Below are positions 1 through 64,000 of a stretch of DNA of 64,000 bases, one piece after another. Position 1 is the first letter of the stretch. Every line of letters begins with the position of its first letter. The DNA is from an uncultured bacterium (lineage in GTDB: Bacteria; Cyanobacteriota; Vampirovibrionia; Gastranaerophilales; Gastranaerophilaceae). The translations under genes and the position numbers were made by a program. The stretch spans positions 588 to 64,587 of the forward strand of contig CAISJE010000076.1 in assembly GCA_903885635.1 (NCBI GenBank). Direction: 5' to 3'. The notes under the pieces are model-generated. The model was not told where the DNA came from. It saw only the letters and a list, made by a program, of their open reading frames with translations, and ran no database searches.

Positions 1-6
1 TTAGAA

Positions 7-206
7 ATACTGAAATAGAAAGTGTTATTATTTGCATAATAGGAGAAGTCCAAAATCCCCAGAATTCAAATAGGAAGTTAGAATAGCTTTTCGTAGTTTG
101 TCAATTAGTTGACAACCCCAAATTCAAGTAGAGACAGGTTAAGAGTATCTTAGAATATAATAGCTGTATCGGGTTAACGCCGCACAATTTGGAATAGATA
201 AACTGT
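7..206 (+). repeat. four imperfect direct repeats upstream of the early genes; candidate transposase end-binding sites
   Basis: Copies are TGAAATAGAAAGTG (11-24), AATTCAAATAGGAAGTTAG (63-81), AATTCAAGTAGAGACAGG (121-138) and AATTTGGAATAGATAAACTG (186-205), spaced about 55-65 bp apart. Confidence 0.3.
98..115. promoter_or_regulatory. perfect 7-4-7 palindrome TTGTCAA-TTAG-TTGACAA; candidate operator of the early promoter
   Basis: Read directly; lies about 140 bp upstream of the Ner-like gene. Confidence 0.35.
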
Positions 207-255
207 TTTCTCATTCTAATCGTGCGATAGCTTAAAGTCAGTTAGGATACAAACT

Positions 256-453
256 ATGGGCAAAGAAGATGTTGTAGGTAAAAGCACATTACTGAAGAAA
301 GTCACATTGACAATCCTCGACATCAAAGCCTCCGAAGTTGCCAAAGAATTAAATATCTCAAGAAGTTTCGTGAGTAAGATAATCAATGGCGAAAGAAAAT
401 GTCCTGAGTTTAATTCTTGGTTAGCCCAACAAATTATTAACAACTTAGAATGA
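256..453 (+). CDS. small HTH DNA-binding protein, Ner/Cro-like early regulator
   Basis: 65 aa with an HTH-like segment ASEVAKELNISRSFVSKIINGERK. Sits directly upstream of the transposase, as ner does in Mu. Confidence 0.5.
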   Translation: MGKEDVVGKSTLLKKVTLTILDIKASEVAKELNISRSFVSKIINGERKCPEFNSWLAQQIINNLE

Positions 454-466
454 TGGGTTATTATAA

Positions 467-2425
467 GTGGACAAGAACTTAAATAAAGATAAAATATGGT
501 TATCTCAAGATGAAGCTTCAATTTTGTTGGGCATTAATGTTCAAACTTTAAGGAAAAATTGTAGAAAAGGTTTGTTTTCTTTCCAAATTAAAAAAATAAA
601 CAACAAAATTGTTTATTATGTCTTATTAAATTCTTTACCTTTGAAATATCAAGATAAATACTTCAGTAAAGATGTAATTGATAAAAATGGAATAAATAAC
701 GCCTATTCAGAAGCTCCTGATTGGGCAAAGTTGCAAGCCGAAAAATATTTAATGATTTTGAACCAATGTAAAAATTTATATGGAAGTAAATTAAAAGAAT
801 TTATTGAAAATTGGAATGAAAATAATCCCAATTTAATAACTTCATATCAAAGCATAAACAGAATGAGAAAAAGACTTGAACTATATGGGGTCTCAGGATT
901 ACTTGCCCAATATGGAAAAAATTTCGGTAAAACAAAAATCAAAGAGGAATATTTTAGTTATTTTAAAAACCTCTGCTTGGTCGAAGGTGCTCCCTCATTT
1001 TATTCTTGTTGGGAAATTACAAAAGGATTTGCTATTAGAAATGATGAAATAACAAAAAATGGATTCCCTGGCTACTTAGCCTTTAAAAGAAGATTAGAGC
1101 GTGAAGTGCCAAAACAGGCAATATATCTTGCTCGTTATGGCTATTCAAAATGGAATAAAAAATACGGAACCTATATCGAAAGAGATTATTCAAATATTAT
1201 TTGCGGCACAGTATGGGTTGCCGACCACGCACAAATCGATGTTGCTTGCCTTATGGAGGATGGCAGAGTAGTTTTTCCTTGGGTTACAGCTTGGCGTGAT
1301 TTTAAATCAAGTAAATGGCTTGGTTGGCTTTTACAGCCGGACAATCCAAATTCAGACCATATATTTCAAAGTTTTTATTACAGTGCTGAAGAATATGGAT
1401 TACCTACGGATGTTCTCATCGATAACGGAAAAGACTTTAGATGTAAGGATTTTGCAGGGGGCAGGAAAAGCTTAAAGCTTGAGGTCAATGAAGCAAGAAC
1501 AACATCAATGCTCGCTGAATTAAATGTAAAAGTGCATTTTGCTTTGCCGTATAACGCACAGACAAAACCGATTGAAAGAGATTTCTTAAAAATCAAAGAA
1601 CTTTTATCAAAACATTGTGTTGGCTACAGGGGCGGAAATGTTGTCGAACGACCTGAAAAACTCGCTGATGAAATTAAAAAAGGCAAATTAATTCCTTTTG
1701 ATAAATTCAAAGAAATTTTTGATGATTTTATTGTGAATATTTTAAACAAACGCCCATCTCAGGGTAAGAATTTAAAAGGGTTATCCCCTGATGAATTATT
1801 TAATTCAGAATTCAAAGAAAAAATTACAGTTTCAAAAGATGCCCTAAAGCTTTTCTGTATGAGAACTTCAAGGACTTATACAATCGGCAGAAACGGAATC
1901 AAAGACGGAAGTTTAGATATTACATATTGGGCAGATTGGATGATTTCTAAATATGGTCTAAAAGTTTATCTGAGAAGAGATATAAAAAATTACAAGGAAG
2001 CTTGGGTGTTTCAAGAATCTAATAACGAATTTGTCGAAAAAGCTTATGCAACAAAAGCGATTGTGGCTCTCAATGCCGAAGGGATTTCAAAGGATGAATT
2101 CAAAGAAGCCATCAGTAATAAAAAACGGATTAACAAAGTTGTTCAAGCCTATGCCAAACAAACTCAGGAAATCGGCATTGAAGAACAATGTCAAAATTAC
2201 AAAGCAGCATATTTGAATTCTGCTGCTGAAGCTAATCCAAAAATTTCTAAAATTGCAAATACTAATATGGATAAGGCTGTAAGAAAAAATAGAGAACAAC
2301 AAAAAGTCGGAAAACAAAATCTTTCTATTTTAAAAGATTTTGGAAATACTTCTGAGAAGTTTTATTTATTTGAAACGGATTTATTATTAGAGCAAGAATC
2401 AAAAGGAGTTAAATATGGATATTAG
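467..2425 (+). CDS. Mu-type DDE transposase (MuA-like)
   Basis: 652 aa, GTG start, N-terminal HTH (LSQDEASILLGINVQTLRKNCRKG). Candidate DDE triad in VADHAQID, LIDNGKDF and KPIERDF. Overlaps the downstream MuB-like gene by 11 nt. Confidence 0.85.
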   Translation: MDKNLNKDKIWLSQDEASILLGINVQTLRKNCRKGLFSFQIKKINNKIVYYVLLNSLPLKYQDKYFSKDVIDKNGINNAYSEAPDWAKLQAEKYLMILNQCKNLYGSKLKEFIENWNENNPNLITSYQSINRMRKRLELYGVSGLLAQYGKNFGKTKIKEEYFSYFKNLCLVEGAPSFYSCWEITKGFAIRNDEITKNGFPGYLAFKRRLEREVPKQAIYLARYGYSKWNKKYGTYIERDYSNIICGTVWVADHAQIDVACLMEDGRVVFPWVTAWRDFKSSKWLGWLLQPDNPNSDHIFQSFYYSAEEYGLPTDVLIDNGKDFRCKDFAGGRKSLKLEVNEARTTSMLAELNVKVHFALPYNAQTKPIERDFLKIKELLSKHCVGYRGGNVVERPEKLADEIKKGKLIPFDKFKEIFDDFIVNILNKRPSQGKNLKGLSPDELFNSEFKEKITVSKDALKLFCMRTSRTYTIGRNGIKDGSLDITYWADWMISKYGLKVYLRRDIKNYKEAWVFQESNNEFVEKAYATKAIVALNAEGISKDEFKEAISNKKRINKVVQAYAKQTQEIGIEEQCQNYKAAYLNSAAEANPKISKIANTNMDKAVRKNREQQKVGKQNLSILKDFGNTSEKFYLFETDLLLEQESKGVKYGY

Positions 2426-3293
2426 AGCAGAATTAAAGCTTCTGATGAACGAAAAAAAATACAGCTTTTCAACAGTTGCAAAAGCCACCGGTATTTCTGC
2501 AACAAGCATTAATCTATGGTTGAATGATAATTATAACGGTAATAATGACAAGGTTGCCGATACAATTAACAACTTTATTCAGCGTGAAAAAGAACGTAAT
2601 TTTAAAAGTTTTATTCCATATGTCGAGACCTCAATTGTCAAATATATCCACGAAGTCGCAAAATTATGCCACACAAACGGAGAAATCGGCGTTTGTTATG
2701 GCGAATCAGGTTTGGGAAAAACTGTGGCTGTAAAAGAATATTCTAAACAATATTCCGATGCGATTTTAATCGAGACTGATCCCGGATATAACCCAAAATC
2801 ATTGCTTTGCGAAATGCACAAAAGATTGGGCTTATCAGCGAAAGGAACTTCCTATGCACTTATGGATGAAGTTATCCGAAAATTAAGTAATTCCGGCAGA
2901 TTATTAATTGTAGATGAAGCGGAAAATCTTCCATATAAAGGACTTGAAGTTCTTAGAAGAATTTACGACAAAACTGGTGTTGGAATGCTTTTAGTCGGGA
3001 TGCCGGCTTTGGTTGAAAATTTGCGTGGTAGTCAAAATCAATATAAGCAGCTATATTCAAGAGTTGGATTTTCAAAATCGTTGGACAGACTTTTACCAAT
3101 TGATATATCAAATATTTTAAGCTCACTCAAAGAAAATCAAAAACTTTGTCCAAGTTTCCTTACATACTCCAAAGGAAATACAAGAACACTGGCAAAACTG
3201 ATTTTGAGAGCTCCAAGCGTAGCGAAATACAATAATAAAGAATGTTTGGACACAGAAGTAATTAAACAAACATCGCAGTTAATTATGGTTTAA
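2415..3293 (+). CDS. MuB-like AAA+ transposition ATPase
   Basis: Walker A GESGLGKT, Walker B LLIVDEAENL, N-terminal HTH-like FSTVAKATGISATSINLWLN. Position immediately after the transposase. Confidence 0.8.
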   Translation: MDIRAELKLLMNEKKYSFSTVAKATGISATSINLWLNDNYNGNNDKVADTINNFIQREKERNFKSFIPYVETSIVKYIHEVAKLCHTNGEIGVCYGESGLGKTVAVKEYSKQYSDAILIETDPGYNPKSLLCEMHKRLGLSAKGTSYALMDEVIRKLSNSGRLLIVDEAENLPYKGLEVLRRIYDKTGVGMLLVGMPALVENLRGSQNQYKQLYSRVGFSKSLDRLLPIDISNILSSLKENQKLCPSFLTYSKGNTRTLAKLILRAPSVAKYNNKECLDTEVIKQTSQLIMV

Positions 3294-3304
3294 GGGGCAG
3301 TTAA

Positions 3305-3448
3305 ATGACAAAAATTGAAAAACAATTTTATATTTTTTTAATCGCATTATCTCTGATTACACTTGGGGTTCAAATCGGAATCGCCCATGGCAAAAAATTA
3401 CAAGTTGAAGATATAAGGAACGATTATGAGTACACTTGCACAAATTAA
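3305..3448 (+). CDS. 47-aa single-pass membrane peptide (below the ORF-track cutoff)
   Basis: ATG at 3305 preceded by AAGGGG. Product MTKIEKQFYIFLIALSLITLGVQIGIAHGKK... has one hydrophobic helix. Overlaps the next gene's start. Confidence 0.3.
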   Translation: MTKIEKQFYIFLIALSLITLGVQIGIAHGKKLQVEDIRNDYEYTCTN

Positions 3449-3860
3449 AAAAATTCATACATTAAAAAATGTTCTTCAGCTTGATGATGATTTATACTTT
3501 GATATGCTTATGAGTTTTGGCGTTCAAAGTTCCAAAAATTTGACAACCACCGAAGCAGGAATTTTCTTGGAGATTTTAGAAGAAAAAGCGGTGTTAACAA
3601 ATAAATGGGAAGTCCGAAACAAAAAATATGAAGAATTAACATCCCGAGATGAAGATATGGCTACACCTGCACAATTAAGAATGATTGAAGCAATATGGCG
3701 TGAGGTTTGCTATGTTGATACCCCTGAATTTGCAAAACAATCGCTCAGGAAATTTATACAGAATAAATTTAAAATCGCAGACATTAAATTTTTAACTAAA
3801 AAGAAAGCTGTAAAAGTTATCGGAGCAATATCTGCAATGAAACAGAAATTAATAGGGTGA
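3426..3860 (+). CDS. GemA / Mu gp16-like (DUF1018-type) early protein
   Basis: N-terminal IKKIHTLKNVLQLDDDLYFDMLMSFGVQSSKNLTTTEAGIFLEILE resembles the gp16 family pattern. Position after the MuB-like gene. Confidence 0.5.
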   Translation: MSTLAQIKKIHTLKNVLQLDDDLYFDMLMSFGVQSSKNLTTTEAGIFLEILEEKAVLTNKWEVRNKKYEELTSRDEDMATPAQLRMIEAIWREVCYVDTPEFAKQSLRKFIQNKFKIADIKFLTKKKAVKVIGAISAMKQKLIG

Positions 3861-3901
3861 AGATACACCTTGAGTACATATTAAGTAAAAGGAGACAAGA
3901 A

Positions 3902-4315
3902 ATGACAGGATTAGAAACACTCAAAAGGGAATCATTTGAGACAATTACAGCACTGGAGGCAATGGCGACTATGGAAACAATAACAACTTTAGGAACAATG
4001 ACAGGACTAGACGAAATTAGAAAACGCACTTTAAATACACTGAAAGAAATTAAAAACATCAAAGAACAAGTATTAGATACGAATAAGGTTTTAGAAAAAA
4101 TCTTATTCGTAATAAGAGACGATATCAAAAATTATGAGGACGAATTGATGAATGCAAAAGCCGAATTAGCAGATATTGATTTGCATACGCTTGATTGGCA
4201 TCACAAAGAACCTCGTAAAATTAAATGTAAGGCTCTAGAAGCCAAGATTGAAGAACTATGGCGTAAGGAAAAGCTTGTGTTGAGCTTTTTTCAAGAGGAA
4301 TTAATTAAGGCATAA
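3902..4315 (+). CDS. hypothetical coiled-coil protein (early region)
   Basis: ORF 3857-4315; preferred ATG at 3902 after AAAGGAG. Charged helical sequence. Confidence 0.45.
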   Translation: MTGLETLKRESFETITALEAMATMETITTLGTMTGLDEIRKRTLNTLKEIKNIKEQVLDTNKVLEKILFVIRDDIKNYEDELMNAKAELADIDLHTLDWHHKEPRKIKCKALEAKIEELWRKEKLVLSFFQEELIKA

Positions 4316-4353
4316 TTCTTTAATTAAATACATTACAAAACAGAGGAGTTTTT

Positions 4354-4647
4354 ATGGAATTGGAAACACAAACAAAACCTTGGATGCAAAATATTACGCC
4401 TGAAGATATGCCAAATGATGATTTAAGATTCATTGCCGAAAAAGCAGGACTTAACGCAGCACTCGCATTAATTGTATATACTCCCGGGCTTATCGTTCCA
4501 ATTCCTAAAAATGCCTTTAAGCAGCTTAAAGACAAATATATTTTAAATAATTATAAATGGAATAAATATTCAATGAACGAGTTATCCGTAGAATGTGAGG
4601 TTACGCCAAGATATATTTACAAGTTACTAGAACAAAGAAAATCCTAA
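4354..4647 (+). CDS. Mor/C-like transcriptional activator of middle/late genes
   Basis: 97 aa with C-terminal HTH MNELSVECEVTPRYIYKLLEQR and central GLIVPIPKNAFKQLKDKYI, typical of the Mor family layout. Last gene of the early operon. Confidence 0.5.
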   Translation: MELETQTKPWMQNITPEDMPNDDLRFIAEKAGLNAALALIVYTPGLIVPIPKNAFKQLKDKYILNNYKWNKYSMNELSVECEVTPRYIYKLLEQRKS

Positions 4648-4668
4648 TTCATACTTCCAGCTATTCTT

Positions 4669-4694
4669 AAGCCCTCAATCGAGGGCTTTTTTTT
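4669..4694 (+). terminator. rho-independent terminator ending the early operon
   Basis: Stem AAGCCCTC / GAGGGCTT, loop AATC, followed by a T8 run. Confidence 0.65.
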
Positions 4695-4789
4695 GTCAAA
4701 TAAATAGAGCCTCTTTTGGATAAAGAAGCTCGGTAGTTGTAAGATAAATCATGCTCATGTTAACCATATTTTTCAGATAATGCAAATGC

Positions 4790-5182
4790 TTAACATTGTT
4801 TATTCGTATTTTTAACTTCAATATCAATTATGTGTGTTTCAAAGTCTGGACCCAACGCATTTCCGAACCAATTAAAAGCTGTTCTTAAATCAGACTCAAG
4901 ATTATTCGCCAACCAAATAACGCCCTGTGCCTCTTGGATGGCACATTCAATAACAATACAGCCTAAGTCATATTCATCGCTTTTTTCTTTGTCACATTTT
5001 ACGAAAAATGTCTGATCTAGGATTTCATTTTTAACAATAAAGCCATCATGAACCATTTCGACAGTTTCTAAAACCAGCTTTAGTCCTGTTTTAATTTTCA
5101 GTATGTGGAGGTTATCACGAACCCATTCTTCTAATCCGTAATGCTCGTCAAAATTCGCCATAATTGTTAATTTTTCAGTCAT
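4790..5182 (-). CDS. hypothetical protein, possibly a degenerate NucS/PD-(D/E)xK-like domain
   Basis: ORF 4790-5215 with several candidate starts. LEEWVRDNLHIL...DLGCIVIECAIQE loosely resembles nuclease-fold proteins. Divergent from an XRE gene. Confidence 0.4.
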   Translation of the reverse strand: MTEKLTIMANFDEHYGLEEWVRDNLHILKIKTGLKLVLETVEMVHDGFIVKNEILDQTFFVKCDKEKSDEYDLGCIVIECAIQEAQGVIWLANNLESDLRTAFNWFGNALGPDFETHIIDIEVKNTNKQC

Positions 5183-5280
5183 AAAAAAATACTTCTTTAA
5201 CATTGCTACGAGCAAGATTTTACATTAAAACATTGCTAATAGCAATAGAATTTTATAGAAAAGTGCTATATAAAAGAAGA

Positions 5281-5508
5281 ATGAGTAAAAAAATTAACAA
5301 GCCCTATCATAAAAAAGTTGGTAGTAGGATTAGATTTTATAGAAAAGAAAAGGGTTTAACACAAGAACAATTGAGCTTGGAAATAGGTCATTCAAATTCC
5401 TACATGGCTATAGTGGAAAATGCCCAAAGAGATTTACCTCTATCTCAGATACAAAAAATTGCCAAAGTCCTTGATATAGAGCCATGGCAATTATTAAAGT
5501 TTGATTAA
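5281..5508 (+). CDS. XRE-family HTH regulator (candidate prophage repressor or immunity regulator)
   Basis: KVGSRIRFYRKEKGLTQEQLSLEIGHSNSYMAIVENAQRDLPLSQIQKIAKVL is a canonical XRE HTH. ATG at 5281 preferred over the track start 5203. Confidence 0.7.
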   Translation: MSKKINKPYHKKVGSRIRFYRKEKGLTQEQLSLEIGHSNSYMAIVENAQRDLPLSQIQKIAKVLDIEPWQLLKFD

Positions 5509-5834
5509 AACAAAATTTCTCCAATATATTTTTTCAATCTTTGAACATCGGTTTTAAATTCAACTTCTGCTGCAGAAGCCTTATGTCTATAAGTAACGTG
5601 GTGGCTGAGTCCGTTTGGCGTGTTCATTTCTGAATATGGAATTGAATAAATCAGTTCCCATTTTTCATCTTTCAAAATATATGCCCTTGCGTAGCATTGC
5701 ATATCATAAGAGTCTGATTTGAGTTCGAGCTTTATTCGTTTTTCTTCTAGCTTATAAATTTCTCTAAAATTTATAGATTGAGAACCTTTATAGGTGATTT
5801 TTTCTATTGTTATTTCTTTTATTTTTTTTGACAT
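5505..5834 (-). CDS. hypothetical protein
   Basis: ORF 5505-5861; ATG at 5834 is preceded by AAGGAG. Confidence 0.45.
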   Translation of the reverse strand: MSKKIKEITIEKITYKGSQSINFREIYKLEEKRIKLELKSDSYDMQCYARAYILKDEKWELIYSIPYSEMNTPNGLSHHVTYRHKASAAEVEFKTDVQRLKKYIGEILF

Positions 5835-5918
5835 GGCATTCTCCTTAAATTCTTTATTCATGCGGGTTTAGGATTGGGGCAAATTGGAGCAAAATTATTT
5901 TTTACTCTTCAACTGGAG

Positions 5919-6128
5919 TTATGTTGTCCATCGCTGTGTTATTTTTAATCTTATATCAGATAATACTGAACGATATTCATCTGACCAGCAGGTTCCTGCT
6001 ATTTTGCATGCATATTTAATTGTAAGTACTTTTATTGTATCGCTGTCCAAATTACAAGTTTCACGCAATAATTCAATAGCATTTAAAAATTTTTCTTCTA
6101 GCATAATATTATTTTTTTGAATTTTCAT
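5919..6128 (-). CDS. hypothetical small protein, possibly a frameshifted paralogue of the next gene
   Basis: 69 aa. Its 3' end carries, out of frame, a copy of the C-terminal coding sequence of ORF 6145-6351. Confidence 0.35.
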   Translation of the reverse strand: MKIQKNNIMLEEKFLNAIELLRETCNLDSDTIKVLTIKYACKIAGTCWSDEYRSVLSDIRLKITQRWTT

Positions 6129-6144
6129 TTCATATCTCCTTTAA

Positions 6145-6351
6145 CTAATTTTCAACGGGTGTTATGTTATCCATCGCTATGTTGTATTTTTTACCATTTT
6201 CATCAACGCAGGTTGCGAAGGGTACATCTATAGCTCCGTTTGAACTCCAAAAAGTGTTATCCCAAGTACAGATTAATAAGCCGATTGATTTTGTTTCGTT
6301 GTTAAAAATTTTTGTTCCGTAAAGTAGGTTGCTTTGATTTTTTAGTGTCAT
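6145..6351 (-). CDS. hypothetical small protein
   Basis: ATG at 6351 after AAAGGAG. Preceded by the conserved 71-nt leader at 6378-6448. Confidence 0.45.
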   Translation of the reverse strand: MTLKNQSNLLYGTKIFNNETKSIGLLICTWDNTFWSSNGAIDVPFATCVDENGKKYNIAMDNITPVEN

Positions 6352-6377
6352 AATTTTGTCTCCTTTGTTGTGTATCC

Positions 6378-6448
6378 ACAATCACATTAATCACTCTGTG
6401 TTCCTGTAATTGGAACTCTTTAGGACTATTCTGTATCATTAAGACACA
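6378..6448 (-). promoter_or_regulatory. conserved 71-nt upstream leader, copy 1
   Basis: 52/71 identical to 7561-7631, with near-identical ends (ACAATCACATT.. / ..TTAGACTATTCTG.ATCATT..GACACA) and a divergent centre. Confidence 0.45.
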
Positions 6449-6454
6449 TTAGTT

Positions 6455-6712
6455 TTAACGAATAAATCTTTCTATAAACCACTCACAATTTGCATATGAA
6501 TTAAAATTCCAACGCAGTTCAAAATAAAACTCTGCCTTGTAATCCCTAGTGTCTATTTTAAAAGGCAACAAAAGCCCTCTATTAGCCTCATGTTGCGAGA
6601 AATCAGATATTGCCAAGTCTAGTTCATTAGCAAATTTTGCATTGAACTCGGTGAGAGTAATAACCTTACTCTCACCATTTCTTCTGTTTTTTATTTGTAA
6701 TAAACGATTCAT
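6455..6712 (-). CDS. hypothetical protein
   Basis: 85-aa ORF, same strand as its neighbours and tightly spaced. Confidence 0.4.
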   Translation of the reverse strand: MNRLLQIKNRRNGESKVITLTEFNAKFANELDLAISDFSQHEANRGLLLPFKIDTRDYKAEFYFELRWNFNSYANCEWFIERFIR

Positions 6713-6724
6713 TAAATTGTCTCC

Positions 6725-7540
6725 TTATAAATACTTTGTAAACGTGCTTTTGAACTCTTCAGCCATTCTGATTTGTTCTTTTACTGCGGTTTCCCAATTT
6801 GTTTCTTGAGTAATATCAGCCGAATAAACTTTTCTTATTCTGCTTGATTTTTTACCTTTAAGTTCTTGCCAATCAAGCTCCCCGAGTTGTTTTTCGATTT
6901 TGTCTTTCAATTTTTCCAGTGAATAAAATATTCCTTTATCATTGTTAATCAATAATTCACAGCCGACACAATTTTGTTGAGTATTAATTGTTAATTGAAT
7001 TGAAACCCCTGCTTTACCTATTGGAATATATTGCCAATGTTGAGAGGCAGGTTTTACTTGCATATCGCTTTCAAGGCAGTCGCAAATTTCAAAATATTTT
7101 GTCCAATAATTTAATTGAAGTTGCTTCGTATCCGTTTCTGAATGTCGTTTTGTAATTTTTTGAGGTTGAACGATTGTTTCAAATGCCATTTTATTACCGT
7201 TTAAATAGGCTTTAAATAAGAAAATCCCACAACCTTTTACTAAAAATGAATTCAAGCTTTTAATACTTTGAACCAAGGTTTCTTTTTCATTCGCCACAAC
7301 CCAAACAATAAAGGGAGGTTGTTTGTATTTTTGAATTTCGGCTAATGTACTGATAAGCGTATCCGCACTTTGAGTTAATTCTGCAACTGTAGCAATTACT
7401 TTGCCGTCAGCTTGAGGATAATCCGCTAAAGTTCTAATAATGTCGCCCTTGTCGCAGTCTTTAAAAAAATCTTCAAAGTTTTTTCGGCTTTTGAAAGCCT
7501 GTTCTGCGGTGAGGGATAATGTTTCTGTGGTTTTGTCCAT
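6725..7540 (-). CDS. hypothetical protein with a DUF4268-like C-terminal half
   Basis: C-terminal NYWTKYFE...WQYIPIGKAGVSIQLTINTQQNCVGCELLINNDK...LKDKIEKQLG resembles the DUF4268 pattern as I recall it. ATG at 7540 after TAGGAGAA. Preceded by the conserved 71-nt leader at 7561-7631. Confidence 0.45.
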   Translation of the reverse strand: MDKTTETLSLTAEQAFKSRKNFEDFFKDCDKGDIIRTLADYPQADGKVIATVAELTQSADTLISTLAEIQKYKQPPFIVWVVANEKETLVQSIKSLNSFLVKGCGIFLFKAYLNGNKMAFETIVQPQKITKRHSETDTKQLQLNYWTKYFEICDCLESDMQVKPASQHWQYIPIGKAGVSIQLTINTQQNCVGCELLINNDKGIFYSLEKLKDKIEKQLGELDWQELKGKKSSRIRKVYSADITQETNWETAVKEQIRMAEEFKSTFTKYL

Positions 7541-7560
7541 AATTATTCTCCTATTTTTGT

Positions 7561-7631
7561 ACAATCACATTTATCCCTCGCAATAGCTTTCATTTAAAGT
7601 GTTTTAGACTATTCTGAATCATTTGGACACA
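7561..7631 (-). promoter_or_regulatory. conserved 71-nt upstream leader, copy 2
   Basis: See copy 1. Lies 21 nt upstream of the ATG at 7540. Confidence 0.45.
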
Positions 7632-7645
7632 ATAATTCTGGCAAA

Positions 7646-7936
7646 TTATTTTCTCAAATTTGCGACTATTCCAAGTAAATGATTTGCAAACGATTCAAGA
7701 GCGTTTACACCCTGCTCAAAACAATAATTATCAACATCATTCGGTGTTGTGTTGATTTTGTCTTTCAATTTGAACAGGCTATCGACCGCAGGTTGTGTGT
7801 ATTTTGCAAGGTTTTCGTATAGCTTGGTTATACAATTTGGCACGTTTTTTTGAATCAGATTCATGATAAACGGCTCGATTAATAACCAAATTACGTTTAA
7901 TTTTTTCCAGTTTGTGAGTAATGCTAAAAAGTTCAT
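7646..7936 (-). CDS. hypothetical protein
   Basis: 96-aa ORF; ATG at 7936 preceded by AAAGGAAAAG, immediately downstream of GC-rich element A. Confidence 0.4.
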   Translation of the reverse strand: MNFLALLTNWKKLNVIWLLIEPFIMNLIQKNVPNCITKLYENLAKYTQPAVDSLFKLKDKINTTPNDVDNYCFEQGVNALESFANHLLGIVANLRK

Positions 7937-7950
7937 AGTGCTTTTCCTTT

Positions 7951-8028
7951 CTTGGTTGCTCGCAATAAACGGGTCTACACGGCAAGGCTCTTCGCCTTGA
8001 CCGTTACGCCCTCTGCTCGCAATCCGCT
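7951..8028 (-). repeat. GC-rich structured junction element, copy A
   Basis: On the minus strand it reads AGCGGATTGCGAGCAGAGG, then a hairpin (7979-8004), then CCGTTTATTGCGAGCAACCAAG. It spans the amidase stop and ends just before the RBS of the next gene. Confidence 0.6.
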
Positions 8029-8525
8029 TTCTTGATTTGAGTAATATACCAACTGATTTTATTTCTTAAATATTCTCCAATCTTTTCTTTTTCCAAATTT
8101 GGTAAAAATGGGAGATAAGTAAAATCAATTTTTCCATAGCTTGTTGTTTTAGGATGTTCGAGTCCGAATTCATGATGCGTAAATACAGCTTCAGGCGAAA
8201 CCTTAATTCCGTATTTAATACAAAGTTCTGCTGCCAATTTGCAGAATGCTTCGACCTGAATTTTGGTAAGCGGATATTTTGTTTTTTTGTCTTGTAAATT
8301 AAAATCAGCCATTCCAAGTGCAGACAAGCCGATACATCCAGTATTACCCCCTCCGCAATGCATAGCATATTTATTGGGTTTGCAGATTAAATTATCTTCG
8401 GGCTTAAATCGTCCCTGATGAACCTTCCCAAGAGCATCAACAACAAAATGATATGCTTTTAAATCAACCTCGCAAGGTGAAGATGCACCGGCACTCCAGT
8501 GTAAACAAATTTTAGTTAGTGGCAT
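8004..8525 (-). CDS. N-acetylmuramoyl-L-alanine amidase-type endolysin (Amidase_2/PGRP-like)
   Basis: N-terminal ICLHWSAGAS...YHFVV...H and a later HCGGGNTGCIGL, typical of T7-lysozyme-like amidases. Last gene of the tail operon. Confidence 0.65.
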   Translation of the reverse strand: MPLTKICLHWSAGASSPCEVDLKAYHFVVDALGKVHQGRFKPEDNLICKPNKYAMHCGGGNTGCIGLSALGMADFNLQDKKTKYPLTKIQVEAFCKLAAELCIKYGIKVSPEAVFTHHEFGLEHPKTTSYGKIDFTYLPFLPNLEKEKIGEYLRNKISWYITQIKKADCEQRA

Positions 8526-8538
8526 ATAGTTCTCCTTT

Positions 8539-8889
8539 CTATGTTAGATTTATTAATTCTTCTCTCAGTGCTTGAACTTGTTCGGTATAAAAATCAAGCC
8601 AAGTTTCGCCCGTTGATTCGTCTTTTATTTGTGGCTCACAAATTGCCCTGACTCTTTTTTTATCAAGCTCATCAATTTGTGCTTGAAGGTTAACTTTTGT
8701 CGCTTGATTTTCAGCCTGAGTAATTTTGTTTTTATACTCTTGGGTTTTTGAAATATCAGTTAAAACCCCGTCAAGCACTTCATATTTGTTTAGGTCAAAA
8801 CTTGAATAATCTATATCGACAAATTCATAATCCAAATAAGGGAAATCGCACCAGCTTAATAATTGATTGTTTTTAATTTCTACGTACAT
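8539..8889 (-). CDS. putative tail-fibre assembly chaperone
   Basis: ATG at 8889 after AAAGGAAAA, directly downstream of the tail fibre gene. Call is by position only. Confidence 0.4.
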   Translation of the reverse strand: MYVEIKNNQLLSWCDFPYLDYEFVDIDYSSFDLNKYEVLDGVLTDISKTQEYKNKITQAENQATKVNLQAQIDELDKKRVRAICEPQIKDESTGETWLDFYTEQVQALREELINLT

Positions 8890-8909
8890 TATTTGTTTTT
8901 CCTTTCTTT

Positions 8910-11258
8910 TTAAGCCCCCAAACAAGGGTAAAACACTAAACTCAGAGCTCTTGCAGTTGCATAAGCTGCTTTGTAATATATTCCTTTGGAAATAGGCATT
9001 AAAGTGCCGTTCCCGAAGCCTTGACCATCAAATCTGCTTACTGAGAATGATGTCCAGGTTGAATTGTTGTAACTTACGTAAAAAGTTGAACCAAAATCTG
9101 CTTGAACATACACATAACCATCTGATTCAGCTTGATATGAAATATTCCAAGACTTGCTGATACCATTTGCATAATTTGGCATGGATAAATTCGGAATGGA
9201 TTTTGCTAAATTATTCCCGAGTGCAAGTGCTGTTTGAGTGGTAACATCATATCCGTTTTGATTAAAAGGACTTGTGGTAACCGCTGTAATTATAGAGTTT
9301 GCGACCGTTACAGTACCTAAAATTACATATTGAGTTTCTACCCAAGCACCGCCTACATATTTGTATGTTTTTAATCCCATAGCCGTTAAACAGTGGTAAC
9401 AACGATCGATGGGGGCAGTTGGGAAAGTTTTTCCTTGAGATATTTTTGTTGATATTACAGAAATAGGGTTTGAACCTGCTTCTTTTAAAATTGTATAACC
9501 TCCATCAAGAAGTACAGTGCCACTTGCATTTTCAACTAATATTTCAACCTCATTTACGGTCAAGTAATCAGTGCCGTTATTTACAATACTATCTAAGAAA
9601 AATTCGTTCGTATCCACAGGCGTGGGAAGCATATAGACTCGTCTTTGTGAGGTTGTCCATCCGATTTCATTGGTTCTTGTATCAATAATATTGCCTGATG
9701 CATCTTTTAGCACCCAAGATTTGGGCGAACGGAGTAATAAAGCGGGTTCGTAGTTTCCTGTTATTGCATAACCCAATATTTTACCAAAAGTTCCGGTATT
9801 TTTATGGAACTTTAAAAAGCCTGTTGCCGTTGAAGACCGATAACGAGTTGTAACGGAATTATCCGCCGAATTCCAAGCTGGCTCTGCTTCTGTTGTAGCC
9901 GTTAGCGTAATCCCGTTACTTGAATTTGCAGTTAATATAGGCAAAGAATTACTAACTTTTGTTCTAATATCTGTTATACTCGTCAAACTTGTTAATACTT
10001 CTTGTGATTTGTCCGCATAAGTCAAGGTTAAATTGGAATAAGAACCGCCGACCTTGAAAGATACAGTTGTACCAGTACAAGAAAGCAAATCAGCCTCTCC
10101 ATTATTAAGGTTCCCTGAATTCGGGCAGCATTTAGTAGAAAGATTTGGGAGACTGTTGGTAACATAATCTTTTACGTTTTTGTATGAAGGAATATCTAAG
10201 TCAGCCGAAGCACTTACCACAGCAGAATAAGACAAAAGACTTGTCGCTGTTACAGTTCCGTCCTTTTTTAAATAATTTAAACCTGCAATATAGTCTTTGA
10301 CATTTTTGTATGAAGGTATGCTTAAATCCGCAGAAGCAGTTACGCTAGATGCATAAGATAAAAGGCTTGTAGCCGTGACGGTTCCATCTTTTTTTAAATA
10401 ATTTAATCCTGTAATATAATCTTTGACATTTTTATAAGATGGAATATGTGTATCGGCAGATGCACTCACAGCAGAGGCGTAAGATAATAATGCCGTCGCC
10501 GTTACTGTGCCATCCTTTTTTAAATAATTTAGTCCTGTAACATAGTCTTTGACATTTTTGAAAGACGGAATATCTAAATCAGCCGAAGCACTTACAACTG
10601 CCGCATAGCCAAGAAGTGAAGTCGCTTTATTTGTACCGTCCGTCTTAATAATATTGCTTAATTCAACAGACAATTTATTGCTAAGAAGTTTTAAAGTTGT
10701 GTCAAATTCAAGTGAAATAGTTCCGTTTGTATTTTTCATTGGTAAAGTGCAAATAGTCTCAGGAACATTTTCTGTAATCAGATTTATGACTTCTGAAGTT
10801 GTTGGTACAACTTGGCTTGTGGGGGTCAAAACCGCTTGCGTTTGCGGATTTGTGTAAATTATTTTTGGAGTAAAAGTTAACGGTTGGTACAATCCTGAAG
10901 CAAGGGCGAATTTATCCTGTGCCGGGAGTTTGCAGATTAAAATCAAATCGCCGTCATCATCAAAAAGCCCGAGTTCACGAATCGTAAATCCACCGACATC
11001 AGCAGGTATGAAGCATTTGTATAAAACTTCGTTTGAAGCTGACGGATTTATTACGATTTGGCTTTGAGTTCCTGCCGAGAAAGTTCCTGTATATTTTGTA
11101 TTTTTGAGTGCGGTTTGATTTTCATTTGGTTCATAATAAGTACCATTTCCATCGCCAACTTTGAATGTTGTTATGTTTAGCGGTGTGTTATTTGCCTCCG
11201 CCAAAGCTTTTTTCTGTTGTCCTTTTATAGTTAATTTATTTGTAAAAGTTTCACTCAT
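8910..11258 (-). CDS. tail fibre protein (P2 gpH / Mu S-like N-terminus)
   Basis: N-terminal FKVGDGNGTYYEPNENQTALKN...IRELGLFDDDGDLILICKLP matches the conserved fibre N-domain pattern. 782 aa with internal tandem repeats. Confidence 0.8.
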   Translation of the reverse strand: MSETFTNKLTIKGQQKKALAEANNTPLNITTFKVGDGNGTYYEPNENQTALKNTKYTGTFSAGTQSQIVINPSASNEVLYKCFIPADVGGFTIRELGLFDDDGDLILICKLPAQDKFALASGLYQPLTFTPKIIYTNPQTQAVLTPTSQVVPTTSEVINLITENVPETICTLPMKNTNGTISLEFDTTLKLLSNKLSVELSNIIKTDGTNKATSLLGYAAVVSASADLDIPSFKNVKDYVTGLNYLKKDGTVTATALLSYASAVSASADTHIPSYKNVKDYITGLNYLKKDGTVTATSLLSYASSVTASADLSIPSYKNVKDYIAGLNYLKKDGTVTATSLLSYSAVVSASADLDIPSYKNVKDYVTNSLPNLSTKCCPNSGNLNNGEADLLSCTGTTVSFKVGGSYSNLTLTYADKSQEVLTSLTSITDIRTKVSNSLPILTANSSNGITLTATTEAEPAWNSADNSVTTRYRSSTATGFLKFHKNTGTFGKILGYAITGNYEPALLLRSPKSWVLKDASGNIIDTRTNEIGWTTSQRRVYMLPTPVDTNEFFLDSIVNNGTDYLTVNEVEILVENASGTVLLDGGYTILKEAGSNPISVISTKISQGKTFPTAPIDRCYHCLTAMGLKTYKYVGGAWVETQYVILGTVTVANSIITAVTTSPFNQNGYDVTTQTALALGNNLAKSIPNLSMPNYANGISKSWNISYQAESDGYVYVQADFGSTFYVSYNNSTWTSFSVSRFDGQGFGNGTLMPISKGIYYKAAYATARALSLVFYPCLGA
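10158..10640 (-). repeat. about 3.8 in-frame tandem copies of a 126-bp (42-aa) unit inside the tail fibre gene
   Basis: Unit DGTVTATxLLSYAxxVxASADxxIPSYKNVKDYxTGLNYLKK occupies residues 207-367. Confidence 0.9.
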
Positions 11259-11261
11259 AAT

Positions 11262-11786
11262 TTATCCAATCATTATTTCATTTTCTGCGTTTGTGTAAGT
11301 TAGCCAGTCGCCTGTGGTATCAAATTGGGATTCAATACTTATTTCTTCAAGCACGCTTCTAACATTTTTGTATTCTTCAATCATTTTTTTTAGATTCTCA
11401 AAAATTTTCTGATTGTAAGGAAGGTTTTTGAAAAAAATGTCAACTTTAAAATGATACGGGTCACCGCCATATTCAAACCACTCTTGAATTTCACCGGTTA
11501 TATTCAAAGAGTTCAAAACTTTAATCAAGGCATATTTGGTGCCTTTGTAGCGGTGAAGTTCAATCGCCTTTTTAATCAAAGCACGTTTTTCATCGTCCGT
11601 TTTGGTGTTCAACCAACCTTCATAGCCCATAATATGAAATTGGCCGGCAAGATGAACAAGGGCAGACGAATCAATAGTGTCGACTAGATAAACAAGCAAA
11701 ACATTTGTATCAATATCTTGAAATCTCGCAAAAAGTTCATCAAAAACTTTTGAGGATATATCGTTTAAGGGTGTAATTTCACTCAT
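11262..11786 (-). CDS. tail protein, P2 gpI / Mu gp48-like
   Basis: LVHLAGQFHIMGYEGW...EKRALIKKAIELHRYKGTKYALIKVLNSL...EWFEYGGDPYHFKV matches the gpI family pattern. ATG at 11786 overlaps the upstream stop. Confidence 0.7.
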   Translation of the reverse strand: MSEITPLNDISSKVFDELFARFQDIDTNVLLVYLVDTIDSSALVHLAGQFHIMGYEGWLNTKTDDEKRALIKKAIELHRYKGTKYALIKVLNSLNITGEIQEWFEYGGDPYHFKVDIFFKNLPYNQKIFENLKKMIEEYKNVRSVLEEISIESQFDTTGDWLTYTNAENEIMIG

Positions 11787-12894
11787 CGATTTTGTCCTCC
11801 GAGTATGAAATATCAAAACGTTCTAAGTTTGCCCATTGATTTTCGCCGACTATAGTTAGAACGGGAGTTGTCAATTCAACATTGTAAACTCCATAAATTG
11901 CATTCAAAATCGCAATTATTTGATTCGGAACAATGTCTTTATTTAAAGAGCTTTTAAGGGTTGTTTGATAAGCCGTTAAACCCTCATTAACTGCTGTTTG
12001 AACGCTTGTTAAATCAGCGTAAGAATACAAAGTCAAAGTCGCATTTACTGTAAAAGTTTTTGTTTCAGGTTTTTTGACTATGACATTATCCGTCAGTGGT
12101 CTTATTTTATCGGCACTCAAATAATCTTGAACTGTTGCAATTAAATCATCGCTTGGTGTTCCTGTATCTGCTAGGGGGTAAATCTCCACCACGCCTGCGG
12201 ATGGCGAAATCACAGCGACATCGATTATGCTCTGATCCGCAGATAAAGTATGAAATTTATATGCTCCTTTACTTCCTGCGTTTGAAAAACTTTCGGGTGC
12301 TTGGCGAATTCTTTCTCTGTAATTATCGGCACTTTCTTCATCCTGACCGCCGGAGGCTATTGTAGTATTTTGTACGGTAAGAACATATCCGAGCGGAGTT
12401 ATTAAATTTGTAATTGAGTTGAGAGCATATCCGTTTGTCGCCGCTCCTGCGGTCGTGCAAACGGCATCAATCTCAACAGACAGCTCATGGGCTTTTATAA
12501 CTGCATCGTCAGTTGTTTCAAAAATATACTTGCCGTCATTTGATTCAATCTGAGTACCTAACGGAATTATTATGTCAAAATCTTGTGCAACTTCAAGAAT
12601 AAAAATAAATTTCGCTTTAGAAAATTTTGCCTCTAAAATAGGAACGCCCACAAGTTCGCCGATATGTTTTAATATTTCAAGCGGTGCGTAATTTAAAAGA
12701 TTGGATTTTGCGATTGCCTGTATTTTTATACGGATTAAATTTTCTCTATAAGAGCCTATATCGATTAATATTCTTTCAATCTGTGCATCTTGAAGAGTTT
12801 TTCCTGTTTTTTCCTGATAAAGTGCAATCCACTCATTAGTAACAGCGGTCGCATCTCTATCGATAAAATTCGGTTCTGGCAATTGTGTTGTCAT
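11779..12894 (-). CDS. baseplate protein J-like (P2 gpJ / Mu gp47)
   Basis: 371 aa, positioned between the gpW-like and gpI-like genes with 4-nt and 8-nt overlaps. Confidence 0.7.
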   Translation of the reverse strand: MTTQLPEPNFIDRDATAVTNEWIALYQEKTGKTLQDAQIERILIDIGSYRENLIRIKIQAIAKSNLLNYAPLEILKHIGELVGVPILEAKFSKAKFIFILEVAQDFDIIIPLGTQIESNDGKYIFETTDDAVIKAHELSVEIDAVCTTAGAATNGYALNSITNLITPLGYVLTVQNTTIASGGQDEESADNYRERIRQAPESFSNAGSKGAYKFHTLSADQSIIDVAVISPSAGVVEIYPLADTGTPSDDLIATVQDYLSADKIRPLTDNVIVKKPETKTFTVNATLTLYSYADLTSVQTAVNEGLTAYQTTLKSSLNKDIVPNQIIAILNAIYGVYNVELTTPVLTIVGENQWANLERFDISYSEDKIDE

Positions 12895-13256
12895 GCAATC
12901 ACCTCCGTAACCGAGGTTATGTCAGACTCTACAAGATTCCATTCGATTTTTATTTTTACGTTTGCCTCGTCAAGCTCTGCTGTAACTTGGCTGATTTCTA
13001 CTCTAGTCTCCCATTCAGTTATTGCATCAATAACTTCTCTAATAATATTCGGAATTGCTTCTTGAACAGGATAATCTATATATTGAAAAATATTTGAGCC
13101 AAAGGTAGGACGATGTGGAACAGAGCCTTTTTGAGTCGTTAAAATAATATAAATACACTGATTTATATCATCAATGCCCTGCACAACTTCGCCGATATCA
13201 TTCAACTTTGACTGCCAATCAACATATTTTATTTCGCTTAAAATAGTCGTCATCAA
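12891..13256 (-). CDS. baseplate wedge protein, GPW/gp25 family
   Basis: INQCIYIILTTQKGSVPHRPTFGSNIFQYID...AITEWETRVEI is a typical GPW/gp25 signature. Confidence 0.75.
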   Translation of the reverse strand: MMTTILSEIKYVDWQSKLNDIGEVVQGIDDINQCIYIILTTQKGSVPHRPTFGSNIFQYIDYPVQEAIPNIIREVIDAITEWETRVEISQVTAELDEANVKIKIEWNLVESDITSVTEVIA

Positions 13257-13765
13257 CTCATCTCCTTATCAGGAACGGATGTAGGACTTCCCATATTCCC
13301 GGTGTGAGTGTGAGGATTATATTTATCTCTCATCGCTTGCATTGAGCTTCTTTTATCAGATACATCTGCAGCAGAAATTATACCGGCAGAATTTTTTAAT
13401 GTTCCTGTTTGGTCGATATCTGAAATGACATTTATTCCAGTAAATTTGAGAGTTAAAATCCCTGTTTCTTTGTTGAAATTGATGTATGATTCATCCTCAA
13501 ATTTAATCATTAATTGAGTTTTGGAACTCGCAGGCGGAGCATCTAAGGCAGAATAAATTGCACCTAAAATCACACCTTCTTCTGAGTTAGTATCCATAAG
13601 ACAGGCGACATGTTCTCCGATGTCTGGAATAGCGTAAAATTTATCTTTTTGAGTTTTTTGTTGCAGGATTGGAAGCCAGTATGAAAGAACATCGTCATCC
13701 GCAAATTGCACACGAGCCTGTGCTAATGTAGAATTTATGTTCGTAACAATTCCAAACTTTAACAT
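13253..13765 (-). CDS. baseplate assembly protein V-like (central spike)
   Basis: FGIVTNI...ARVQFADDDVLSYWLPILQQKT...IPDIGEHVACLMD...GVILGAIYS follows the gpV pattern. Confidence 0.7.
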   Translation of the reverse strand: MLKFGIVTNINSTLAQARVQFADDDVLSYWLPILQQKTQKDKFYAIPDIGEHVACLMDTNSEEGVILGAIYSALDAPPASSKTQLMIKFEDESYINFNKETGILTLKFTGINVISDIDQTGTLKNSAGIISAADVSDKRSSMQAMRDKYNPHTHTGNMGSPTSVPDKEMS

Positions 13766-14727
13766 GATTTAATCTCCAAACTTGTCTTATATCCTGTGGA
13801 TTTATCAATTTTGTGTTTTGCCTGTGAGATGTGATATTTGCCAGAGAAATGTCCAATGCCTTTGAGCTCAATATTTATTCCTGCAACCAAATATTGATTG
13901 CCAATCAATTCGATTGTGCCTTCGATTCCTGTATCGCCTTTAGACATAGCGGCTTTAGCTTTTAATATTGCTTGTTGTTTATTCTCGCAACGAGAAGTGA
14001 TTTTTAAAGTATCGCCCTTGACAACACCTGAGTTTTTAACTGTGGTTTTAACTGTTTTGCCAGTTTTTGGGTTGTGATAACTTACCTGAACAGCCTTGAA
14101 TTTCTGACTTGTTTTCTCAGACAAATTTATTCTTGATAGATCTTTTTTATTAAATATTTTTGTCGGAAGTTCTGACTTTAATTTTTCAGTCTCATAGAAA
14201 ACAAGAGAGTCGGCTGTTATTTTAAAAATATAGCCATATTCTTCAGCAAGGTTTTTCAAGAACTCCAAATCTTTTTGTTGGTTTTGAGTTATGCGCTGAA
14301 TTTTAACATAAGCGATATTTCCTACTAATTTCAAATTATGTTTTTTCGCTATTTCTGAAGCGATTTGTTTTAACGATTTATTTTCATAAGCAATAGAATT
14401 CTTTTGTCTCAATGGCTTTTTAATGCTTGTCGCAAGTGCTTTTACAGTGATTGTATCGGGCGGAGTTTCATATTCAAGCTCATCAATTTCAAACTTTCCG
14501 CAATTAAGAAGTTTTTCGCCCTCGTAGCCGATTTTTAAAGTGAGAGCATCACCTTTTGAAGGAATCCAAGCAGAATGCCAAAGGTTTTCTGAATCTTCAA
14601 AAGTGATATTAATTTCATCACTTTGTCCATGTTCAAAGTCTGTATAATCAATGTTTGTAACATATTTTGCTACATCTCGTGTTATATTCTTATTTCCATA
14701 AATTAATTCGTATTTGGGGGTAAGCAT
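13759..14727 (-). CDS. late control gene D-like tail protein (P2 gpD / Mu gp44)
   Basis: 322 aa. N-terminal ...ITRDVAKYVTNIDYTDFEHGQSDEINITFED... is typical of gpD, and synteny agrees. Confidence 0.65.
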   Translation of the reverse strand: MLTPKYELIYGNKNITRDVAKYVTNIDYTDFEHGQSDEINITFEDSENLWHSAWIPSKGDALTLKIGYEGEKLLNCGKFEIDELEYETPPDTITVKALATSIKKPLRQKNSIAYENKSLKQIASEIAKKHNLKLVGNIAYVKIQRITQNQQKDLEFLKNLAEEYGYIFKITADSLVFYETEKLKSELPTKIFNKKDLSRINLSEKTSQKFKAVQVSYHNPKTGKTVKTTVKNSGVVKGDTLKITSRCENKQQAILKAKAAMSKGDTGIEGTIELIGNQYLVAGINIELKGIGHFSGKYHISQAKHKIDKSTGYKTSLEIKSC

Positions 14728-14732
14728 TTATA

Positions 14733-14948
14733 TTATTCTCTCCATGGGGGTAAATCGGTTGTAATTTCATCTGATGTTTCTATAACTGGTATTTTGAGTT
14801 TTATTCCTGCTTCTAGTGTCGGAGTAATTTCAACATCGGGGTTTGCTGTGATAATCGTTTCGTAGAGGGTTGCATCGTTGTAATATTTGTAGGAAATCAA
14901 ATCCCATCTGTCATTGTCCTTGGTGATGTAGTTGTAATACTCTGTCAT
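14733..14948 (-). CDS. tail protein X-like (LysM-like fold)
   Basis: 71 aa; YITKDNDRWDLISYKYYND...IITANPDV...LEAGIKLKIP follows the gpX pattern. Confidence 0.65.
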   Translation of the reverse strand: MTEYYNYITKDNDRWDLISYKYYNDATLYETIITANPDVEITPTLEAGIKLKIPVIETSDEITTDLPPWRE

Positions 14949-15367
14949 TGGACTTTAACTCCCTTTGCACTTTTCTTGGTCTTTGTCGTGACTTTGCCTG
15001 TATATTCACGCAACTTCAAATCGAGTTGAATAGAGTTGATGTAGCCCTCCTTGCTCGCTTGTTCAGTAACCGAAGAAATTTCAGAAATAACGAAAACTCC
15101 GACATATTCACCATTTCCTTTTATAAACTTGAGAGGGGTTGCTTTTTTAGCTGCTTCTTTTAGCTTTTTAATTTCCAATTCAGGAGTGCAAAAATTCGTG
15201 TGGAAATTTAATTTTATTGACTGTTCTTGCAAGTTTTCACCTAAAAACTGAAGCATTGGTTTTTGATTAATGCGTGGGTGTTCAGCGTAATTATAGGAAT
15301 TTGTTTCCTCAATTCCGTTGAAATATGTTATCAAATCAAATTTTATTTCTCCTAACTGTGCAAACAT
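14945..15367 (-). CDS. tail protein, P2 gpU / Mu gp43-like
   Basis: 140 aa starting MFAQLGEIKFDLI, located directly after the tape measure gene. Confidence 0.5.
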   Translation of the reverse strand: MFAQLGEIKFDLITYFNGIEETNSYNYAEHPRINQKPMLQFLGENLQEQSIKLNFHTNFCTPELEIKKLKEAAKKATPLKFIKGNGEYVGVFVISEISSVTEQASKEGYINSIQLDLKLREYTGKVTTKTKKSAKGVKVQ

Positions 15368-15368
15368 T

Positions 15369-17951
15369 TTAGTACGCTAACCTCATTTTTCTTTGTTCTT
15401 CGACTCTGACAATTCTCAAAATTTCCTCTTTATGTTTTTTAAGCATTTGGGCAAAATCCTCCTTAGCTGTAGGACTTGCATTATCAATTGAGATATTTGG
15501 GTTGTAATTGATTATTGTTGAGCTTCCGCCTGAATTCCCTCGCGACACGTTGCCTTTTAAGCCCTTAGAACTAAGGCTCAACGCCTTGTTCATCGCAGTT
15601 AAAATCGGTAGTGGCTTTATAAGACCATTTTTACTCATAACTTTTGACAATTTTATGTTTATCAACTTCGAAAAATGGTCTTGTAATTCGTCGCCGAGAA
15701 GATGCTCAGAAACGACTTTCTGCCATCTTCTCGGCTCTCTCATTATTGTGGCAGCAATAGTTTCTGCAATTTTTACTTTATGCAAATCTTTGAGCGGTCC
15801 CATTTTAGCGGGCGAATGTGGTAGGTGATCTCTTATCAATTGAGTATGCTTGCCTATTGCTTCTTGAGTTTTGCCTGTTTTTGATAGCATTCCAAAAGAC
15901 AAGAAGTCGGCAATTTTAGCACCAAGCTGAAACATCTTTTTGACTAAGTCTGTAACTTTCAAAATGATTTGAGCGAGAACCTTGCCGAATTTTACACCCA
16001 TTTTTTCTGCGGCTCCGCCTGTATCTTCAACAGGTTTTATGAGGTTTTTAAACCAGTTAAAAATGGCTTTTAAAGGAGTTAAGATTGGTGATAAGGCTTG
16101 GGCTAAAGCATTGAATGCAGGTTTCAAAGGAGCAAGCCCCTCTTTTAAACCTGTAAACACACCTCTGAAAAATCCTGTAATTGGTTTCCAGTATTTGTAA
16201 ATCACAAGTGCAACTGCACCGATTGCAAGTGCAATCCAGCCAATCGGAGAAGTTAAAAGCGTCAACGAAAAAGCTCTAAATGCCATAATCGCACCATGAA
16301 TTTTACTTGGGATTCCTAAAAATCCTGACTTCATAGCATTCAGTCCTGCAACAATATTCGAAGGAATAGCTTTGACAGAGGTTATGCTCCAAGTTTTTAG
16401 AGCCTGGACGGAATTTAAAATATTTGACGGCAGTTCTTTGAAAGATTTAATTAAGCCATTTCTCAAATTATTATCAATTCTTTTAATATCAGCCATCAAT
16501 CCGTTTTTCAAAGAAAAGTTTGAAAGGTCGAAGCCAAAAGTATTTCCTGCAGCTTTGATTTTTGATGAGGTTTGAAGGTTGTGCAAAGTTGTATTTAAAC
16601 CAAGAAATTTTAATAATTGCATTCCATTTTGTGCGAGAACAGGAGTTAGTTTTTTCGCAGTATTTAATAATGAACCATATCCGCTTGTTAATTTCCCAAC
16701 AAGAGTTACAACCGCACCGAAGATAGTTAGAATTATTCCGCCACCTGTTAACCCAATTATTGCTTTAAAAAGTCCTTTTTGAAGTAGTGGATTTGAGTTT
16801 ATTTTTTCAAGGATTTCATTTGCTTTTTTCAAAGGTTCTGCAAGGTTTGGCAAAATTAATTCCATCATATTAATTTTTAATTTTTTCCACAGCTCAAGAG
16901 TGGTTGTCATCATATTGTTAAAATCACTGTCAACAACCCCATTGGCACTGAGTGCAGAGGATTTAATCCTTTTGTATTCATCAAGATTTTTCATCATAGG
17001 TTTGATGAAATTTAAAACCTGCATATCCTGAAAAATCTCAGACACTTTAAAAACATCGCCTTTGGTTGCGCGATTAATTATATTCATCATTTCTAAAATT
17101 GGGTCTTTACCTTGAGCGATAGCTTTTAGAAGTTCTGATTTTAAATCGATACCAAATTTTTCGCTGAAGTTTTTAATCGTTTGAGGAGCAGTAACTTTCT
17201 GCATGAAGTTTTGCAAATTGTTCGCAGCTTCAGGTGCATCTTTGGCACCTTTCATCGCAACTTGAAGTGCTGCACCTAATTGTGCAACCGCAGGAACACC
17301 TTTCATTCCAAGCATACTTGCACTTGCAGTCAGCCCGGGGAATTCTCCAGCCATATCCTTTAATTCAAATCGACCTTCTTTTCCTGATTGGGCAAGAATA
17401 TCCATTGTTTTATTTAATTCATTAACAGGCACTTTTAAATTGTCAGTTAAAGAAAATGCTGTCTTTGAAATATCAACAATCGCCGCTTGCTCTGCGGTTG
17501 CCGTCTTTCCGATGACATTCATATAATCAAGAGCCTTGGTCGGATCAACGCCTGAGGCAACCAAAACGCTCAAGCCCTCAATAATATCAGGGCGAAGTTG
17601 GTTTGAATATTTAGAGATTTGCCCAAGCCTTTTATCCATACTGGCAAGTTGTTTGTCGGTAAGCTGTCCCACATTACCGAGTTCTCGGATTCGATGTTCC
17701 ATCTCAAGAGTTAATGGAATCGCTTCGGTTAAACCAAGAGTATGAGCGAGAGCAAGTCCGCCTCCGGTCATTCCGGCACCAACTGTCATCATACTTTTGC
17801 CAAGTTTATCCAAAGACTCCGAGGTGTTTTTGATTTTGCGTTGGAGTTTGTCAAATTCTTCGTTAGACTTATTAACCGCATCCTTAATTACCCTCGACAT
17901 TTTGTCGAAGGCAACAAGAGTTAAAGATACTTTCATTGCTGTGTCTAACAT
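15369..17951 (-). CDS. tail tape measure protein
   Basis: About 860 aa, helical with hydrophobic G/A-rich segments, lying between the chaperone and baseplate genes. ATG at 17951 (the track start 17963 is GTG). Confidence 0.8.
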   Translation of the reverse strand: MLDTAMKVSLTLVAFDKMSRVIKDAVNKSNEEFDKLQRKIKNTSESLDKLGKSMMTVGAGMTGGGLALAHTLGLTEAIPLTLEMEHRIRELGNVGQLTDKQLASMDKRLGQISKYSNQLRPDIIEGLSVLVASGVDPTKALDYMNVIGKTATAEQAAIVDISKTAFSLTDNLKVPVNELNKTMDILAQSGKEGRFELKDMAGEFPGLTASASMLGMKGVPAVAQLGAALQVAMKGAKDAPEAANNLQNFMQKVTAPQTIKNFSEKFGIDLKSELLKAIAQGKDPILEMMNIINRATKGDVFKVSEIFQDMQVLNFIKPMMKNLDEYKRIKSSALSANGVVDSDFNNMMTTTLELWKKLKINMMELILPNLAEPLKKANEILEKINSNPLLQKGLFKAIIGLTGGGIILTIFGAVVTLVGKLTSGYGSLLNTAKKLTPVLAQNGMQLLKFLGLNTTLHNLQTSSKIKAAGNTFGFDLSNFSLKNGLMADIKRIDNNLRNGLIKSFKELPSNILNSVQALKTWSITSVKAIPSNIVAGLNAMKSGFLGIPSKIHGAIMAFRAFSLTLLTSPIGWIALAIGAVALVIYKYWKPITGFFRGVFTGLKEGLAPLKPAFNALAQALSPILTPLKAIFNWFKNLIKPVEDTGGAAEKMGVKFGKVLAQIILKVTDLVKKMFQLGAKIADFLSFGMLSKTGKTQEAIGKHTQLIRDHLPHSPAKMGPLKDLHKVKIAETIAATIMREPRRWQKVVSEHLLGDELQDHFSKLINIKLSKVMSKNGLIKPLPILTAMNKALSLSSKGLKGNVSRGNSGGSSTIINYNPNISIDNASPTAKEDFAQMLKKHKEEILRIVRVEEQRKMRLAY

Positions 17952-17989
17952 TCTTCGTCTCACTCAGCATCAATTTTTCAAAATTTGCA

Positions 17990-18426
17990 TTAATCGTAAA
18001 CCTCTTGAAAAACCTCTGTTGTGTTTTGCTTATACTTGATTGCCTCGTTTACCCAAAAATAAAGCTCATCAAGAGTCATATGCTTTATTTCGCTGTATTG
18101 CCAGCCGGTTGTTTTGGCGAGGTGGATGATGCAGTCGGCACTAAGGACCCCGACACTTCTGGCGTTGTGGTCTTCGGGGGTTGTGCTGCCGGATGTAAAA
18201 ACTTTCCCGAGATTTCCGCCTGAAGTGCGAGAACATCTTCCAAGTCAAACTCTAATAAATCCTCGTAAACCACTTTTTGCCCATCGACTTCTGCAAGTTC
18301 TGCGATAAGTGCGAATGTAATTTCTTCAGATGTTTTTGCTTTTCTTTGGGCATTTAAAAGATGAAGCCCTTTGCCTGATTCAAGCACTACTTTTTTCCCT
18401 GATGGTAATGTTAATTCTATTGACAT
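17990..18426 (-). CDS. tail assembly chaperone, predicted -1 frameshift fusion product (GT / E+E' analogue)
   Basis: After the slip at 18202-18208 the -1 frame stays open to TAA at 17990-17992. It encodes ...LAKTTGWQYSEIKHMTLDELYFWVNEAIKYK..., which resembles the P2 gpE family pattern W..SE...M.L.EL..W...A. Confidence 0.6.
18085..18426 (-). CDS. tail assembly chaperone, zero-frame product (lambda G / P2 E analogue)
   Basis: 113 aa between the tube and tape measure genes. Contains the slippery heptamer G GGA AAG in frame. Confidence 0.7.
   Translation of the reverse strand: MSIELTLPSGKKVVLESGKGLHLLNAQRKAKTSEEITFALIAELAEVDGQKVVYEDLLEFDLEDVLALQAEISGKFLHPAAQPPKTTTPEVSGSLVPTASSTSPKQPAGNTAK
18202..18208 (-). 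other. programmed -1 ribosomal frameshift site GGGAAAG
   Basis: The minus strand reads TCG GGA AAG TTT. The X XXY YYZ phasing is correct relative to the 18426 start. Confidence 0.6.
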
Positions 18427-18462
18427 ATTTTCTCCTTTTCATTGTTATAATTGCTCAATTCG

Positions 18463-18984
18463 CTATCCTCCGATGTTTGCTTTAAACGGTAGCAGAATAT
18501 CTGTTCCACCTACTTTGTAGATATTTTCAAGAACATCTATTTCAAAAATGTCTACTCCTGCAACAGCTAATTTTGCGTAAGTTACAGCCATAGTTGTTTC
18601 GTATTCTGCATTGTCTCCCGGCTTTATTGTACCTAGCGGAAATTCTTTAAAAGTCCCTGAAATATATGCAACCGCAGGAACCTCGGAGACTTTTCCGGCA
18701 CTTGTGTATGTTTGAAGAGAAGCACGCACCTGAATAGGCACTGCGATAAAAGGATTTGCACAAGTAGTTAAAACATCAGGGTAAAGTGCATTCCATTTGA
18801 TTTTGCATTCGAGTTTGTCTATACCTGCAAAAAATTCAGCAGAGCCAATCATCCCAAGGGCTTTGTGTTCTGCCATTTTGTGTTTGATTTGTGGCAGTTG
18901 AACTTCTTCTGCTCGGCCCAAAAGATTATTACCATTCATATAAACATTGGCGTTTGTTAATTTATTAATTAAAATTTTAGACAT
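18463..18984 (-). CDS. major tail tube protein (P2 FII / Mu M-like)
   Basis: NVYMNGNNLLGRAEEVQLPQIKHKMAEHKALGMIGSAEFFAGIDKLECKIKWN is the FII family pattern. Follows the sheath gene. Confidence 0.75.
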   Translation of the reverse strand: MSKILINKLTNANVYMNGNNLLGRAEEVQLPQIKHKMAEHKALGMIGSAEFFAGIDKLECKIKWNALYPDVLTTCANPFIAVPIQVRASLQTYTSAGKVSEVPAVAYISGTFKEFPLGTIKPGDNAEYETTMAVTYAKLAVAGVDIFEIDVLENIYKVGGTDILLPFKANIGG

Positions 18985-18993
18985 TTTCTCTCC

Positions 18994-20226
18994 TTATTTT
19001 GAACCGAGATTTTTTAATAATTCGATATTGATAAAGCTTTCAAAAGTAATTCTTTCAGCAGGTGTTGGAGGCATAAATTCAATATCAAAAACAAGGTGTC
19101 CTGCAGCGATTTCTGTAGTCGAATTTTTCGCAGGGTTATATGAACATTTGCCATCAATCAAAGCACCTCTGCCGATAAGAGTTCTAATGAATGCGTTAAC
19201 AGATTCGCAGATTGAATCAATAAGCCCGTCAGAAATCGGATAATCGATAAACTGAAGCATAGAATATTCCACGCTTTCGTGAAGAATATCAGCAGTCCTG
19301 CGAACATTGATAAAGTTGGTAGGCACAGATGATGCAGGATAAGCTGAAGAACGGTTACCCCAAGTTCTTAAACCTGAGCCGTAGCTGTTGAAAATCGTCA
19401 TAATCCCGGCTTCGTTTAAAGCGTTAACTTCACTTGAAGGGTCATTAATCATTGAAGTAAGCTGTTTTTCAATACCTGTAATTCCAAGAATTTCAGTATT
19501 GGACGGAGACCACCAATAACCTTTGGCAATATCTTTTGCCGCCATCACCCCTGCTAGTCTTTGAGAATATGGCTCCAAGACATAACTTTCAGAATCGGAA
19601 TCATATACTTTTACTCTTGGATAGCAAAAGATTAATCGCTCTGAGGAATAATTGAAGTTAATTGTACCCTCTGCACCTCTGCCGGTAATTGCTTCTTGAA
19701 CAGTTGTACCTGCCGGAGCATCAACAATTCCCATAGCACGAATTTTATTGCAGATAGTATTTATTTCGCTTGTAACTGAAGATTCCTCGCAGAAAACAGG
19801 GGAAATAATTGTTTTAGGAAAATAGCCGAATAACGAATAACTGTCTTGGAGTGCTTTTAGACCTGTTCTTTTGCCTGTTATTGTATCTACTTTTCCGATA
19901 ATATCTGATATTGAAACATCTGCGACTGAAGTATGAACGCTTGGATCAAAGACATTTACAACAATTACAATACCTGCACCTTGGTCGAAGATTGCAGAAA
20001 GTGCTTGGGGGATTGTAAAACCTGAAGTTTCTTCGCCAAAATATTTGGCAGCTTCAATTTCATTAAGGATTAGTGTCGGCTGATTCACTGTTTTGTAGTC
20101 CGCCCCAACTGTATTTATTGGGGCGGTTCCAACCAAGCCGATTACTGCGGTTTTTACGGTTTTAATTGTAACCGCACCTTTTTGAACTTCGATTGTTTCA
20201 ACTCCGTGTAAAAATGATGCAGGCAT
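18994..20226 (-). CDS. contractile tail sheath protein
   Basis: 410 aa. Synteny (sheath then tube) and a conserved C-terminal region ...RTWGNRS...INVRR... Confidence 0.75.
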   Translation of the reverse strand: MPASFLHGVETIEVQKGAVTIKTVKTAVIGLVGTAPINTVGADYKTVNQPTLILNEIEAAKYFGEETSGFTIPQALSAIFDQGAGIVIVVNVFDPSVHTSVADVSISDIIGKVDTITGKRTGLKALQDSYSLFGYFPKTIISPVFCEESSVTSEINTICNKIRAMGIVDAPAGTTVQEAITGRGAEGTINFNYSSERLIFCYPRVKVYDSDSESYVLEPYSQRLAGVMAAKDIAKGYWWSPSNTEILGITGIEKQLTSMINDPSSEVNALNEAGIMTIFNSYGSGLRTWGNRSSAYPASSVPTNFINVRRTADILHESVEYSMLQFIDYPISDGLIDSICESVNAFIRTLIGRGALIDGKCSYNPAKNSTTEIAAGHLVFDIEFMPPTPAERITFESFINIELLKNLGSK

Positions 20227-20645
20227 TAATCTTCCTCCGTTTCAATGCTTGGGGTAGTAAATTCAAAGTTGATTGCGTATTGCCAAACTCCGTTGTTTTC
20301 AGACAAAAAGCCCTCTTTTGTCGGGTGCATTTTGGAGCAGCCGTCAATCTGAAACCCTGTTAAAATTGATTTAACTTCATCTAAAAGTTCATATGCTCCG
20401 CTATTTTTTGTACGCAAACTTCTTGTGACAAGAGTTATGGCGAATTCCATTTTTTTATTCTGAAAAACAGCTCCAACACATTCTATATTTCCATAATTTC
20501 CACCTTGGTAATGAACCAAAACCGCACCTTTAGGATGAGTAAAAACAAAATCTTGTGGTTTTTCAGGAAAAGCATCAACAAGCAAATCTGTTAATTTGCC
20601 TTTTAATTTTTCGATTATTTTATTTTCTAGTGCTTCAATATTCAC
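20226..20645 (-). CDS. Mu gp37-like (DUF1834-type) head-tail or tail-completion protein
   Basis: Positioned between the gp36-like and sheath genes. GTG at 20645 after ACGAGG is preferred over TTG at 20675. Confidence 0.45.
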   Translation of the reverse strand: MNIEALENKIIEKLKGKLTDLLVDAFPEKPQDFVFTHPKGAVLVHYQGGNYGNIECVGAVFQNKKMEFAITLVTRSLRTKNSGAYELLDEVKSILTGFQIDGCSKMHPTKEGFLSENNGVWQYAINFEFTTPSIETEED

Positions 20646-21075
20646 GTAAAACCTCGTGGGAAAATGTTCTGTCAAATCTCGTTTTGTTCGTAATATAGTC
20701 TTTGGTTTCAGCTACATTGCTTTCATCATCTGTTTCGATTGCAAGAGCGATTGTGCCTTTTTTAATTTTTTCTAATGTTTTGATTGCTTCTTTGTACTGT
20801 TCAAGAATTGATTCAGGCATATCAGCTTGCAATCTTCTGCTGTATAACCTGTAAATACTCAAATCTATTGCGATAATTCTTAGTAAAGGAAAGTGGGTAT
20901 CTAAGGGTAGTGTATATTTCCCTCTCAGATACCCATCGATTAGGGTTGAAGAATACAAGATAGCTTCGTAGGTTACGGAGTCATCAACAGTATCTTGTGG
21001 GGGAGTATCGTTGGTAAGTTGAACAAGGGTTTCGTGTGTTATTTGTTTTTCAATATCCTGTGAGGTACAGTACAT
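20635..21075 (-). CDS. Mu gp36-like (DUF1320) head-tail connector protein
   Basis: MYCTSQDIEKQITHETLVQLTNDT...AILYSSTLIDGYLRGKYTLPL is a typical DUF1320 N-terminus. Confidence 0.65.
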   Translation of the reverse strand: MYCTSQDIEKQITHETLVQLTNDTPPQDTVDDSVTYEAILYSSTLIDGYLRGKYTLPLDTHFPLLRIIAIDLSIYRLYSRRLQADMPESILEQYKEAIKTLEKIKKGTIALAIETDDESNVAETKDYITNKTRFDRTFSHEVLREY

Positions 21076-21417
21076 TTATATGCCTCTGACAATTCGAATG
21101 ATGTCACCTTCAGCGGTTGCTGCGTCTAAAGAATAGCCATTTACTTCTTCTGTTGTTGTTATTGTGGTTGCCCGTCCGTTTGCATCACTCGTAATTTTTG
21201 TTTGGGCCGCTATTACCCCACCAGCTTCTACCAGAAGGATTCCGAGAACCGCTACAGGAGCAAATTGACCCGCATCAGTTTCGACATCGCATATTCCGTA
21301 TGCTTTAACACCTGCGGAACATACATTTCCATCAAAGCCGACAAATCGTTGTTTGATTAAATCAGCTTGTGCCAATACGGAATCAATTAATAACGGTTTA
21401 TACAGACGTTGTGACAT
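21076..21417 (-). CDS. DUF2190-like small capsid-associated (decoration/cement) protein
   Basis: 113 aa from ATG 21417. The G/A/V-rich beta pattern ...AVLGILLVEAGGVIAA...GDIIRIV and its position after the capsid gene support the call. Confidence 0.45.
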   Translation of the reverse strand: MSQRLYKPLLIDSVLAQADLIKQRFVGFDGNVCSAGVKAYGICDVETDAGQFAPVAVLGILLVEAGGVIAAQTKITSDANGRATTITTTEEVNGYSLDAATAEGDIIRIVRGI

Positions 21418-21865
21418 TTGTACCCTCCTGTGCGGTTGCATCAGAAGCTACGCCATCAATTGAAGTTGTAGTTTCTGTCGTAGTTGTAGTTGTATCAGTA
21501 GACGCTGTCGCATCTGTAGTGGCGGTAGTATCCGCAGTTGTGGCAGTTTTTTTAGTTGTTTTTGCCGTTGACTTTTTTGTGGTAGTTGCTGTGGTGCCGG
21601 ATGCATCGTCAATAGTTCCGACTGTAGAAGTATCAATCGGAGCAATAGCATTTGTGGTAGTCACGGTAATAGTAACAGTTGTTGCAGTGCCGGGAATCAA
21701 AGTAACATAGTCAGCAAGTTTTTTTGCTTCGTCATCTGTAAGTTTTATTGTTGCACCGGGGATATATTGGGCTTGGTTGTGCAAAATAGTAGTGTTTTTA
21801 ACTTTGTATAAAGCTGCAGGGACTGTCTTGGTTTCTGTTGTAGTTTCTTGAATATTTTCAGTCAT
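21398..21865 (-). CDS. hypothetical virion protein with a Thr/Ala-rich low-complexity C-terminal half
   Basis: 155 aa. The TTATTTKKSTAKTTKKTATTADTTATTDATASTDTTTTTTETTT tract overlaps the next gene by 20 nt. Confidence 0.5.
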   Translation of the reverse strand: MTENIQETTTETKTVPAALYKVKNTTILHNQAQYIPGATIKLTDDEAKKLADYVTLIPGTATTVTITVTTTNAIAPIDTSTVGTIDDASGTTATTTKKSTAKTTKKTATTADTTATTDATASTDTTTTTTETTTSIDGVASDATAQEGTNVTTSV

Positions 21866-21874
21866 TTTTTCTCC

Positions 21875-22786
21875 TTATCCGTTTACAATTAAGTAACCTG
21901 CATCAGCACCTACAAGGAATGGAGTGTAGATATCTGTTGCACGAATGTACTTAACTTTGTTGCCTTCTTTTGTATATTCATCAATTTTCAAAGAGTCTTT
22001 TTTCTTTACCGTGTATGCAAATGAAGGGTCATATTCAGTTCTTGAATCAAGTTTTGGAACGTATGCCAAAACAATCTTATTGCCCCAAACCTTTACAAAT
22101 TCATTGCTTTCATTGACAAATACAGATTTACCAACATAGATATTTTCAATGTCAAAAATCTGTTTCATCAAATCAAGTGTTACTATTTTTGTTGAACTAT
22201 CGCTCACAAGTTTTCTTAATACGGGGTTTCTTTTTAAATCTTTATACGCTTCATAGCCCATAACCATAGTGTTTGGTTCTTGTGCTATTTTTGAACAAAT
22301 CGCATTTTTAGCATCATCAATTACCCCTTCAGGGTCTGAATACTGACTTGAAAATAGGTGCATTCCTGAAAGAACAATTTTATTTCCTGTATCATAATTA
22401 TCAACATTCTGAACAAGATCAGCACACTGTTTTTCGTGTTTTAACTTTAAACCTTCAGTTACAACATTTGTAGCGTGAAGTTGAAGTTTGACAACTTTGG
22501 ACTCCTCTTCTTCCCTGTAATCAATGGGGTATGCAAGGTCGTGTTCAGTAAGAGTGGTTGTCTTTTTAGTAAATCCTTTTGGTGAAATTACATTCGAATT
22601 CGCACGAATGCTTCGTTCCGTATCGTAGACTTGGAACGCCTCTTTGTTAAATTCAAAAATATCAACCTTTTCAAGTTCCGAATCGATGACTGGGAATAAG
22701 TTTTCAGCGATAAAAGCTGAGTTTGAGTATCCTCTCGCAATTTTAGAGAGGTATGCGTTAATTCGTAATTCTTCTAAACGTCCCAT
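21875..22786 (-). CDS. major capsid protein
   Basis: 303 aa directly after the scaffold/protease-like gene. The N-terminal LRINAYLSKIARGY is reminiscent of P2 gpN-type starts. Confidence 0.65.
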   Translation of the reverse strand: MGRLEELRINAYLSKIARGYSNSAFIAENLFPVIDSELEKVDIFEFNKEAFQVYDTERSIRANSNVISPKGFTKKTTTLTEHDLAYPIDYREEEESKVVKLQLHATNVVTEGLKLKHEKQCADLVQNVDNYDTGNKIVLSGMHLFSSQYSDPEGVIDDAKNAICSKIAQEPNTMVMGYEAYKDLKRNPVLRKLVSDSSTKIVTLDLMKQIFDIENIYVGKSVFVNESNEFVKVWGNKIVLAYVPKLDSRTEYDPSFAYTVKKKDSLKIDEYTKEGNKVKYIRATDIYTPFLVGADAGYLIVNG

Positions 22787-22787
22787 T

Positions 22788-23777
22788 TTATACTCCTTTA
22801 TTTAGCTTTAGCAGAGCATCTTTGAAATCGATGTTTTCTTTTTCAGCAAGTGCATTAGCTTCGTTAAAAATTTCGAGGCTTTCTTCACTTGCATCTGAGA
22901 AGTCATCGTGCTCTGCGGTTGGGGTAGTGGTAGCTTTTTTCTTTGTAGCAATTTCTTCAAATTCAATCTGTTTTGGAATTGATGCCACAAAAGTTTTAAA
23001 TTCTTCAACAGCATTGGATGCAGAGTCAAATTTTTTCACATTATCTAATTCTTTGAATAGTTTTAAAACGACATCTTTATTTGCAGGGATAAGGATTCCT
23101 TTTTCTAATTGCTTTTCAACAAAATTATCAAACTCATTGTCCCTAATTTTATTTTTCAAATAATCGAGTTCTTTTTGTATCCCGTCTTTGTCGGAAGCCT
23201 TTTCTTTGAATGTTAAAAGCTCATTTGTAAGAGTTTCAATTTTTGTCTTTAGCGTTTTAATAGTTTCGCTTGAGGTTTCTTTTTCTTTGAAGGTGTTTAT
23301 TTTTTCTTCAAGGTCATTAACCTGATTTTTTAAATCCAGAATTTCTTTTTCTTCAGGCTTATCCCCTTTGAGCGGTTCAACTTCAAAGGTATAAACATCG
23401 CTTTCGCCTTCTTTGAATTGAACTGATTCCATTCCTTTTACTTGCGGAATACTTGCGCCGAGGAATGATACAGCTTTTAAATAAGGTTTTTTACCTTCAA
23501 GTTCTCTGTAGATTTCAACAGAGATTTTTCTGTACTTGCCGTCATTAACAAAGGATTTTAAATCTTCTGTAACATCTTTAAAGGTTGCTTTCAGAACTCC
23601 TTTATCGGCTTTTACGCTTTCAACCCAGCCGAAGGCAGGACCTGATTGCTCGTGGTCGAGGGTAATCGGAGCTTCGCAAAAACTCGGATCGTAATTTTTG
23701 GCAATTTCTTCAATTTGTTCTTTGGTGAATTTACCTTGAGGATATGTTCCTGCTTTAAAGATTTCAAAAAATTTCAT
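22788..23777 (-). CDS. capsid scaffolding protein, possibly with protease (P2 gpO / Mu gpI-like)
   Basis: N-terminal FEIFKAGTYPQGKFTKEQIEEIAKNYDPSFCEAPITLDHEQSGPAFGWVESVKADKGVLKA follows the gpO pattern. C-terminal half is coiled-coil. Confidence 0.55.
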   Translation of the reverse strand: MKFFEIFKAGTYPQGKFTKEQIEEIAKNYDPSFCEAPITLDHEQSGPAFGWVESVKADKGVLKATFKDVTEDLKSFVNDGKYRKISVEIYRELEGKKPYLKAVSFLGASIPQVKGMESVQFKEGESDVYTFEVEPLKGDKPEEKEILDLKNQVNDLEEKINTFKEKETSSETIKTLKTKIETLTNELLTFKEKASDKDGIQKELDYLKNKIRDNEFDNFVEKQLEKGILIPANKDVVLKLFKELDNVKKFDSASNAVEEFKTFVASIPKQIEFEEIATKKKATTTPTAEHDDFSDASEESLEIFNEANALAEKENIDFKDALLKLNKGV

Positions 23778-23840
23778 TTTATACCTTTCTAAAAAATATA
23801 TTTACTTAGTAGTGGCGAAGCACAAGGCGAGTAATTCGCC

Positions 23841-24029
23841 TTATGCTTCTAAACCTTCTTTAGTAATCAATCTCAAACCTGTATTTACAACAGTTAAACC
23901 GATTGCCTGAATTGACAGGTCTATAATAAAACCAGTCTGAGTTTGAACAACCAATCCGACTGCGGACAAAATGTTTACCCAAAATGTTTTTGATTGGTAA
24001 AATTTCTTTGTAGAACCTAAACTTGACAT
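23841..24029 (-). CDS. small membrane protein, holin-like; first gene of the minus-strand late operon
   Basis: 62 aa with two hydrophobic segments (FWVNILSAVGLVV and IQAIGLTVVNTGL). Confidence 0.4.
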   Translation of the reverse strand: MSSLGSTKKFYQSKTFWVNILSAVGLVVQTQTGFIIDLSIQAIGLTVVNTGLRLITKEGLEA

Positions 24030-24110
24030 ATAATTACCTCGCTTGTTTTTTTACTGCGTTCAAAAATTTATTACTCTGTGAGTATAAGCTCTCTCTGAAT
24101 GCGTTCTCAA

Positions 24111-24168
24111 ATGAACTGTTCATATTTTTTTTACTGAACTGTTCAGTAAAAATTTACTGAATTATTCA
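24111..24168. promoter_or_regulatory. three palindromic operator-like sites in the divergent late control region
   Basis: ATGAAC-T-GTTCAT (24111-24123), TACTGAAC-T-GTTCAGTA (24132-24148) and TGAAT-T-ATTCA (24158-24168). Centres are exactly 23 bp apart. Confidence 0.5.
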
Positions 24169-24270
24169 TTTGAATTTTATGCTTCAAAACTTGTATCCTG
24201 AGAGAAATAAGCAACCGAGGAAACTCCTGAGAAAAGCTTATTTTTTCTTTCTGAACAAAAAGGAGAATGT

Positions 24271-24513
24271 ATGGATATAAATCAATTTTTACCATTGGTG
24301 CAAAATATAGGATTCCCGGCTGTGATTTTTGCAATTTGGTATATTTACCACAAAGCACAAGCAAAACTTTTTGAAGATATGATAAATCAAAACTTTTCTA
24401 TCTTGAAAGATTTACTTGAAACCAACCAATATCATGCGGCACTACTCTCTCGTGTAGAAAGCAAAATTGATAACAATTTGTGGTGTCCTGTTTTAAAGAG
24501 AGAGGTTTCATAG
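24271..24513 (+). CDS. small single-pass membrane protein, BhlA/UviB-like holin candidate
   Basis: 80 aa; LVQNIGFPAVIFAIWYIYHKAQAKLFEDM is followed by a helical tail. Confidence 0.35.
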   Translation: MDINQFLPLVQNIGFPAVIFAIWYIYHKAQAKLFEDMINQNFSILKDLLETNQYHAALLSRVESKIDNNLWCPVLKREVS

Positions 24514-24759
24514 ATGAATTTAGAAAGAATGCAATTAAAAGGATTATTAGTCGAGTCTCAGAAAAAGTATAAAACACTTGATACTGAGGCTTCGGGACTA
24601 ATAATCCTGATTCGTTCAGTACTCAATCCGTATCAGGATGATATGTCACAATTGCAAATCGAAAAAGTCTTAACCTATGTTGAAAGATTGCATTCGATTG
24701 TTGCAGAAATTAAAGATTTGAAGTCCAAAATTGAAAAATTGGAGAGAGAGTTTGAATAA
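24514..24759 (+). CDS. hypothetical coiled-coil protein
   Basis: 81-aa ORF abutting the previous stop. Confidence 0.4.
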   Translation: MNLERMQLKGLLVESQKKYKTLDTEASGLIILIRSVLNPYQDDMSQLQIEKVLTYVERLHSIVAEIKDLKSKIEKLEREFE

Positions 24760-25177
24760 TAAATCTTTGTACATTAATGAAGCCGAAAGGATATATGTAT
24801 ATGAACTTCGCTCTGTTGAAGAAACAGCGGCGAAAGTTAACGTCTGCCCAAGGACAATAATAAAATGGAAACTCAAAGGTGATTGGGATACTAAACGCAG
24901 ACAATTCCTGAAATCAAAACAGGCATTCCATGAAGAACTGTACGATTTTGCAAGAAAAATCATGCATGAAATAAAAGCAGATTTGGAAAATGGAGAAAAA
25001 ATTGATACAGGCAGAATGTATGCTTTTACAAAAATGCTTCCATTGATTACAAAAATCAAAGAATACGAAGATGTAGCAACATTAATGAAAGATAAACCTG
25101 CTGAAAACAAAGGTTTAACCAAAGAATTAATAAGAACGATCGAAGAAGAAATCTTGGGAATGAAACCAAATGAATAG
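24731..25177 (+). CDS. terminase small subunit (Mu gp27-like, HTH)
   Basis: IYVYELRSVEETAAKVNVCPRTIIKWKLKGDWDTKRRQF is an HTH plus a basic helix, directly upstream of the large terminase. Non-ATG start, exact position uncertain. Confidence 0.55.
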   Translation: MKNWRESLNNKSLYINEAERIYVYELRSVEETAAKVNVCPRTIIKWKLKGDWDTKRRQFLKSKQAFHEELYDFARKIMHEIKADLENGEKIDTGRMYAFTKMLPLITKIKEYEDVATLMKDKPAENKGLTKELIRTIEEEILGMKPNE

Positions 25178-26540
25178 TAATCAAAAAACATTAACGCCCA
25201 CGCCTACAGCATTTTTCTTGCCATATCAACAACGATGGCTTGATGACAATTCTCCGATTAAAATATGGGAGAAATCAAGACGTATCGGTGCGACATACGT
25301 TCAAAGTTACGAAGACGTAAGAGATTGCATTGCAAAAGCAGTTCCTGCCGTTTGGTTTTCATCTGCCGATGAAAGTGCCGCAAAAGAATATATTTCATAT
25401 TGTGAGATGTGGGTTAAACTTTTTCACGTAGCCGCAAAATCAATGGGCGAAGTTGTTATTGATTCAGAGAAAGACATAAAAGCCCTTGTGATTGAGTTTG
25501 CAAATGGTACAAAAATTCACGCTTTAAGTTCTAATCCAAAAGGGTTCAGAAGTAAAGGCGGAAAAGTAGTTTTGGATGAATTCGCACACCACGATAATCC
25601 TTTTGAGCTTTGGAAAGCTGCAAAGCCTTGTGTTACTTGGGGCTTTCCATTGAGGATTTTATCCACACACAATGGACAAAGCACTTTATTTTTCAAGTTT
25701 ATTGAACAGATTTTAAAAGGAATTTTAAAATGGGCATTGCATACTACTCCTGTTCAACTTGCTGTTGAAGAAGGACTTGTTGATAAAATTTATGGAAGAA
25801 AAACAACAAAAGAAGAACAGGAAGAATGGCTTGATGAACAGAGAAAAGACTGTTTTGACGAATATACTTGGTTGCAGGAATATTGCTGTGTGGCAATTGA
25901 TGAAGCTTGTGCGTTCCTCCCTTATAACCTGATAGCGACTTGTGAATGCGAGGATACTTTAAAATCGCTAACAGATGTAATCGGCGATTTGTACGTTGGA
26001 ACTGACATTGGTCGTAAAAAAGATTTAACCTGCATTTGGATATTAGAAGTTTTTGAAAAAGTTAAATACACAAGAAAAGTTGAAATATTAGAAAAAACTC
26101 CATTTCATATTCAACAGGAAGTTTTATTTAGTATCCTAAAACATCCTAAAATGAGACGGTGCTGTATTGATGCGACAGGGCTTGGGATGCAATTAGCTGA
26201 ATCCGCACAAATAAAATTCGGCAAATACCGAGTCGAGGCACTATCTTTCACGAATAAACTTAAAGAAGAACTTGCCTATACAACCCGAACTAATTTTGAA
26301 GATAAAACGGTGTATGTCCCTGCCGAACAGGACATAAGGGAAGACTTGCATTCCGTCAGAAGACAAACAACCACCGCCGGAAATATTCGTTTTGATGTCG
26401 AAAAATCGGATGTCTCAGGACACGCAGACAGGTTTTGGGCTTTAAGTCTTGCCTTGCACGCTCTTGAAACAAACAGCGGCCCCATTAATATTGCAACAAG
26501 AAAAAGGCGAGAAACTACTGAAATGACAAAAACATTCTGA
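25170..26540 (+). CDS. terminase large subunit (Mu gp28-like)
   Basis: 456 aa. Walker B-like KVVLDEFAHH, a C-terminal acidic nuclease-like region and synteny with the portal gene. Confidence 0.75.
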   Translation: MNSNQKTLTPTPTAFFLPYQQRWLDDNSPIKIWEKSRRIGATYVQSYEDVRDCIAKAVPAVWFSSADESAAKEYISYCEMWVKLFHVAAKSMGEVVIDSEKDIKALVIEFANGTKIHALSSNPKGFRSKGGKVVLDEFAHHDNPFELWKAAKPCVTWGFPLRILSTHNGQSTLFFKFIEQILKGILKWALHTTPVQLAVEEGLVDKIYGRKTTKEEQEEWLDEQRKDCFDEYTWLQEYCCVAIDEACAFLPYNLIATCECEDTLKSLTDVIGDLYVGTDIGRKKDLTCIWILEVFEKVKYTRKVEILEKTPFHIQQEVLFSILKHPKMRRCCIDATGLGMQLAESAQIKFGKYRVEALSFTNKLKEELAYTTRTNFEDKTVYVPAEQDIREDLHSVRRQTTTAGNIRFDVEKSDVSGHADRFWALSLALHALETNSGPINIATRKRRETTEMTKTF

Positions 26541-26666
26541 GCCGTTTTAAATGGTGTTTTTAAATTTTGGCACACAAATATACCCAATCACCCCTAAAAA
26601 TTCAATACAGGAAAATTTAAACGAGTTTTAAACGGGGTTGCGGACAAGCTTTAAAGAGAAAGAATT

Positions 26667-28112
26667 ATGGAAAACAATTTATTAGAAAATAAGAATACAA
26701 AACAAGGACTCGCAGATGAAATTGCGACAAGAAAACGTTCGCTGAATTTCTATTCTTTAGGATATATGCTTCCAGACCCCGACCCCGTTTTAAGAAAACA
26801 AGGTAAGGATATGAGGATTTACAGAGAATTGCTTTGTGACGCTCACGTTTTCGCTTGTGCTCAATCAAGAAAGTCGGGGGTTTTATCTCTTGAGTGGGAT
26901 ATAAATCGTGGACAAGACGATGACAAAGATGTATCAAGGTTAAAGGACATATTGAAAAACATTGATATATTTCAATTAATAAATGACATTTTGGACTGTG
27001 CATTCTTTGGTTTTCAACCGATAGAGGTTATTTGGCAAAAAATTGATAGCCTAGTCCTTCCATCTGCTTTAGTTGCCAAACCGCCTGAATGGTTTTGCTA
27101 TGATGAAGACAATAATTTAAAATTCAGAACCAAAGAAAATTATTGGGGAGAAGAACTTCCTGATAAGAAATTTCTCTGTCCTCAATCAAACGCAAGCTAT
27201 GATAACCCTTATGGTGAAAGAGTCCTTTCAAGAGTTTTCTGGCCCGTTACTTTTAAAAAAGGTGGCTTGAAGTTTTGGGTTCTTTTTACTGAGAAGTATG
27301 GAATTCCACATCTCGTGGGGAAACATCCAAGAGGGGCATCAAAAGAAGAAACTGAAACGCTTGCAGATTTACTTGAAAATATGATTCAAGACGCAATTGC
27401 AGTTATTCCTGATGACAGTTCTGTTGAAATCCAAGAAGCTGAAAAATCATCCTCTGCTGAGATTTTTGAAAAATTGATTGATAAAATGAACGCAGAAATT
27501 TCAAAGGCTATCTTAGGACAAACTCTTACAACAGAAATTGGAAGCACAGGCAGTTATGCAGCAAGCCAAACTCACATGAGTGTTAGAAAAGATATTGTTG
27601 ATTCTGACAAAAAATTAGTAGAAAAAACAATCAACCAGCTAATAAAATGGATTTATGAAATAAATTTTTCAGGTCAAGACATTCCTCAATTTGAAATGTA
27701 TGAGATTGAAGATGTTGATTTAAATCTAGCCCAAAGGGACAAAGTTCTCGTGGACTGCGGTATTAAATTCACAAAAAAATACTTCATTAAAAATTATGGA
27801 TTTGATGAGGAAGATATTGAAATTGTAGATGCCAAAAAATCTACAACATTTAAACAATTTAAAGAAGAAAATGGGAATCAAGGGCAGGATGAAGTTGACG
27901 GATTATTCGATTTAATCTCTGCTGAAGAATTGCAATTAATTTCAAATGATATTCTAAAGCCACTTTTAAAACAGCTTTCTAAATGTAAAACGGAAGAAGA
28001 ATTTAGAAAGATTTTAGATGAAAAGAATTTGAAAACGAACAAATTTGAAGAAGTTTTATCCAAAGCTCTCTTTTTATGCGAAGCACAAGGGAGGGCAGAT
28101 GGACTTGATTAA
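26667..28112 (+). CDS. portal protein (Mu gp29 / DUF935-like)
   Basis: 481 aa, positioned between the terminase and MuF-like genes. Confidence 0.7.
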   Translation: MENNLLENKNTKQGLADEIATRKRSLNFYSLGYMLPDPDPVLRKQGKDMRIYRELLCDAHVFACAQSRKSGVLSLEWDINRGQDDDKDVSRLKDILKNIDIFQLINDILDCAFFGFQPIEVIWQKIDSLVLPSALVAKPPEWFCYDEDNNLKFRTKENYWGEELPDKKFLCPQSNASYDNPYGERVLSRVFWPVTFKKGGLKFWVLFTEKYGIPHLVGKHPRGASKEETETLADLLENMIQDAIAVIPDDSSVEIQEAEKSSSAEIFEKLIDKMNAEISKAILGQTLTTEIGSTGSYAASQTHMSVRKDIVDSDKKLVEKTINQLIKWIYEINFSGQDIPQFEMYEIEDVDLNLAQRDKVLVDCGIKFTKKYFIKNYGFDEEDIEIVDAKKSTTFKQFKEENGNQGQDEVDGLFDLISAEELQLISNDILKPLLKQLSKCKTEEEFRKILDEKNLKTNKFEEVLSKALFLCEAQGRADGLD

Positions 28113-29295
28113 GAATCAACTTACATTTTTTGATATGTTTTCAGGAATAGGCGGATTTAAAATCGCTTTAGAAAAAGCAGGTTTTAAATGTGTAGGATAC
28201 TGTGACAATGATAAATATGCAACAAAATTGTATCGGGAATTTTTTAACACAGAAGAGGAGATGTACTTCGATGATGCAACAACAATCAGAACCGATGAAT
28301 TGCCAGACTTTGACATCTTGTGTGCAGGATTTCCTTGCCAAGCTTTCTCAATTGCTGGAAAGAGACGAGGCTTTAGTGAGTCCAGAGGCACAATGTTTTT
28401 TGAAGTCGCAAGGATTTTACGAGACAAAAAACCCAAATATTTTATACTCGAAAATGTTAAAGGGTTACTTAACCATGAGCGTGGAGGAACTTTTGCAACT
28501 ATCGTTAAAATTCTCTCCGACCTTGGGTATTCAACTCAATGGCAGGTTCTTAATTCTAAGTTCTTCGGCGTTCCTCAAAACAGGGAAAGAGTGCTCCTTG
28601 TCGGATGTCTTACAGGAGAATGTATCGGAAAAGTATTTCCTATCTCCTCAAATGATGCAAAAAATATTAGTAACTTGAATACAATTGCAATCACTAAAGG
28701 AAAATCCCAAGGAAACAGAGTTTATTCGGTTGATGGAATAAGTTCCTGCCTGACATCAAATGGCGGCGGTCAAGGCGGTAAAACAGGTTTGTATTTTATC
28801 AATAAACCAAGATTTGATACCTACAAAGCCTCCGATATTGTTCAAACTTTAAAAGTCGCAGGTGATACACCTTTGATGAGAGTTCGAAATGGAACTAAAA
28901 AAGGATACGATGAAGCTTCAATCGGAGACGGAATAAGTCTTGGCTATCCGACCAGTACAACCCGAAGAGGTCGTGTCGGTAAAAAAGTCTCACAAACGCT
29001 TGATACACATTGCCAAATGGGTACAATTGATAAATTCAGAATTAGAAGATTAACCCCACTTGAATGCTTTAGGCTTCAAGGATTTCCTGATGAAATGGTT
29101 AAAAAGGCATATGCTCTTAAAATTTCTGATGCTCAATTATATAAAATGGCAGGAAATGCTGTAACTGTAAACACAGTTTATGCAGTTGCAAAGAGGATAG
29201 CGGATTGCGAGCAGAGGCTGGAGGGCTTGTCGAAGGACAAGACCGCAACGCCGTTTAATGCGAGCAACCAAGCAGCGGAGGTAGAAAATGCCTGA
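28099..29295 (+). CDS. DNA (cytosine-5)-methyltransferase
   Basis: Motif I FSGIGG, motif IV GFPCQAFS, motif VI ENV, motif VIII QNRERV, motif X GNAV. ATG at 28099 after AAGGGAGG. The C-terminal 30 aa are encoded by GC-rich element B. Confidence 0.9.
   Translation: MDLIKNQLTFFDMFSGIGGFKIALEKAGFKCVGYCDNDKYATKLYREFFNTEEEMYFDDATTIRTDELPDFDILCAGFPCQAFSIAGKRRGFSESRGTMFFEVARILRDKKPKYFILENVKGLLNHERGGTFATIVKILSDLGYSTQWQVLNSKFFGVPQNRERVLLVGCLTGECIGKVFPISSNDAKNISNLNTIAITKGKSQGNRVYSVDGISSCLTSNGGGQGGKTGLYFINKPRFDTYKASDIVQTLKVAGDTPLMRVRNGTKKGYDEASIGDGISLGYPTSTTRRGRVGKKVSQTLDTHCQMGTIDKFRIRRLTPLECFRLQGFPDEMVKKAYALKISDAQLYKMAGNAVTVNTVYAVAKRIADCEQRLEGLSKDKTATPFNASNQAAEVENA
29199..29272 (+). repeat. GC-rich structured junction element, copy B
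   Basis: Reads AGCGGATTGCGAGCAGAGG, then a hairpin (29224-29244), then CCGTTTAATGCGAGCAACCAAG. It ends 15 nt before the MuF ATG. Confidence 0.6.
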
Positions 29296-30202
29296 TTTAA
29301 AAGCAATGTTCAAACTATCTCCATCCATGGCAATAAAATATTTTAAGAGTAAAAACAATAAGCTCTCTTGGGATTGGCACGAAGTTTGGCAATCAGCACA
29401 CAAAAAATCTTTTACTGTTGCTAAATTAATGCGAGAAGATGTTTTGCAGGATATTAGAAATTCTCTTGATAAATCACTAGCCGAAGGTCAAACTTTTCAG
29501 CAATTCCAAAAAGAACTCAAACCAACGCTTCAGAAAAAAGGTTGGTGGGGAATTGCGGCAGCCGAGGTTGCTGACCCGACAGGCTTACGCAGCGGGAAGG
29601 AGTTGAGTAAGCAACTCCCCTTCCCGCAAGGAAGACAGGTCGGGTCGCAACTGAACGATGGCGACGTAAGAGTTTCTAAAAGAAACTCCACAGGAGCAAA
29701 AGAACAATTTGTCGGTGATTCTCAAGGCAATATTGAAAAAGTTGAAATGGGCTCTTTGAGCCGCTTAAAAACAATTTATCAAGTAAATATGCAAACTTCC
29801 TATATGGCAGGCAGGTATAAAACTCAGCTTGGAAATGTAGATGACAGACCATACTGGCAGTATGTTGCCGTTATGGATAAAAGAACACGTCCTGAACATG
29901 CAGAACTCAACGAAAGAACTTTTAGATATGATGACCCGTTTTGGAGTAGTTTTTACCCTCCAAATGGTTGGCGATGCCGATGCAGAGTCAGGGCTTTAAC
30001 AAAAGATGACTTAGATGGTGCAGAACCTGATAATTCTGACGGCTGTTTGTCTGAAGAAATGGAACTTGTATCAAAGAAATCAGGCGAGATGAAGCCTGTA
30101 ACTGTTTACAAAGACCCTCTAACAGGACACAAAATCAAACCCGACGTCGGTTGGAGTTATAACCCCGGCAAAGACAACGGGATTTTGGATGACGAGGATT
30201 AA
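29288..30202 (+). CDS. MuF-like head morphogenesis protein (Mu gp30 / SPP1 gp7 family)
   Basis: AVMDKRTRPEHAELNERTFRYDDPFW...YPPNGWRCRCRVRAL is the family signature. Confidence 0.85.
   Translation: MPDLKAMFKLSPSMAIKYFKSKNNKLSWDWHEVWQSAHKKSFTVAKLMREDVLQDIRNSLDKSLAEGQTFQQFQKELKPTLQKKGWWGIAAAEVADPTGLRSGKELSKQLPFPQGRQVGSQLNDGDVRVSKRNSTGAKEQFVGDSQGNIEKVEMGSLSRLKTIYQVNMQTSYMAGRYKTQLGNVDDRPYWQYVAVMDKRTRPEHAELNERTFRYDDPFWSSFYPPNGWRCRCRVRALTKDDLDGAEPDNSDGCLSEEMELVSKKSGEMKPVTVYKDPLTGHKIKPDVGWSYNPGKDNGILDDED
29551..29668 (+). repeat. GC-rich palindromic insertion, in frame within the MuF-like gene (element C)
   Basis: AATTGCGGCAGCCGAGG is followed by a long imperfect hairpin at 29573-29646 (outer GACCCGAC/GTCGGGTC, inner GCGGGAAGG/CCTTCCCGC). 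Composition contrasts sharply with the flanks. Confidence 0.55.
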
Positions 30203-30245
30203 CCCCAATTTAAACAGTATTTAAATAGCATTTAAAGGAGATTTT

Positions 30246-31061
30246 ATGACAATTGACACAAAACATTTACTCAATTGGGTCGGAGGAAAAAGATTATTGA
30301 GAAAAACCATTGCTCCGCTTATCCCGACAAATATCAAATCCTACGTTGAACCTTTCGGTGGCGGTGGTTGGATTTTGTTTTACAAACCCCGTTGGGCAGA
30401 TTTAGAAATCTACAACGACTTAGACGGAAGACTTGTAAACCTTTTTAGAATTGTTAAATACCATCCCGAAGCCTTAAAGGAAGAGCTTACATATTTGCTC
30501 GGCTCTCGTGAAATGTTTATGCAGTTTTTAAAGGCAAAACCTTATACGGATATCCAAAGAGCAGTTCAATTTTTGTTTTTAATCACACGCTCTTTTGGTG
30601 GTCGAGGCGGAACTTTTGGAACGGTCAAAAAATCTTGTGGCGGTGCAAGCAAAAGCCAAACAAATATTCTATTCAAAATTGATGCAATCCACAAACGCTT
30701 GGATAAAGTATTAGTGGAAAACAGAGACTTTGAAAAATTGATTAAACAATATGACCATGAAGATGCTTTCTTCTATTGTGACCCACCTTATACTTGTGGT
30801 TGCGGATATGAAGTTACGACAACAGAAGGCTTTGCCCATGAAAAGTTGCGAGATACTTTGAAAAATATTCAGGGTAGATTTTTACTTTCCTATGATGATT
30901 GCCCAAAAATCCGAGAGCTGTACAAAGACTTTGAAATGATTGCAGTGGAACGCCTGAACGGAATTAACAATAAGCAAGCAAACCGAGAAAATAAAATGTT
31001 CAAGGAATTGTTAATTGCGAATTATCCTATTAAGGAGCTGTTTAATGGACGAACCAATTGA
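30246..31061 (+). CDS. dam: DNA adenine methyltransferase (Dam/D12 class)
   Basis: N-terminal LNWVGGKRLL, FGGGG, and catalytic DPPY in FFYCDPPYT. Confidence 0.85.
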   Translation: MTIDTKHLLNWVGGKRLLRKTIAPLIPTNIKSYVEPFGGGGWILFYKPRWADLEIYNDLDGRLVNLFRIVKYHPEALKEELTYLLGSREMFMQFLKAKPYTDIQRAVQFLFLITRSFGGRGGTFGTVKKSCGGASKSQTNILFKIDAIHKRLDKVLVENRDFEKLIKQYDHEDAFFYCDPPYTCGCGYEVTTTEGFAHEKLRDTLKNIQGRFLLSYDDCPKIRELYKDFEMIAVERLNGINNKQANRENKMFKELLIANYPIKELFNGRTN

Positions 31062-31485
31062 AATAAAAATAGATAACAAAGAGCTTAGCCAAGTTTTGGA
31101 TAAGCTCTTTGAAAAAACAACAAATTTAAAACCCTTGATGAAGAGTATTGCAGGAACAATGGCGGATGCTGTTGAGGAAAATTTCAAACAGGAAGGTAGA
31201 CCTGAGTGGGCAAAGTTAAAAGATTCTACAATAAAAATAAGAACTCAAAAAGGATACTGGCCCGGAAAGATTTTACAAATGCGAGGAGAACTTGCAGCAT
31301 CCATTACAAGCGAATACAGCGAAAACTCAGCCATTGTCGGAACAAATAAAACCTACGCAGCAATCCACCAATTCGGTGGCAATGCTGGCAGAAATAAAAA
31401 AACAGAAATCGAAGCGAGACCTTATTTAAAATTAGATGAAGATGATTTAAATAATATTTTAAAAACAGCTTCCGATTACTTATAA
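31045..31485 (+). CDS. Mu gpG-like virion morphogenesis protein
   Basis: LKPLMKSIAGTMADAVEENFKQEGRPEWAKLKDST...GKILQMRGELAASIT...YAAIHQFGG follows the gpG pattern. ATG at 31045 after TAAGGAG. Confidence 0.7.
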   Translation: MDEPIEIKIDNKELSQVLDKLFEKTTNLKPLMKSIAGTMADAVEENFKQEGRPEWAKLKDSTIKIRTQKGYWPGKILQMRGELAASITSEYSENSAIVGTNKTYAAIHQFGGNAGRNKKTEIEARPYLKLDEDDLNNILKTASDYL

Positions 31486-31615
31486 AATTATAAGTTCATA
31501 AGTGATATTTATGTTACAAAGTATTAAAAAATGCTTAAAAGTCAAAAAAATAGTAAATTTTTTGCTATAAAAAATCTTTATATTAATATGTGTGATCATT
31601 TAAGGAAGTGTTATT

Positions 31616-32530
31616 TTGGTTGTAGAAGTAGAAGTAATAAAGCAAAATAATTCACATTCAAAAAACAGAGAATATACTGCCTCTGTTACAGATGAACCTG
31701 TATGTATTTTTGATAAAAATACTCCTCCAAAATACGCAGAAACCGATAACTCTTTGTTTTCTGTTGTTAAAGCAATTCCGACATTTAGAAGAATATATTC
31801 CGCTCCTGATGAAGTAGAAAAGGGCAATATTACTACTGCAGCAGGAATGGCAAGTTTAGCACTTATTAATGTTCCAGAAGATTTTAGAGATATGAAAAAT
31901 GCATATAGCCAACTTAAATCAGCAATTAAGGGGGAGAAATACGAATATAAATATGATTATACGAAATATCAACATCCGTTTTCATTTGTAAGAGGCACTT
32001 TATTAAATGATGTCGCAGATTCAAATAAAGCAAAGCATAAAGAATTAGCAAAGAAAATATTAAAAGGGGATGTAACATTAGCTAAAACTAGACTTGGAAA
32101 AAAGGTATTTAAAATTTTAGGTGTGGAATGTGTTGATAAGATTGAAACAAAAGTTCATGACTTTGGCTCTACAGAAGCTGCACCAAAATTTGTTAAAGCG
32201 AATGTTTATGAAGGTTCAAGTTTTGGCAAATTAACTGCTCATTCTTTTGAAAGAACTACCAAATATGGTGTTTTGGCAATGGCACTGTTGGAATTACCCA
32301 AAATAGTTAAAGCGTTTAATAATGGCGATAATGTTGAAGAAAAAATTAAAAATGGTAGCAAACAAATTTTGAAATCAGGAATAAATGTTGCAGCTATTAC
32401 CGCAGGTATAGGTTACGCAGGTGCAATTGGAGCTCAAAAGCTTGGGCCTGTTGGCTCATTAGTTGGAATGGGGGCAGGAGCAATAATAGGTGGCTATGGC
32501 TCTAAGAAACTTCAAGAACTTGTTGCTTAA
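31616..32530 (+). CDS. hypothetical protein with a C-terminal glycine-zipper membrane segment
   Basis: TTG start with no early ATG. C-terminal AAITAGIGYAGAIGAQKLGPVGSLVGMGAGAIIGGYG. Confidence 0.45.
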   Translation: MVVEVEVIKQNNSHSKNREYTASVTDEPVCIFDKNTPPKYAETDNSLFSVVKAIPTFRRIYSAPDEVEKGNITTAAGMASLALINVPEDFRDMKNAYSQLKSAIKGEKYEYKYDYTKYQHPFSFVRGTLLNDVADSNKAKHKELAKKILKGDVTLAKTRLGKKVFKILGVECVDKIETKVHDFGSTEAAPKFVKANVYEGSSFGKLTAHSFERTTKYGVLAMALLELPKIVKAFNNGDNVEEKIKNGSKQILKSGINVAAITAGIGYAGAIGAQKLGPVGSLVGMGAGAIIGGYGSKKLQELVA

Positions 32531-32817
32531 CTTATTTTTTTATCACCTTTTGATGCAAAAAAAATTTTTACCCACTGAATGTCAATGTCAAAACTATTTT
32601 GAAATTTAGGGAAATAGTGTTTTTTTGCAGCTTCTAAAGTATCAACGGCATCTTGTTGGGAGATTCCTGAAAAGATTACGCTATCTGTAAGATCTCTCGC
32701 ACAATCAATATCGCCTTTAAGTTTATTTAACCATTGAGTATTGACCCCACAAAATGCAGGATTTTGGAATTTAGTATTTGTTTGATTTGCATTATTTGTA
32801 TTAAAATTTATTAACAT
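32527..32817 (-). CDS. hypothetical small protein with a weak version of the shared N-terminal leader
   Basis: Product starts MLINFNTNNANQTNTKFQNPAFCGVN... Confidence 0.45.
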   Translation of the reverse strand: MLINFNTNNANQTNTKFQNPAFCGVNTQWLNKLKGDIDCARDLTDSVIFSGISQQDAVDTLEAAKKHYFPKFQNSFDIDIQWVKIFFASKGDKKIS

Positions 32818-32909
32818 ATTATATTTTTACCTTATTCACTTTTACAATTATATTAAATCAATCAAGGAAAATAATTGCTACAAATGTTATAAAAATTTAC
32901 ATATATTGT

Positions 32910-33590
32910 TTATAATCCAAAATTCATTCCCGATAAATGCTCGAGATATTGGATATCTATTTTTTCAGGAACAATGTCAATATTTCGAGCAAGATAAGCA
33001 ACATTGTGTATTTGCTTCCCTTCTTTCCAAAGAATAATTTTGTAATAATAATCAGGAATTTCAACTTTATTGCCAATATAATTTTTCTGATTTTGAATTA
33101 CTCCTGTTATAACTGTTATCCCATTATGAATAGTAGCTGAATTTCGTTCTATTTCTTCAATTTTTTTCCACTCAGCTTCATTTAATTTTTTATTTTGAGG
33201 TGCTGCATTTGCAAAAGAAAAAGTTAAATATTTTTTTGCTTGACAAGAATTAAAGTTTGCAGCCGGAGCCAAATGCCCTCTATCATAACCTGAATTTGTA
33301 TAATCCTTGGTTGTGGCATAATTTGATCCGCATACTCTTTGAATATCAGATGGAACCCTAGAGGGCCATTTTGTTGCTCGTACAGCATTTCCTATAAAAT
33401 CACTAGGAAATAAATTATAAAAAACATAATATGGTGTTTTCTTTTCACAATTCAAAACGCTTGTATATGCCTGATTAGAAACAGAGTTATTTATATAAGG
33501 CTGTTTCCAATCACTTAAGCCTATTGGCTGTGAAAAGACTGGTAAACACAAATTTAAAATAGATAAAAATAATAACAGTAATTTTTTCAT
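32910..33590 (-). CDS. secreted non-specific DNA/RNA endonuclease (beta-beta-alpha-Me, NucA/EndoG family)
   Basis: Signal peptide MKKLLLLFLSILNLCLPVFSQ. Active-site block YDRGHLAPAANF (DRGH motif). Confidence 0.8.
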   Translation of the reverse strand: MKKLLLLFLSILNLCLPVFSQPIGLSDWKQPYINNSVSNQAYTSVLNCEKKTPYYVFYNLFPSDFIGNAVRATKWPSRVPSDIQRVCGSNYATTKDYTNSGYDRGHLAPAANFNSCQAKKYLTFSFANAAPQNKKLNEAEWKKIEEIERNSATIHNGITVITGVIQNQKNYIGNKVEIPDYYYKIILWKEGKQIHNVAYLARNIDIVPEKIDIQYLEHLSGMNFGL

Positions 33591-33834
33591 ATAAACTTTT
33601 CTTAATGGTTAATATTCTCTATTTTACATTCATTTTTAATTATATATATTATCCAGAAGACTTAAAATTAGTTTTTTATAAGTTCTTAAATATGTTCAGT
33701 GATATTTAAAATAATCGCTCTTGCTTGATTTTCTAATATATTTGGGAATATTATTATTTTGGCAATTCTTCTATATCCTTCATATCCTTTTGTAAAGATT
33801 GAAATATACCAATTCTCATCTTGTTTGTTCTCTC

Positions 33835-34035
33835 TTATATATATCTTGCTTTAATAGTGACTCCATCTTTACTTGGTATAACTATTATTCCATCTCTTTC
33901 TAGTTCTTCAATTACTGCAAATAATGCTCCATGTAGTTTTTCTTCTTTCGTAGCGATTGTAAGTTCTCCTCCAGCACTACAGAACATATGCCACATGATA
34001 AGATTCTTGGTTGATTGTACCTGTTCTTCTTCCAT
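33835..34035 (-). CDS. hypothetical small protein
   Basis: 66 aa from ATG 34035 after AGAAGG. Confidence 0.35.
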   Translation of the reverse strand: MEEEQVQSTKNLIMWHMFCSAGGELTIATKEEKLHGALFAVIEELERDGIIVIPSKDGVTIKARYI

Positions 34036-34321
34036 ATATGCCTTCTTTCTATTTAACAGCATTCATTATACAAAATATATACCACTATACATTACTAAAT
34101 TATCAAATAATGGTGCTTAGTTTTGTTTATACCCATTGGTAATTATCTGATAATGCTTACTAATACGGCAATATAGATAATATTTTCATCTTAACAAAAA
34201 TTATTATTGTAACTGTATTTCAGTACTATGTGACAAATATATGGTACTGTTTTTTGTTGTTTATTATATTTACGTTACCTATTAGCATGAGAAAAGTAAC
34301 ATTTTTCGCTAAGGGGGTATA

Positions 34322-34651
34322 ATGAATAAAAAGGATATTGGGAATAAAATAAAAGAGTTTCGCAACATAAAAGGTATGACACAAGCAGAATTAGCGGAAT
34401 CCGTAAATATGCATGAAAAACAAATTTCAAGAATTGAAACAGGTGTACATTTCCCTACATTTGATAATTTTGTAAAAATTTTAGAATGTCTTGATGTTGA
34501 ATTAAAAGATTTTGACATTAAGCCCAAAGTTAAAAAAAATAACCTCAAAAGCAAAGTGCAAAAAATAATTAATCATGCTACTGATAAAGAATTAAAGTAT
34601 TATGTTTCTGTTTTAGAATCATTGCAAAAGTGTTTTAAAACTACAAAATAA
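34322..34651 (+). CDS. XRE-family HTH regulator
   Basis: IGNKIKEFRNIKGMTQAELAESVNMHEKQISRIETG. RBS AAGGGGG. Confidence 0.75.
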   Translation: MNKKDIGNKIKEFRNIKGMTQAELAESVNMHEKQISRIETGVHFPTFDNFVKILECLDVELKDFDIKPKVKKNNLKSKVQKIINHATDKELKYYVSVLESLQKCFKTTK

Positions 34652-34774
34652 AATGAAAATCTTTTATGTCAGTATTTTTACATACTTAAAAAAATCTTAA
34701 TGATAAGGAGTTAAGCAATATTTATAGAAGTTCTATAGAAATCAATTAAATAAGGATTTATCTCCCATAAAATA

Positions 34775-35809
34775 TTAATCCAAATTAATTTTAATTGGAA
34801 AACGTTGATCTGCCTTTATTTCAGGTGCTAAATCACTAGTGTTTTTTATATTAATAATAATTGTACACTTATATTTCTCGGCACAAGAAGAAAGAAATGC
34901 TTTTAATTTTGAAATAATCTTTTCATTTTTTTGAGAATTTTGAGTATATTTATCAAAATTTTCAATATATATAAGCGTTCTTTTATCACTTTGTTGAGCA
35001 ACTTTGGCTTGTTCAATAAGAGTTTTTAATGCATTTTCTTCTGTCAATTTCTCAAAGTCAATTTTCTTAAGCTCACAACCAGCTTTTTTAGCTGTCCATT
35101 CAATTAATTCATCGCTAATCTTTTTATCTAATCCAGAAATCATAATCCCGTTGGGGAATGCACCAGTATTTACATTTTTTCCTGTTTTTTCAAGTTGAGC
35201 TTTTTTTATAAATTCTGGTTGTAAGATTTCAGTATACAAGCTTAATTTTTGATCCTGAATTAACTCTTTATCTAGCCCTAAATCTTTTTCTTCTATTTCA
35301 ATTTTATTTTTTTCTAGTTCAAGGTTATTTCTTTTTTTCTTTATTTGTTCTAATTTAATATTTTTTTCTAATTCGGCTTGTTCTTGTTTTAATCTTCGCT
35401 CTTCTCTTTTTTGATACGCTAATTCATCTTTGATTTTCTGTTCTCTTCTAGCTCTTTTTGCAATTTCTTCTTTCATTTCCTTAATTTTAGCCGAAACAGA
35501 ACGAACTTTAGCTTCTACTTCTCTTATATTTGTATCACTTCTGAAAATATTATTCTGGACCCAGCCACGTTCACTCCAAATATCATCTTTAAGCATACTG
35601 CTGAAATTGTCTACATATAAATATTTTTTTGCATAATGTTCGATAGAATGCCAATCAGCTTTGAAGCTAACCTCTTTTTTTGTAATAACAGAAGATGAAA
35701 ATTTATCAGGGATTTGATTGCAATTATTGAAGCCAATATTGCTGTTTTTATTGGTATATGGAGAATATGTATTGTCTGTTTTAGTTTGTTTTATACTATG
35801 TACCTGCAT
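34775..35809 (-). CDS. leader-bearing coiled-coil protein with a degenerate (Walker-less) AAA+-like C-terminal domain
   Basis: Leader MQVHSIKQ...VSFKADW. The C-terminus aligns with the AAA+ gene at 36802-38193, but PNGIMISGLDKKIS replaces PNGILFYGPQSTGKT and IYIENFD replaces ILLDEFD. Confidence 0.6.
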   Translation of the reverse strand: MQVHSIKQTKTDNTYSPYTNKNSNIGFNNCNQIPDKFSSSVITKKEVSFKADWHSIEHYAKKYLYVDNFSSMLKDDIWSERGWVQNNIFRSDTNIREVEAKVRSVSAKIKEMKEEIAKRARREQKIKDELAYQKREERRLKQEQAELEKNIKLEQIKKKRNNLELEKNKIEIEEKDLGLDKELIQDQKLSLYTEILQPEFIKKAQLEKTGKNVNTGAFPNGIMISGLDKKISDELIEWTAKKAGCELKKIDFEKLTEENALKTLIEQAKVAQQSDKRTLIYIENFDKYTQNSQKNEKIISKLKAFLSSCAEKYKCTIIINIKNTSDLAPEIKADQRFPIKINLD

Positions 35810-35819
35810 TTTTACTCAC

Positions 35820-36725
35820 TTATTTTTGTTTGTTTTCCTGAGAAACTCTTAAAAGTTTTCGTCCAAGTGTAATCATACTCTCAATACCATTTTCTTTAGG
35901 TTTTTCTAATAATGATTTAAACTCATTATTGTTTTTAGCATTTAAATATTTTAACAGTTTAGGTATATCTGAATATTCAGACTCTGGTATTACTTTTTTT
36001 ATTAACTCAATATTATTTGCAATTAAAGGTATTCCCTCTGTTATTGCAAAATCTTTGTTTTCTAGTGTTATATAGTTTAAATATGGATTGAAATCTTCTA
36101 TTCCAATACCTAATTTTTCGCTATGGTTAATTAATTGGGGTAATGCTTCTTTTGCGATTTTTTTATCATTTGGATTTATTTTTTCAATAAAACCGTCAAG
36201 CCGTTTTTCTAAATCTTTTTTTGATTGTTCTGCTCCAGCCTGTTGTTCTTTGATTTGTTTTTCCAGTTCTGCTTTTTCTTTTTGTGCATTAATTAATTCT
36301 TCATTTTGTTTTGGTGCTGTTGACTTGACTGAAGGTTGAGAAGAGGGCGAAGATACTGCAGAATATTGACGTTTAGAACTTCCCTCAGAGGAGTTAATAT
36401 TTGACGACGTGCCTTTATTAGCTTTTTGAGCTCCTTCAGCAATATTTTCACCTGAATTTTTTAGTGGATTTTTTCCTTTTTTAAGATTTAATGCCAAAAT
36501 TATTCCACCAACAATAATAGCAATTCCCGCAATTATATAGGCTGTTATTTTATTTTTATCTTCTTTTTTATTAGGAGTTTCTTGAATTCCCGAAAAAGAA
36601 ATAGTATCTTGCTCAATAGAATTTTTACTAACTAAAAATTTACGTTGGTTAGTATTTTGTTGAACACTTTTATTATTTGTAGTTGAAATTTTATTATTTA
36701 AATAAATCACACTATTTCTCCACAT
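35820..36725 (-). CDS. leader-bearing single-pass membrane protein
   Basis: Leader ends in ISFSG (residues 43-47), followed by TM ITAYIIAGIAIIVGGIILAL and then an S/Q/K-rich linker. Confidence 0.55.
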   Translation of the reverse strand: MWRNSVIYLNNKISTTNNKSVQQNTNQRKFLVSKNSIEQDTISFSGIQETPNKKEDKNKITAYIIAGIAIIVGGIILALNLKKGKNPLKNSGENIAEGAQKANKGTSSNINSSEGSSKRQYSAVSSPSSQPSVKSTAPKQNEELINAQKEKAELEKQIKEQQAGAEQSKKDLEKRLDGFIEKINPNDKKIAKEALPQLINHSEKLGIGIEDFNPYLNYITLENKDFAITEGIPLIANNIELIKKVIPESEYSDIPKLLKYLNAKNNNEFKSLLEKPKENGIESMITLGRKLLRVSQENKQK

Positions 36726-36801
36726 CACTACTTATTTATAATAAAACATAAAATCGAATTTAATTGCTCAAATTACTCTTTCTTAATTAAGAAACATTAA
36801 C

Positions 36802-38193
36802 TTATATAGCTCTTTTTGTCATAGCCGCAATTTCTTTGGAGAATTTATCCATAGACTCAGGGATTATATCTGGACCTACTTCTCTTATAGCTTGAAGCAA
36901 ACCATTTTCTGTAACTTTTTGACTTGCTTTTTTAGTAATGGCGATATAATCTGAGACTATTGTTTTTATTCTGCCCACACTATATGCCTCATTTGTTTCT
37001 CTTGCTTTCATAACTTCATCAGCTAATTTAGAATGATCGATTACTTGTTCGGTATCACCCTTCAAATAAAATTTAAATACTTCTGCAGCATTTTCTTTTT
37101 CAGGTGGTCCTAAAAATACTTTTACTGGCATACGTTGATCTGCTAAAAGTTCTGAACTAAGTTTTAATGGATGATTTGTAGTCATAAATACGGTACATTT
37201 ATATTCATCAGAACATTTTTGTAAAAAGTTTTTCAATTTTGCAATTTTTGTATCTTCCAAAACTTTACCTAGATCTTTTTCATTTGAACTAGCAATAGAA
37301 TCAAATTCATCTAGAAGAATTATTGTTCGTTTTTTAGCTTTTCCACTATCTTCATAATCTTTTTTTGATTGTTTTGCAGCTTTCAATAAATCATTTATTA
37401 TATCATCGTCTGATTGCATCATGTCTATTTCAACATAATTACAACCATTTTTTCCTTCAGGACCAGTCATTGCAGCTTGATTAGCAAATTCTCTTGCAAA
37501 AAGAGTTTTTCCCGTGCTTTGTGGTCCATAAAATAGTATTCCGTTTGGCATTTTAACTTCAACGCCAGCTTTTTCTGCGGCTAATTTTCTTATAAAAGAT
37601 TCGTCAAGTTTTTCTTTAATAGGTTCGTTACCTGCTAATCTTCCCCAGCCTTTTTCTGCCTCTCTTTTTGTGGCATTTTCATAAATATTATTCATATCAC
37701 TAGCTTGTTTTGTTTTAGTATCATATTCTGCTTGTTTTTTGTTAAGCTTTTCTTCCATTTCTTTTACACGTTTTTCTAATTCAGCTTTTTCTGCTTGATC
37801 TTGTTGAGCATCTCTCATATCTTTTTGTAAGTTAGCTAACGTTAGTTTTATTTCGCCTAACTCGCTATTCTTGTCATTAAGCATTTTTTCCATAAGCCCC
37901 TGATTTACGTCTCTAAGGCTATCTGTTTCAGCTTGAGCTTCATAAAACCCTAAAGCTTGTGCGTCAGTTGCAGCCTTTGCATTTTTTGCCTTTTTTTTGT
38001 TTCTCCAACCATCTGCATGTTTAAGATTTTCTTGATAATGTGCTTGCCAGTCAAATTTTCTATCATTGTTTTCACCTTTGAAAGATACAGTATTTGCTTG
38101 AGCATTATTTGTTTTCATTTGACTTGAAGCATAATTTCTTTTTTTGAAATTATTTGTTTTTAAATAACAGTTTGGTTGAATAGTTAGTTGCAT
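36802..38193 (-). CDS. leader-bearing AAA+ ATPase with an N-terminal coiled coil
   Basis: Leader MQLTIQPN...VSFKG (36-40). Walker A GPQSTGKT, Walker B IILLDEFD, sensor-1-like MTTNHP. Confidence 0.8.
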   Translation of the reverse strand: MQLTIQPNCYLKTNNFKKRNYASSQMKTNNAQANTVSFKGENNDRKFDWQAHYQENLKHADGWRNKKKAKNAKAATDAQALGFYEAQAETDSLRDVNQGLMEKMLNDKNSELGEIKLTLANLQKDMRDAQQDQAEKAELEKRVKEMEEKLNKKQAEYDTKTKQASDMNNIYENATKREAEKGWGRLAGNEPIKEKLDESFIRKLAAEKAGVEVKMPNGILFYGPQSTGKTLFAREFANQAAMTGPEGKNGCNYVEIDMMQSDDDIINDLLKAAKQSKKDYEDSGKAKKRTIILLDEFDSIASSNEKDLGKVLEDTKIAKLKNFLQKCSDEYKCTVFMTTNHPLKLSSELLADQRMPVKVFLGPPEKENAAEVFKFYLKGDTEQVIDHSKLADEVMKARETNEAYSVGRIKTIVSDYIAITKKASQKVTENGLLQAIREVGPDIIPESMDKFSKEIAAMTKRAI

Positions 38194-38208
38194 ATTTAAC
38201 TCCTTTTA

Positions 38209-39348
38209 TTATATTTGTTTTGTTAATTCTAAAAACAATTTACCAAGTTCTTTAAAATTGCCCGAAGCAAATTCTGTGTATAATTTTTCTATTGTTTTTC
38301 TCAAATTAGTTTGTGCTTGTTTCCCCACTTTTTTGATTAATTCTTCTTCAATAAGTCTTAATTGCTCTAAAAATTCTCTTTGTCCGATGTTATTTAATTG
38401 TTCTTTAAGAGCTCTTAGTTGCTTTTCTAAGGCAGTTACCTCGCCTTGATATAATTTTTCAGATTCTTTTAATACTTTTATACTTTCTTTTTGAGATTTA
38501 TTTGAATCAAAAAAACCTAAAATTCGATCTTCATCAATACCCAATGATTCTTCTTTTATTCTAATAGCATCTTTTTTTAACTTTATTGCATTTTCTCGGA
38601 TGCTTATAGAATCTTCCTTCATTTGGATACCTTCATTCCGAATTCGTTTTGCTTCAGACTGTTTTCTTTTAACAGAAGTTTCTTTGCCAACAACCACCTC
38701 TTCTCTAGTTGTAAGTTCAATATTTTTTTTATCAATCCTTAATTCTTCAGATGATAATTCTACTTTTCTAGCTTGAATTCCGCCTTCATTTTTTACTATT
38801 TCAGACTCTCTTGCCTGTAGTGCATTATTTTTTCTTCTTTGTTCAGCATCTTGTAAATTTAGATTTTCTTCTTTTGTATTTAACCGAGAGCCTTTTTCCC
38901 TGAGTTCATTATCCTTCAAATTGAGCCGATTATCCTTATTGTTAAGTTCATTTTCTCTTGTGTCTAGTTGCCCTTCTTTTGTTTTAATTTTTTTGTCTCT
39001 AGAATTAAGTCCATTTTCTCTTTCATTAAGATTATGTTCTCTGCCATTTAATTTTTTGTCTCTTGTATCTTGATTAATATCTCTTTCGTCACACTTCTTA
39101 GTTCTGAAATCTATTGATTCGAGAGTTGTAGCTAATTTTGCTCTTTTTTTACCACCAAAAATCTTTATTATCCAATTCATTTTATCAAGCTTTTCATCTA
39201 AATGAGCCTGATAATCAAAAATATCATTATTACCCTTAAACGAAATGATATTTGTAGTTTTCATTATTGGGGCGTAATTCTTATAGCTATTATTATGCTT
39301 GTAAGAGGTTGTTTTTAAATAATAATTCGGCTGTGTTGTTAGTTGCAT
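38209..39348 (-). CDS. leader-bearing heptad-repeat protein
   Basis: Leader MQLTTQPN...ISFKG (35-39), followed by about 27 consecutive 7-aa repeats. Confidence 0.6.
   Translation of the reverse strand: MQLTTQPNYYLKTTSYKHNNSYKNYAPIMKTTNIISFKGNNDIFDYQAHLDEKLDKMNWIIKIFGGKKRAKLATTLESIDFRTKKCDERDINQDTRDKKLNGREHNLNERENGLNSRDKKIKTKEGQLDTRENELNNKDNRLNLKDNELREKGSRLNTKEENLNLQDAEQRRKNNALQARESEIVKNEGGIQARKVELSSEELRIDKKNIELTTREEVVVGKETSVKRKQSEAKRIRNEGIQMKEDSISIRENAIKLKKDAIRIKEESLGIDEDRILGFFDSNKSQKESIKVLKESEKLYQGEVTALEKQLRALKEQLNNIGQREFLEQLRLIEEELIKKVGKQAQTNLRKTIEKLYTEFASGNFKELGKLFLELTKQI
38521..39087 (-). repeat. about 27 tandem heptads ([RK]-[DE]-N-x-L-x-x type) in coding sequence
   Basis: Residues 88-276: ...RENGLNS RDKKIKT KEGQLDT RENELNN KDNRLNL KDNELRE KGSRLNT KEENLNL... 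Confidence 0.8.
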
Positions 39349-39525
39349 TTTATACTCCTGCTACCCACTTTGCTAGTTTTTATATAATTTAAAAACAGAC
39401 ATGAAAATTATTGTTAGTTTTAAACTTATTTTTTACATTGCTTAATATTTGTCCATTTTTTAGCAAAAAAAATATTTATGTGTTTTACACTAATAGAATA
39501 AAAAAATCGGAAAGTGTAAATAAAA

Positions 39526-41046
39526 ATGTTAGTAATCCCCATTAGCTACATAAATAATAAATGTAAAACAACTCAAAATCAACGCCAAAAGACTAAAGTT
39601 GGGTATGAGTATTCCCAAGATGTTTTCAATAAGCAACAAAATATAAGTTTTACAGGTATCCCTCAAATTACATTATTTGAAGATATAGTAAAAATTATTG
39701 TAAAAGGGGACTTAGGACAAATAGATAATTTAATAGATCCTTTTGTAATAAATGCGAACCTAAAGTCATTGTTACATGTTTCCGCAGAACATAAACAATT
39801 GAAAATATCAAAAAAATTACTAGATAAAGGTTTAAGCTTGAATCATAGAGACCGATTGGGTAAAACACCTTTTTCTATAGCCTGTTCTGTACAAGATGAA
39901 GAAAGCGTTAATTTATTTTTAAATTATAAACCTAATATAAATTCTCAAGATGAAATAGGTAATACTCCATTGCATGAAGCAATATCTAGCCCTAAAATTT
40001 TGGGTAGCTTATTAGATAAGGGAGCGAATCCATATGCGAAAAATTCATTTGGATTGCCTGTTTTACATGAAGCTTCTGACAACCCAGCTTCGTTTGAATA
40101 TTTATTAAAAAAGGGAGTAAATCCTGATTCAATTAATGATGAAGAGCAAACTCTTTTACATACAGCATCTATTGATGGAAATCAAAAACTTAGTGATTTA
40201 TTACTTCAATATAAAGCTGAGAAAAATTTTAGAGATAAAAATGGAAGGTCTCCTATTTTTTATTCAAAAGATAGTGAAACTGTAAAATATTGGATTAAAA
40301 ATGGAGTGGACGTCAATTTACAGGATAAAGACGGTAAAACAGCATTATTTGATTTTGTTTCAAAAAATGACATAAAAAGTGTTATTGAACTTTTAACAAA
40401 TGGAGCAAGAACAGATATTGCGGACAAAGATGGTAAAACAATACTTTTGTATGCAAATAATAATATTTTTAGAAAATTATTATTACAATTTGGTGCAGAT
40501 CCTAATGTTGTAACCAGTAATGGCAGTACTTTATTGCATACTGCTGTACAAAAAAATAATGAAGAAGTTGTAAAAACATTACTCGATTACAGCGCAAATG
40601 CAAAAGCCATAGATAAAAACGAAAAATCACCTTTATATTTTGCTAAGAGTAATGGGATCAGAAGTTTATTATTAGAGAATGGTGCAAATCCTAATGATGA
40701 ACTCTACTTGCATTTTGCATTGAAAACAGATAATGAAGAATTTTTCAATACTTTATTACGAATGGATAATATTGATGTAAATATTGAAGACTTGCATAGT
40801 AAAACACCTATTTTTTATTGTAAAAAAGAACAAGATGCAATAAAATTGGCAAATAAAAAAGCATATATAAATTATCAGGATGATAATGGAAATACACCGT
40901 TGCACCACTTTTATGCAACAGGGAATATGAAAATGGTAGAAACTTTTAAAAAGCTAGGAGCCGATGAAACAATAAAAAATAATAATGGAGAAATTCCACA
41001 AGAATTATTTAAAAAATATGAAAAATATTCCGCTTGGATTAAATAA
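39526..41046 (+). CDS. leader-bearing ankyrin-repeat protein
   Basis: Leader ends in ISFTG (40-44). Many ANK units (GNTPLHEA, QTLLHTA, GSTLLHTAVQKNNEEVVKTLL, GNTPLHH). Confidence 0.85.
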   Translation: MLVIPISYINNKCKTTQNQRQKTKVGYEYSQDVFNKQQNISFTGIPQITLFEDIVKIIVKGDLGQIDNLIDPFVINANLKSLLHVSAEHKQLKISKKLLDKGLSLNHRDRLGKTPFSIACSVQDEESVNLFLNYKPNINSQDEIGNTPLHEAISSPKILGSLLDKGANPYAKNSFGLPVLHEASDNPASFEYLLKKGVNPDSINDEEQTLLHTASIDGNQKLSDLLLQYKAEKNFRDKNGRSPIFYSKDSETVKYWIKNGVDVNLQDKDGKTALFDFVSKNDIKSVIELLTNGARTDIADKDGKTILLYANNNIFRKLLLQFGADPNVVTSNGSTLLHTAVQKNNEEVVKTLLDYSANAKAIDKNEKSPLYFAKSNGIRSLLLENGANPNDELYLHFALKTDNEEFFNTLLRMDNIDVNIEDLHSKTPIFYCKKEQDAIKLANKKAYINYQDDNGNTPLHHFYATGNMKMVETFKKLGADETIKNNNGEIPQELFKKYEKYSAWIK

Positions 41047-41085
41047 AAATTATTATTTAGAAAAACTTTAAGGAGTTATTAAAAA

Positions 41086-41859
41086 GTGCTTGTTACCGCA
41101 ATTCAACGTCAAAAACCAAATAAAAATATGCCTGAAAAATCAAGCATATCATTTAAAAGTTATTTAGGTGCTGACCAATATGGTTCACCTAAATTAAGAG
41201 AATCTTTGACTTATAGAGTTCAATTAACACCTGAAAAAATTGATGCTATTATGAAAAATGCACAAACAACTGATGAAGGTCTTGTTACTGTTTATAAAGA
41301 ATTAGTTGGAGAATCTAAGCATGTAGATCAAGGATTTATGGCTTTTAATTTCATTAATAGGCAGTATATGACGGTTGCCAAAAGAAGAATTCAAGGTCTT
41401 GTTGATTCCTATATCAAGAAAGAAGACGGTAAACCTATAGGAAATACAAAACATTTAAGCTCTAGAGTTACGGGTGGAAAAGGAAAATTAGAAGACCATT
41501 TAAAAAATTTACTATCAGATTTTGATGATATTAATGAAAAATATGTAGAAAATGGCTTAAAACCCCTAATTATAGCTTATGCTAAAATTAGTCAATATTT
41601 TCAAGAGGGCATAGATTATGTTAATATGAGAAAAAGTTCTTCTCCATTGAGAGAAAAATTGCTTGATAATACTAAAAAAATGTTAGAAAAATATGAAAGT
41701 CCTTATGAAAAAATATTTACAAGATTAGATAAACAAGGTGATTCATTGGTTAATAACAGTAATACGGTTCTAGAAAGTTATTCAAAACTTACAGGACGTT
41801 CTGTTCAAAAAATAATTAAATGGGTTGGCAGAATCTCAAGAGTAGCCGGTGGCGGTTAA
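41086..41859 (+). CDS. leader-bearing hypothetical protein
   Basis: GTG start after AAGGAG. Product starts MLVTAIQRQKPNKNMPEKSSISFKS. Confidence 0.55.
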   Translation: MLVTAIQRQKPNKNMPEKSSISFKSYLGADQYGSPKLRESLTYRVQLTPEKIDAIMKNAQTTDEGLVTVYKELVGESKHVDQGFMAFNFINRQYMTVAKRRIQGLVDSYIKKEDGKPIGNTKHLSSRVTGGKGKLEDHLKNLLSDFDDINEKYVENGLKPLIIAYAKISQYFQEGIDYVNMRKSSSPLREKLLDNTKKMLEKYESPYEKIFTRLDKQGDSLVNNSNTVLESYSKLTGRSVQKIIKWVGRISRVAGGG

Positions 41860-41877
41860 TAATATAAGGAGTGAAAA

Positions 41878-42816
41878 ATGATTACAGCTGTATCAAATTT
41901 TAAACAAAATAGTTTGAATAAAAACAATTCAAATAATAATTTAGACAATTTGCGAAGAACAGGTTTTAATAAAAATAATTCTTCGCAGCAATCTGTTCAA
42001 ATTTCTTTTAAAGGACTTAACGGATCTAAAATAGGTAAAAATATTTTAGATGATATTGCTTCAAATATGGGTAAAAAAGTTACACGTTTTACTGAAGAAA
42101 TGGTTGAATCAACAAAAATACTTTTTAGGAAGTTAAAAGGACAGGAGGAGTTGCCATTTAGTGAAAAACCAATAATGGCTCCAATGCAAATTAAAAAAAC
42201 TCAATGGACAACTAATTCTGAACATTTATTAACGAATATGAAAAAGGCAGGGCTTGATCCAGGAACTCCAAATGCAGATACCGTAGGAGGACTTCCAGAG
42301 TATGAAAAAAGTAAATTAAGAGGAATTATTGCAGATGGAGTTAAGGATAAAACTATCACTCAAGACGAAGCTGATAAATTTAACAGCGAGCTTAAATTCT
42401 GTGGCAACCCCAATAAAATAGATTTGGACGGAGGTGATATTAGTGAGGTTAATAAATTTGATGATATTGATAATTTAAGCAAAGCTGATTTGAACCTTAA
42501 TGATGGAGTTAATGATTTAACCTTTACACATGCAAATGATTTAGATGTTGATGGACATAATTTAAACTTGGATAATGCAGGGGATTTAAATAAATTGAGT
42601 TTAGAAGAGTTCAATGTCTCTAAGTTAGATGCTGATATAGATAGTCATACACTAGATATGGACTTTCATAACCTAGATTTGGATATTGACAATTTAAACT
42701 TGGCACATACAGATGATTTGGGCATAGATACTCATAAATTAGATATTGATAACTTCGGTCTTGATGTTAATCCAGATATCGATTTACCAGATATTGATCC
42801 ATCTAGTCTAGTCTAG
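41878..42816 (+). CDS. leader-bearing hypothetical protein with an acidic D/N/L-repeat C-terminus
   Basis: MITAVSNFKQ...QISFKG (42-46). C-terminus contains repeated LDxDxHxLD-like units. Confidence 0.55.
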   Translation: MITAVSNFKQNSLNKNNSNNNLDNLRRTGFNKNNSSQQSVQISFKGLNGSKIGKNILDDIASNMGKKVTRFTEEMVESTKILFRKLKGQEELPFSEKPIMAPMQIKKTQWTTNSEHLLTNMKKAGLDPGTPNADTVGGLPEYEKSKLRGIIADGVKDKTITQDEADKFNSELKFCGNPNKIDLDGGDISEVNKFDDIDNLSKADLNLNDGVNDLTFTHANDLDVDGHNLNLDNAGDLNKLSLEEFNVSKLDADIDSHTLDMDFHNLDLDIDNLNLAHTDDLGIDTHKLDIDNFGLDVNPDIDLPDIDPSSLV

Positions 42817-42826
42817 TTTTCGATAA

Positions 42827-45622
42827 TTAGCAATTAATTATTTCACCCAAATTGGCAAAATAATCTTTGCTATTTTGTATGACTTCTCTATTTCCAACTA
42901 TGGACAATAAAGATGGCTGAGTTAGATAATGTTGTGCTAATTTTTGAATATATTCCGATGTCATATTATCAATTGCATCAAATAAAGCCTGTTGATAATT
43001 TGTACCATAAAAAGAATTGTACCCCTCTACTATTGTCTCATTTTTGTCTATGGATGATTCAGTCTTAGATAATATTTTATTTTTCAGGCTTGTTTTTTTT
43101 GATTCTAATTTTTCTAAAGTTATTGGCTTATTAACCAATTCATTTATACTTTCGTTGTATTTATCAATTACCTTATGCAAATTTTTTGTACTCGCAGTAA
43201 CATTAGTTGATAAAGTTAATCTTGCTACTTTACCTGTTTCATTGTTAACATCAAATCTTGAATTGGCAAAATATGCGATTTTATTTTCATTTCTCAATTT
43301 TTCAAATAATTTAGATTTTTCATTACCTCCAAGAATATGATTCAATAATAGTAACCCAGCTCTATCTTTAATATTACCACTTTCAATTATTTTGAAATAT
43401 TTTTCAATTTCAATTTGATCATTATCATTTTCTGTTTTAATAAATATTTTTGTTTTAGTTAAAGGAATAGCTTTAAATTTATTAAAAATTGCAGAATAAT
43501 TATTTTTTTGCAAAGGAGATATTTTTAGCAGTGTCTGAAATATTTCATTTTGAGTATCATTTAGAATTTCTTTAGGAATAGTTATAAAAATAGTACCTTG
43601 AGCATTTTCTAAAATTTGTTCATGAAGTTTATTTACATCATCTATAGTTAAATCTTTAACACTTCCTTCCATATAATGATATGGACTTTCTTTAAGAATC
43701 TCATCGCTGATTTGCTTATATATACTAGAATATTTAGAATTATTTTTTTCACTTTCTAAAATTTTATTTTTTTGTTCATTGAATTTTTCAATAGATATAC
43801 TTGGATGTAAAAGAATTCCCATAGCATAATTCAACATTTCTAACGTTTTATCTGGTGTCCCACTTAATGTTGTATATATTTCTTGAGAATTTCCATCAAA
43901 AGCTAAATGAATATTTTCTTTTGATAATCTTTCTATAGTTTCATCAGAAGCTAAAAAGCTTGCCAATGCAGCTCCTGCTTCAGGATTACTATATAATCTT
44001 TTTTGGGAATGTAAATCAAAGTGTATCGTACTTCTTGTAATATCAGCTCTTGAATCAATTACTACTCTAAGATTATTTGGTAAAAGATATTCATGGATAT
44101 CTTTAGTATTGAGTTGGTCAATGTTGCCTTTAAAAGATACTGGAGTTGATTTTCCCGATTTTTCTTGCGGATGAACTACAACAATAGAAACTTTATTTAA
44201 ATCTAAATATTTTTTTGCAGTGTTCTGTAAATCGTAAGGAGTTATTGAGTTTAAAATATTTAATAATTCTGTTTCTTTTTTTACATTATTTGATAAAGCT
44301 AAAGAAGTTGAATATTTTTCTGAAATATTAAAGGCATATTGACTTTCAAGTGATTCTTTATTTTTAACTCTATTTTTTATTTCATTTAATTTTTCATTTG
44401 GAATGGGACTTTGAGTTAAATAATAAATTTTAGAATAAAGATTTTTTAAACAATTTTCAATTTCTTTTTCAGAAGATGTGCCAGTAACATTTATAGAACA
44501 TGGAAAATCTTTTTGGGGTTCTAAAGAATTAATATTGCATGTAATATTAAAACTATTATCTATTCCTGCACTTTTAAAAATATCATCCTCTGTTAATATT
44601 TTAGAAATACAATACATCAAAATAGTATCTTTATAATTATTTGTTTCCGGTCCAATGAATGACAAATAAGCTTTAGCCCTATTTGATGAAGAATTATTAC
44701 CTATTGTGTCTACTCTTTTTGCGTTTTGAATTAAATTGTCTTTTGAAAAAGTTGTATTACTTAATTTAAGAGATTGTTCTGAAATATTTTGGGATTTTCC
44801 TAAATGTTTTGCAATTGTTTTTATAGTATTATCCTCAACAGCCCCAACTACTGTAGTGACCATATTGTTTGGACTATAAAAGTTGTCATAATAATTTAGT
44901 AAATCTTGTTTTTTAATGTTTTTAATAGTTAATAAGCTTCTATTTGCAAGAATATCGCTTGATGAATCTAAGTTAAATAAATTTTTAATACCAAGCTTAT
45001 TTGCAAAAATGTCATCTGAATTAAATTTTCCATCTTCTGTTAATTCTTGAATTATTATATCCTTCTCGTTGTCAATTTGTTCCTCGGTAAAATTTGTATG
45101 AGTTAATACAGCTGACTGAGCCTTAACTAAATCCTCAAAATTTTCGGTTTTGGTTAGATTAGCTTTAATATAATAATTTGTAAGAAAGTTTGTAGTTGTG
45201 GCATTAGACACCGCTCCTATTTTTAATAGGATAGTTTTAATATCTTGGTCATCTGGTTTAAAACAAGCATTTGCAAGTAAATGTTCTAACAAATGACTAA
45301 TTTCTTTTAAATTTGCATTTTCATCAAAATGTCCCACTTTAACATAAGTGTTTATAACAGTAGGACCAGATTTTGCAATTATGGCAATTTTATGCCCATT
45401 AGAAAGCTCATATAATTTACCCTGACCGATATATGGAACATCAAAAGTTTCAAGCTCTCTATATCCCTCAGTAATTTGAGGTGAAGCATACGCCTTGGAA
45501 GCTTCTAATGGGATTGGTTGATAATTTGGCAGACTTGAAAGCGAATTGAACTCCGCAGAATTTCCTTTGAAATTCTGCTGTTTTTGAACAAATTGGGCAT
45601 TGACTACACTACAAATATTCAT
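42827..45622 (-). CDS. leader-bearing M16 (pitrilysin/insulinase) family zinc peptidase, tandem-domain
   Basis: Inverted zinc motif HLLEH in EISHLLEHLLANA. About 930 aa, consistent with a double M16 unit. N-terminal ...QKQQNFKG. Confidence 0.8.
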   Translation of the reverse strand: MNICSVVNAQFVQKQQNFKGNSAEFNSLSSLPNYQPIPLEASKAYASPQITEGYRELETFDVPYIGQGKLYELSNGHKIAIIAKSGPTVINTYVKVGHFDENANLKEISHLLEHLLANACFKPDDQDIKTILLKIGAVSNATTTNFLTNYYIKANLTKTENFEDLVKAQSAVLTHTNFTEEQIDNEKDIIIQELTEDGKFNSDDIFANKLGIKNLFNLDSSSDILANRSLLTIKNIKKQDLLNYYDNFYSPNNMVTTVVGAVEDNTIKTIAKHLGKSQNISEQSLKLSNTTFSKDNLIQNAKRVDTIGNNSSSNRAKAYLSFIGPETNNYKDTILMYCISKILTEDDIFKSAGIDNSFNITCNINSLEPQKDFPCSINVTGTSSEKEIENCLKNLYSKIYYLTQSPIPNEKLNEIKNRVKNKESLESQYAFNISEKYSTSLALSNNVKKETELLNILNSITPYDLQNTAKKYLDLNKVSIVVVHPQEKSGKSTPVSFKGNIDQLNTKDIHEYLLPNNLRVVIDSRADITRSTIHFDLHSQKRLYSNPEAGAALASFLASDETIERLSKENIHLAFDGNSQEIYTTLSGTPDKTLEMLNYAMGILLHPSISIEKFNEQKNKILESEKNNSKYSSIYKQISDEILKESPYHYMEGSVKDLTIDDVNKLHEQILENAQGTIFITIPKEILNDTQNEIFQTLLKISPLQKNNYSAIFNKFKAIPLTKTKIFIKTENDNDQIEIEKYFKIIESGNIKDRAGLLLLNHILGGNEKSKLFEKLRNENKIAYFANSRFDVNNETGKVARLTLSTNVTASTKNLHKVIDKYNESINELVNKPITLEKLESKKTSLKNKILSKTESSIDKNETIVEGYNSFYGTNYQQALFDAIDNMTSEYIQKLAQHYLTQPSLLSIVGNREVIQNSKDYFANLGEIINC

Positions 45623-45772
45623 GCACACACCTTATTTCTTACTCCAATAAAAACACGTGAAGATAATTAATGAACAATTTTTATGTCAATTGTTAAAAAA
45701 GATTTACAATATCAGGATTATTAGCAACATATCCTATCAGGGGTTTTGTATATATTAAAAAGAGGTTTTCAA

Positions 45773-46624
45773 TTGAAAATATTATTTGCATGTCAAAATA
45801 ATAACTCAAATCAACCCCCCAAAATTGTCTTTGGGGCAGGTTTGACATCTAAAATGATGCAAGAAATACAACAGGCAGATGTTGTTGAAATATCAAAAAA
45901 GCTTGCACAAAAAGGAATTCCAACTGATTTTAAAGATAATAAAGTTATTGCTTGGTGCTGTGACAAAACAGTGGGGATATTAGAAGAGCTAAATAATAGA
46001 TTTGGGCAAAAATTGGCTTTACCAAGTGCAATTGAGGTGGAAAATTTTGAACGGTTAAATGTCGAAAATACGAATATTTTAAGTACTTGCAATATGTTAC
46101 CAACAAAATTGAGAAAAAATTCTGCCGAAAGAACGCCACCAAGAGGAATATTTTTTAATAGTTTATATAATTTTGAAAATATTGATAAAATAGCAGATGA
46201 TGATTATGTAATTGGACTTTCTAGTACTCCCCATTTTTTAAATTTTAGCTTACATGAAGTTATCCACAGTGCTCATGAATATAGATTGCTAGATAGACTA
46301 GGGGCTAAAACTTTAGCTAGAGAGCTTGATTTATATAAAAATCAAAAGCAGGTTACAGAATATCAACAAAAATATCGGGAGAAAGTTTTAAAAATTTGTG
46401 CCTATGCTGAAACTGACCCATTTGAGGCAATAGCCTGTGATATGTCAAGAGTTATTGCTGATTCTCTTGATAAAAAAACTTTATTGCCGACAAGAAACCC
46501 TTTTATCGGAACACCTTATGAAAAATTATCATTTTGGCAAAGAGTAAATATACCAAATTGTTCTGATGACGAACGACCATTACAAGAAATCTTAAGGCGT
46601 TTTTGGAATGGAAAGTTTGACTAA
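45773..46624 (+). CDS. putative HExxH zinc metallopeptidase-like protein with a short leader-like N-terminus
   Basis: FSLHEVIHSAHEY (HExxH). TTG at 45773 after AGAGG. N-terminal KILFACQNNNSNQPPKIVFGAG. Confidence 0.5.
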   Translation: MKILFACQNNNSNQPPKIVFGAGLTSKMMQEIQQADVVEISKKLAQKGIPTDFKDNKVIAWCCDKTVGILEELNNRFGQKLALPSAIEVENFERLNVENTNILSTCNMLPTKLRKNSAERTPPRGIFFNSLYNFENIDKIADDDYVIGLSSTPHFLNFSLHEVIHSAHEYRLLDRLGAKTLARELDLYKNQKQVTEYQQKYREKVLKICAYAETDPFEAIACDMSRVIADSLDKKTLLPTRNPFIGTPYEKLSFWQRVNIPNCSDDERPLQEILRRFWNGKFD

Positions 46625-46834
46625 TTTAGAAATTATTACTTACGTAAAAATATGGACTGTTAATATTACTTAGTAGAGTTATAATTAAACTGTTAAGACA
46701 TTCTTGTGAGGCTCACGCCCATGATGGCAAAGTTATTTACAAGAAAAGCTGGAATAGCTATGCCTTATATTTATATCAATTAAAATGGTTTTAATAACCA
46801 TATTTTCTGCATGCATAATTTGAAAGGAGCCTAT

Positions 46835-48211
46835 ATGAACTATCTAGCTAAAACACTTTTAGCAATTAGAAAAGATTCTAAACTATTTCAAAACCCAGAA
46901 GTTAATTTTATTCTTGGACTTACCACATCACAAGTGAAAGACCTCAAAAAAATAGCAATTACAGAGGGTTTAATTGAAGAACATAAGCGAGAATTTACTC
47001 TAACCAATGCAGGAGAACAATATATTAATGAAGTTCCGATTATTTCTTGGACTGATGAAATAAATAACAAACGCCCTGAAATTAATTTGGAATACTTAAA
47101 ATTAGAAAAAACACCGCCGACAGTAACAAAGGCTATTCGTTGTCTTGCTCGGCACTTACTGGAAGGCGAGGACTTAAAAGAAAATTCAACTGAACATTAT
47201 TTAGTCAAGGAGCTTTTATGTTCAAAATCAACCTGTGTAAAAATCAAAAAAGAAATAGAAAAATTTGTACTTCAAAATAATAAATTCAAGCTCACTTGTT
47301 TGTTTGAACGATTTATGACACCGCCTTATGGTTTAACAAAATCTATTATTTCAGTTCTTTTGTTAGATGTTTTGGTAAAAAGTAAAGATATTTTAGCAAT
47401 CTATGAAAACTCCCAATTCCAACTAAAATTAACTTCTTTAATGTTTGACAGAATGATTTATTGTCCGCAGAATTTTGAACTGCAAAAAACCATTGTTGAA
47501 AACTTGCCGATTTTAGAAAAAATATCAGCAATAATTTTGCCCTGTAAATCAACAAACATTCTTGACCTGACGAAAGGCTTGATTTATTTCATTAAAAACC
47601 TTGATAAGCACACACTTACAACAGAACGATTGAGTAAAAATACAATCCGTTTCCGTAACGCTGTATTAAATGCAAAAGACCCTATTAACTTATTTTACAA
47701 GGACATTCCTAAAACTCTTGATGATAAAATTTTGTGCCAGTGTGAAAAATCTTTTGTTAAAAAATTTGATGAAACTATACAGGAATTACAAGACTCTTAC
47801 TCCAACTTGACTAAAGAAATAAGCACATTTTTATTTGACAGTTTTAGTGAAAAAAGTAGAAAAAAACTCGCAAAAAGGTTTGAAGCTGTGCAGGAATTTT
47901 TATCAGATAATGAGTTAAAAATTTTACATAACAACATAAAAGAATTAAATTCATTTGATACGCTTTGGATTGAACGCATTGCTACGTTTATCAATAAATC
48001 AAGAGTTCCTAAAGACTGGTCGGACAATGATGTAGCTGATTTTAAAATTAAAGTAAAAGAACTTGCTTTAAAATTTACGACAATCGAAGCGGCCGCAGGG
48101 GGAAGTAATATAAAAATTGATAGTTCAACCGCAAAACTTCTAAGTCAAATCTTAAAACTTTCCAAACCACAAAAAATGGTTTTAGTCAGGGAAATCGTAG
48201 GAGGCAATTAG
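46835..48211 (+). CDS. hypothetical protein with a wHTH-like N-terminus; partner of the PP-loop enzyme (possibly DUF4007-like)
   Basis: ATG at 46835 after AAAGGAG. Its stop is 1 nt before the GTG of the next gene, suggesting translational coupling. Confidence 0.5.
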   Translation: MNYLAKTLLAIRKDSKLFQNPEVNFILGLTTSQVKDLKKIAITEGLIEEHKREFTLTNAGEQYINEVPIISWTDEINNKRPEINLEYLKLEKTPPTVTKAIRCLARHLLEGEDLKENSTEHYLVKELLCSKSTCVKIKKEIEKFVLQNNKFKLTCLFERFMTPPYGLTKSIISVLLLDVLVKSKDILAIYENSQFQLKLTSLMFDRMIYCPQNFELQKTIVENLPILEKISAIILPCKSTNILDLTKGLIYFIKNLDKHTLTTERLSKNTIRFRNAVLNAKDPINLFYKDIPKTLDDKILCQCEKSFVKKFDETIQELQDSYSNLTKEISTFLFDSFSEKSRKKLAKRFEAVQEFLSDNELKILHNNIKELNSFDTLWIERIATFINKSRVPKDWSDNDVADFKIKVKELALKFTTIEAAAGGSNIKIDSSTAKLLSQILKLSKPQKMVLVREIVGGN

Positions 48212-48212
48212 C

Positions 48213-49061
48213 GTGAAAGAATATCATATATTGAGTTTATCAGGTGGTAAAGACAGCACTGCATTAGCGTTTTTTATTAAGGAAAACATGCCTGACATTT
48301 TTAAAAAAACAGAATTAGTTTTTTGTGATACGGAACATGAACTACCTGAAATTTACGATTATTTAAACAAGGTAGAAGTGTTTTTAGGCAAGCCCATTAC
48401 AAGAATAAAGCCGTATGTTAGCTTCGATCAAATTCATTCTATTTATGGCTTTTTGCCTCATCCTGCTTGTCGTTGGTGTACTGTTGAGATGAAAACAAAA
48501 CCTTTTAGGAAACATATTTATGATAAATTCAATGCTCAAGGTGAAGGCTGTGTTTATTTGTATATCGGAATTAGAGCGGATGAGGCTCATAGAGTAAAAA
48601 CAGCAACTAGCACCGATAATTACATTAATGAAAGATTTCCATTTGTTGATAATAATATTGGGCGAAGTGATGTAATAAAAATGTTAGAAGATGTCGGAGT
48701 GGGTTTGCCCGAATTTTATAACTGGAAAACTCGTTCAGGGTGTTATTTCTGTTTTTATCAGTCAAAAATGGATTGGATTAATTTACGAGAACAACACCCT
48801 GATTTATTTAAGAAAGCTATGGGATATGAGTTTTATGACTGTGAAAAAATAAAAAAAGGTAGTTTTAGTTGGATTCAAAACTTACCACTAAAAGAGCTTA
48901 TAAAGCCTGAAAATATAGAAAAAATAAAAATGAATTATGAGAAAAAACAGGAACGGCTAAAAAATAAGAAAACTCCCGAAAAACTTATTAATATGTATGG
49001 CGATTATTTAGTTGATGAAGACGAGGAATGCGAAAATACTTGTTTATTCTGCCATTTGTAA
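48213..49061 (+). CDS. PAPS-reductase / DndC-like PP-loop ATP pyrophosphatase family protein
   Basis: PP-loop LSLSGGKDSTA. Cys clusters CRWC, CYFCF and C-terminal CENTCLFCH. GTG start after GTAGGAGG. Confidence 0.75.
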   Translation: MKEYHILSLSGGKDSTALAFFIKENMPDIFKKTELVFCDTEHELPEIYDYLNKVEVFLGKPITRIKPYVSFDQIHSIYGFLPHPACRWCTVEMKTKPFRKHIYDKFNAQGEGCVYLYIGIRADEAHRVKTATSTDNYINERFPFVDNNIGRSDVIKMLEDVGVGLPEFYNWKTRSGCYFCFYQSKMDWINLREQHPDLFKKAMGYEFYDCEKIKKGSFSWIQNLPLKELIKPENIEKIKMNYEKKQERLKNKKTPEKLINMYGDYLVDEDEECENTCLFCHL

Positions 49062-50846
49062 CTATTGCTCTTTAAATAAATTTTCAGGTGCTTTTTCGTA
49101 TAAATATTTTTCAGGTATAGCTTTCCATAATCTGTTAAATTCCTGCGTTATTTGATTAGCAATTTTTGTACTTCTTATAACAAGCATATTTTCATCATTT
49201 ACATACTCGGCGGTGCTTGTCCAGTTTGTACTGCCGATAACGCAATATTCATCATCAAATACAGCAGATTTTGTATGCATTTTCCCATTCCAATTTTCTA
49301 CTTTTATTTGTATTCCTGCACCTCGGACTATATCTATTGCAGAATATTTTTCAGCAGTCGGCTCATAATCTACTATGATTTTAATATCAACTCCCCGATT
49401 ATGTGCGTTTATTAATTCGGCAACAACTTTTTTATTCGTAAAATAAAACATCATTATTCTAATTGTTTTATGTGATTGTTGAATTAGAGGGATAACACCG
49501 TTATGAATAGCCTCATCTTTTGGCGAAAAATAAACAGACACAAGATTATCATTACCGACTTTTATATTTGTATTATTAGTGCTTGCATCTTTCAAGGTAT
49601 GGAATTTCTTTTGTTCAAACATTTGGTTAAACTCTTTTGTATAAACATTTGCAAGGTCTTTTGAATATATGACAATTCCATCATTAGCATTTAATGTCAT
49701 ACAGGAATCGGTTAAATTTGTTGAGCCTGCCCAAACAACGGAATTATCAAAAATCAGGAATTTATTATGCATTAGCCCTGAAACTTCCCTTGTGAATGGG
49801 GTATCAAATTTTCTTTGGGCAATTGATACAAAAATATCTTCTTTGAATCCAAATTCATTTTCTATTTTTCTTGTATCAAAGTAGAATTTGTATGTGTTAT
49901 CATCACAAGCCCCCCTAATCTTAACGCCTCTTGCTTTAGCACGTCTTAAAGCGTTGATAATTTCGTCCTGCCCTTGAAAACCATAAGCGGCAACATCTAT
50001 AGTTTGTTTCGAGTTGTCAATTAATGTAACCAAAGAGCGACATACATAATTTACACAAGCATTTTTAGGTTGTTTTTTTCCGACTGGGTTAACAAAAAAG
50101 AGAGAGATTTTATCCGTTTGCATTTTATTCAGCAGATATTTTTCTCCTGCTTGTTTTAAAATGTTAGGATTTTTATTTTTTACTAATTCAGGGTAACAAC
50201 AACTTGCGGATTTGTATTTTGAAAGAAGGGACTTATTGATTAATTCAACATTACTTGCCATTTGACCGTATTCACAATTTACCTTATGGTAAGTATTATT
50301 TTTCTTATTCAATAAAACTAAATTAAGCCAATGTGTCTTTTTCACATTGGCTTTTATTTTGCTTGGATTTTCATACTTGTATAATTCATGGACAAGGTTT
50401 GATTTTTTATAAACGCTTGCTAATCCTGCTTTTAAAACTTCTTGCTCGTAATCTTTGCCATTATCATAGTATATAGACATTAATTGTCGACCCATGTCGC
50501 AAAGTTTTGTCTCGCCTGAATATTGGGCTTTAACATACTTATTTAAAAGATTTTTCTTGGCAAATTCTTTTCCAAAATATCCCATTCCGAGAGCTTCGCT
50601 TTGAGTAAGATTAAATTCTTTCATCTGCCATTCTAAAAAGATGGAGGGTTTAACCTCAAAAGTATCAATACCGTTAATCCTAACCTTTTCTTCCTGCTGT
50701 AGAATTCCGTCATTATTAAAATCAAGAAAAAGTGTATCGCCGTCAATAACTTTAATAACTTTATATGTACCGTTTTCATAGGCAAAAGACTTGCCTGAAA
50801 AACAAGCCAAAATGCAGATAAAAATTATTAGTAAAATTTTCTTCAT
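49062..50846 (-). CDS. secreted fusion nuclease: staphylococcal-nuclease-like N-domain plus a double-HKD phospholipase-D-family domain
   Basis: Signal MKKILLIIFICILACFSGKSFA. SNase block VIKVIDGDTLF...RINGIDTFE. HKD motifs HNKFLIFD..GSTN and HTKSAVFD..GSTN. Confidence 0.8.
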   Translation of the reverse strand: MKKILLIIFICILACFSGKSFAYENGTYKVIKVIDGDTLFLDFNNDGILQQEEKVRINGIDTFEVKPSIFLEWQMKEFNLTQSEALGMGYFGKEFAKKNLLNKYVKAQYSGETKLCDMGRQLMSIYYDNGKDYEQEVLKAGLASVYKKSNLVHELYKYENPSKIKANVKKTHWLNLVLLNKKNNTYHKVNCEYGQMASNVELINKSLLSKYKSASCCYPELVKNKNPNILKQAGEKYLLNKMQTDKISLFFVNPVGKKQPKNACVNYVCRSLVTLIDNSKQTIDVAAYGFQGQDEIINALRRAKARGVKIRGACDDNTYKFYFDTRKIENEFGFKEDIFVSIAQRKFDTPFTREVSGLMHNKFLIFDNSVVWAGSTNLTDSCMTLNANDGIVIYSKDLANVYTKEFNQMFEQKKFHTLKDASTNNTNIKVGNDNLVSVYFSPKDEAIHNGVIPLIQQSHKTIRIMMFYFTNKKVVAELINAHNRGVDIKIIVDYEPTAEKYSAIDIVRGAGIQIKVENWNGKMHTKSAVFDDEYCVIGSTNWTSTAEYVNDENMLVIRSTKIANQITQEFNRLWKAIPEKYLYEKAPENLFKEQ

Positions 50847-50873
50847 GGTGCAATTATAATAAAAACAAAAAAA

Positions 50874-51437
50874 TTAATGTAGAATAAGGTTTAAACACTT
50901 GTTGATTTCTTCAATATCAGGTTCGGCTTTGTCCCAACTTGCACCACACCCCCCATACAGTTTGTATGTTTCCAAAAAACCAACAAGCTTGAACCATTGT
51001 TCATTTTTAACTAATTGTAGAATTCCGGCGATACGATTTACCATATACTTGTTTAAGGTCATCATATCTTCTTCTGATAGTTTTCCACTTGCGTGAATGT
51101 CTTCAACGGGTCCATTCCTGAACGCGTAATTAGTAATAATTTTAGAAAATTTATCGATATCAAAATTGTCGAAAAAGACCTTCTTCATTGTTTCATTCGT
51201 ATTCTTTGAAATATTATCAATCAAATTATCTGTAATTGTTTCCATAAATTTAATGCCGAATTTTTTCAATTTATAACTAATTTGAGTTTTTTTAATGTCG
51301 TACAAGCGTGCAATTAAAATAATGGGGATTTTTTCACCAACATATAGTTTACGTAATTGCCCTTCAGAAATATCCGACCAAGAAAGATTGATGCCAGATT
51401 CTTTTTGTTTATTTAATTCATCATAAGTAAATATCAT
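50874..51437 (-). CDS. hypothetical protein
   Basis: 187-aa ORF with a possible N-terminal HTH (ILIARLYDIKKTQISYKLKKFG). Confidence 0.4.
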   Translation of the reverse strand: MIFTYDELNKQKESGINLSWSDISEGQLRKLYVGEKIPIILIARLYDIKKTQISYKLKKFGIKFMETITDNLIDNISKNTNETMKKVFFDNFDIDKFSKIITNYAFRNGPVEDIHASGKLSEEDMMTLNKYMVNRIAGILQLVKNEQWFKLVGFLETYKLYGGCGASWDKAEPDIEEINKCLNLILH

Positions 51438-51550
51438 TTAAATTATTCCTTGATTTTCTGTCAATAATATTAACAGAAAAATTGTTTTTTATAAACATTT
51501 ATTTTCACTAATAACAAGTATTTATTGTATAATTTATCATGAGGTAACTT

Positions 51551-51838
51551 ATGAATGAGATTAAACCAATATACAAACACGACTGTAGCGAATGCGAATA
51601 TTTAGGGGCATTTGTTCAAACTGAAGATAAATATCAGCCCATGGCTAAATACGACCTATATGCCCATAAAAGAGAAACTATGGTTGAATTAATTGCAAGG
51701 TATGGAGATAGTCCTCCAAAGTATTTAAGCGGGTGTTGTTTCATAGGCTATCCTGAAGAGGAAAGTCCAAGTTTACAAATTCCAATCTTTAAAGAAATAT
51801 TTGATAGATACAATAAAAAGTTTTCTTCAAAAAAGTGA
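51551..51838 (+). CDS. hypothetical small Cys-containing protein
   Basis: 95-aa ORF; N-terminal HDCSECEY. Confidence 0.35.
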   Translation: MNEIKPIYKHDCSECEYLGAFVQTEDKYQPMAKYDLYAHKRETMVELIARYGDSPPKYLSGCCFIGYPEEESPSLQIPIFKEIFDRYNKKFSSKK

Positions 51839-52189
51839 CCTATAAAATGAGAAAAATGCAATTGATTTTGAGAATTTTTTTTCATAGGAATTTGAGAAAA
51901 AATTATACAAGTTTTTTGCATTTTGGCTCAAACTAAATGTTACATCGGCTCAAACCATGTGATAATTTACAGTAGCCGAAACTTTGACATAAAATGTTAC
52001 CCATTATGTCATAAAAAGTTGGAAGGGTTAAAACTGCTTATTGCCTATAATAGTTTCGATAAGAGCATGTAACTTTTAATGAAAATTATTTACAGATTCA
52101 ATAGAAATAGAATTTATTTTGTTGTAACATACACATTGGAGACATGTCATTGTTAAGCAATTATTAATAAGTAGCCCATGTAAGTTCTT

Positions 52190-55100
52190 ATGATAGAATT
52201 ATATGGGGAGTTATGGAGAAGAAGATTATTGGAAAGTAAAAATCTGTTAAAAAAACTTGGATTTTTGCCTAAAGAGAATACTGTTGGTGTTTATGAAAAA
52301 CAATATCAACAGCATAATAATTATGCGATTAAAATAGATTTTACAAAAGAAGTTATAAACTATGGGAAATTAATTATCAGCGAGAATAAAACAACACAAA
52401 ATTTTTCTCAAGCTGAGAATTGGGTTGTTTTGGAGTGCGTTGATAGATTATTAACTAAAGGGTACCAGCCTAAAAATATTATTCTTGAAAAAACTTGGGG
52501 TGCAGGACATGGAACATCAGGAAGGCTTGACATTTGCGTAACTAGAGAAGACGGCTCAGAGTATTTATTAATAGAATGTAAAACACACGGAAAAGAATTC
52601 GATAAAGAATTGAATAATATGAACAAAAATGGTGGTCAGCTTTTTACATACTTTAAATTCAGCAATAAGGCTGATGTGATTATGCTATATACTTCCTCTT
52701 TAAAGGGGCAAGATGTTGTTTATGAAAACCAGATTGTAAAAATTGAAGATGATTATCGTATTGGAGATGTCAAGGACTTTTTTGATAAATGGAACAAACT
52801 TACTAAGGATAATGGGATTTTTGAAGAGTGGGTAGAACCCTATTGTTTTGAGAGCAAAGCTCTTATCAAAAGTCAGTTAAAACCTATTACACAAGAAGAT
52901 TCAAGTTTTATTTTTAACCGCTTTTTAGAAATTTTACGTCATAACGTGGTTTCAGATAAAGGAAATGCTTTTAACAAGATTTTCACTTTGTTTTTATGCA
53001 AAGTATATGACGAAACATCAGCAAGAGATGATGAAGAATTGAAATTTCAATGGCTTGAAGGCATCGATGATGATGTTAAATTTCAGCTACGATTAACAGA
53101 CCTTTATAAAAAAGGAATGTTACAGTTTCTAAGTCGTGAAGTGAGCGACTTCGACGAAGACGATTTTAACAAACGTTATAAAAACTTGTCAGCTGACGAT
53201 AAAAAAACTCTTTTAGGAGAGATACATAAACTTCGACTTGAAAAAAACAACGAATTTGCAATAAAAGAAGTTTATGACCATCAATCATTTAAAGAAAATG
53301 CAAAGATTGTAAAAGAGGTTGTAGAGCTTCTGCAAGGGTTCAGAATACGCTATAATAAAAGACAGCAATATTTATCAGACTTTTTTGAATTACTTTTAAC
53401 TACAGGATTAAAACAGGAATCAGGACAATTCTTCACTCCTGTACCTATTGCACAGTTTATCATCAAAAGTCTACCATTAGAGCAGATAGTAAATGATAAA
53501 TTGAAACAAAAAGATGGTGAATTATTGCCGTTCATGATTGATTATGCAGCTGGTAGCGGACACTTTATAACAGAATACATGCATGAAGTGCAAAGTATAA
53601 TTAATAATAAAAAGCCAAAAGAATATATAGATGCAACTTCCAAAAAACTAAAAAATTGGCAAGAAGACCATTTTGATTGGGCTACCAAATACGTTTATGG
53701 AATAGAAAAAGATTATCGACTTGTTAAAGTCGGTAAGGTCGGCTGTTATTTACATGGTGATGGCTTAGCTAATGTTATTTTGAGTGATGGCTTGGGTAGT
53801 TTTGTTAGCACAAAAGATTACAAAGGTAGATTACTTAAAGGCAAGGAAGATGGCTCAAAAGACCACCAACAGTTTGACATATTATTAAGTAACCCTCCTT
53901 ATTCTGTAGAATCATTTAGACAAACAACAAGAGACTCCTATACGGAGAAAGATTTCGATTTATACCAAAAACTAACTGATAATAGTTCGGAGATTGAATG
54001 TTTGTTTATTGAAAGGACTAAGCAATTACTGAAAGATGGAGGAATTGCAGGAATAATTTTACCTAGTTCAATATTGAACAATGCAGGTATTTATTCTAAA
54101 GCAAGAGAAATGATATTGCAGTATTTTGATATTGTTGCAATGGCGGAATTAGGCTCTAATACTTTTATGGCAACTGGTACAAATACAGTTGTGCTATTTT
54201 TAAAACGTCGCAATAACTTTGACTGCATTAATGTTAAAAAATCGGTGGGAAAATTCTTTACAACACTAAAAGACATAATAATAAATTCTATTGAAAACCC
54301 AGTTGAAAAATATATTAGCTATGCTTGGGAAAACATTACACTTGAAGATTATGTTTCGTTGTTAAAAAATGAGCCAAATGAAACTATTCAAAAGCACGAT
54401 TTGTATAACGAATATAAAAAGAAAATAAAATCTAAAAAAGAAAAAGAATTTTTCAACACTCTGATTGAGATTGAAAAGGAAAAACTTTATTATTTCGTTT
54501 TGACGTACAACCAAAAAACAGTTTTGCTAAAAACTGGAGAAAAAGAAGCTGAAAAACAGTTTTTGGGTTATTATTTTTCAAATGCAAGAGGTCGCGAAGG
54601 GATTCACTCTATGCAAGGAAGTAAAACAATAGATGAATGTACCAGATTGTTTGATGCCGAAAAATTTGACAATCCTAAAAAAGCAAGCACGTATATTTAT
54701 CAAGCATTCAATAACGACTTTGAAACGCCTATTGATGAAACCTTATCTGAGAATGTTTCAAGAGTTCAATTAGTCGATTTACTAACTTTTGATAGAGTAG
54801 AATTTGAAAAGTCTATTAGCTTGAATGCTAAAAAAAAACTAAAAATTGAGAGTAAATGGGATATTGTAAAAATAGGACAACTTGTTGATATTGTTAGAGG
54901 AGCGTCTCCTAGACCAATCAAACACTTCGTAACAAATTCAGACGATGGGATAAATTGGATAAAAATTGGTGATGTTGACCCTAAGTCTAAATATGTAGTA
55001 GAAACAAAAGAAAAAATAACTATAACAGGAGCTAAAAAATCTAGATTTGTCAATGTGGGTGATTTCATAATATCAAATTCAATGAGTTTTGGTAGACCCT

Positions 55101-55957
55101 ATATAATCAAAACACAGGGTTGTATACATGATGGCTGGCTTTTAATGACAAATTTTAATGATGCCCTAGTAAAAGATTATTTTTACCATGTTGTCTCCAG
55201 TAGTATAGTTCAAAATCAATTTATTGATGCTGCAAGCGGTGGAACTTCTGTCGACAATCTCAATATCGAAAAAGTATCACATACTAAAATTCCACTTCCG
55301 CCTCGAGAAATTCAAGAAAAAATAGTAAAAGAAATCGAAAAAATTGAAACACTGGAAAATACGACCAGAGAAGAACTCAAAAGATATACTACCAAAATCT
55401 TTAACTTGTTGCAAGGTTATAAAAAAAGTAGTATTTCTGAATTATGCACAATTTCTAGTGAGAAATGTGACCCTCAAAAAGACCCCCATAGGGAATTTGT
55501 GTATATTGGACTTGAACATATTGAAAGTAATACAGGAATATTTCACAAAAATATTGAAGTGGGTAACAACATTTTATCAACCAAAAATGTCTTTCATAAA
55601 GGAGATATTTTATACGGAAAATTACGCCCATACTTAAATAAAGTAGCAATAACAGATTGTGATGGTATTTGCTCAACTGATATTCTTGTATTAAAGTCAA
55701 AAGCCCCTAAAATATTAAAATATTCATTGCTTTCAGAGGATTTTGTAAAGCAAACCTCGGCTCTTATGAAAGGAGTTAATTTGCCTAGAATAGGCATTAA
55801 TGATTTTATGAAACAAACTACTAATATTCCCCCACAAGCTGAATATAATACACTGAATGCAGAAATTGAAAAAATAGAAGTGCAAATTAACGAAGCTCAA
55901 AAAATCATTGATGGTGCTGATGAAATAAAAAAAGAAATATTCAAAAAATATTTATAA
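52190..55957 (+). CDS. single-polypeptide restriction-modification-specificity enzyme (Type IIB AloI/CjeI-like, or Type IIG)
   Basis: N-terminal PD-(D/E)xK (RLDICV...YLLIECK). MTase motif I IDYAAGSGHF and motif IV LLSNPPYS. Two HsdS-like TRDs (...VRGASPRP...WIKIGDV... and ...YGKLRPYLNKVA...). Confidence 0.8.
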   Translation: MIELYGELWRRRLLESKNLLKKLGFLPKENTVGVYEKQYQQHNNYAIKIDFTKEVINYGKLIISENKTTQNFSQAENWVVLECVDRLLTKGYQPKNIILEKTWGAGHGTSGRLDICVTREDGSEYLLIECKTHGKEFDKELNNMNKNGGQLFTYFKFSNKADVIMLYTSSLKGQDVVYENQIVKIEDDYRIGDVKDFFDKWNKLTKDNGIFEEWVEPYCFESKALIKSQLKPITQEDSSFIFNRFLEILRHNVVSDKGNAFNKIFTLFLCKVYDETSARDDEELKFQWLEGIDDDVKFQLRLTDLYKKGMLQFLSREVSDFDEDDFNKRYKNLSADDKKTLLGEIHKLRLEKNNEFAIKEVYDHQSFKENAKIVKEVVELLQGFRIRYNKRQQYLSDFFELLLTTGLKQESGQFFTPVPIAQFIIKSLPLEQIVNDKLKQKDGELLPFMIDYAAGSGHFITEYMHEVQSIINNKKPKEYIDATSKKLKNWQEDHFDWATKYVYGIEKDYRLVKVGKVGCYLHGDGLANVILSDGLGSFVSTKDYKGRLLKGKEDGSKDHQQFDILLSNPPYSVESFRQTTRDSYTEKDFDLYQKLTDNSSEIECLFIERTKQLLKDGGIAGIILPSSILNNAGIYSKAREMILQYFDIVAMAELGSNTFMATGTNTVVLFLKRRNNFDCINVKKSVGKFFTTLKDIIINSIENPVEKYISYAWENITLEDYVSLLKNEPNETIQKHDLYNEYKKKIKSKKEKEFFNTLIEIEKEKLYYFVLTYNQKTVLLKTGEKEAEKQFLGYYFSNARGREGIHSMQGSKTIDECTRLFDAEKFDNPKKASTYIYQAFNNDFETPIDETLSENVSRVQLVDLLTFDRVEFEKSISLNAKKKLKIESKWDIVKIGQLVDIVRGASPRPIKHFVTNSDDGINWIKIGDVDPKSKYVVETKEKITITGAKKSRFVNVGDFIISNSMSFGRPYIIKTQGCIHDGWLLMTNFNDALVKDYFYHVVSSSIVQNQFIDAASGGTSVDNLNIEKVSHTKIPLPPREIQEKIVKEIEKIETLENTTREELKRYTTKIFNLLQGYKKSSISELCTISSEKCDPQKDPHREFVYIGLEHIESNTGIFHKNIEVGNNILSTKNVFHKGDILYGKLRPYLNKVAITDCDGICSTDILVLKSKAPKILKYSLLSEDFVKQTSALMKGVNLPRIGINDFMKQTTNIPPQAEYNTLNAEIEKIEVQINEAQKIIDGADEIKKEIFKKYL

Positions 55958-56002
55958 GCCTATGTGCATATAGAATTTCTTAGTTTAAAAATTCGAAATA
56001 GC

Positions 56003-56587
56003 TTAATCAGACCTAGTCTGTAAAAAATTATTATTTGCATCATAGCAATTTTTGCCTATACAATGGGTTCTTAATTCGCCTGTGGGTTCAAAAAGGTAAT
56101 CGTCCATATATTTTGGACTTAAGCCTACTCCGATAATTTTCCCTGTAGGATACGCATGTCTGTAACGCTTTGATGGATATAATATTTGATTATAAGGGTA
56201 GTCTTTTATGTCATTTTTGGTATAAATATTCTGTGCATATACAACATACTCTATTGCCAAAAGCTTTCCCCCAGAGTTGTAATAATATGATTCTGAAATA
56301 TTATCATCATATCTTACGGCATAAACTCCCTTAGAAAATAAAACAATTTTTCTTCCTTTATTATTGAAGTGTTTTTTACTTATAAGATTTTTGTTTTCTA
56401 TTAAATTTGGGTCTATAGCTGGGTAAGAGCTTAAATCCATAATCTTTTTTAAATCTTTAAAAGCTTCTTCTCTCGCTGAATCAACAGTCCAAATTTTTTC
56501 TACTCCACCTTTAAGTGTCATCGACAAGCATACCGATGGTATTAAAACTAAAGTTAGTATTAATATTTTAATAAATAAATTTTTCAT
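56003..56587 (-). CDS. secreted or lipoprotein-like hypothetical protein
   Basis: Signal MKNLFIKILILTLVLIPSVCLS from ATG 56587. Confidence 0.5.
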   Translation of the reverse strand: MKNLFIKILILTLVLIPSVCLSMTLKGGVEKIWTVDSAREEAFKDLKKIMDLSSYPAIDPNLIENKNLISKKHFNNKGRKIVLFSKGVYAVRYDDNISESYYYNSGGKLLAIEYVVYAQNIYTKNDIKDYPYNQILYPSKRYRHAYPTGKIIGVGLSPKYMDDYLFEPTGELRTHCIGKNCYDANNNFLQTRSD

Positions 56588-56591
56588 GAAA

Positions 56592-57635
56592 TCAATATCC
56601 AAATAAGTAATTAACCCCTTTTTGTAAAATATTACTTTTTATTGTGCTTGCACTTGGAATAACAGGAGTGTAATCAAATCCGTTATAAAATCTTTCTACT
56701 TCATTTCTACCCTGTGGGCTTGGCATATTAGTAAATTGATATTGGTTAGAGGTTTTATTTATATTTTGCGTTCCTAAATGAGCTTGTCTTTGCCTGTATA
56801 TTTGTAGTTTTTGTTTTAACTTATCATCCAAAACAGAGTCTCCATATTCGTTCAAAATCCTACGCAGTTGTGCTTCTTGATTTTGGTCAAGACTGCCATA
56901 GCATTCTCCACCTGTTTCTTGGGATAATCCATCGGTCAAAGAATTACTGATTCTTTTTAAAATTTGATAATCCTTATTTGTTGCATCTATATCCATTTGT
57001 ATTAAAGGTCGCCCTTGGCTTTTCGCTTCTTTAATTTTTTGCTGTATAAAAGGACTGTCAATATTGTAGTTACGTTTCAGCGACTCTTCGCTTATAACTA
57101 CATAAGATTGTCTTTGCATATCAGTTAACATATAAGGAGCTACCCCCTGCGGAAACCAGTATTGAGTTTTTTCAGGGTCTGCCGTTTTGTTGCTAAAGCT
57201 ATTTATTGTTTCTTGTGAAAAATATTTTTTTAGTACCAAAATATCTTGGCTTCCAGTGCATGTATCTGATAGTTTAACATATGCCAATGTTATAGGTAGA
57301 GAGTATTCATAAGTCGGATTAGAGTTCATTCCAATCGGGTCGGTACTCATATCATGCACATATTTGTTCATCGACTTCTTAAAATCATATCCTGCCATTG
57401 CCCATAATTTTGCATAATACTTTATGTATAAATCTAAATTTTCATTGGAGGATGAATTTTGTCTAATAGTCGGCAATGAATTTTTGTTAGCCATAATTAT
57501 ATTTGTTAGTTTATCAGAAGCTTGCTTTGTATATGGCATTGCTGGTCTTGAATCTTGACTATTTGAAGCGTGAGCTATGTTATAACTTCCCATTAAAATC
57601 AAGCTAATAATTATGTATAAAATCTTTTTATTCAT
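56592..57635 (-). CDS. secreted hypothetical protein
   Basis: Signal MNKKILYIIISLILMGSYNIAHA. Confidence 0.5.
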   Translation of the reverse strand: MNKKILYIIISLILMGSYNIAHASNSQDSRPAMPYTKQASDKLTNIIMANKNSLPTIRQNSSSNENLDLYIKYYAKLWAMAGYDFKKSMNKYVHDMSTDPIGMNSNPTYEYSLPITLAYVKLSDTCTGSQDILVLKKYFSQETINSFSNKTADPEKTQYWFPQGVAPYMLTDMQRQSYVVISEESLKRNYNIDSPFIQQKIKEAKSQGRPLIQMDIDATNKDYQILKRISNSLTDGLSQETGGECYGSLDQNQEAQLRRILNEYGDSVLDDKLKQKLQIYRQRQAHLGTQNINKTSNQYQFTNMPSPQGRNEVERFYNGFDYTPVIPSASTIKSNILQKGVNYLFGY

Positions 57636-57653
57636 TTTATCTCCTTTTAGGTG

Positions 57654-58517
57654 TTATGGCGAAAATTCGTCAAAAATATCCTTATTATATTTTTTAACGT
57701 TATAAGAATTTTTGCTATCAGTTTTTCCCAAAGCCTTGCTATACTTATAATTATTTTCTTTCAATAAATGGTTCCAAAGTTTTACTATCGGGTAAAATTT
57801 TGAATCTTTATTTTGCTCCAAAAAATTACTGAAACTTTTTATACTCTCCGAAGAAATTTTGTTATTATCTACTGAAAAATCATATGGAGCCATTAAATAA
57901 TTTGCAATATAACAATTAAGCTTTGCTTTTATTTCATTATTCTCGGGAAAATCAGGGAAAGTATTTAAAAACTTTTCCCACGCAATTATGCGTCTTCTTA
58001 ATTCTTCTTTCGTTATAACCAATGCCCCATCGTCAAATAATTCATTATTCTCGCTTTTTCGGATAACATAAAAATCTTTCCAATCTTTTCCTAAATATGG
58101 AACAAATTTTTGCATACTAAAATCATTATTTTCTACAAGATAAATCATTCCTTCAGAAGTTTTTGCTTTTATTCCGATTTTTGATAATTCATCATTTACT
58201 TTATTTAAATCCTGTTCATAGGCTTCTTCAGTTACTGTAAGCTTTTCTTCCATTTTCTTTAATGTGCTGAAAAATTCACATCTGTAGTTATAGAATGCTT
58301 TTCCTTTGAGGGTATTATCCGAAGAGCCTTTCATGTAATCTAAAAGCATTTTTTGAATTTTAGTCAGGTTGATTTCTTCAGGTGTATTTTGGTTTATCAA
58401 TGAAGTGAATTTTGTATTATAATCCTCATATTTTTTGTGTTCAAAAAGCATATTTATAAAAATAAATGAGATAACAACTATCATTAGCAAACAAATTATT
58501 GTTAATAGCTTTTTCAT
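57654..58517 (-). CDS. N-terminally anchored membrane protein, hypothetical
   Basis: ATG at 58517 after AAAGGA. TM LLTIICLLMIVVISFIFINMLF. Confidence 0.5.
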   Translation of the reverse strand: MKKLLTIICLLMIVVISFIFINMLFEHKKYEDYNTKFTSLINQNTPEEINLTKIQKMLLDYMKGSSDNTLKGKAFYNYRCEFFSTLKKMEEKLTVTEEAYEQDLNKVNDELSKIGIKAKTSEGMIYLVENNDFSMQKFVPYLGKDWKDFYVIRKSENNELFDDGALVITKEELRRRIIAWEKFLNTFPDFPENNEIKAKLNCYIANYLMAPYDFSVDNNKISSESIKSFSNFLEQNKDSKFYPIVKLWNHLLKENNYKYSKALGKTDSKNSYNVKKYNKDIFDEFSP

Positions 58518-58589
58518 AAAGGATCCTTTTATTTTAACTATCCTCAATTAGGGATACAACATTGTGAATATAGCATTAAAATTATATAG

Positions 58590-58856
58590 ATGCAAGATAA
58601 TAAGAAACAAATATTAAAGAATATCATAGGCGAATTACTTAAAGAAGAACGTAAAAAGAAAAATAAAAGTCTTCTTATGTTCAGTTATGAAAATTCTATT
58701 TCAAGTTCTGCACTTAATTATATTGAACGTGGTCTAAGAGATGCACAAGTTACAACCTTATGGAAAATACTTGAAGCACATAATATCAAAATGTCTGAAT
58801 TTTTTACGCAAATAGAAAATACTTTACCCGATGATTTTAAATTTTTGGAAGACTAG
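58590..58856 (+). CDS. XRE-family HTH regulator
   Basis: ...LMFSYENSISSSALNYIERGLRDAQVTTLWKILEA... Confidence 0.55.
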   Translation: MQDNKKQILKNIIGELLKEERKKKNKSLLMFSYENSISSSALNYIERGLRDAQVTTLWKILEAHNIKMSEFFTQIENTLPDDFKFLED

Positions 58857-59113
58857 TTTTTATCTTTTTTAATATTATTTGCTTTGATGCTTTGATTTGT
58901 TTATGGAACATACAGAGATAATCTTTGCAATTACCCCACTTGAAATGTTAAGAAATGTAACAATTGAAAATGGGGCACAGTTATCTATTGTCATTTTGGT
59001 CACTTTTGGGCTTGCCCGAAACCCTTGCCAATATTGACTTTTTGCTTGCAGGTTTTTCATGTTTGCCTATCATAAAAAGTGTAGGCAAAAATTTAACAGA
59101 AAGGAAACTAAAA

Positions 59114-59335
59114 ATGGAAAAACCGCAAATGCACACAATCAATGAAACTGCCCAAATTTTAGGACTGGCAAAATATTATATCAGACAGTTAGTCCTGCAA
59201 AACAAAATTAGTTATGTTAGGTCAGGAAAAAAATATTTGATAAACCTAGATAAGGCTATTGATTACTTGAACACGGGTGATAATAAAAATACTTCATTTA
59301 CCTCTACCAACAAAATAAAAAGAGTGGGGGTGTAG
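59114..59335 (+). CDS. excisionase / MerR-like small HTH DNA-binding protein
   Basis: MEKPQMHTINETAQILGLAKYYIRQLVLQNKISYVRSGKKYLINLDKAIDYL. ATG at 59114 after AGAAAGGAAA. Confidence 0.6.
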   Translation: MEKPQMHTINETAQILGLAKYYIRQLVLQNKISYVRSGKKYLINLDKAIDYLNTGDNKNTSFTSTNKIKRVGV

Positions 59336-59336
59336 C

Positions 59337-60797
59337 GTGTATAAAGAAAATTTAAACCAAATGCCCGAATTAGTAAGAAATTTAATTTTGACACTAAAAG
59401 AACAATTTCCACAATGCTCAACAAATTCAGTAACGAATATCGCTTTAGCAAAAATAGCAGAGGTTCTAAATTGGAAAAGAGTTCGATTTAATGAATTTGG
59501 AAATACAGGCTTCTCAAATATTTTTGTAATGATTTTTTTACCTTCAGGCTATGGAAAAGACCGCATGGTTGATGACATGGATAAACATTTGTTGCCTGAT
59601 TTTTTCCACTGGTTTAATGAAGAAGCAATAAAATACAAGCAAGAAATAAAGAAAAAAATAATACAAGAAGCAGAAGAAAAATTCCCTGAAAATGATAAGG
59701 TAAAACAATCCTATATTAAGGAACAACTGAATAAAATAAGAGATTTAATACCTGAGCTTCATGACGGAACGCAAGAAGGGCTGTTTCAAGATGCTAAAGC
59801 ACTTAAAAATGCTGGATACGGCGGGATTCTAATAAAAATGTCGGAGCTCGGTTTATACCTTAGTAGTTTGACCCCAGAACGAAAAAAACTTTTAACACAA
59901 TTAAATGATGCTTATAGCTGTAAGATTGCTTCTAAATCCATCAAGGGTGAAAATCGAGAAAATAATATAGATAATCTCCCTATTTGTGCCCTTTTATACT
60001 CAGATCCTACATTATTTAAAGATAATATAAAAATACTATTCAATGCTCTTATGGAGACAGGCTTAGGAAGACGTTGCTTTATTACTTTTATGCACAAACA
60101 AGAAACATATAAAATTGAAACAGACTTTAAGAAAGCTTATGCTCAGAGAAAACAATACTTTCTAAGATTGCAGAAGCTTGGTCAAAAATTCTTCTTACTA
60201 TTTTCAGCAATAAACAAAAATGCCGTATATGAACAAACAGAAGAAACTTTTGAGGTATTATACGACTATACAATAACCTTGAAAAAATCTGCAGAGTTAG
60301 AAGAAAACTCGCTTTTATGCAAAGAAATTATTTCAAGAGAATTGAAAGCATTAAAGCTATCAACTCTCTTTGCTTGCCTCAATCACCCGACGGAAGAATT
60401 TATTTATCCTGAAGATATGAAACAAGCTATTTCAACTATTGAAGCCTTGAGTACTGATTTAAAATTTTTTCTAAATTACAAGCCAAAATTCACCGACAAA
60501 TACGATAGTATTTATAGCTTTTTCTTAGAACATCAAGGTCAGGAATTTACGAAAACGGAGCTGATAAATAACTATCGACATGTATTTTGTCTATCAAGGG
60601 ATAAGCTTAGAGCTGAATTCGAAAAACTTATGGAAGTTGTTCAAGAAATTGCCATGCAACATAATTACTTCATCGACAAGAAACTTATTAACAACGGGTC
60701 TGGACATACCTATGCCTTAAAACCCATTCCCGTAGGTGAATTAAGCGAACATGTCATACCATTAGATAGTTTACTAAGTATAACGGAAAACCAGTAA
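59337..60797 (+). CDS. putative replication/helicase-like protein (DUF3987/YfjI-like P-loop)
   Basis: 486 aa, GTG start. P-loop-like FLPSGYGKDRM. Positioned next to a Toprim protein and an integrase. Confidence 0.35.
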   Translation: MYKENLNQMPELVRNLILTLKEQFPQCSTNSVTNIALAKIAEVLNWKRVRFNEFGNTGFSNIFVMIFLPSGYGKDRMVDDMDKHLLPDFFHWFNEEAIKYKQEIKKKIIQEAEEKFPENDKVKQSYIKEQLNKIRDLIPELHDGTQEGLFQDAKALKNAGYGGILIKMSELGLYLSSLTPERKKLLTQLNDAYSCKIASKSIKGENRENNIDNLPICALLYSDPTLFKDNIKILFNALMETGLGRRCFITFMHKQETYKIETDFKKAYAQRKQYFLRLQKLGQKFFLLFSAINKNAVYEQTEETFEVLYDYTITLKKSAELEENSLLCKEIISRELKALKLSTLFACLNHPTEEFIYPEDMKQAISTIEALSTDLKFFLNYKPKFTDKYDSIYSFFLEHQGQEFTKTELINNYRHVFCLSRDKLRAEFEKLMEVVQEIAMQHNYFIDKKLINNGSGHTYALKPIPVGELSEHVIPLDSLLSITENQ

Positions 60798-60893
60798 TCC
60801 CCGTAAATGCTTTGATTTAAAAGGGATTACTGGATGTACTGGGGCGGGAAATGCCGAAATGCTCGCAACTACACGCATTTACTACATTTACGG
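60791..60893 (+). promoter_or_regulatory. hairpin plus iteron cluster; candidate replication or transfer origin
   Basis: An 11-bp perfect inverted repeat CCAGTAATCCC / GGGATTACTGG (60791-60801 and 60823-60833) encloses CGTAAATGCTTTGATTTAAAA. AAATGC occurs three times downstream, with inverted GCATTTAC and CATTTACGG. Confidence 0.45.
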
Positions 60894-60928
60894 CAATTAC
60901 AATATAAAAAATAAGAAAGGATATAAAA

Positions 60929-61810
60929 ATGGAACTATCAGAAAAAAAAATAATTAAGCGTCTAGGCGAACCAGAAAGACGGGTTGGCAAAGAATTGCAA
61001 TGGAAGTGTCCGTACTGCAAGGACTCCCACAAAGATAATTTGAAATTTAATTTAGATAAAAAGATACTGTGGTGCTTTGCAGATAGAACCCACGCCCCAA
61101 TGATTTTAAAAGAAATATTTAAGGGTGAGGGTTTAAACACTCAAACAAAAAGCCAAGAGGAGTATTATGATATCTCTGAAGACAGGTTAAAAAGATTCGC
61201 AGATTATGCTCAAAGATGTAACGAAGAATTATTGGATAATACAGAGGTCATAGAAGGTTTTAAAAATATGAGAGGATTATTAAAAGAAACCATTAAAACG
61301 GTAAAATTTGGACACGATAGCGAGCGGAAGCGATGGGTAATTCCCAACTTTCAATATTCGACAAAGGATGAACAAAAAATCTTCAGTTTTGAATACAGAT
61401 TGGGTAAGTTTAGCGATAAAAAAATAAATAGAGCACAAAACACTCCAACAGGACTTGCTATGATTAACTCTTATACATCAGAAACAGAGGCACTAATTAT
61501 GGTAGAGGGACTTTTGGACGGGTATGTACTTTGGCAATATTTAAACGAAAAACAACAATCAGCATACTATCATATAGTTACACCATCAAACGGTGTTGCT
61601 ACAGCGTTACAACAAGTATCAGAGATTGAATTTGATAAATACAAAAAGTTTTACCTGTATCTTGACAATGATGATGCAGGGAATAAAGCAATTGCTACAA
61701 TATTACAGCAGTACCCTATGTTCGAAGTTATGAAAACGAATTGCCAATGTAAAGATTTTAATGAGCATTACCTCAAATGTATAAAAAAGATCGTTGAATC
61801 TGTTACCTAA
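60929..61810 (+). CDS. zinc-finger + Toprim domain primase-like protein
   Basis: WKCPYCKDSHKD...LWCFADRTH (Cys/His cluster). Toprim-like ...IMVEGLLDG... and ...YLDNDDAGN. Confidence 0.65.
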   Translation: MELSEKKIIKRLGEPERRVGKELQWKCPYCKDSHKDNLKFNLDKKILWCFADRTHAPMILKEIFKGEGLNTQTKSQEEYYDISEDRLKRFADYAQRCNEELLDNTEVIEGFKNMRGLLKETIKTVKFGHDSERKRWVIPNFQYSTKDEQKIFSFEYRLGKFSDKKINRAQNTPTGLAMINSYTSETEALIMVEGLLDGYVLWQYLNEKQQSAYYHIVTPSNGVATALQQVSEIEFDKYKKFYLYLDNDDAGNKAIATILQQYPMFEVMKTNCQCKDFNEHYLKCIKKIVESVT

Positions 61811-61878
61811 TATAAAAAGGGTAAAAAGGACGGGCTTTTTTACAAAAAACAAGTGATAATAAATAAAAAGGAAACAAA

Positions 61879-63261
61879 ATGGCTTTTTGTGAGCAAATTT
61901 CAGAAACTACATATCGAATAACTGTCTGTCTAGGTTATGATTCTAAGGGCAAAAAATTACGCAAAAGAAAAACTGTTAAGATAGACAAAACACTCACCTC
62001 TAAACAACTTAAAAACGAGCTAAATCGCCAAAAGGTATTATTTGAAGAGCAAGTTTCGGGTGGTAATTATTTAGACGGTGAGAATATTACCTTTGCAAAA
62101 TTTACTCAAAAATGGTTTAAGGATTATGCAGAACAAAACCTTGCACCTGCGACATTAGTTTCTTATAGGCAGAAAATAAATGAACGTATTTTGCCTGCGA
62201 TAGGGCATATTGTACTTGCCAAATTACAGCCTACTCATTTAATGGAATTTTATAATAACCTTAAAGAGGATAATATCAGGCTTGACGGTAAATACATCCC
62301 TAAGGAAGCACTATTAAAATGGCTCATTTCTTATAAGGTTGCAGATATAGAAAAAATTACAGGTATCACATTTAAAACCTGCCAAAGGATTAAATTAGGC
62401 AAAAGTACTGATTATAAAACTGGTCAAAAATTTTGTGAAGTTTTTGAGTTGGATATAAATAAAATGTTTAGTTCCAAAAATAAAGAAAAGTTGTCGGAAA
62501 AAACAATCAGAAATCACATAGGGATAATATGCTCAATTCTTTCAACTGCTGTTAAATGGAATATTATAAAGGATAATCCTGCAAAACGAATAGACATGAA
62601 AAAAGCACCAAAATCAAAGCCTAGGTATTATGATGACAAGCAAATAGTTTTTTTACTTAACGCTTTACAAAATGAACCTTTGGCATATAGGACTATGATT
62701 TACCTGACTCTTGATATTGGATTAAGAAAGAGTGAGCTTACGGGTTTGATGTGGGAGGATATAGATTTTGAAAAAGCTACAATTAACATCAATAAACAAA
62801 GACATTATATATTGGGTAAAGGAATAATTGAGGAAACTCCAAAAACTGAAGCAGGAGTGAGAATTGTAACAGCATCTCAAACAGTTATTAGCCTGTTAAA
62901 ACAATATCGAACCCAACAGGTTGAACAAAAATTAAAATTGGGGACAGCTTGGCAAAATGCACCTTATGTATTTTTGCACGAGGATGGTACAGCGATAAAC
63001 CCCAATTTACCCTATAAATGGTTCACAAAATTCTTAGAAAGACATAATTTACCCAAAATAACGTTCCACCAACTTCGCCATACTAACGCAAGCTTATTAA
63101 TATCAGCAGGGGAAGATATAGTAACGGTAAGCGGAAGATTGGGACACGCAGACAAAAATATTACCCTGAATACCTATTCACATATTATAAAAAGTAAAGA
63201 GGCACAAGTTGCAAATAAGATGGATGAGTTTTATGCAGGATTGAAGGTTAATAGAAATTGA
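61879..63261 (+). CDS. int: tyrosine site-specific recombinase (phage/Tn916-type integrase)
   Basis: Catalytic signature ...GLRKSEL..., HQLRHTNAS and GHADKNITLNTYSH. N-terminal arm-binding-like domain. Confidence 0.9.
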   Translation: MAFCEQISETTYRITVCLGYDSKGKKLRKRKTVKIDKTLTSKQLKNELNRQKVLFEEQVSGGNYLDGENITFAKFTQKWFKDYAEQNLAPATLVSYRQKINERILPAIGHIVLAKLQPTHLMEFYNNLKEDNIRLDGKYIPKEALLKWLISYKVADIEKITGITFKTCQRIKLGKSTDYKTGQKFCEVFELDINKMFSSKNKEKLSEKTIRNHIGIICSILSTAVKWNIIKDNPAKRIDMKKAPKSKPRYYDDKQIVFLLNALQNEPLAYRTMIYLTLDIGLRKSELTGLMWEDIDFEKATININKQRHYILGKGIIEETPKTEAGVRIVTASQTVISLLKQYRTQQVEQKLKLGTAWQNAPYVFLHEDGTAINPNLPYKWFTKFLERHNLPKITFHQLRHTNASLLISAGEDIVTVSGRLGHADKNITLNTYSHIIKSKEAQVANKMDEFYAGLKVNRN

Positions 63262-63587
63262 GCATCATTAATAATAATTATGTAATAAAAGCAGGTGGAG
63301 AAAATATTACAATATTATTTCCTGAAGAAAACATTAAAGTAATAGCATTTCCACCATATATGGCAGGTTATAAACCGTATGATAAAGAACCAATGCCTTC
63401 TTGTACTTTATATGCTATGTATGCTATAGATACAGATATACCTTATAGAGAGGCACCTGCATACCCAAACAATAACTTTGAAAACTTTAATAAATACTTT
63501 GAAACAGTTACAGGCTTCCCTATTTCTGAAAGGCTACATGACTTAATTGAGACTAAAGTAAAAAGGAGGATGGAGCTAAGTAAATAA
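63258..63587 (+). CDS. hypothetical protein (TTG start, uncertain)
   Basis: 109-aa ORF overlapping the integrase stop by 4 nt; no early ATG. Confidence 0.3.
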   Translation: MSIINNNYVIKAGGENITILFPEENIKVIAFPPYMAGYKPYDKEPMPSCTLYAMYAIDTDIPYREAPAYPNNNFENFNKYFETVTGFPISERLHDLIETKVKRRMELSK

Positions 63588-63610
63588 GTATAAATCAAAT
63601 AATTTTCAAA

Positions 63611-63637
63611 AAGGATGAGCATAGTTCATCCTTTTAC
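63611..63637 (+). terminator. possible terminator hairpin (weak T tract)
   Basis: AAGGATGA / TCATCCTT stem with a 7-nt loop, followed by TTT. Confidence 0.35.
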
Positions 63638-63689
63638 GCATGATAAATTTATAAGATTAAGACGTAAAACTTTAAGAAAGGATAGACCA

Positions 63690-64000
63690 ATGAAAAAGCT
63701 TTTAGTTATAGCATTGTTGCTTATAGGAACTACAGTTCAAGCAAAATCAATACAATTACTAGGATATGATGTTAATGGTAAACCTATGTATGGATATAGT
63801 GTAGATAGAACTGGATTATCAAAACAGTTAGAGGATACTTATACTGATACCAGTCACTATGACCTTAATGTAGGTAATCAACCTGTTCAATCAAACCAAC
63901 AAGTTTATAGCACAGGGAGTAATTATAGTTATAATCCACAACCGCAACAAACAAAAAGTATTGCTAAACAGGCTATTATGAATACAGCTACTTCAGCTAT
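63690..64000 (+). CDS. secreted Q/N/Y-rich hypothetical protein (5' partial, runs off the window)
   Basis: ATG at 63690. Signal MKKLLVIALLLIGTTVQA. The frame is open to the window end. Confidence 0.55.
   Translation, partial: MKKLLVIALLLIGTTVQAKSIQLLGYDVNGKPMYGYSVDRTGLSKQLEDTYTDTSHYDLNVGNQPVQSNQQVYSTGSNYSYNPQPQQTKSIAKQAIMNTATSA

Follow-up and report, generated by a model that had tools for sequence, protein, structure and literature searches.

Of the systems already known, the one closest to the repeat described here is the REPIN. REPINs are doublets of REP sequences that form hairpins and are mobilised by RAYT tyrosine transposases (PMC3116915; PMC2817692), and they have been reported in the cyanobacterium Nostoc punctiforme (PMC3116915). 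Rickettsia palindromic elements (RPEs; Ogata 2000, cited in PMC3184786) are inserted in frame into genes and translated as an extra peptide; they are 105–146 bp long, occur only in Rickettsia and have no known mobilising enzyme. MITEs are defined by TIRs and target-site duplications (TSDs), with Correia, ERIC, RUP and Nezha as examples (PMC3184786, PMC10969869).

In the present study we analysed two copies, A and B, of a hairpin repeat in a 64-kb window (the whole stretch of DNA under analysis, 64,000 nt). Comparison with related sequences suggests, with a probability of about 0.75, that the two copies are independent insertions of a small non-autonomous hairpin-forming mobile repeat dispersed in the chromosomes and phages of gut Gastranaerophilales (Melainabacteria). 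The repeat family appears to be undescribed, as literature searches on the element sequence and on Melainabacteria repeats gave nothing specific and no paper containing the sequence. The element resembles the REPIN (PMC3116915) in being a hairpin of ~60–110 nt with two highly conserved arms and a less conserved spacer in which compensatory changes are common, in having many dispersed copies per genome and tandem clusters with one extra half-unit, in containing no internal transposase, and in that hairpins are predicted in ssDNA or mRNA; two conserved inverted arms, a variable spacer and compensatory changes were all found here. Unlike with a REPIN, no RAYT gene was found beside the copies examined (~4 kb on each side), and the arms are not simple inverted REPs, the same GA being present on both strands to give a conserved G.A/G.A mismatch. 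Nor is the element restricted to extragenic space, as there are in-frame coding insertions and an antisense copy in a gene of the phage contig L188; many copies lie on Mu-like phages, and conservation extends across an order-level clade, not within one species.

In behaviour, but not in sequence, the element is RPE-like, since it is inserted in frame and translated within protein genes (25 codons in copy B). Unlike an RPE, it is shorter, unrelated in sequence and host, abundant at intergenic junctions and in phages, and biased towards the sense strand. As with MITEs (PMC3184786, PMC10969869), it is non-autonomous, shorter than 200 bp and forms stable hairpins, it fuses to ORF ends and lies between cistrons, and both empty and filled sites occur. 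Unlike in a MITE, there was no TSD in five resolved events, and no true TIRs matching a known IS were found among the loci examined. The arms of the element pair imperfectly, and a search of the examined loci for an autonomous IS with these ends near the copies returned only truncated partial copies, present as orphan blocks. The element departs from REP/REPIN, MITE and RPE alike in features by which each is defined.

Two copies of the hairpin in a Mu-like prophage

Both copies are hosted by a Mu-like prophage. The features concerned are as follows, in window coordinates.

467–32817 (ends approximate), no strand: Mu-like (transposable) prophage hosting both copies, delimited by Pfam matches and a GC drop
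7646–7936, minus strand: 96-aa ORF downstream of copy A, without a Pfam family, conserved in the relatives L273, L274 and L276
7948–8027, minus strand: copy A of the hairpin repeat, an 80-nt insert GCGGATTGCGAGCAG...GCGAGCAACCAAGAAA; covariance model (CM) match 81.7 bits
7979–8004, minus strand: variable apical hairpin (P4) of copy A, ACGG-U-CAAGGC GAAGA GCCUUG CCGU
8004–8525, minus strand: N-acetylmuramoyl-L-alanine amidase, Pfam Amidase_2, E = 7.7e-11
28099–29295, plus strand: C5 cytosine DNA methyltransferase, Pfam DNA_methylase over aa 9–367 of 398
29200–29274, plus strand: copy B of the hairpin repeat, a 75-nt in-frame insert GCGGATTGCGAGCAG...GCGAGCAACCAAGCA; CM match 89.8 bits
29224–29244, plus strand: variable apical hairpin (P4) of copy B, GGCUUGUC GAAG GACAAG-A-CC
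29288–30202, plus strand: Mu F-like head morphogenesis gene, Pfam Phage_Mu_F, E = 1.9e-25

The prophage gave Pfam matches to MuA DDE_2, MuB AAA, GemA, Portal_Mu, Mu_F and virion morphogenesis, and also encodes Amidase_2, C5 methyltransferase and D12 methyltransferase proteins. Past ~32 kb the GC content falls, the host DNA being AT-rich (27–33% GC). No tRNA gene was found in the window. Relatives of the prophage are present in Gastranaerophilales MAGs, and these, together with the base composition, point to the same clade as the probable host; an exact look-up of proteins returned no record. When known phages were searched (GenBank phage blastn), the amidase region had no match and the other region gave distant methyltransferase matches only.

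The initial annotation had placed the copies at 8028–7951 (minus strand) and 29199–29272 (plus strand), and inspection of the sequence confirmed both sites together with most of what it had described there. The 19-nt 5′ block AGCGGATTGCGAGCAGAGG shows no difference between copies A and B, the 3′ block CCGTTTA[T/A]TGCGAGCAACCAAG differs by one base, and the central hairpins differ as described. Both copies are GC-rich islands (GC 0.55–0.56 compared with 0.33–0.40 in the surroundings), are sense to their flanking genes, supply the peptide ADCEQR in frame to the upstream ORF, and stop just before the next cistron, 11–13 nt 5′ of its ATG. The claim of compensatory change between the two centres held only in part: covariation is real at the level of the family (see below), but A and B simply belong to different subfamilies.

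Folding of both copies showed that the entire unit, and not the centre alone, is a single long imperfect hairpin. The direct repeat TTGCGAGCA lies in the shared blocks, and its two occurrences are base-paired around a tandem G.A mismatch, so that within each copy the 5′ and 3′ blocks form the pairing UUGC-GA-GCA with UGC-GA-GCAA. Because of this pairing the blocks are not independent of each other, and each copy is therefore one hairpin. The folding energy was −32.8 kcal/mol for copy A (z = −3.9) and −27.6 kcal/mol for copy B. The apex type of copy A was also found in L244, L175 and L178, and the copy orthologous to B in L011/L018 carries the apex GGCUUGGA GAAG UCCAAG-A-CC. A CRISPR-like mini-array of TTGCGAGCA was considered and rejected, as the repeats pair within one hairpin.

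The window was then covered with the covariance model R1, which was built from other family members. Copies B and A were recovered at E ~1e-21 and ~1e-19 respectively, and the next match reached 10.8 bits. Therefore the 64-kb window, host part included, holds exactly two copies by this model and none beyond A and B, far beyond chance.

The final seven codons of the amidase gene (ADCEQRA) and its stop fall within copy A, and the ribosome-binding site and ATG of the 96-aa ORF follow 11 nt past the copy. In the methyltransferase gene, copy B contributes 25 codons at a position five codons before the stop and outside the catalytic domain, and the start of the Mu F gene overlaps the methyltransferase stop.

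Empty sites and the insertion target

The limits of copy A (8027–7948, minus strand) and copy B (29200–29274, plus strand) were set from comparisons with empty sites. For copy A, these sites were provided by the IMG/VR relatives L273–L276, with amidases of 59–64% amino acid identity, in which the junction (marked ^) reads ...CAAATMAAGAAAG^GAAAAGCACTATGAAC... and gives no CM match; it also reads ...AAGAAAG^GAAAAGCACTATG, where the window has 80 extra bases. The amidase of relatives without copy A ends in ...KKGKAL, with a TGA stop overlapping the ATG of the same downstream ORF, and L273, L274 and L276 keep this ORF without the element. For copy B, the empty sites of L277–L279 (methyltransferases 92–95% identical) read ...GAGGAT(A)^GCGGAGGTAGAAAATGCCTGA, again with no CM match, and the junction appears in the feature comparison as ...GAGGAT(A)^GCGGAGGTAGAAAATG, the window having an additional 75 bases, or 25 codons. 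The methyltransferase of these relatives ends in ...AKRIAEVENA and a stop, without the element, and in a blastn comparison with L278 the homology skips window positions 29205–29273. The exact boundaries are ambiguous because of direct repeats, by −7 to +1 nt for copy A (CAAGAAAG) and by −1 to +5 nt for copy B (GCGGA).

A further comparison, of L188 with L011, revealed a 75-nt antisense in-frame copy at the 5′ end of the L188 methyltransferase gene, with the flanks shown identical on both sides and unambiguous ends (GCGG...CCAAGTT). The boundary GCGG...CCAAG plus 2–3 nt fits all five resolved events, and no target-site duplication was found in the five empty/filled comparisons, L188/L011 being unambiguous in this respect. 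Related phage contigs carry no copy, one copy or three copies: L281 has three, L284 and L297 have the 5′ one only, L280 has the 3′ one only, and L277–L279 have none. This block-wise presence and absence at collinear sites shows that the hairpin is a discrete insertable unit, and polymorphism with precise junctions, the generic mark of a mobile element, was found at several independent sites.

Copies nested in or joined to other repeats gave the same picture. The MAG BRZ_DE__bin55 has a ~235-nt repeat within which the hairpin is found at one or the other of two alternative positions. In the BRZ_CP__bin33 group, the hairpin sits in the loop of another palindrome, the empty form of which also occurs. 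Tandem arrays terminate in a partial copy, all four partial 5′ copies stopping at GCAGAG^, and in one MAG the apical tip is inverted between two of the copies. The suggestion of a small mobile palindromic element, one of the two readings offered by the initial annotation, is thus supported: over 100 other copies exist, sites are filled or empty with precise junctions, and nested insertions and tandem arrays occur.

Intergenic DNA and other repeats both receive the element, as do genes, where it can lie in frame, and insertion takes place in either orientation. At least 11 distinct in-frame coding insertions were found, among them cases in methyltransferase, Dam, MuA and portal genes; since their reading frame stays open, there is no need to invoke ribosomal bypass or splicing. 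The base to the left of the element is A, and to its right a G comes first at 35 of the 54 distinct sites. The insertion target is therefore A^G, in many cases A^GGAG or A^AGGA, immediately upstream of ribosome-binding sites, and this A^G(G/A) preference is the best explanation of why copies stand there.

In the window, copy A takes the place of the last four amidase codons and disrupts the ATGA stop/start overlap with the next gene, and copy B contributes 25 residues near the C-terminus of the methyltransferase. Both put a stable hairpin (−28 to −33 kcal/mol) into polycistronic mRNA, and effects of copies A and B on mRNA stability or translation, if any, would be a by-product.

Architecture, covariation and host range of the family

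The element measures 60–93 nt on the sense strand, and one architecture is common to all members, with the following parts.

P1: GG(A)UUGC paired with GCAA(N)CC
Tandem G.A/G.A mismatch: almost invariant, between P1 and P2
P2: GCA paired with UGC
Conserved asymmetric internal loop: 5′ (A)GA(G) opposite 3′ GUUUA(A/U/C/G)
P3: 3–4 covarying pairs, GGG/CCC, GGC/GCC, GAG/CUC, GUGC/GCAC, GGAU/AUCC, GAAU/AUUU or AGG/CCU
Purine-rich internal loop: GGAG or GAAA opposite GCAGA, GUAAC or GUAAU
Apical hairpin: freely variable, 2–20 pairs

In an alignment of 55 sequences, standard pairs occupied 87.8% of the cells, compared with 33–38% when the partners were slid by 1–3 columns. The covariation score was 0.234 against at most 0.086 in controls, none of 500 shuffles attained the score of 0.234, and all 13 pairs of P3 and P4 covary with changes on both sides. 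The exact-match search pattern held P1 and P2 fixed; in the divergent subfamilies recovered with CM R1, P1 and P2 covary too (GGC/GCC, AAUGU/ACAUU and UUGGCGGC/GCCGCCAA). Some subfamilies have Watson–Crick pairs in place of the G.A tandem (UUGGCGGC/GCCGCCAA and UUUUUUGC/GCAAAAAA), and the AGAG/GUUUAA loop is kept in every divergent subfamily.

The sense strand folded better than the antisense strand in 100 of 103 copies, with means of −27.9 and −22.3 kcal/mol respectively (a difference of ~5.6 kcal/mol). G.U pairs outnumbered A.C pairs by 33 to 15, and among the mismatches 85 were purine–purine compared with 27 pyrimidine–pyrimidine. The apical loops are frequently C-GNNGA-G or GAAG, and the conserved loops resemble RNA motifs, namely the tandem G.A, a UAA/GAN-like loop and GNNGA/GNRA-like apical loops.

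One pattern scan of species-representative genomes returned at least 118 loci, and 103 unique sequences of 59–93 nt were extracted. The pattern required both blocks; exact 14/15-mer searches of IMG/VR with single blocks gave mostly chance matches. Among the matches listed, the named records are nearly all MAGs of Candidatus Gastranaerophilales, Gastranaerophilaceae, Melainabacteria or ‘Cyanobacteria bacterium’; Candidatus Adamsella and Candidatus Scatenecus, of the same group, are also present, and the MAG BRZ_DE__bin55 accounts for at least 13 loci among the matches listed. More copies occur in IMG/VR phage contigs (L011, L018, L152 and others). Covariance modelling and the search of related phages and genomes, the check proposed in the initial annotation, therefore yielded many further copies and strong covariation. 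The comparison with Rfam 15 over the window gave no match at the gathering score, and the permissive mode gave chance-level matches only (E > 2), located outside the element, so that no family was matched at either threshold.

These results extend the REPIN/RPE type of phenomenon to the non-photosynthetic sister group of Cyanobacteria, and they show that transposable phages harbour such repeats in abundance, some of them lying in frame within methyltransferase, Dam, MuA and portal genes. The combination of an RNA-like conserved core, order-level conservation and heavy colonisation of Mu-like phages is what sets the family apart. In practice, the covariance model can serve as a marker for an uncultured clade and for linking phages to hosts.

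Mode of movement and alternative readings

The element would be mobilised in single-stranded, folded form, most likely as ssDNA, much like a REPIN or IS200/IS605, both of which rely on ssDNA hairpins and leave no duplication (PMC3116915). Neither an excision product nor a transposition intermediate was seen. The conserved lower stem and loops would then be the recognition module for a trans-acting enzyme, leaving the apex free to vary. The ends of IS200/IS605 elements are two separate subterminal hairpins, the left one different from the right one. Insertion without TSD beside a short specific sequence and strand-specific hairpin recognition are features that the present element would share with IS200/IS605 and PATEs. 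Small dispersed repeats (SDRs) of cyanobacteria (Elhai 2008) are reportedly 21–27 nt long and, like some copies of the present element, nested inside other repeats. For IS200/IS605 and SDRs alike, the present analysis found neither the sequence nor an associated TnpA. A phmmer search for an IS200-like TnpA, with an approximate query sequence, found nothing among 952 ORFs neighbouring the copies, and a regular-expression search for HUH plus YxxxNP motifs found nothing in all loci examined (~4 kb on each side of the copies, ~1 Mb); both tests are weak. The prophage itself encodes no IS200/RAYT-like gene.

It is conceivable, although we regard it as rather doubtful, that the hairpin belongs to an unrecognised class of single-strand mobile element, the core of which would be the target of an enzyme other than RAYT or any known IS transposase, with Mu-like phages as the vector between Melainabacteria and with possible co-option as an intercistronic RNA signal, for example at the MuA/MuB junction. 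The conserved core in question may comprise the tandem G.A mismatch, the AGAG/GUUUAA loop and the purine-rich loop. If the enzyme were new, the conserved loop motifs would define a new system of recognition for a mechanism of hairpin transposition, and the family would be of more interest if the mobilising enzyme proved new or the junction copies proved functional.

The second reading offered by the initial annotation, a structured RNA acting at cistron junctions, is the alternative that survives best. It would make the hairpin primarily a functional cis-acting RNA, serving in the polycistronic mRNAs of phage and host as a signal for processing, stability or the coupling of translation, and we judge this unlikely; the accompanying proposals, that the sequence spread through its usefulness and that the conserved loops are a protein-binding or tertiary motif, are improbable to the same degree. 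Adjacent long ORFs are co-oriented with the element by 35 to 9, canonical copies inside coding regions are sense by 11 to 0, with nine of the 11 in one frame, and at least 12 of the 54 distinct sites lie 8–25 nt upstream of a start codon. The better folding of the sense strand (~5.6 kcal/mol on average) and the purine-rich, RNA-motif-like internal and GNNGA/GAAG apical loops point in the same direction, as do the copies at the MuA/MuB junction, which are nearly identical across phages with MuB proteins only 45–75% identical; between L159 and L161 these junction copies show a compensatory change from G-C to A-U. Retention at MuA/MuB, however, fits selection in situ and recurrent insertion equally well. 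Against an RNA signal as the primary nature of the element stand the antisense copies within genes (at the 5′ end of the L188 methyltransferase gene and in the MuA coding region of L197) and the copies inside other non-coding repeats, tandem arrays and divergent intergenic regions. Furthermore, the closest relatives of the prophage function without copy A or B, the position before ribosome-binding sites is accounted for by the A^G(G/A) target preference, and no Rfam family matches the element.

The claim of a structured junction RNA is thus not supported as an account of what the element primarily is, given its occurrence in both orientations, in coding sequence and in other repeats, but a secondary effect is compatible with the sense-strand bias: the element may have a secondary RNA-level role, as supported by this bias and by the MuA/MuB retention. 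The frame bias may also follow from insertion after in-phase AAA, AAG or GAA codons together with better tolerance of the hydrophilic peptide in the sense frame, and an RNA-intermediate route would fit the sense-only bias inside genes. The element is probably a selfish palindromic repeat of a familiar sort rather than an RNA dedicated to regulation.

We consider it very improbable that the element is an integron attC-like site or an intrinsic terminator at the ends of genes. The conserved lower stem, internal loops, variable terminal structure and position at gene 3′ ends do give the element the look of an attC site, but it has no RYYYAAC/GTTRRRY core pair; GTTTAAT faces AGAG in the internal loop instead of forming part of a paired R box. 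Unlike with attC, what is inserted is the entire hairpin, the boundaries of which lie beyond the stem, and there is no integron integrase or array of ORF cassettes nearby. As for a terminator, the hairpin is GC-rich, but the stem is not followed by a T-run, CCAAG and purines making up the 3′ flank, and a scan for intrinsic terminators on both strands called neither A nor B.

Even less likely, we consider, is that the inverted copies are recombination sites that flip the ~21-kb segment between them, as the initial annotation had thought conceivable while seeing no recombinase to support it. Copies A and B are indeed inverted and share near-identical blocks of 19 and 22 nt. However, two IMG/VR contigs (IMGVR_UViG_3300028571_002339 and 3300028553_002705) have the amidase gene reversed and the methyltransferase gene forward, at a distance of ~17–20 kb, and carry neither copy; because this amidase(−)/methyltransferase(+) order matches that of the window although the element is missing, no inversion appears to be involved, and the recombination proposal is not supported. 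The absence of a recombinase was correctly noted, as none adjoins either copy, each of the A and B sites has its own empty allele, and an inversion of 8.0–29.2 kb would part the portal gene from Mu F.

The remaining possibility, that proteins end in a conserved coding module (ADCEQR...PFNASNQ) to which the shared block corresponds, draws on the single frame shared by nine of 11 coding-internal copies but is next to nil, as orthologous amidases and methyltransferases lack the ADCEQR segment, many copies are intergenic, most lengths (59–93 nt) are not divisible by three, copy A runs into a stop once seven codons have been read, the frame used at this junction is a different one in L224, and the compensatory base-pair changes denote selection at the nucleic-acid level. 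A coding domain is therefore ruled out by the empty-site orthologues, and ADCEQR is incidental read-through of the insert. In the MAGs of Gastranaerophilales and in their phages, gene callers extend ORFs through the element, and its presence accounts for GC-rich ‘islands’, unusual C-terminal tails (ADCEQR...) and genes that look fused or truncated.

Mu-like phage genomes and the hairpin element

The late operons of the Mu-like prophage (467-32817, ends approximate) are divergent, and its MuA and MuB genes overlap, with no hairpin element between them, in which the window differs from many relatives.

Features of the prophage in the window
2415-2425: MuA/MuB overlap
23.8-5.5 kb, minus strand: late operon with head, tail, fibre and lysis genes
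24.7-32.5 kb, plus strand: late operon with terminase, portal, C5 methyltransferase, Mu F, Dam and G
6725-7564, minus strand: DUF4268 protein, just downstream of copy A of the element
32910-33590, minus strand: DNA/RNA non-specific endonuclease gene, where the prophage appears to end on the right

The region of the DUF4268 protein is variable, and other sequence takes its place in locus L272. The related Mu-like phage L011 has a 180-aa tyrosine-recombinase-like ORF (4309-4851) downstream of its G-like gene, a counterpart of which is absent from the window at the corresponding position.

At the MuA|MuB junction, a nearly identical element was observed in L159, L161, L163, L196, L238, L197, L242 and L206. 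The MuB proteins of the phage lineages carrying it are only 45-75% identical and the immediate flanks diverge. Its near-identity may reflect gene conversion, repeated insertion into a hot spot or selection acting on the element in place.

A 60-nt copy lies in frame near the 5' end of the Dam (D12) methyltransferase genes of related phages (L155, L173, L202 and L223), giving the N-terminal region MAVVLEKLEK-ADCEQRAERSVGPFIASNQ-AETYPIVKWVGGK. None of these genes has an alternative start codon 3' of the element, and therefore the element is translated in them.

Other repeats and the element

The metagenome-assembled genome BRZ_DE__bin55 contains a separate dispersed repeat of ~235 nt (TGTCCGAACAAAATTTCAC...ACGACACTAGATTATA), found at loci L167, L168, L170, L195, L222, L227, L229, L232, L241 and L267. 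This repeat, which looks like a MITE, has internal hairpins of its own, and the hairpin element travels in it as a passenger; among the matches listed, it explains most of the element copies in BRZ_DE__bin55.

Many other small repeats are present in the genomes of L182, L184, L208, L210, L212, L258 and L266, mostly from BRZ_CP__bin33. They include a palindrome, CATGTCATCGCGCA-loop-TTGCGCGATCTC, in the loop of which the element sits, short tandem repeats of the GTGATTAAG type and a GC-rich composite repeat starting with GCGGATTTGCGGACGGACGGAG. A 22-nt tandem repeat in L234 (~6095-6185; GAGGTTATTGCGAGCAAGCTGG) has the ATTGCGAGCA core of the element, but is not itself a hairpin element.

Tandem, truncated and rearranged copies

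Tandem arrays of the element with a period of 75, terminated by a partial 5' block, were observed in L174 (6101-6246), L252, L211 and L184. All four partial 5' copies found break off at one point, GCAGAG|, within the conserved internal loop; this breakpoint may be the site of a nick or of recombination.

Two copies from one metagenome-assembled genome, L172 1431-1509 and L180 6998-7076, are identical except for the apical tip, which is inverted between them (GGGGCGTTGAGACCC versus GGGTCTCAACGCCCC).

Follow-up and report, generated by a model that had tools for sequence, protein, structure and literature searches.

The window analyzed here is a stretch of 64,000 nucleotides from a gut Gastranaerophilales/Melainabacteria genome with a GC content of 27-30%. 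Melainabacteria are the non-photosynthetic sister class of cyanobacteria. One interval of the window carries genes for a AAA+ ATPase, a coiled-coil ("heptad") protein, a pseudo-AAA paralogue, a membrane anchor, an ankyrin-repeat protein, an M16 metallopeptidase, a protein with an HExxH motif, and several smaller products (Table 1). Nearly all polypeptides of this gene module, both in the window and in relative loci, begin with a two-part leader of 16-52 amino acids. The preliminary description gave the interval as 31616 to 46624; of the genes inside it, the 304-aa ORF has no leader, and the endonuclease gene and the HTH gene are not members. No family matches were obtained for the 304-aa ORF. 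The 96-aa ORF is a tentative member, and no homologue of it was identified. Genuine Sec signal peptides are also used in the same window, for example by the endonuclease.

Table 1. Features of the interval, in coordinates of the window
Feature	Position	Strand	Remarks
304-aa ORF	31616..32530	+	Start of the reported interval; without leader: no motif, negative N-block score
96-aa ORF	32527..32817	-	Weak leader MLINFNTN...NPAFCG 32746-32817; N-block PSSM positive, relaxed motif
Endonuclease	32910-33590		Not a module member; Sec signal peptide
HTH gene	34322-34651		Not a module member
Pseudo-AAA paralogue, 344 aa	34775..35809	-	Leader 35657-35809; VSFKA 35657-35671
Membrane anchor, 296 aa from GTG 36710	35820..36710	-	Leader 36588-36710; ISFSG 36588-36602
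AAA+ ATPase, 463 aa	36802..38193	-	Leader residues 1-40 = 38074-38193; VSFKG 38074-38088; GGAG box before ATG
Coiled-coil (heptad) protein, 379 aa	38209..39348	-	Leader 39232-39348; ISFKG 39232-39246; GGAG box
Ankyrin-repeat protein, 506 aa	39526..41046	+	Leader 39526-39657; ISFTG 39643-39657; Pfam Ank_2 3e-54
257-aa protein	41086..41859	+	Own full leader MLVTAIQ...SSISFKS 41086-41160; AGGAG box before GTG 41086
312-aa protein	41878..42816	+	Leader 41878-42015; ISFKG 42001-42015; acidic DxD-repeat tail
Four-domain M16 metallopeptidase, 931 aa	42827..45622	-	HLLEH site; leader MNICSVV...QNFKG 45563-45622; internal VSFKG 44126-44140
HExxH protein, 283 aa from TTG 45773	45773..46624	+	Weak leader (L/M)KILFAC...IVFGAG 45773-45841; GAGG box before TTG
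Strict-motif sites in leaders	36588-36602, 38074-38088, 39232-39246, 39643-39657, 42001-42015	-, -, -, +, +	Six-frame scan

The leader opens with an N-block of consensus M-bulky-[ILV]-[STN]-x-[ILV] and has as its second block a short linear motif, [ILVP]-[ST]-F-[KRT]-[GSA]. Between the two lies a basic, hydroxylated linker, rich in N, Q, S, T and K, from which acidic residues are almost absent. This linker spans 5 to about 35 residues; the shortest spacing, 5 residues, occurs in a core protein of ~200 aa (MKISFYTTPIVTFRG) and is compatible with a hairpin. Acidic residues are depleted ten-fold in leaders (1.4% versus 13.5%), whereas N/Q/S/T residues are enriched (40% versus 23%); K and R together make up 13% of leader residues and Cys 0.5%. 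Downstream of the motif Gly, polar or acidic residues follow (for example, DDYFDYD, EECEE or INESMRR).

A six-frame scan of the window with the strict motif [IV]SF[KTS]G yields eight matches. Five of these are at residues 34-42 of real ORFs, one is internal to the M16 peptidase (residue ~495), and two fall in short junk ORFs. From composition, the 69 ORFs together should yield 0.09 strict matches; for residues 1-60 of the 12 cluster genes the expectation is 0.003, and the Poisson probability of at least five matches there is 3e-15. In 2000 residue shuffles, strict matches average 0.09 and never exceed 2, compared with 6 observed. Within the first 60 aa, the strict motif is present in 5 of 12 cluster genes and in none of the 55 other ORFs (Fisher 8e-5), and a relaxed motif in 9 of 12 versus 3 of 55 (1e-6). 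Thus, the leader shared by neighboring ORFs that the preliminary description reported is real and far above chance, with four cluster genes added by the relaxed motif; the sharing exceeds that in shuffled sequence and is concentrated in the cluster. The weaker versions it quoted are all present: VSFKA (pseudo-AAA), ISFKS (257-aa protein), QNFKG (M16), IVFGAG (HExxH protein) and PAFCG (96-aa ORF). Its placement of the start codons upstream of the leader also agrees with the ribosome-binding sites, as GGAG, AGGAG or GAGG boxes precede the leader-including starts, among them GTG 41086, GTG 36710 and TTG 45773, and no Shine-Dalgarno box precedes the alternative ATG at 41128.

Sequence and model comparisons identify the AAA+ component as a classical-clade AAA+ ATPase with a single AAA module. 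It matches Pfam AAA at 6e-18, its PDB sequence matches include Cdc48/p97 at 1e-19, and Foldseek matches its model to p97, Rpt and Msp1 at probability 1.0. Its Walker A is intact, and GxxGxGKT and the LLD..D box are invariant in the alignment. By resemblance to p97, Rpt and Msp1, the protein is of the polypeptide-threading type. Both leader blocks are kept in almost all of ~50 full-length orthologues, at identities down to 34%, and F38 of the leader is invariant in 47 of them, one of 29 invariant alignment columns. AlphaFold2 assigns residues 1-40 a pLDDT of about 30, with no sustained helix in the leader; coil and then amphipathic helices follow it.

The first ~115 aa of the heptad protein are 41% identical to the AAA+ protein by blastp; it is paralogous to the N-terminal region of that protein but lacks the ATPase. 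The pseudo-AAA protein, which has a weak Pfam AAA match and a family-profile E value of 6e-46, is likewise paralogous to the AAA+ protein. The paralogy of these three proteins extends beyond the leader. In the membrane anchor, the leader is followed by a single TM helix and then by a coiled-coil/helical domain. A TM-anchor family profile built from 12 loci matches this protein at E 3e-25, its GTG start has a GGAG 8 nt upstream, and a 296-aa gene is called at the same place on an independent contig.

The ankyrin protein of the window is an orthologue of the N-terminal ~485 aa of ankyrin proteins of 715-733 aa in nine other Melainabacteria. The adjacent 257-aa protein aligns by blastp to residues ~490-710 of these fused proteins (E 1e-19 to 1e-24), and it is the C-terminal domain (CTD) of the ankyrin protein, split off. 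The fused proteins carry P[ST]F[TK]G at the Ank|CTD junction, and this linker motif is kept in all nine fused orthologues and in a further locus (L015). Where the gene is split, in the window and in locus L014, the break lies just upstream of the motif, and the new ORF has a full leader and its own Shine-Dalgarno site. The 312-aa protein, whose orthologue adjoins M16 in locus L017, resembles a core family of ~200-aa proteins with acidic tails in architecture only, without a sequence match.

The M16 component has Pfam M16 and M16_C matches and, judging from sequence and model, is an M16 metallopeptidase with an HxxEH zinc site, a distal Glu and a four-domain clamshell, which is predicted to enclose a chamber. 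Its AlphaFold2 model (pLDDT 87 overall) matches PqqL, FusC and IDE over about 950 columns. The internal VSFKG lies in the linker between the two halves of the protein. Both this motif and the N-terminal leader are kept in about 110 M16 homologues, and both are absent from two outgroups. F497 is invariant in 95 M16 sequences, one of 14 invariant columns that also include the catalytic H110, E113, H114 and E193, even though the model falls below a pLDDT of 50 at residues 487-503 as well as at residues 1-35. About 30 more residues after the N-terminal motif are modeled as disordered; thus, the motif does not always abut the fold.

The HExxH protein is matched by blastp to a core family of 305-321 aa (the "313-aa" family) in 10 loci, which conserves H-E-x-x-H-x-x-H and two Cys. 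It has no match in Pfam, NCBIfam or the PDB and no detectable relative of known activity; that it is a protease is assumed from the HExxH motif alone. The divergent M16/HExxH gene pair is also found in loci L016 and L017.

Rather than an accessory island, the genes form a module that is conserved on Melainabacteria chromosomes. The relative loci are labeled as Gastranaerophilales, Vampirovibrio or Melainabacteria. The module core comprises the AAA+ ATPase, its pseudo-AAA paralogue, the membrane anchor, the ankyrin protein with its C-terminal domain and the HExxH protein, often accompanied by the four-domain M16 peptidase and variable enzymes. A seven-gene core is present in L002, L005-L011, L013, L018 and L019, with the leader on each gene except that for a 205-aa protein, which keeps the N-block but lacks the motif. 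Each locus has seven to twelve leader carriers. The tagged accessory enzymes vary by genome and include an aminotransferase with a leader in L006/L007 and, on our reading of the sequences, putative PHP-like and kinase-like proteins. Chromosomal contexts of the module differ, and L002, L005-L013, L018 and L019 contain no phage genes. Only in the present window is there an adjoining Mu-like prophage, of which the module is not part.

As far as the available loci show, the leader is specific to the module. Position-specific scoring matrices (PSSMs) trained on AAA+ leaders alone separate 95 other ORFs of module intervals from 142 flanking ORFs at Mann-Whitney values of 3e-15 and 1e-14, p values that are inflated by the inclusion of orthologues in the samples. 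None of the 142 flanking ORFs exceeds both thresholds (N-block > 3, motif > 7). The preliminary description had presented the motif as N-terminal and had regarded the domains behind it as unrelated folds, such that common descent of whole genes could not explain the sharing. The motif is not limited to N-termini, because a half-motif also lies in linkers inside fused proteins, at the Ank|CTD and M16 half|half boundaries; at internal positions, the motif PSSM gives 9 matches among 31,918 in cluster proteins versus 2 among 32,591 outside. The second claim stands in part. Ankyrin, AAA+, M16, HExxH, acidic-tail and, in relatives, aminotransferase proteins do carry the leader, but the AAA+, heptad and pseudo-AAA proteins are paralogues and the 257-aa protein is a product of gene fission, so common descent explains part of the sharing.

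Within the leader, Ser is encoded by TCN as well as AGY and Arg by AGR as well as CGN, and every Gly codon occurs. These synonymous changes indicate that selection acts on the peptide. The leader is modeled as disordered in both proteins for which AlphaFold2 models were used, AAA+ and M16. The leader is thus a real peptide element under selection that is common to unrelated folds, and we infer that it is a lineage-specific, intrinsically disordered presequence that marks the polypeptides of the module.

The leader fits none of the Sec, Tat, lipobox, pilin, defense or phage models. As the preliminary description had stated, Sec, Tat and lipobox features are missing from 60 leaders collected. 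The longest hydrophobic run in them is 5 residues, and a run of at least 8 within the first 45 aa is found in none of the 60 but in 18 of 142 control ORFs. A regular expression for the Tat twin-arginine motif matches none, no h-region is present, and no lipobox matches. Type IV prepilin leaders were rejected, as there is no hydrophobic helix beyond the motif Gly, and double-glycine (C39/ABC exporter) leaders were rejected because acidic residues are almost absent from the leaders; the neighborhoods examined have neither an annotated peptidase C39 nor an annotated ABC transporter. A phage capsid-targeting propeptide was also rejected, because the module is found in loci without phage genes. PHROGs gives generic AAA and Ank matches only, and the PADLOC matches, to AAA (IetA/TRIP13, no more than 35 bits) and ankyrin models, are likewise generic, with none at the level of a system. 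The leader matches no curated family model, and we found no description of it in the literature. The general reading offered earlier, that the leader is a signal for sorting, docking or processing outside the described classes, therefore stands.

Several known systems share features with the leader. Like mitochondrial presequences and chloroplast transit peptides, it is N-terminal, disordered (here, as modeled), basic, hydroxylated, nearly acid-free and present on unrelated proteins. Transit peptides of glaucophytes and red algae are Phe-dependent, and the leader likewise has a key Phe. As in organellar import, a AAA+ motor of the threading type is part of the module. M16 metallopeptidases accompany organellar presequences (MPP, SPP, PreP) as one accompanies the leader, here as a predicted closed four-domain clamshell; PreP has the same general clamshell architecture. 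M16 enzymes process and clear organelle targeting peptides (PMC9291397). However, the host of the leader is a bacterium in which no internal target of import is known, and neither TOC/TIC or TOM/TIM genes nor a translocon homologue were seen in the loci examined. In addition, the leader differs from organellar signals in its sharp consensus ([ST]-F-[KRT]-G), its conserved N-block and its copies at internal junctions. Organellar signals are on hundreds of proteins, whereas the leader carriers belong to one gene module, as far as available loci show.

In phages, co-encoded unrelated proteins have in common an N-terminal capsid-targeting propeptide whose last residues form a short protease consensus (T4 gp21 and phiKZ gp175 sites). 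The prohead protease cuts these propeptides, which both target and get removed, and it cuts internal sites too. The leader is similar in being a shared N-terminal element on co-encoded unrelated proteins that ends in a short consensus and recurs at internal sites, but the module is chromosomal, lacks capsid and prohead protease genes and has another consensus. Type III secretion (T3SS) signals of Pseudomonas syringae effectors follow compositional rules: an aliphatic residue or Pro at position 3/4, an acid-free first 12 residues, and a polar, Ser-rich, disordered N-terminus. These rules hold for the leader. The position rule is obeyed by 59 of 60 leaders versus 70 of 142 controls, with I, L or V at position 3 in 56 of the 60, and the acidic rule by 57 of 60 (first 12 residues acid-free) versus 50 of 142. 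However, described T3SS signals are not known to have a conserved motif; the leader has one, with internal copies, and an active ATPase and a TM-anchored protein are among the proteins that carry it.

In conflict systems, a short terminal element (effector-associated or Death-like domains, or bacterial amyloid signaling motifs, BASS) is common to neighboring genes whose catalytic parts are unrelated, and it links these parts to an NTPase core. Such adaptors are either helical domains with a fold of their own, about 80-100 aa long, or paired N- and C-terminal amyloid motifs on NLR-effector pairs. The leader is also a short element on neighboring unrelated genes, but it is 16-52 aa long, disordered, on 7-12 proteins and always N-terminal or in a linker, and the ATPase of the module belongs with the classical AAA+ proteins rather than with STAND proteins. 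Encapsulation peptides of bacterial microcompartments and cellulosome dockerins recruit tagged enzymes to a common assembly, and they resemble the leader as short terminal tags with a poorly conserved linker on unrelated enzymes of one locus. However, encapsulation peptides are amphipathic helices that need shell proteins, and a dockerin is a folded module that binds Ca and sits on a secreted protein; in the loci examined, neither shell nor cohesin genes are annotated near the module.

The leader is probably a functional signal that the module recognizes in trans. In favor of this view, the motif Phe does not vary in AAA+ and M16, yet it is modeled as disordered in both. As the best explanation of its role, we tentatively propose that the leader may be a module-specific presequence and processing site, a reading we hold to be somewhat short of probable. 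A component of the module would recognize the F-x-G motif and most likely cut there, with the module's own HExxH and/or M16 metalloproteases as prime candidates. Cleavage would strip off the leaders and divide fused proteins into the very mature pieces for which split genes code separately. Until it is removed, the disordered leader on each subunit may be a handle for the AAA+ ATPase or for the membrane-anchored scaffold. The M16 chamber could cut or clear released leaders; in solved M16 clamshells the chamber takes peptides of roughly leader size, so by analogy this M16 enzyme could handle them. That the motif is specifically a cleavage site is a serious possibility, although one that we would stop short of calling probable. 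The HExxH protein as a core member and M16 as its divergent partner count for cleavage. However, a cleavage site alone leaves the conserved N-block unexplained, and machine-like parts (AAA+ and anchor) are tagged in the same way as enzyme-like parts, which fits an assembly or docking tag equally well.

Such a tag would not be cleaved but would bind a common scaffold, for which the ankyrin groove, the AAA+/pseudo-AAA ring and the membrane anchor are candidates, and would build a membrane-associated multi-enzyme complex, acting as dockerins or encapsulation peptides do when they recruit unrelated enzymes. In its favor, all parts of the module are tagged, the ATPase and the anchor included, and the sequence is disordered in isolation although its Phe never and its Gly hardly ever varies, as suits a binding motif. 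Extended peptides are bound by ankyrin repeats, the core of the module includes an ankyrin protein, and the tagged accessory enzymes differ between genomes. We nevertheless regard a docking tag as somewhat unlikely, because a fused protein that is tagged at its N-terminus would have no need of a second, strictly conserved motif, whereas the motif at both junctions, Ank|CTD and M16 half|half, is invariant; docking alone also leaves unexplained the ten-fold acidic depletion and the presence of two metalloproteases in the set. Copies of the half-motif at internal domain junctions suggest a site of recognition or cleavage more than an export signal confined to the N-terminus, in which such copies would make no sense. 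They count against the possibility that the leader directs unfolded proteins to a T3SS/flagellar-type translocon, or to a new one made of AAA+ and membrane proteins, and is then cut by HExxH/M16. The loose likeness to T3SS/flagellar export signals that was noted at the outset is borne out in composition, which is also that of organellar presequences (including the acidic depletion, position 3 and the acid-free first 12 residues), and the modeled disorder, the threading-type AAA+ protein, the effector-like look of the ankyrin and enzyme proteins and the role of M16 enzymes as processing or clearing peptidases of organelle targeting peptides (PMC9291397) are all consistent with export. The likeness goes no further: across about 20 loci, the annotations within +/-10 kb list no gene of a T3SS, a flagellum or another secretion apparatus, and the carriers include a AAA+ protein with an intact Walker A that needs ATP, the pseudo-AAA protein and an anchor with its own TM helix. 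Ordinary Sec signal peptides serve the secreted proteins of the genome. Export is judged unlikely.

A different proposal is that the two beta-prone blocks template cross-beta association, so that the leader would be a homotypic, amyloid-like co-assembly motif, in analogy to motifs of neighboring NLR/effector genes in bacteria and fungi. A short terminal motif on neighboring unrelated proteins, N/Q-rich linkers, disorder of the modeled monomer and the hairpin-compatible spacing in the ~200-aa core protein fit this proposal. It is highly improbable, however, as there is no NLR/STAND or Bell-type partner, each locus has too many carriers for a sensor-effector pair, linker length varies widely, and internal sites have only one of the two blocks. 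Finally, the leader might have no signal function and be a relic of 5'-end duplication or recombination, or a result of N-terminal codon bias in AT-rich DNA. The three AAA+-related paralogues are what a relic predicts, and the low GC content favors N, K and I codons. Yet the Phe is invariant over 47 AAA+ and 95 M16 homologues within variable disordered segments, synonymous codons vary, and the leader is on unrelated folds, whereas flanking ORFs of the same genomes and outgroup M16 proteins lack it. This explanation is very unlikely and the least credible of all.

If the presequence reading is carried further, Melainabacteria may have a dedicated pathway for presequence-based protein targeting and maturation, an idea that we regard as distinctly unlikely. 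In such a pathway, a transit-peptide-like leader, basic, hydroxylated and acid-free with an invariant Phe motif, would be handled by a AAA+ threading motor at a membrane-anchored complex, and the HExxH and M16 metallopeptidases would cut the leader off and clear it. If true, free-living bacteria would have their own counterpart to the logic of organelle protein import, by which a defined set of enzymes, ankyrin proteins and proteases would be delivered to a compartment, envelope structure or target cell not yet seen.

Scanned in six frames, the 64-kb window contains eight copies of the strict motif [IV]SF[KTS]G. Five of these matches lie at residues 34-42 of long ORFs within the interval of leader-carrying genes, one at residue ~495 of the M16 peptidase, and two in short junk ORFs. 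From composition, the chance expectation is 0.09 matches over all 69 ORFs and 0.003 when only the first 60 residues of each of the 12 cluster genes are counted (Poisson 3e-15), and residue shuffles gave at most two matches in any run. Within the first 60 residues, the strict motif occurs in 5 of 12 cluster genes versus 0 of 55 other ORFs (Fisher 8e-5), and a relaxed motif in 9 of 12 versus 3 of 55 (Fisher 1e-6). GGAG-type boxes precede the starts that include the leader, among them GTG 41086, GTG 36710 and TTG 45773; ATG 41128, downstream of GTG 41086, lacks one. The same genes are present on an independent contig from another sample, where the anchor is called at 296 aa. Motif counts, shuffles, Fisher tests and start-codon boxes thus confirm the leader noticed in the preliminary description: its motif is far more frequent in the cluster than composition or shuffling predicts, and the starts ahead of it have Shine-Dalgarno-type boxes. 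The interval is a run of low-GC genes (27-30% GC) beside a higher-GC region of 35-39%. Most of its genes carry the leader, but its first ORF, a Sec-signal endonuclease and an HTH gene do not.

The AAA+ protein has ~55 full-length homologues of 447-484 aa, with identity down to 34%. Almost all of them open with M-x-[ILV]-x-[ILVP]-[QI]-[PS], continue with a variable N/Q-rich stretch and carry [IV][ST]F[KRTQSG][GSA] at residues ~27-40, followed by (Y)FDYD. An eight-sequence alignment of the family-specific N-terminal region of this protein, applied to one genome per species, produced 11 loci, whose titles all name Gastranaerophilales, Vampirovibrio, Melainabacteria or 'Cyanobacteria bacterium UBA'. 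An AAA+ N-terminal alignment had no match in a scan of metagenome contigs, and the M16 protein alone as query had none among genome contigs. The 11 loci, like three long metagenomic contigs, have the AAA+ gene in a conserved seven-gene unit. One strand encodes proteins of 205 aa, ~313 aa and ~200 aa and a ~717-aa ankyrin protein; the divergent side encodes the AAA+ protein, a ~473-aa protein with a single TM helix and a pseudo-AAA protein of ~398 aa. Neighborhoods were read to +/-10 kb around the anchor genes. The unit is flanked by different housekeeping genes in each genome, and no prophage was seen beside it in those loci.

Every gene of the unit carries the same kind of leader, which in the 205-aa family is reduced to the N-terminal block. 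Examples are MKISFYTTPIVTFRG, MQISAIRPYN...VNFTGG, MIISSISS...VRFSG, MFISPI...VSFKG, MILPVSSS...VKFTNKN and MRISGIYNNY...PSFRG. Carriers that vary between genomes include a class I/II aminotransferase and several proteins without a family match. The 695-aa aminotransferase-domain protein adjoins the module in two loci and begins MKIYALNPQLKL...IYFTG, which shows that a metabolic-type enzyme has been recruited into the leader set there. In another locus (L020), a shorter AAA+ homologue of 369 aa, with the leader MHIQPISNNF...QINFTS, is isolated: housekeeping genes surround it, and no further gene of the module occurs within 10 kb. Downstream of an M16/HExxH gene pair, locus L017 has three consecutive AAA-domain genes of 668, 506 and 761 aa; thus, the number of ATPase paralogues varies between lineages. 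Leaders are recognizable in the 506- and 761-aa proteins, and none was recognized in the 668-aa protein, whose start is uncertain.

Window genes were mapped onto the unit by blastp and family profiles. The AAA+, anchor and pseudo-AAA proteins are orthologues of core genes, and the HExxH protein belongs to the ~313-aa family, in which H-E-x-x-H-x-x-H and two Cys are conserved. The 717-aa ankyrin proteins match two window proteins, the 506-aa ankyrin protein over their first ~485 residues and the 257-aa "hypothetical" over their last ~220; the ankyrin gene is therefore split in the window, as it also is in L014. The heptad protein and the AAA+ N-terminal region are paralogous. The carriers, which had been described as unrelated, do comprise unrelated folds, but the AAA+, heptad and pseudo-AAA proteins are paralogues of one another and the 257-aa protein derives from the split ankyrin gene. 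In architecture, the 312-aa protein resembles the ~200-aa family (a leader plus an acidic DxD-repeat tail), and an orthologue of it adjoins the M16 gene in L017; profiles of the 205-aa and ~200-aa families themselves had no match in the window. One leader protein of the window and one of L009 have long acidic DxD/DxDxD repeat tails, for example DIDIDVDPDIEPDIDVD, for which cation binding and nucleic-acid mimicry are possibilities. The M16 peptidase represents a family of ~110 fused proteins of ~920 aa, and its gene and the HExxH gene are paired divergently, an arrangement conserved in L016 and L017. Equal contig sizes (35,917, 12,487 and 14,048 nt) suggest that M16 and AAA+ homologues share contigs. 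In L014, the TM anchor has a C-terminal part with weak similarity to AAA domains (blastp E 1.8e-10 against the AAA+ protein of the window); should this domain be cytoplasmic, the leader would lie across the membrane on the other side.

Sixty curated leaders are 16-52 aa long (mean 35). Acidic residues make up 1.4% of them versus 13.5% of the protein bodies, K+R 13%, and N/Q/S/T 40% versus 23% of the bodies; F, Y and P are enriched ~1.5-fold. At position 3, 56/60 leaders have I, L or V, versus 36/142 flanking ORFs, and the first 12 residues lack D/E in 57/60 versus 50/142. Position 2 is small in 1/60 leaders versus 47/142 flanking ORFs. Methionine aminopeptidase removes the initiator Met depending on a small residue at position 2; therefore, this Met should stay on the leaders. 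The longest hydrophobic run is 5 residues, and no Tat motif, lipobox or h-region was found in the 60 leaders, which bears out the earlier statement that Sec, Tat and lipobox features are absent.

When PSSMs derived from AAA+ leaders only were applied to the other ORFs of the module intervals and to flanking ORFs of the same loci, the module ORFs far outscored the flanking ORFs (Mann-Whitney 3e-15 for the N-terminal block and 1e-14 for the motif, p-values that are inflated by orthologues). None of the 142 flanking ORFs exceeds both thresholds (N-block > 3, motif > 7), and the separation is clear despite the inflation. Motif codons change synonymously, including Ser TCN/AGY and Arg AGR/CGN; thus, selection acts on the peptide. 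Across 47 AAA+ sequences, just 29 alignment columns are invariant, and the motif Phe is among them. AlphaFold2 with family alignments produced good models of the AAA+ (pLDDT 80) and M16 (pLDDT 87) proteins and left the leaders unmodelled (pLDDT ~30 for AAA+ residues 1-40 and <50 for M16 residues 1-35). Because they span only ~36 positions, leader-only profiles are too weak for database-wide use: a word-indexed search gave 35 candidates, of which 0 passed, and an exhaustive search of 1.84 billion representatives recovered only two AAA+ orthologues (E ~4e-4).

The leader was originally described as N-terminal. It does occur at polypeptide starts, but its motif also occurs at internal domain boundaries. 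The linker that joins the repeats to the C-terminal domain contains P[ST]F[TK]G or SFKG in all nine fused ankyrin proteins and in L015 (for example, ...KYHGWIKSDKIKSTVPTFTGNMDYKIY...). The window ankyrin gene is split just upstream of this site, and the new 257-aa ORF, which starts MLVTAIQRQKPNKNMPEKSSISFKS, has a complete leader including the N-terminal block, and its own AGGAG box. The M16 protein consists of two halves joined by a sequence-variable linker, and [IVP]SF[KT]G is present in that linker in ~110 homologues, down to 27% identity. Two outgroup M16 proteins have neither the linker motif nor the N-terminal leader, and one of them has a classical signal peptide. An alignment of 95 M16 sequences has 14 invariant columns, which include F497 as well as the catalytic H110, E113, H114 and E193, and linker residues 487-503 are disordered in the AlphaFold2 model. 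Internal PSSM matches number 9 in 31,918 positions of cluster proteins versus 2 in 32,591 outside.

The ATPase is a single-module AAA+ protein of the classical clade, with an intact Walker A; the module lies C-terminal to a long predicted coiled coil. Its nearest relatives by sequence and fold are p97/Cdc48, proteasomal Rpt subunits, Msp1 and the Ycf2-FtsHi motor, all polypeptide-threading machines. The modeled M16 protein is a four-domain clamshell like PqqL, FusC and IDE; in solved M16 clamshells, the chamber takes peptides of about leader size. The HExxH, anchor, ankyrin C-terminal domain, acidic-tail and 205-aa families have no relatives in Pfam, NCBIfam or PDB, and PADLOC and PHROGs gave generic AAA and ankyrin matches only.

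These comparisons show a conserved, module-specific, two-part, disordered peptide signal, whose F-x-G half is present at every polypeptide start (except in the 205-aa family, which has only the N-terminal block) and at every fused-domain boundary. We infer that the motif is recognized in trans by a component of the module, since a fused protein that is already tagged at its N terminus has no obvious need of an internal copy that is just as conserved, unless recognition has to occur at each boundary. The motif would most likely be a processing site. This reading is favored because the set includes two metalloproteases (the HExxH one by motif only) and because the modeled M16 chamber, judged from known clamshells, would suit the leader in size. 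If the motif is cut, fused and split genes would end up with identical mature products, and we propose that this equivalence is why fission is tolerated and falls exactly at the motif. The N-terminal block and the basic linker, which is free of acidic residues, suggest that the leader has a further function before its removal: it may be engaged by the AAA+ motor, given that such motors start on disordered tails, or it may recruit proteins to the membrane anchor. A docking tag that is never cut is a less likely alternative. Less likely still is a true export presequence, which is the best fit to the leader composition, but which is hard to reconcile with an ATP-dependent ATPase and an anchored protein among the carriers, internal copies of the motif, and neighborhoods in which no secretion genes were seen within +/-10 kb.

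Other candidates were rejected. A cargo- or capsid-targeting signal of the adjacent Mu-like prophage is contradicted by at least 12 other loci in which the module has no prophage, and by the difference in GC. The contractile-tail genes of the window are part of a complete Mu-like phage, head genes included, and the other loci lack tail genes, which argues against an eCIS/PVC-type cargo signal. Synonymous codon turnover and internal copies speak against an RNA- or DNA-level element at 5' ends. The segment is not an integral strand of the downstream domains, which are unrelated and beside which AlphaFold2 leaves it disordered. Finally, the motif lacks the second Gly of the SHP box (FxGxG) of p97 cofactors, and the ATPase has no p97-type N domain, the model having only helices ahead of the AAA module.

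Among described signals, the leader lacks the defining features of Sec, Tat, lipoprotein, prepilin and double-glycine signals. The suggested resemblance to T3SS/flagellar signals extends to their loose compositional rules, but the logic does not fit, and no gene for such an apparatus is annotated within +/-10 kb in about 20 loci. In gene-cluster logic, the closest likeness is to phage propeptides cut by prohead protease or to the shared adaptor elements of conflict systems. In chemistry and enzyme partners, it is to organellar presequences and their M16 peptidases (PMC9291397). The leader belongs to none of these groups. We found no description of the module or motif in the literature; for that search and the signals compared here, the lack of a match to any described class holds.

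In the window, a complete Mu-like transposable myophage, which also has two DNA methylases, lies directly beside the module. Because the module lacks the phage in other genomes, this adjacency is incidental. A defense-like island follows the module, and an integrative element lies a few kilobases away. A similar DUF3987/Toprim pair occurs near the module in two other Melainabacteria, and the module flank may be a recurrent insertion site.

Features of the window and of compared loci (L numbers: related genomes or metagenomic contigs)
Locus	Position	Feature	Remark
Window	467-31485	Mu-like myophage	35-39% GC (module 27-30%)
Window	467-2425	MuA transposase	phage
Window	2415-3293	MuB-like ATPase	phage
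Window	18994-20226	tail sheath	phage
Window	25170-26540	terminase	phage
Window	26667-28112	Mu portal	phage
Window	29288-30202	Mu F	phage
Window	31015-31485	gpG-like protein	phage
Window	31616-32530	first ORF of interval	no leader
Window	32910-33590	Sec-signal endonuclease	no leader
Window	34322-34651	HTH gene	no leader
Window	41878-42816	leader protein	acidic repeat tail
Window	45773-46624	HExxH protein	~313-aa family
Window	46811-55957	defense-like island	
Window	46811-49061	wHTH protein and PAPS-reductase-like protein	island
Window	49062-50846	secreted SNase+PLD nuclease	island
Window	52190-55957	fused restriction-methylase-specificity protein	island; 1255 aa
Window	59337-63261	integrative element	DUF3987 protein, Toprim primase-like protein, tyrosine integrase
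L002	16995-21384	DUF3987/Toprim pair	
L006	1884-3971	aminotransferase-domain protein	695 aa
L007	1956-4040	aminotransferase-domain protein	695 aa
L008	16234-18705	DUF3987/Toprim pair	
L009	7074-7670	leader protein	acidic repeat tail
L014	11320-12708	TM anchor	weakly AAA-like C-terminal part
L017	13826-19688	three AAA-domain genes	
L020	10001-11110	AAA+ homologue	369 aa

Melainabacteria/Gastranaerophilales, the closest relatives of cyanobacteria, are common in human and animal guts and have hardly been cultivated. Five to seven core families without annotated function are now linked by conserved gene order and a shared tag, and the N-terminal block plus [ST]-F-[KRT]-G provides a simple sequence rule for listing the clients of an unknown system. 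The fission and fusion cases are a natural experiment on signal gain when genes split. Should the leader prove to be what it seems, it would represent a new class of bacterial protein signal with its cognate machinery, and the combination of presequence-like chemistry with an M16 peptidase and an AAA+ motor bears on the origin of targeting-peptide systems in bacteria.
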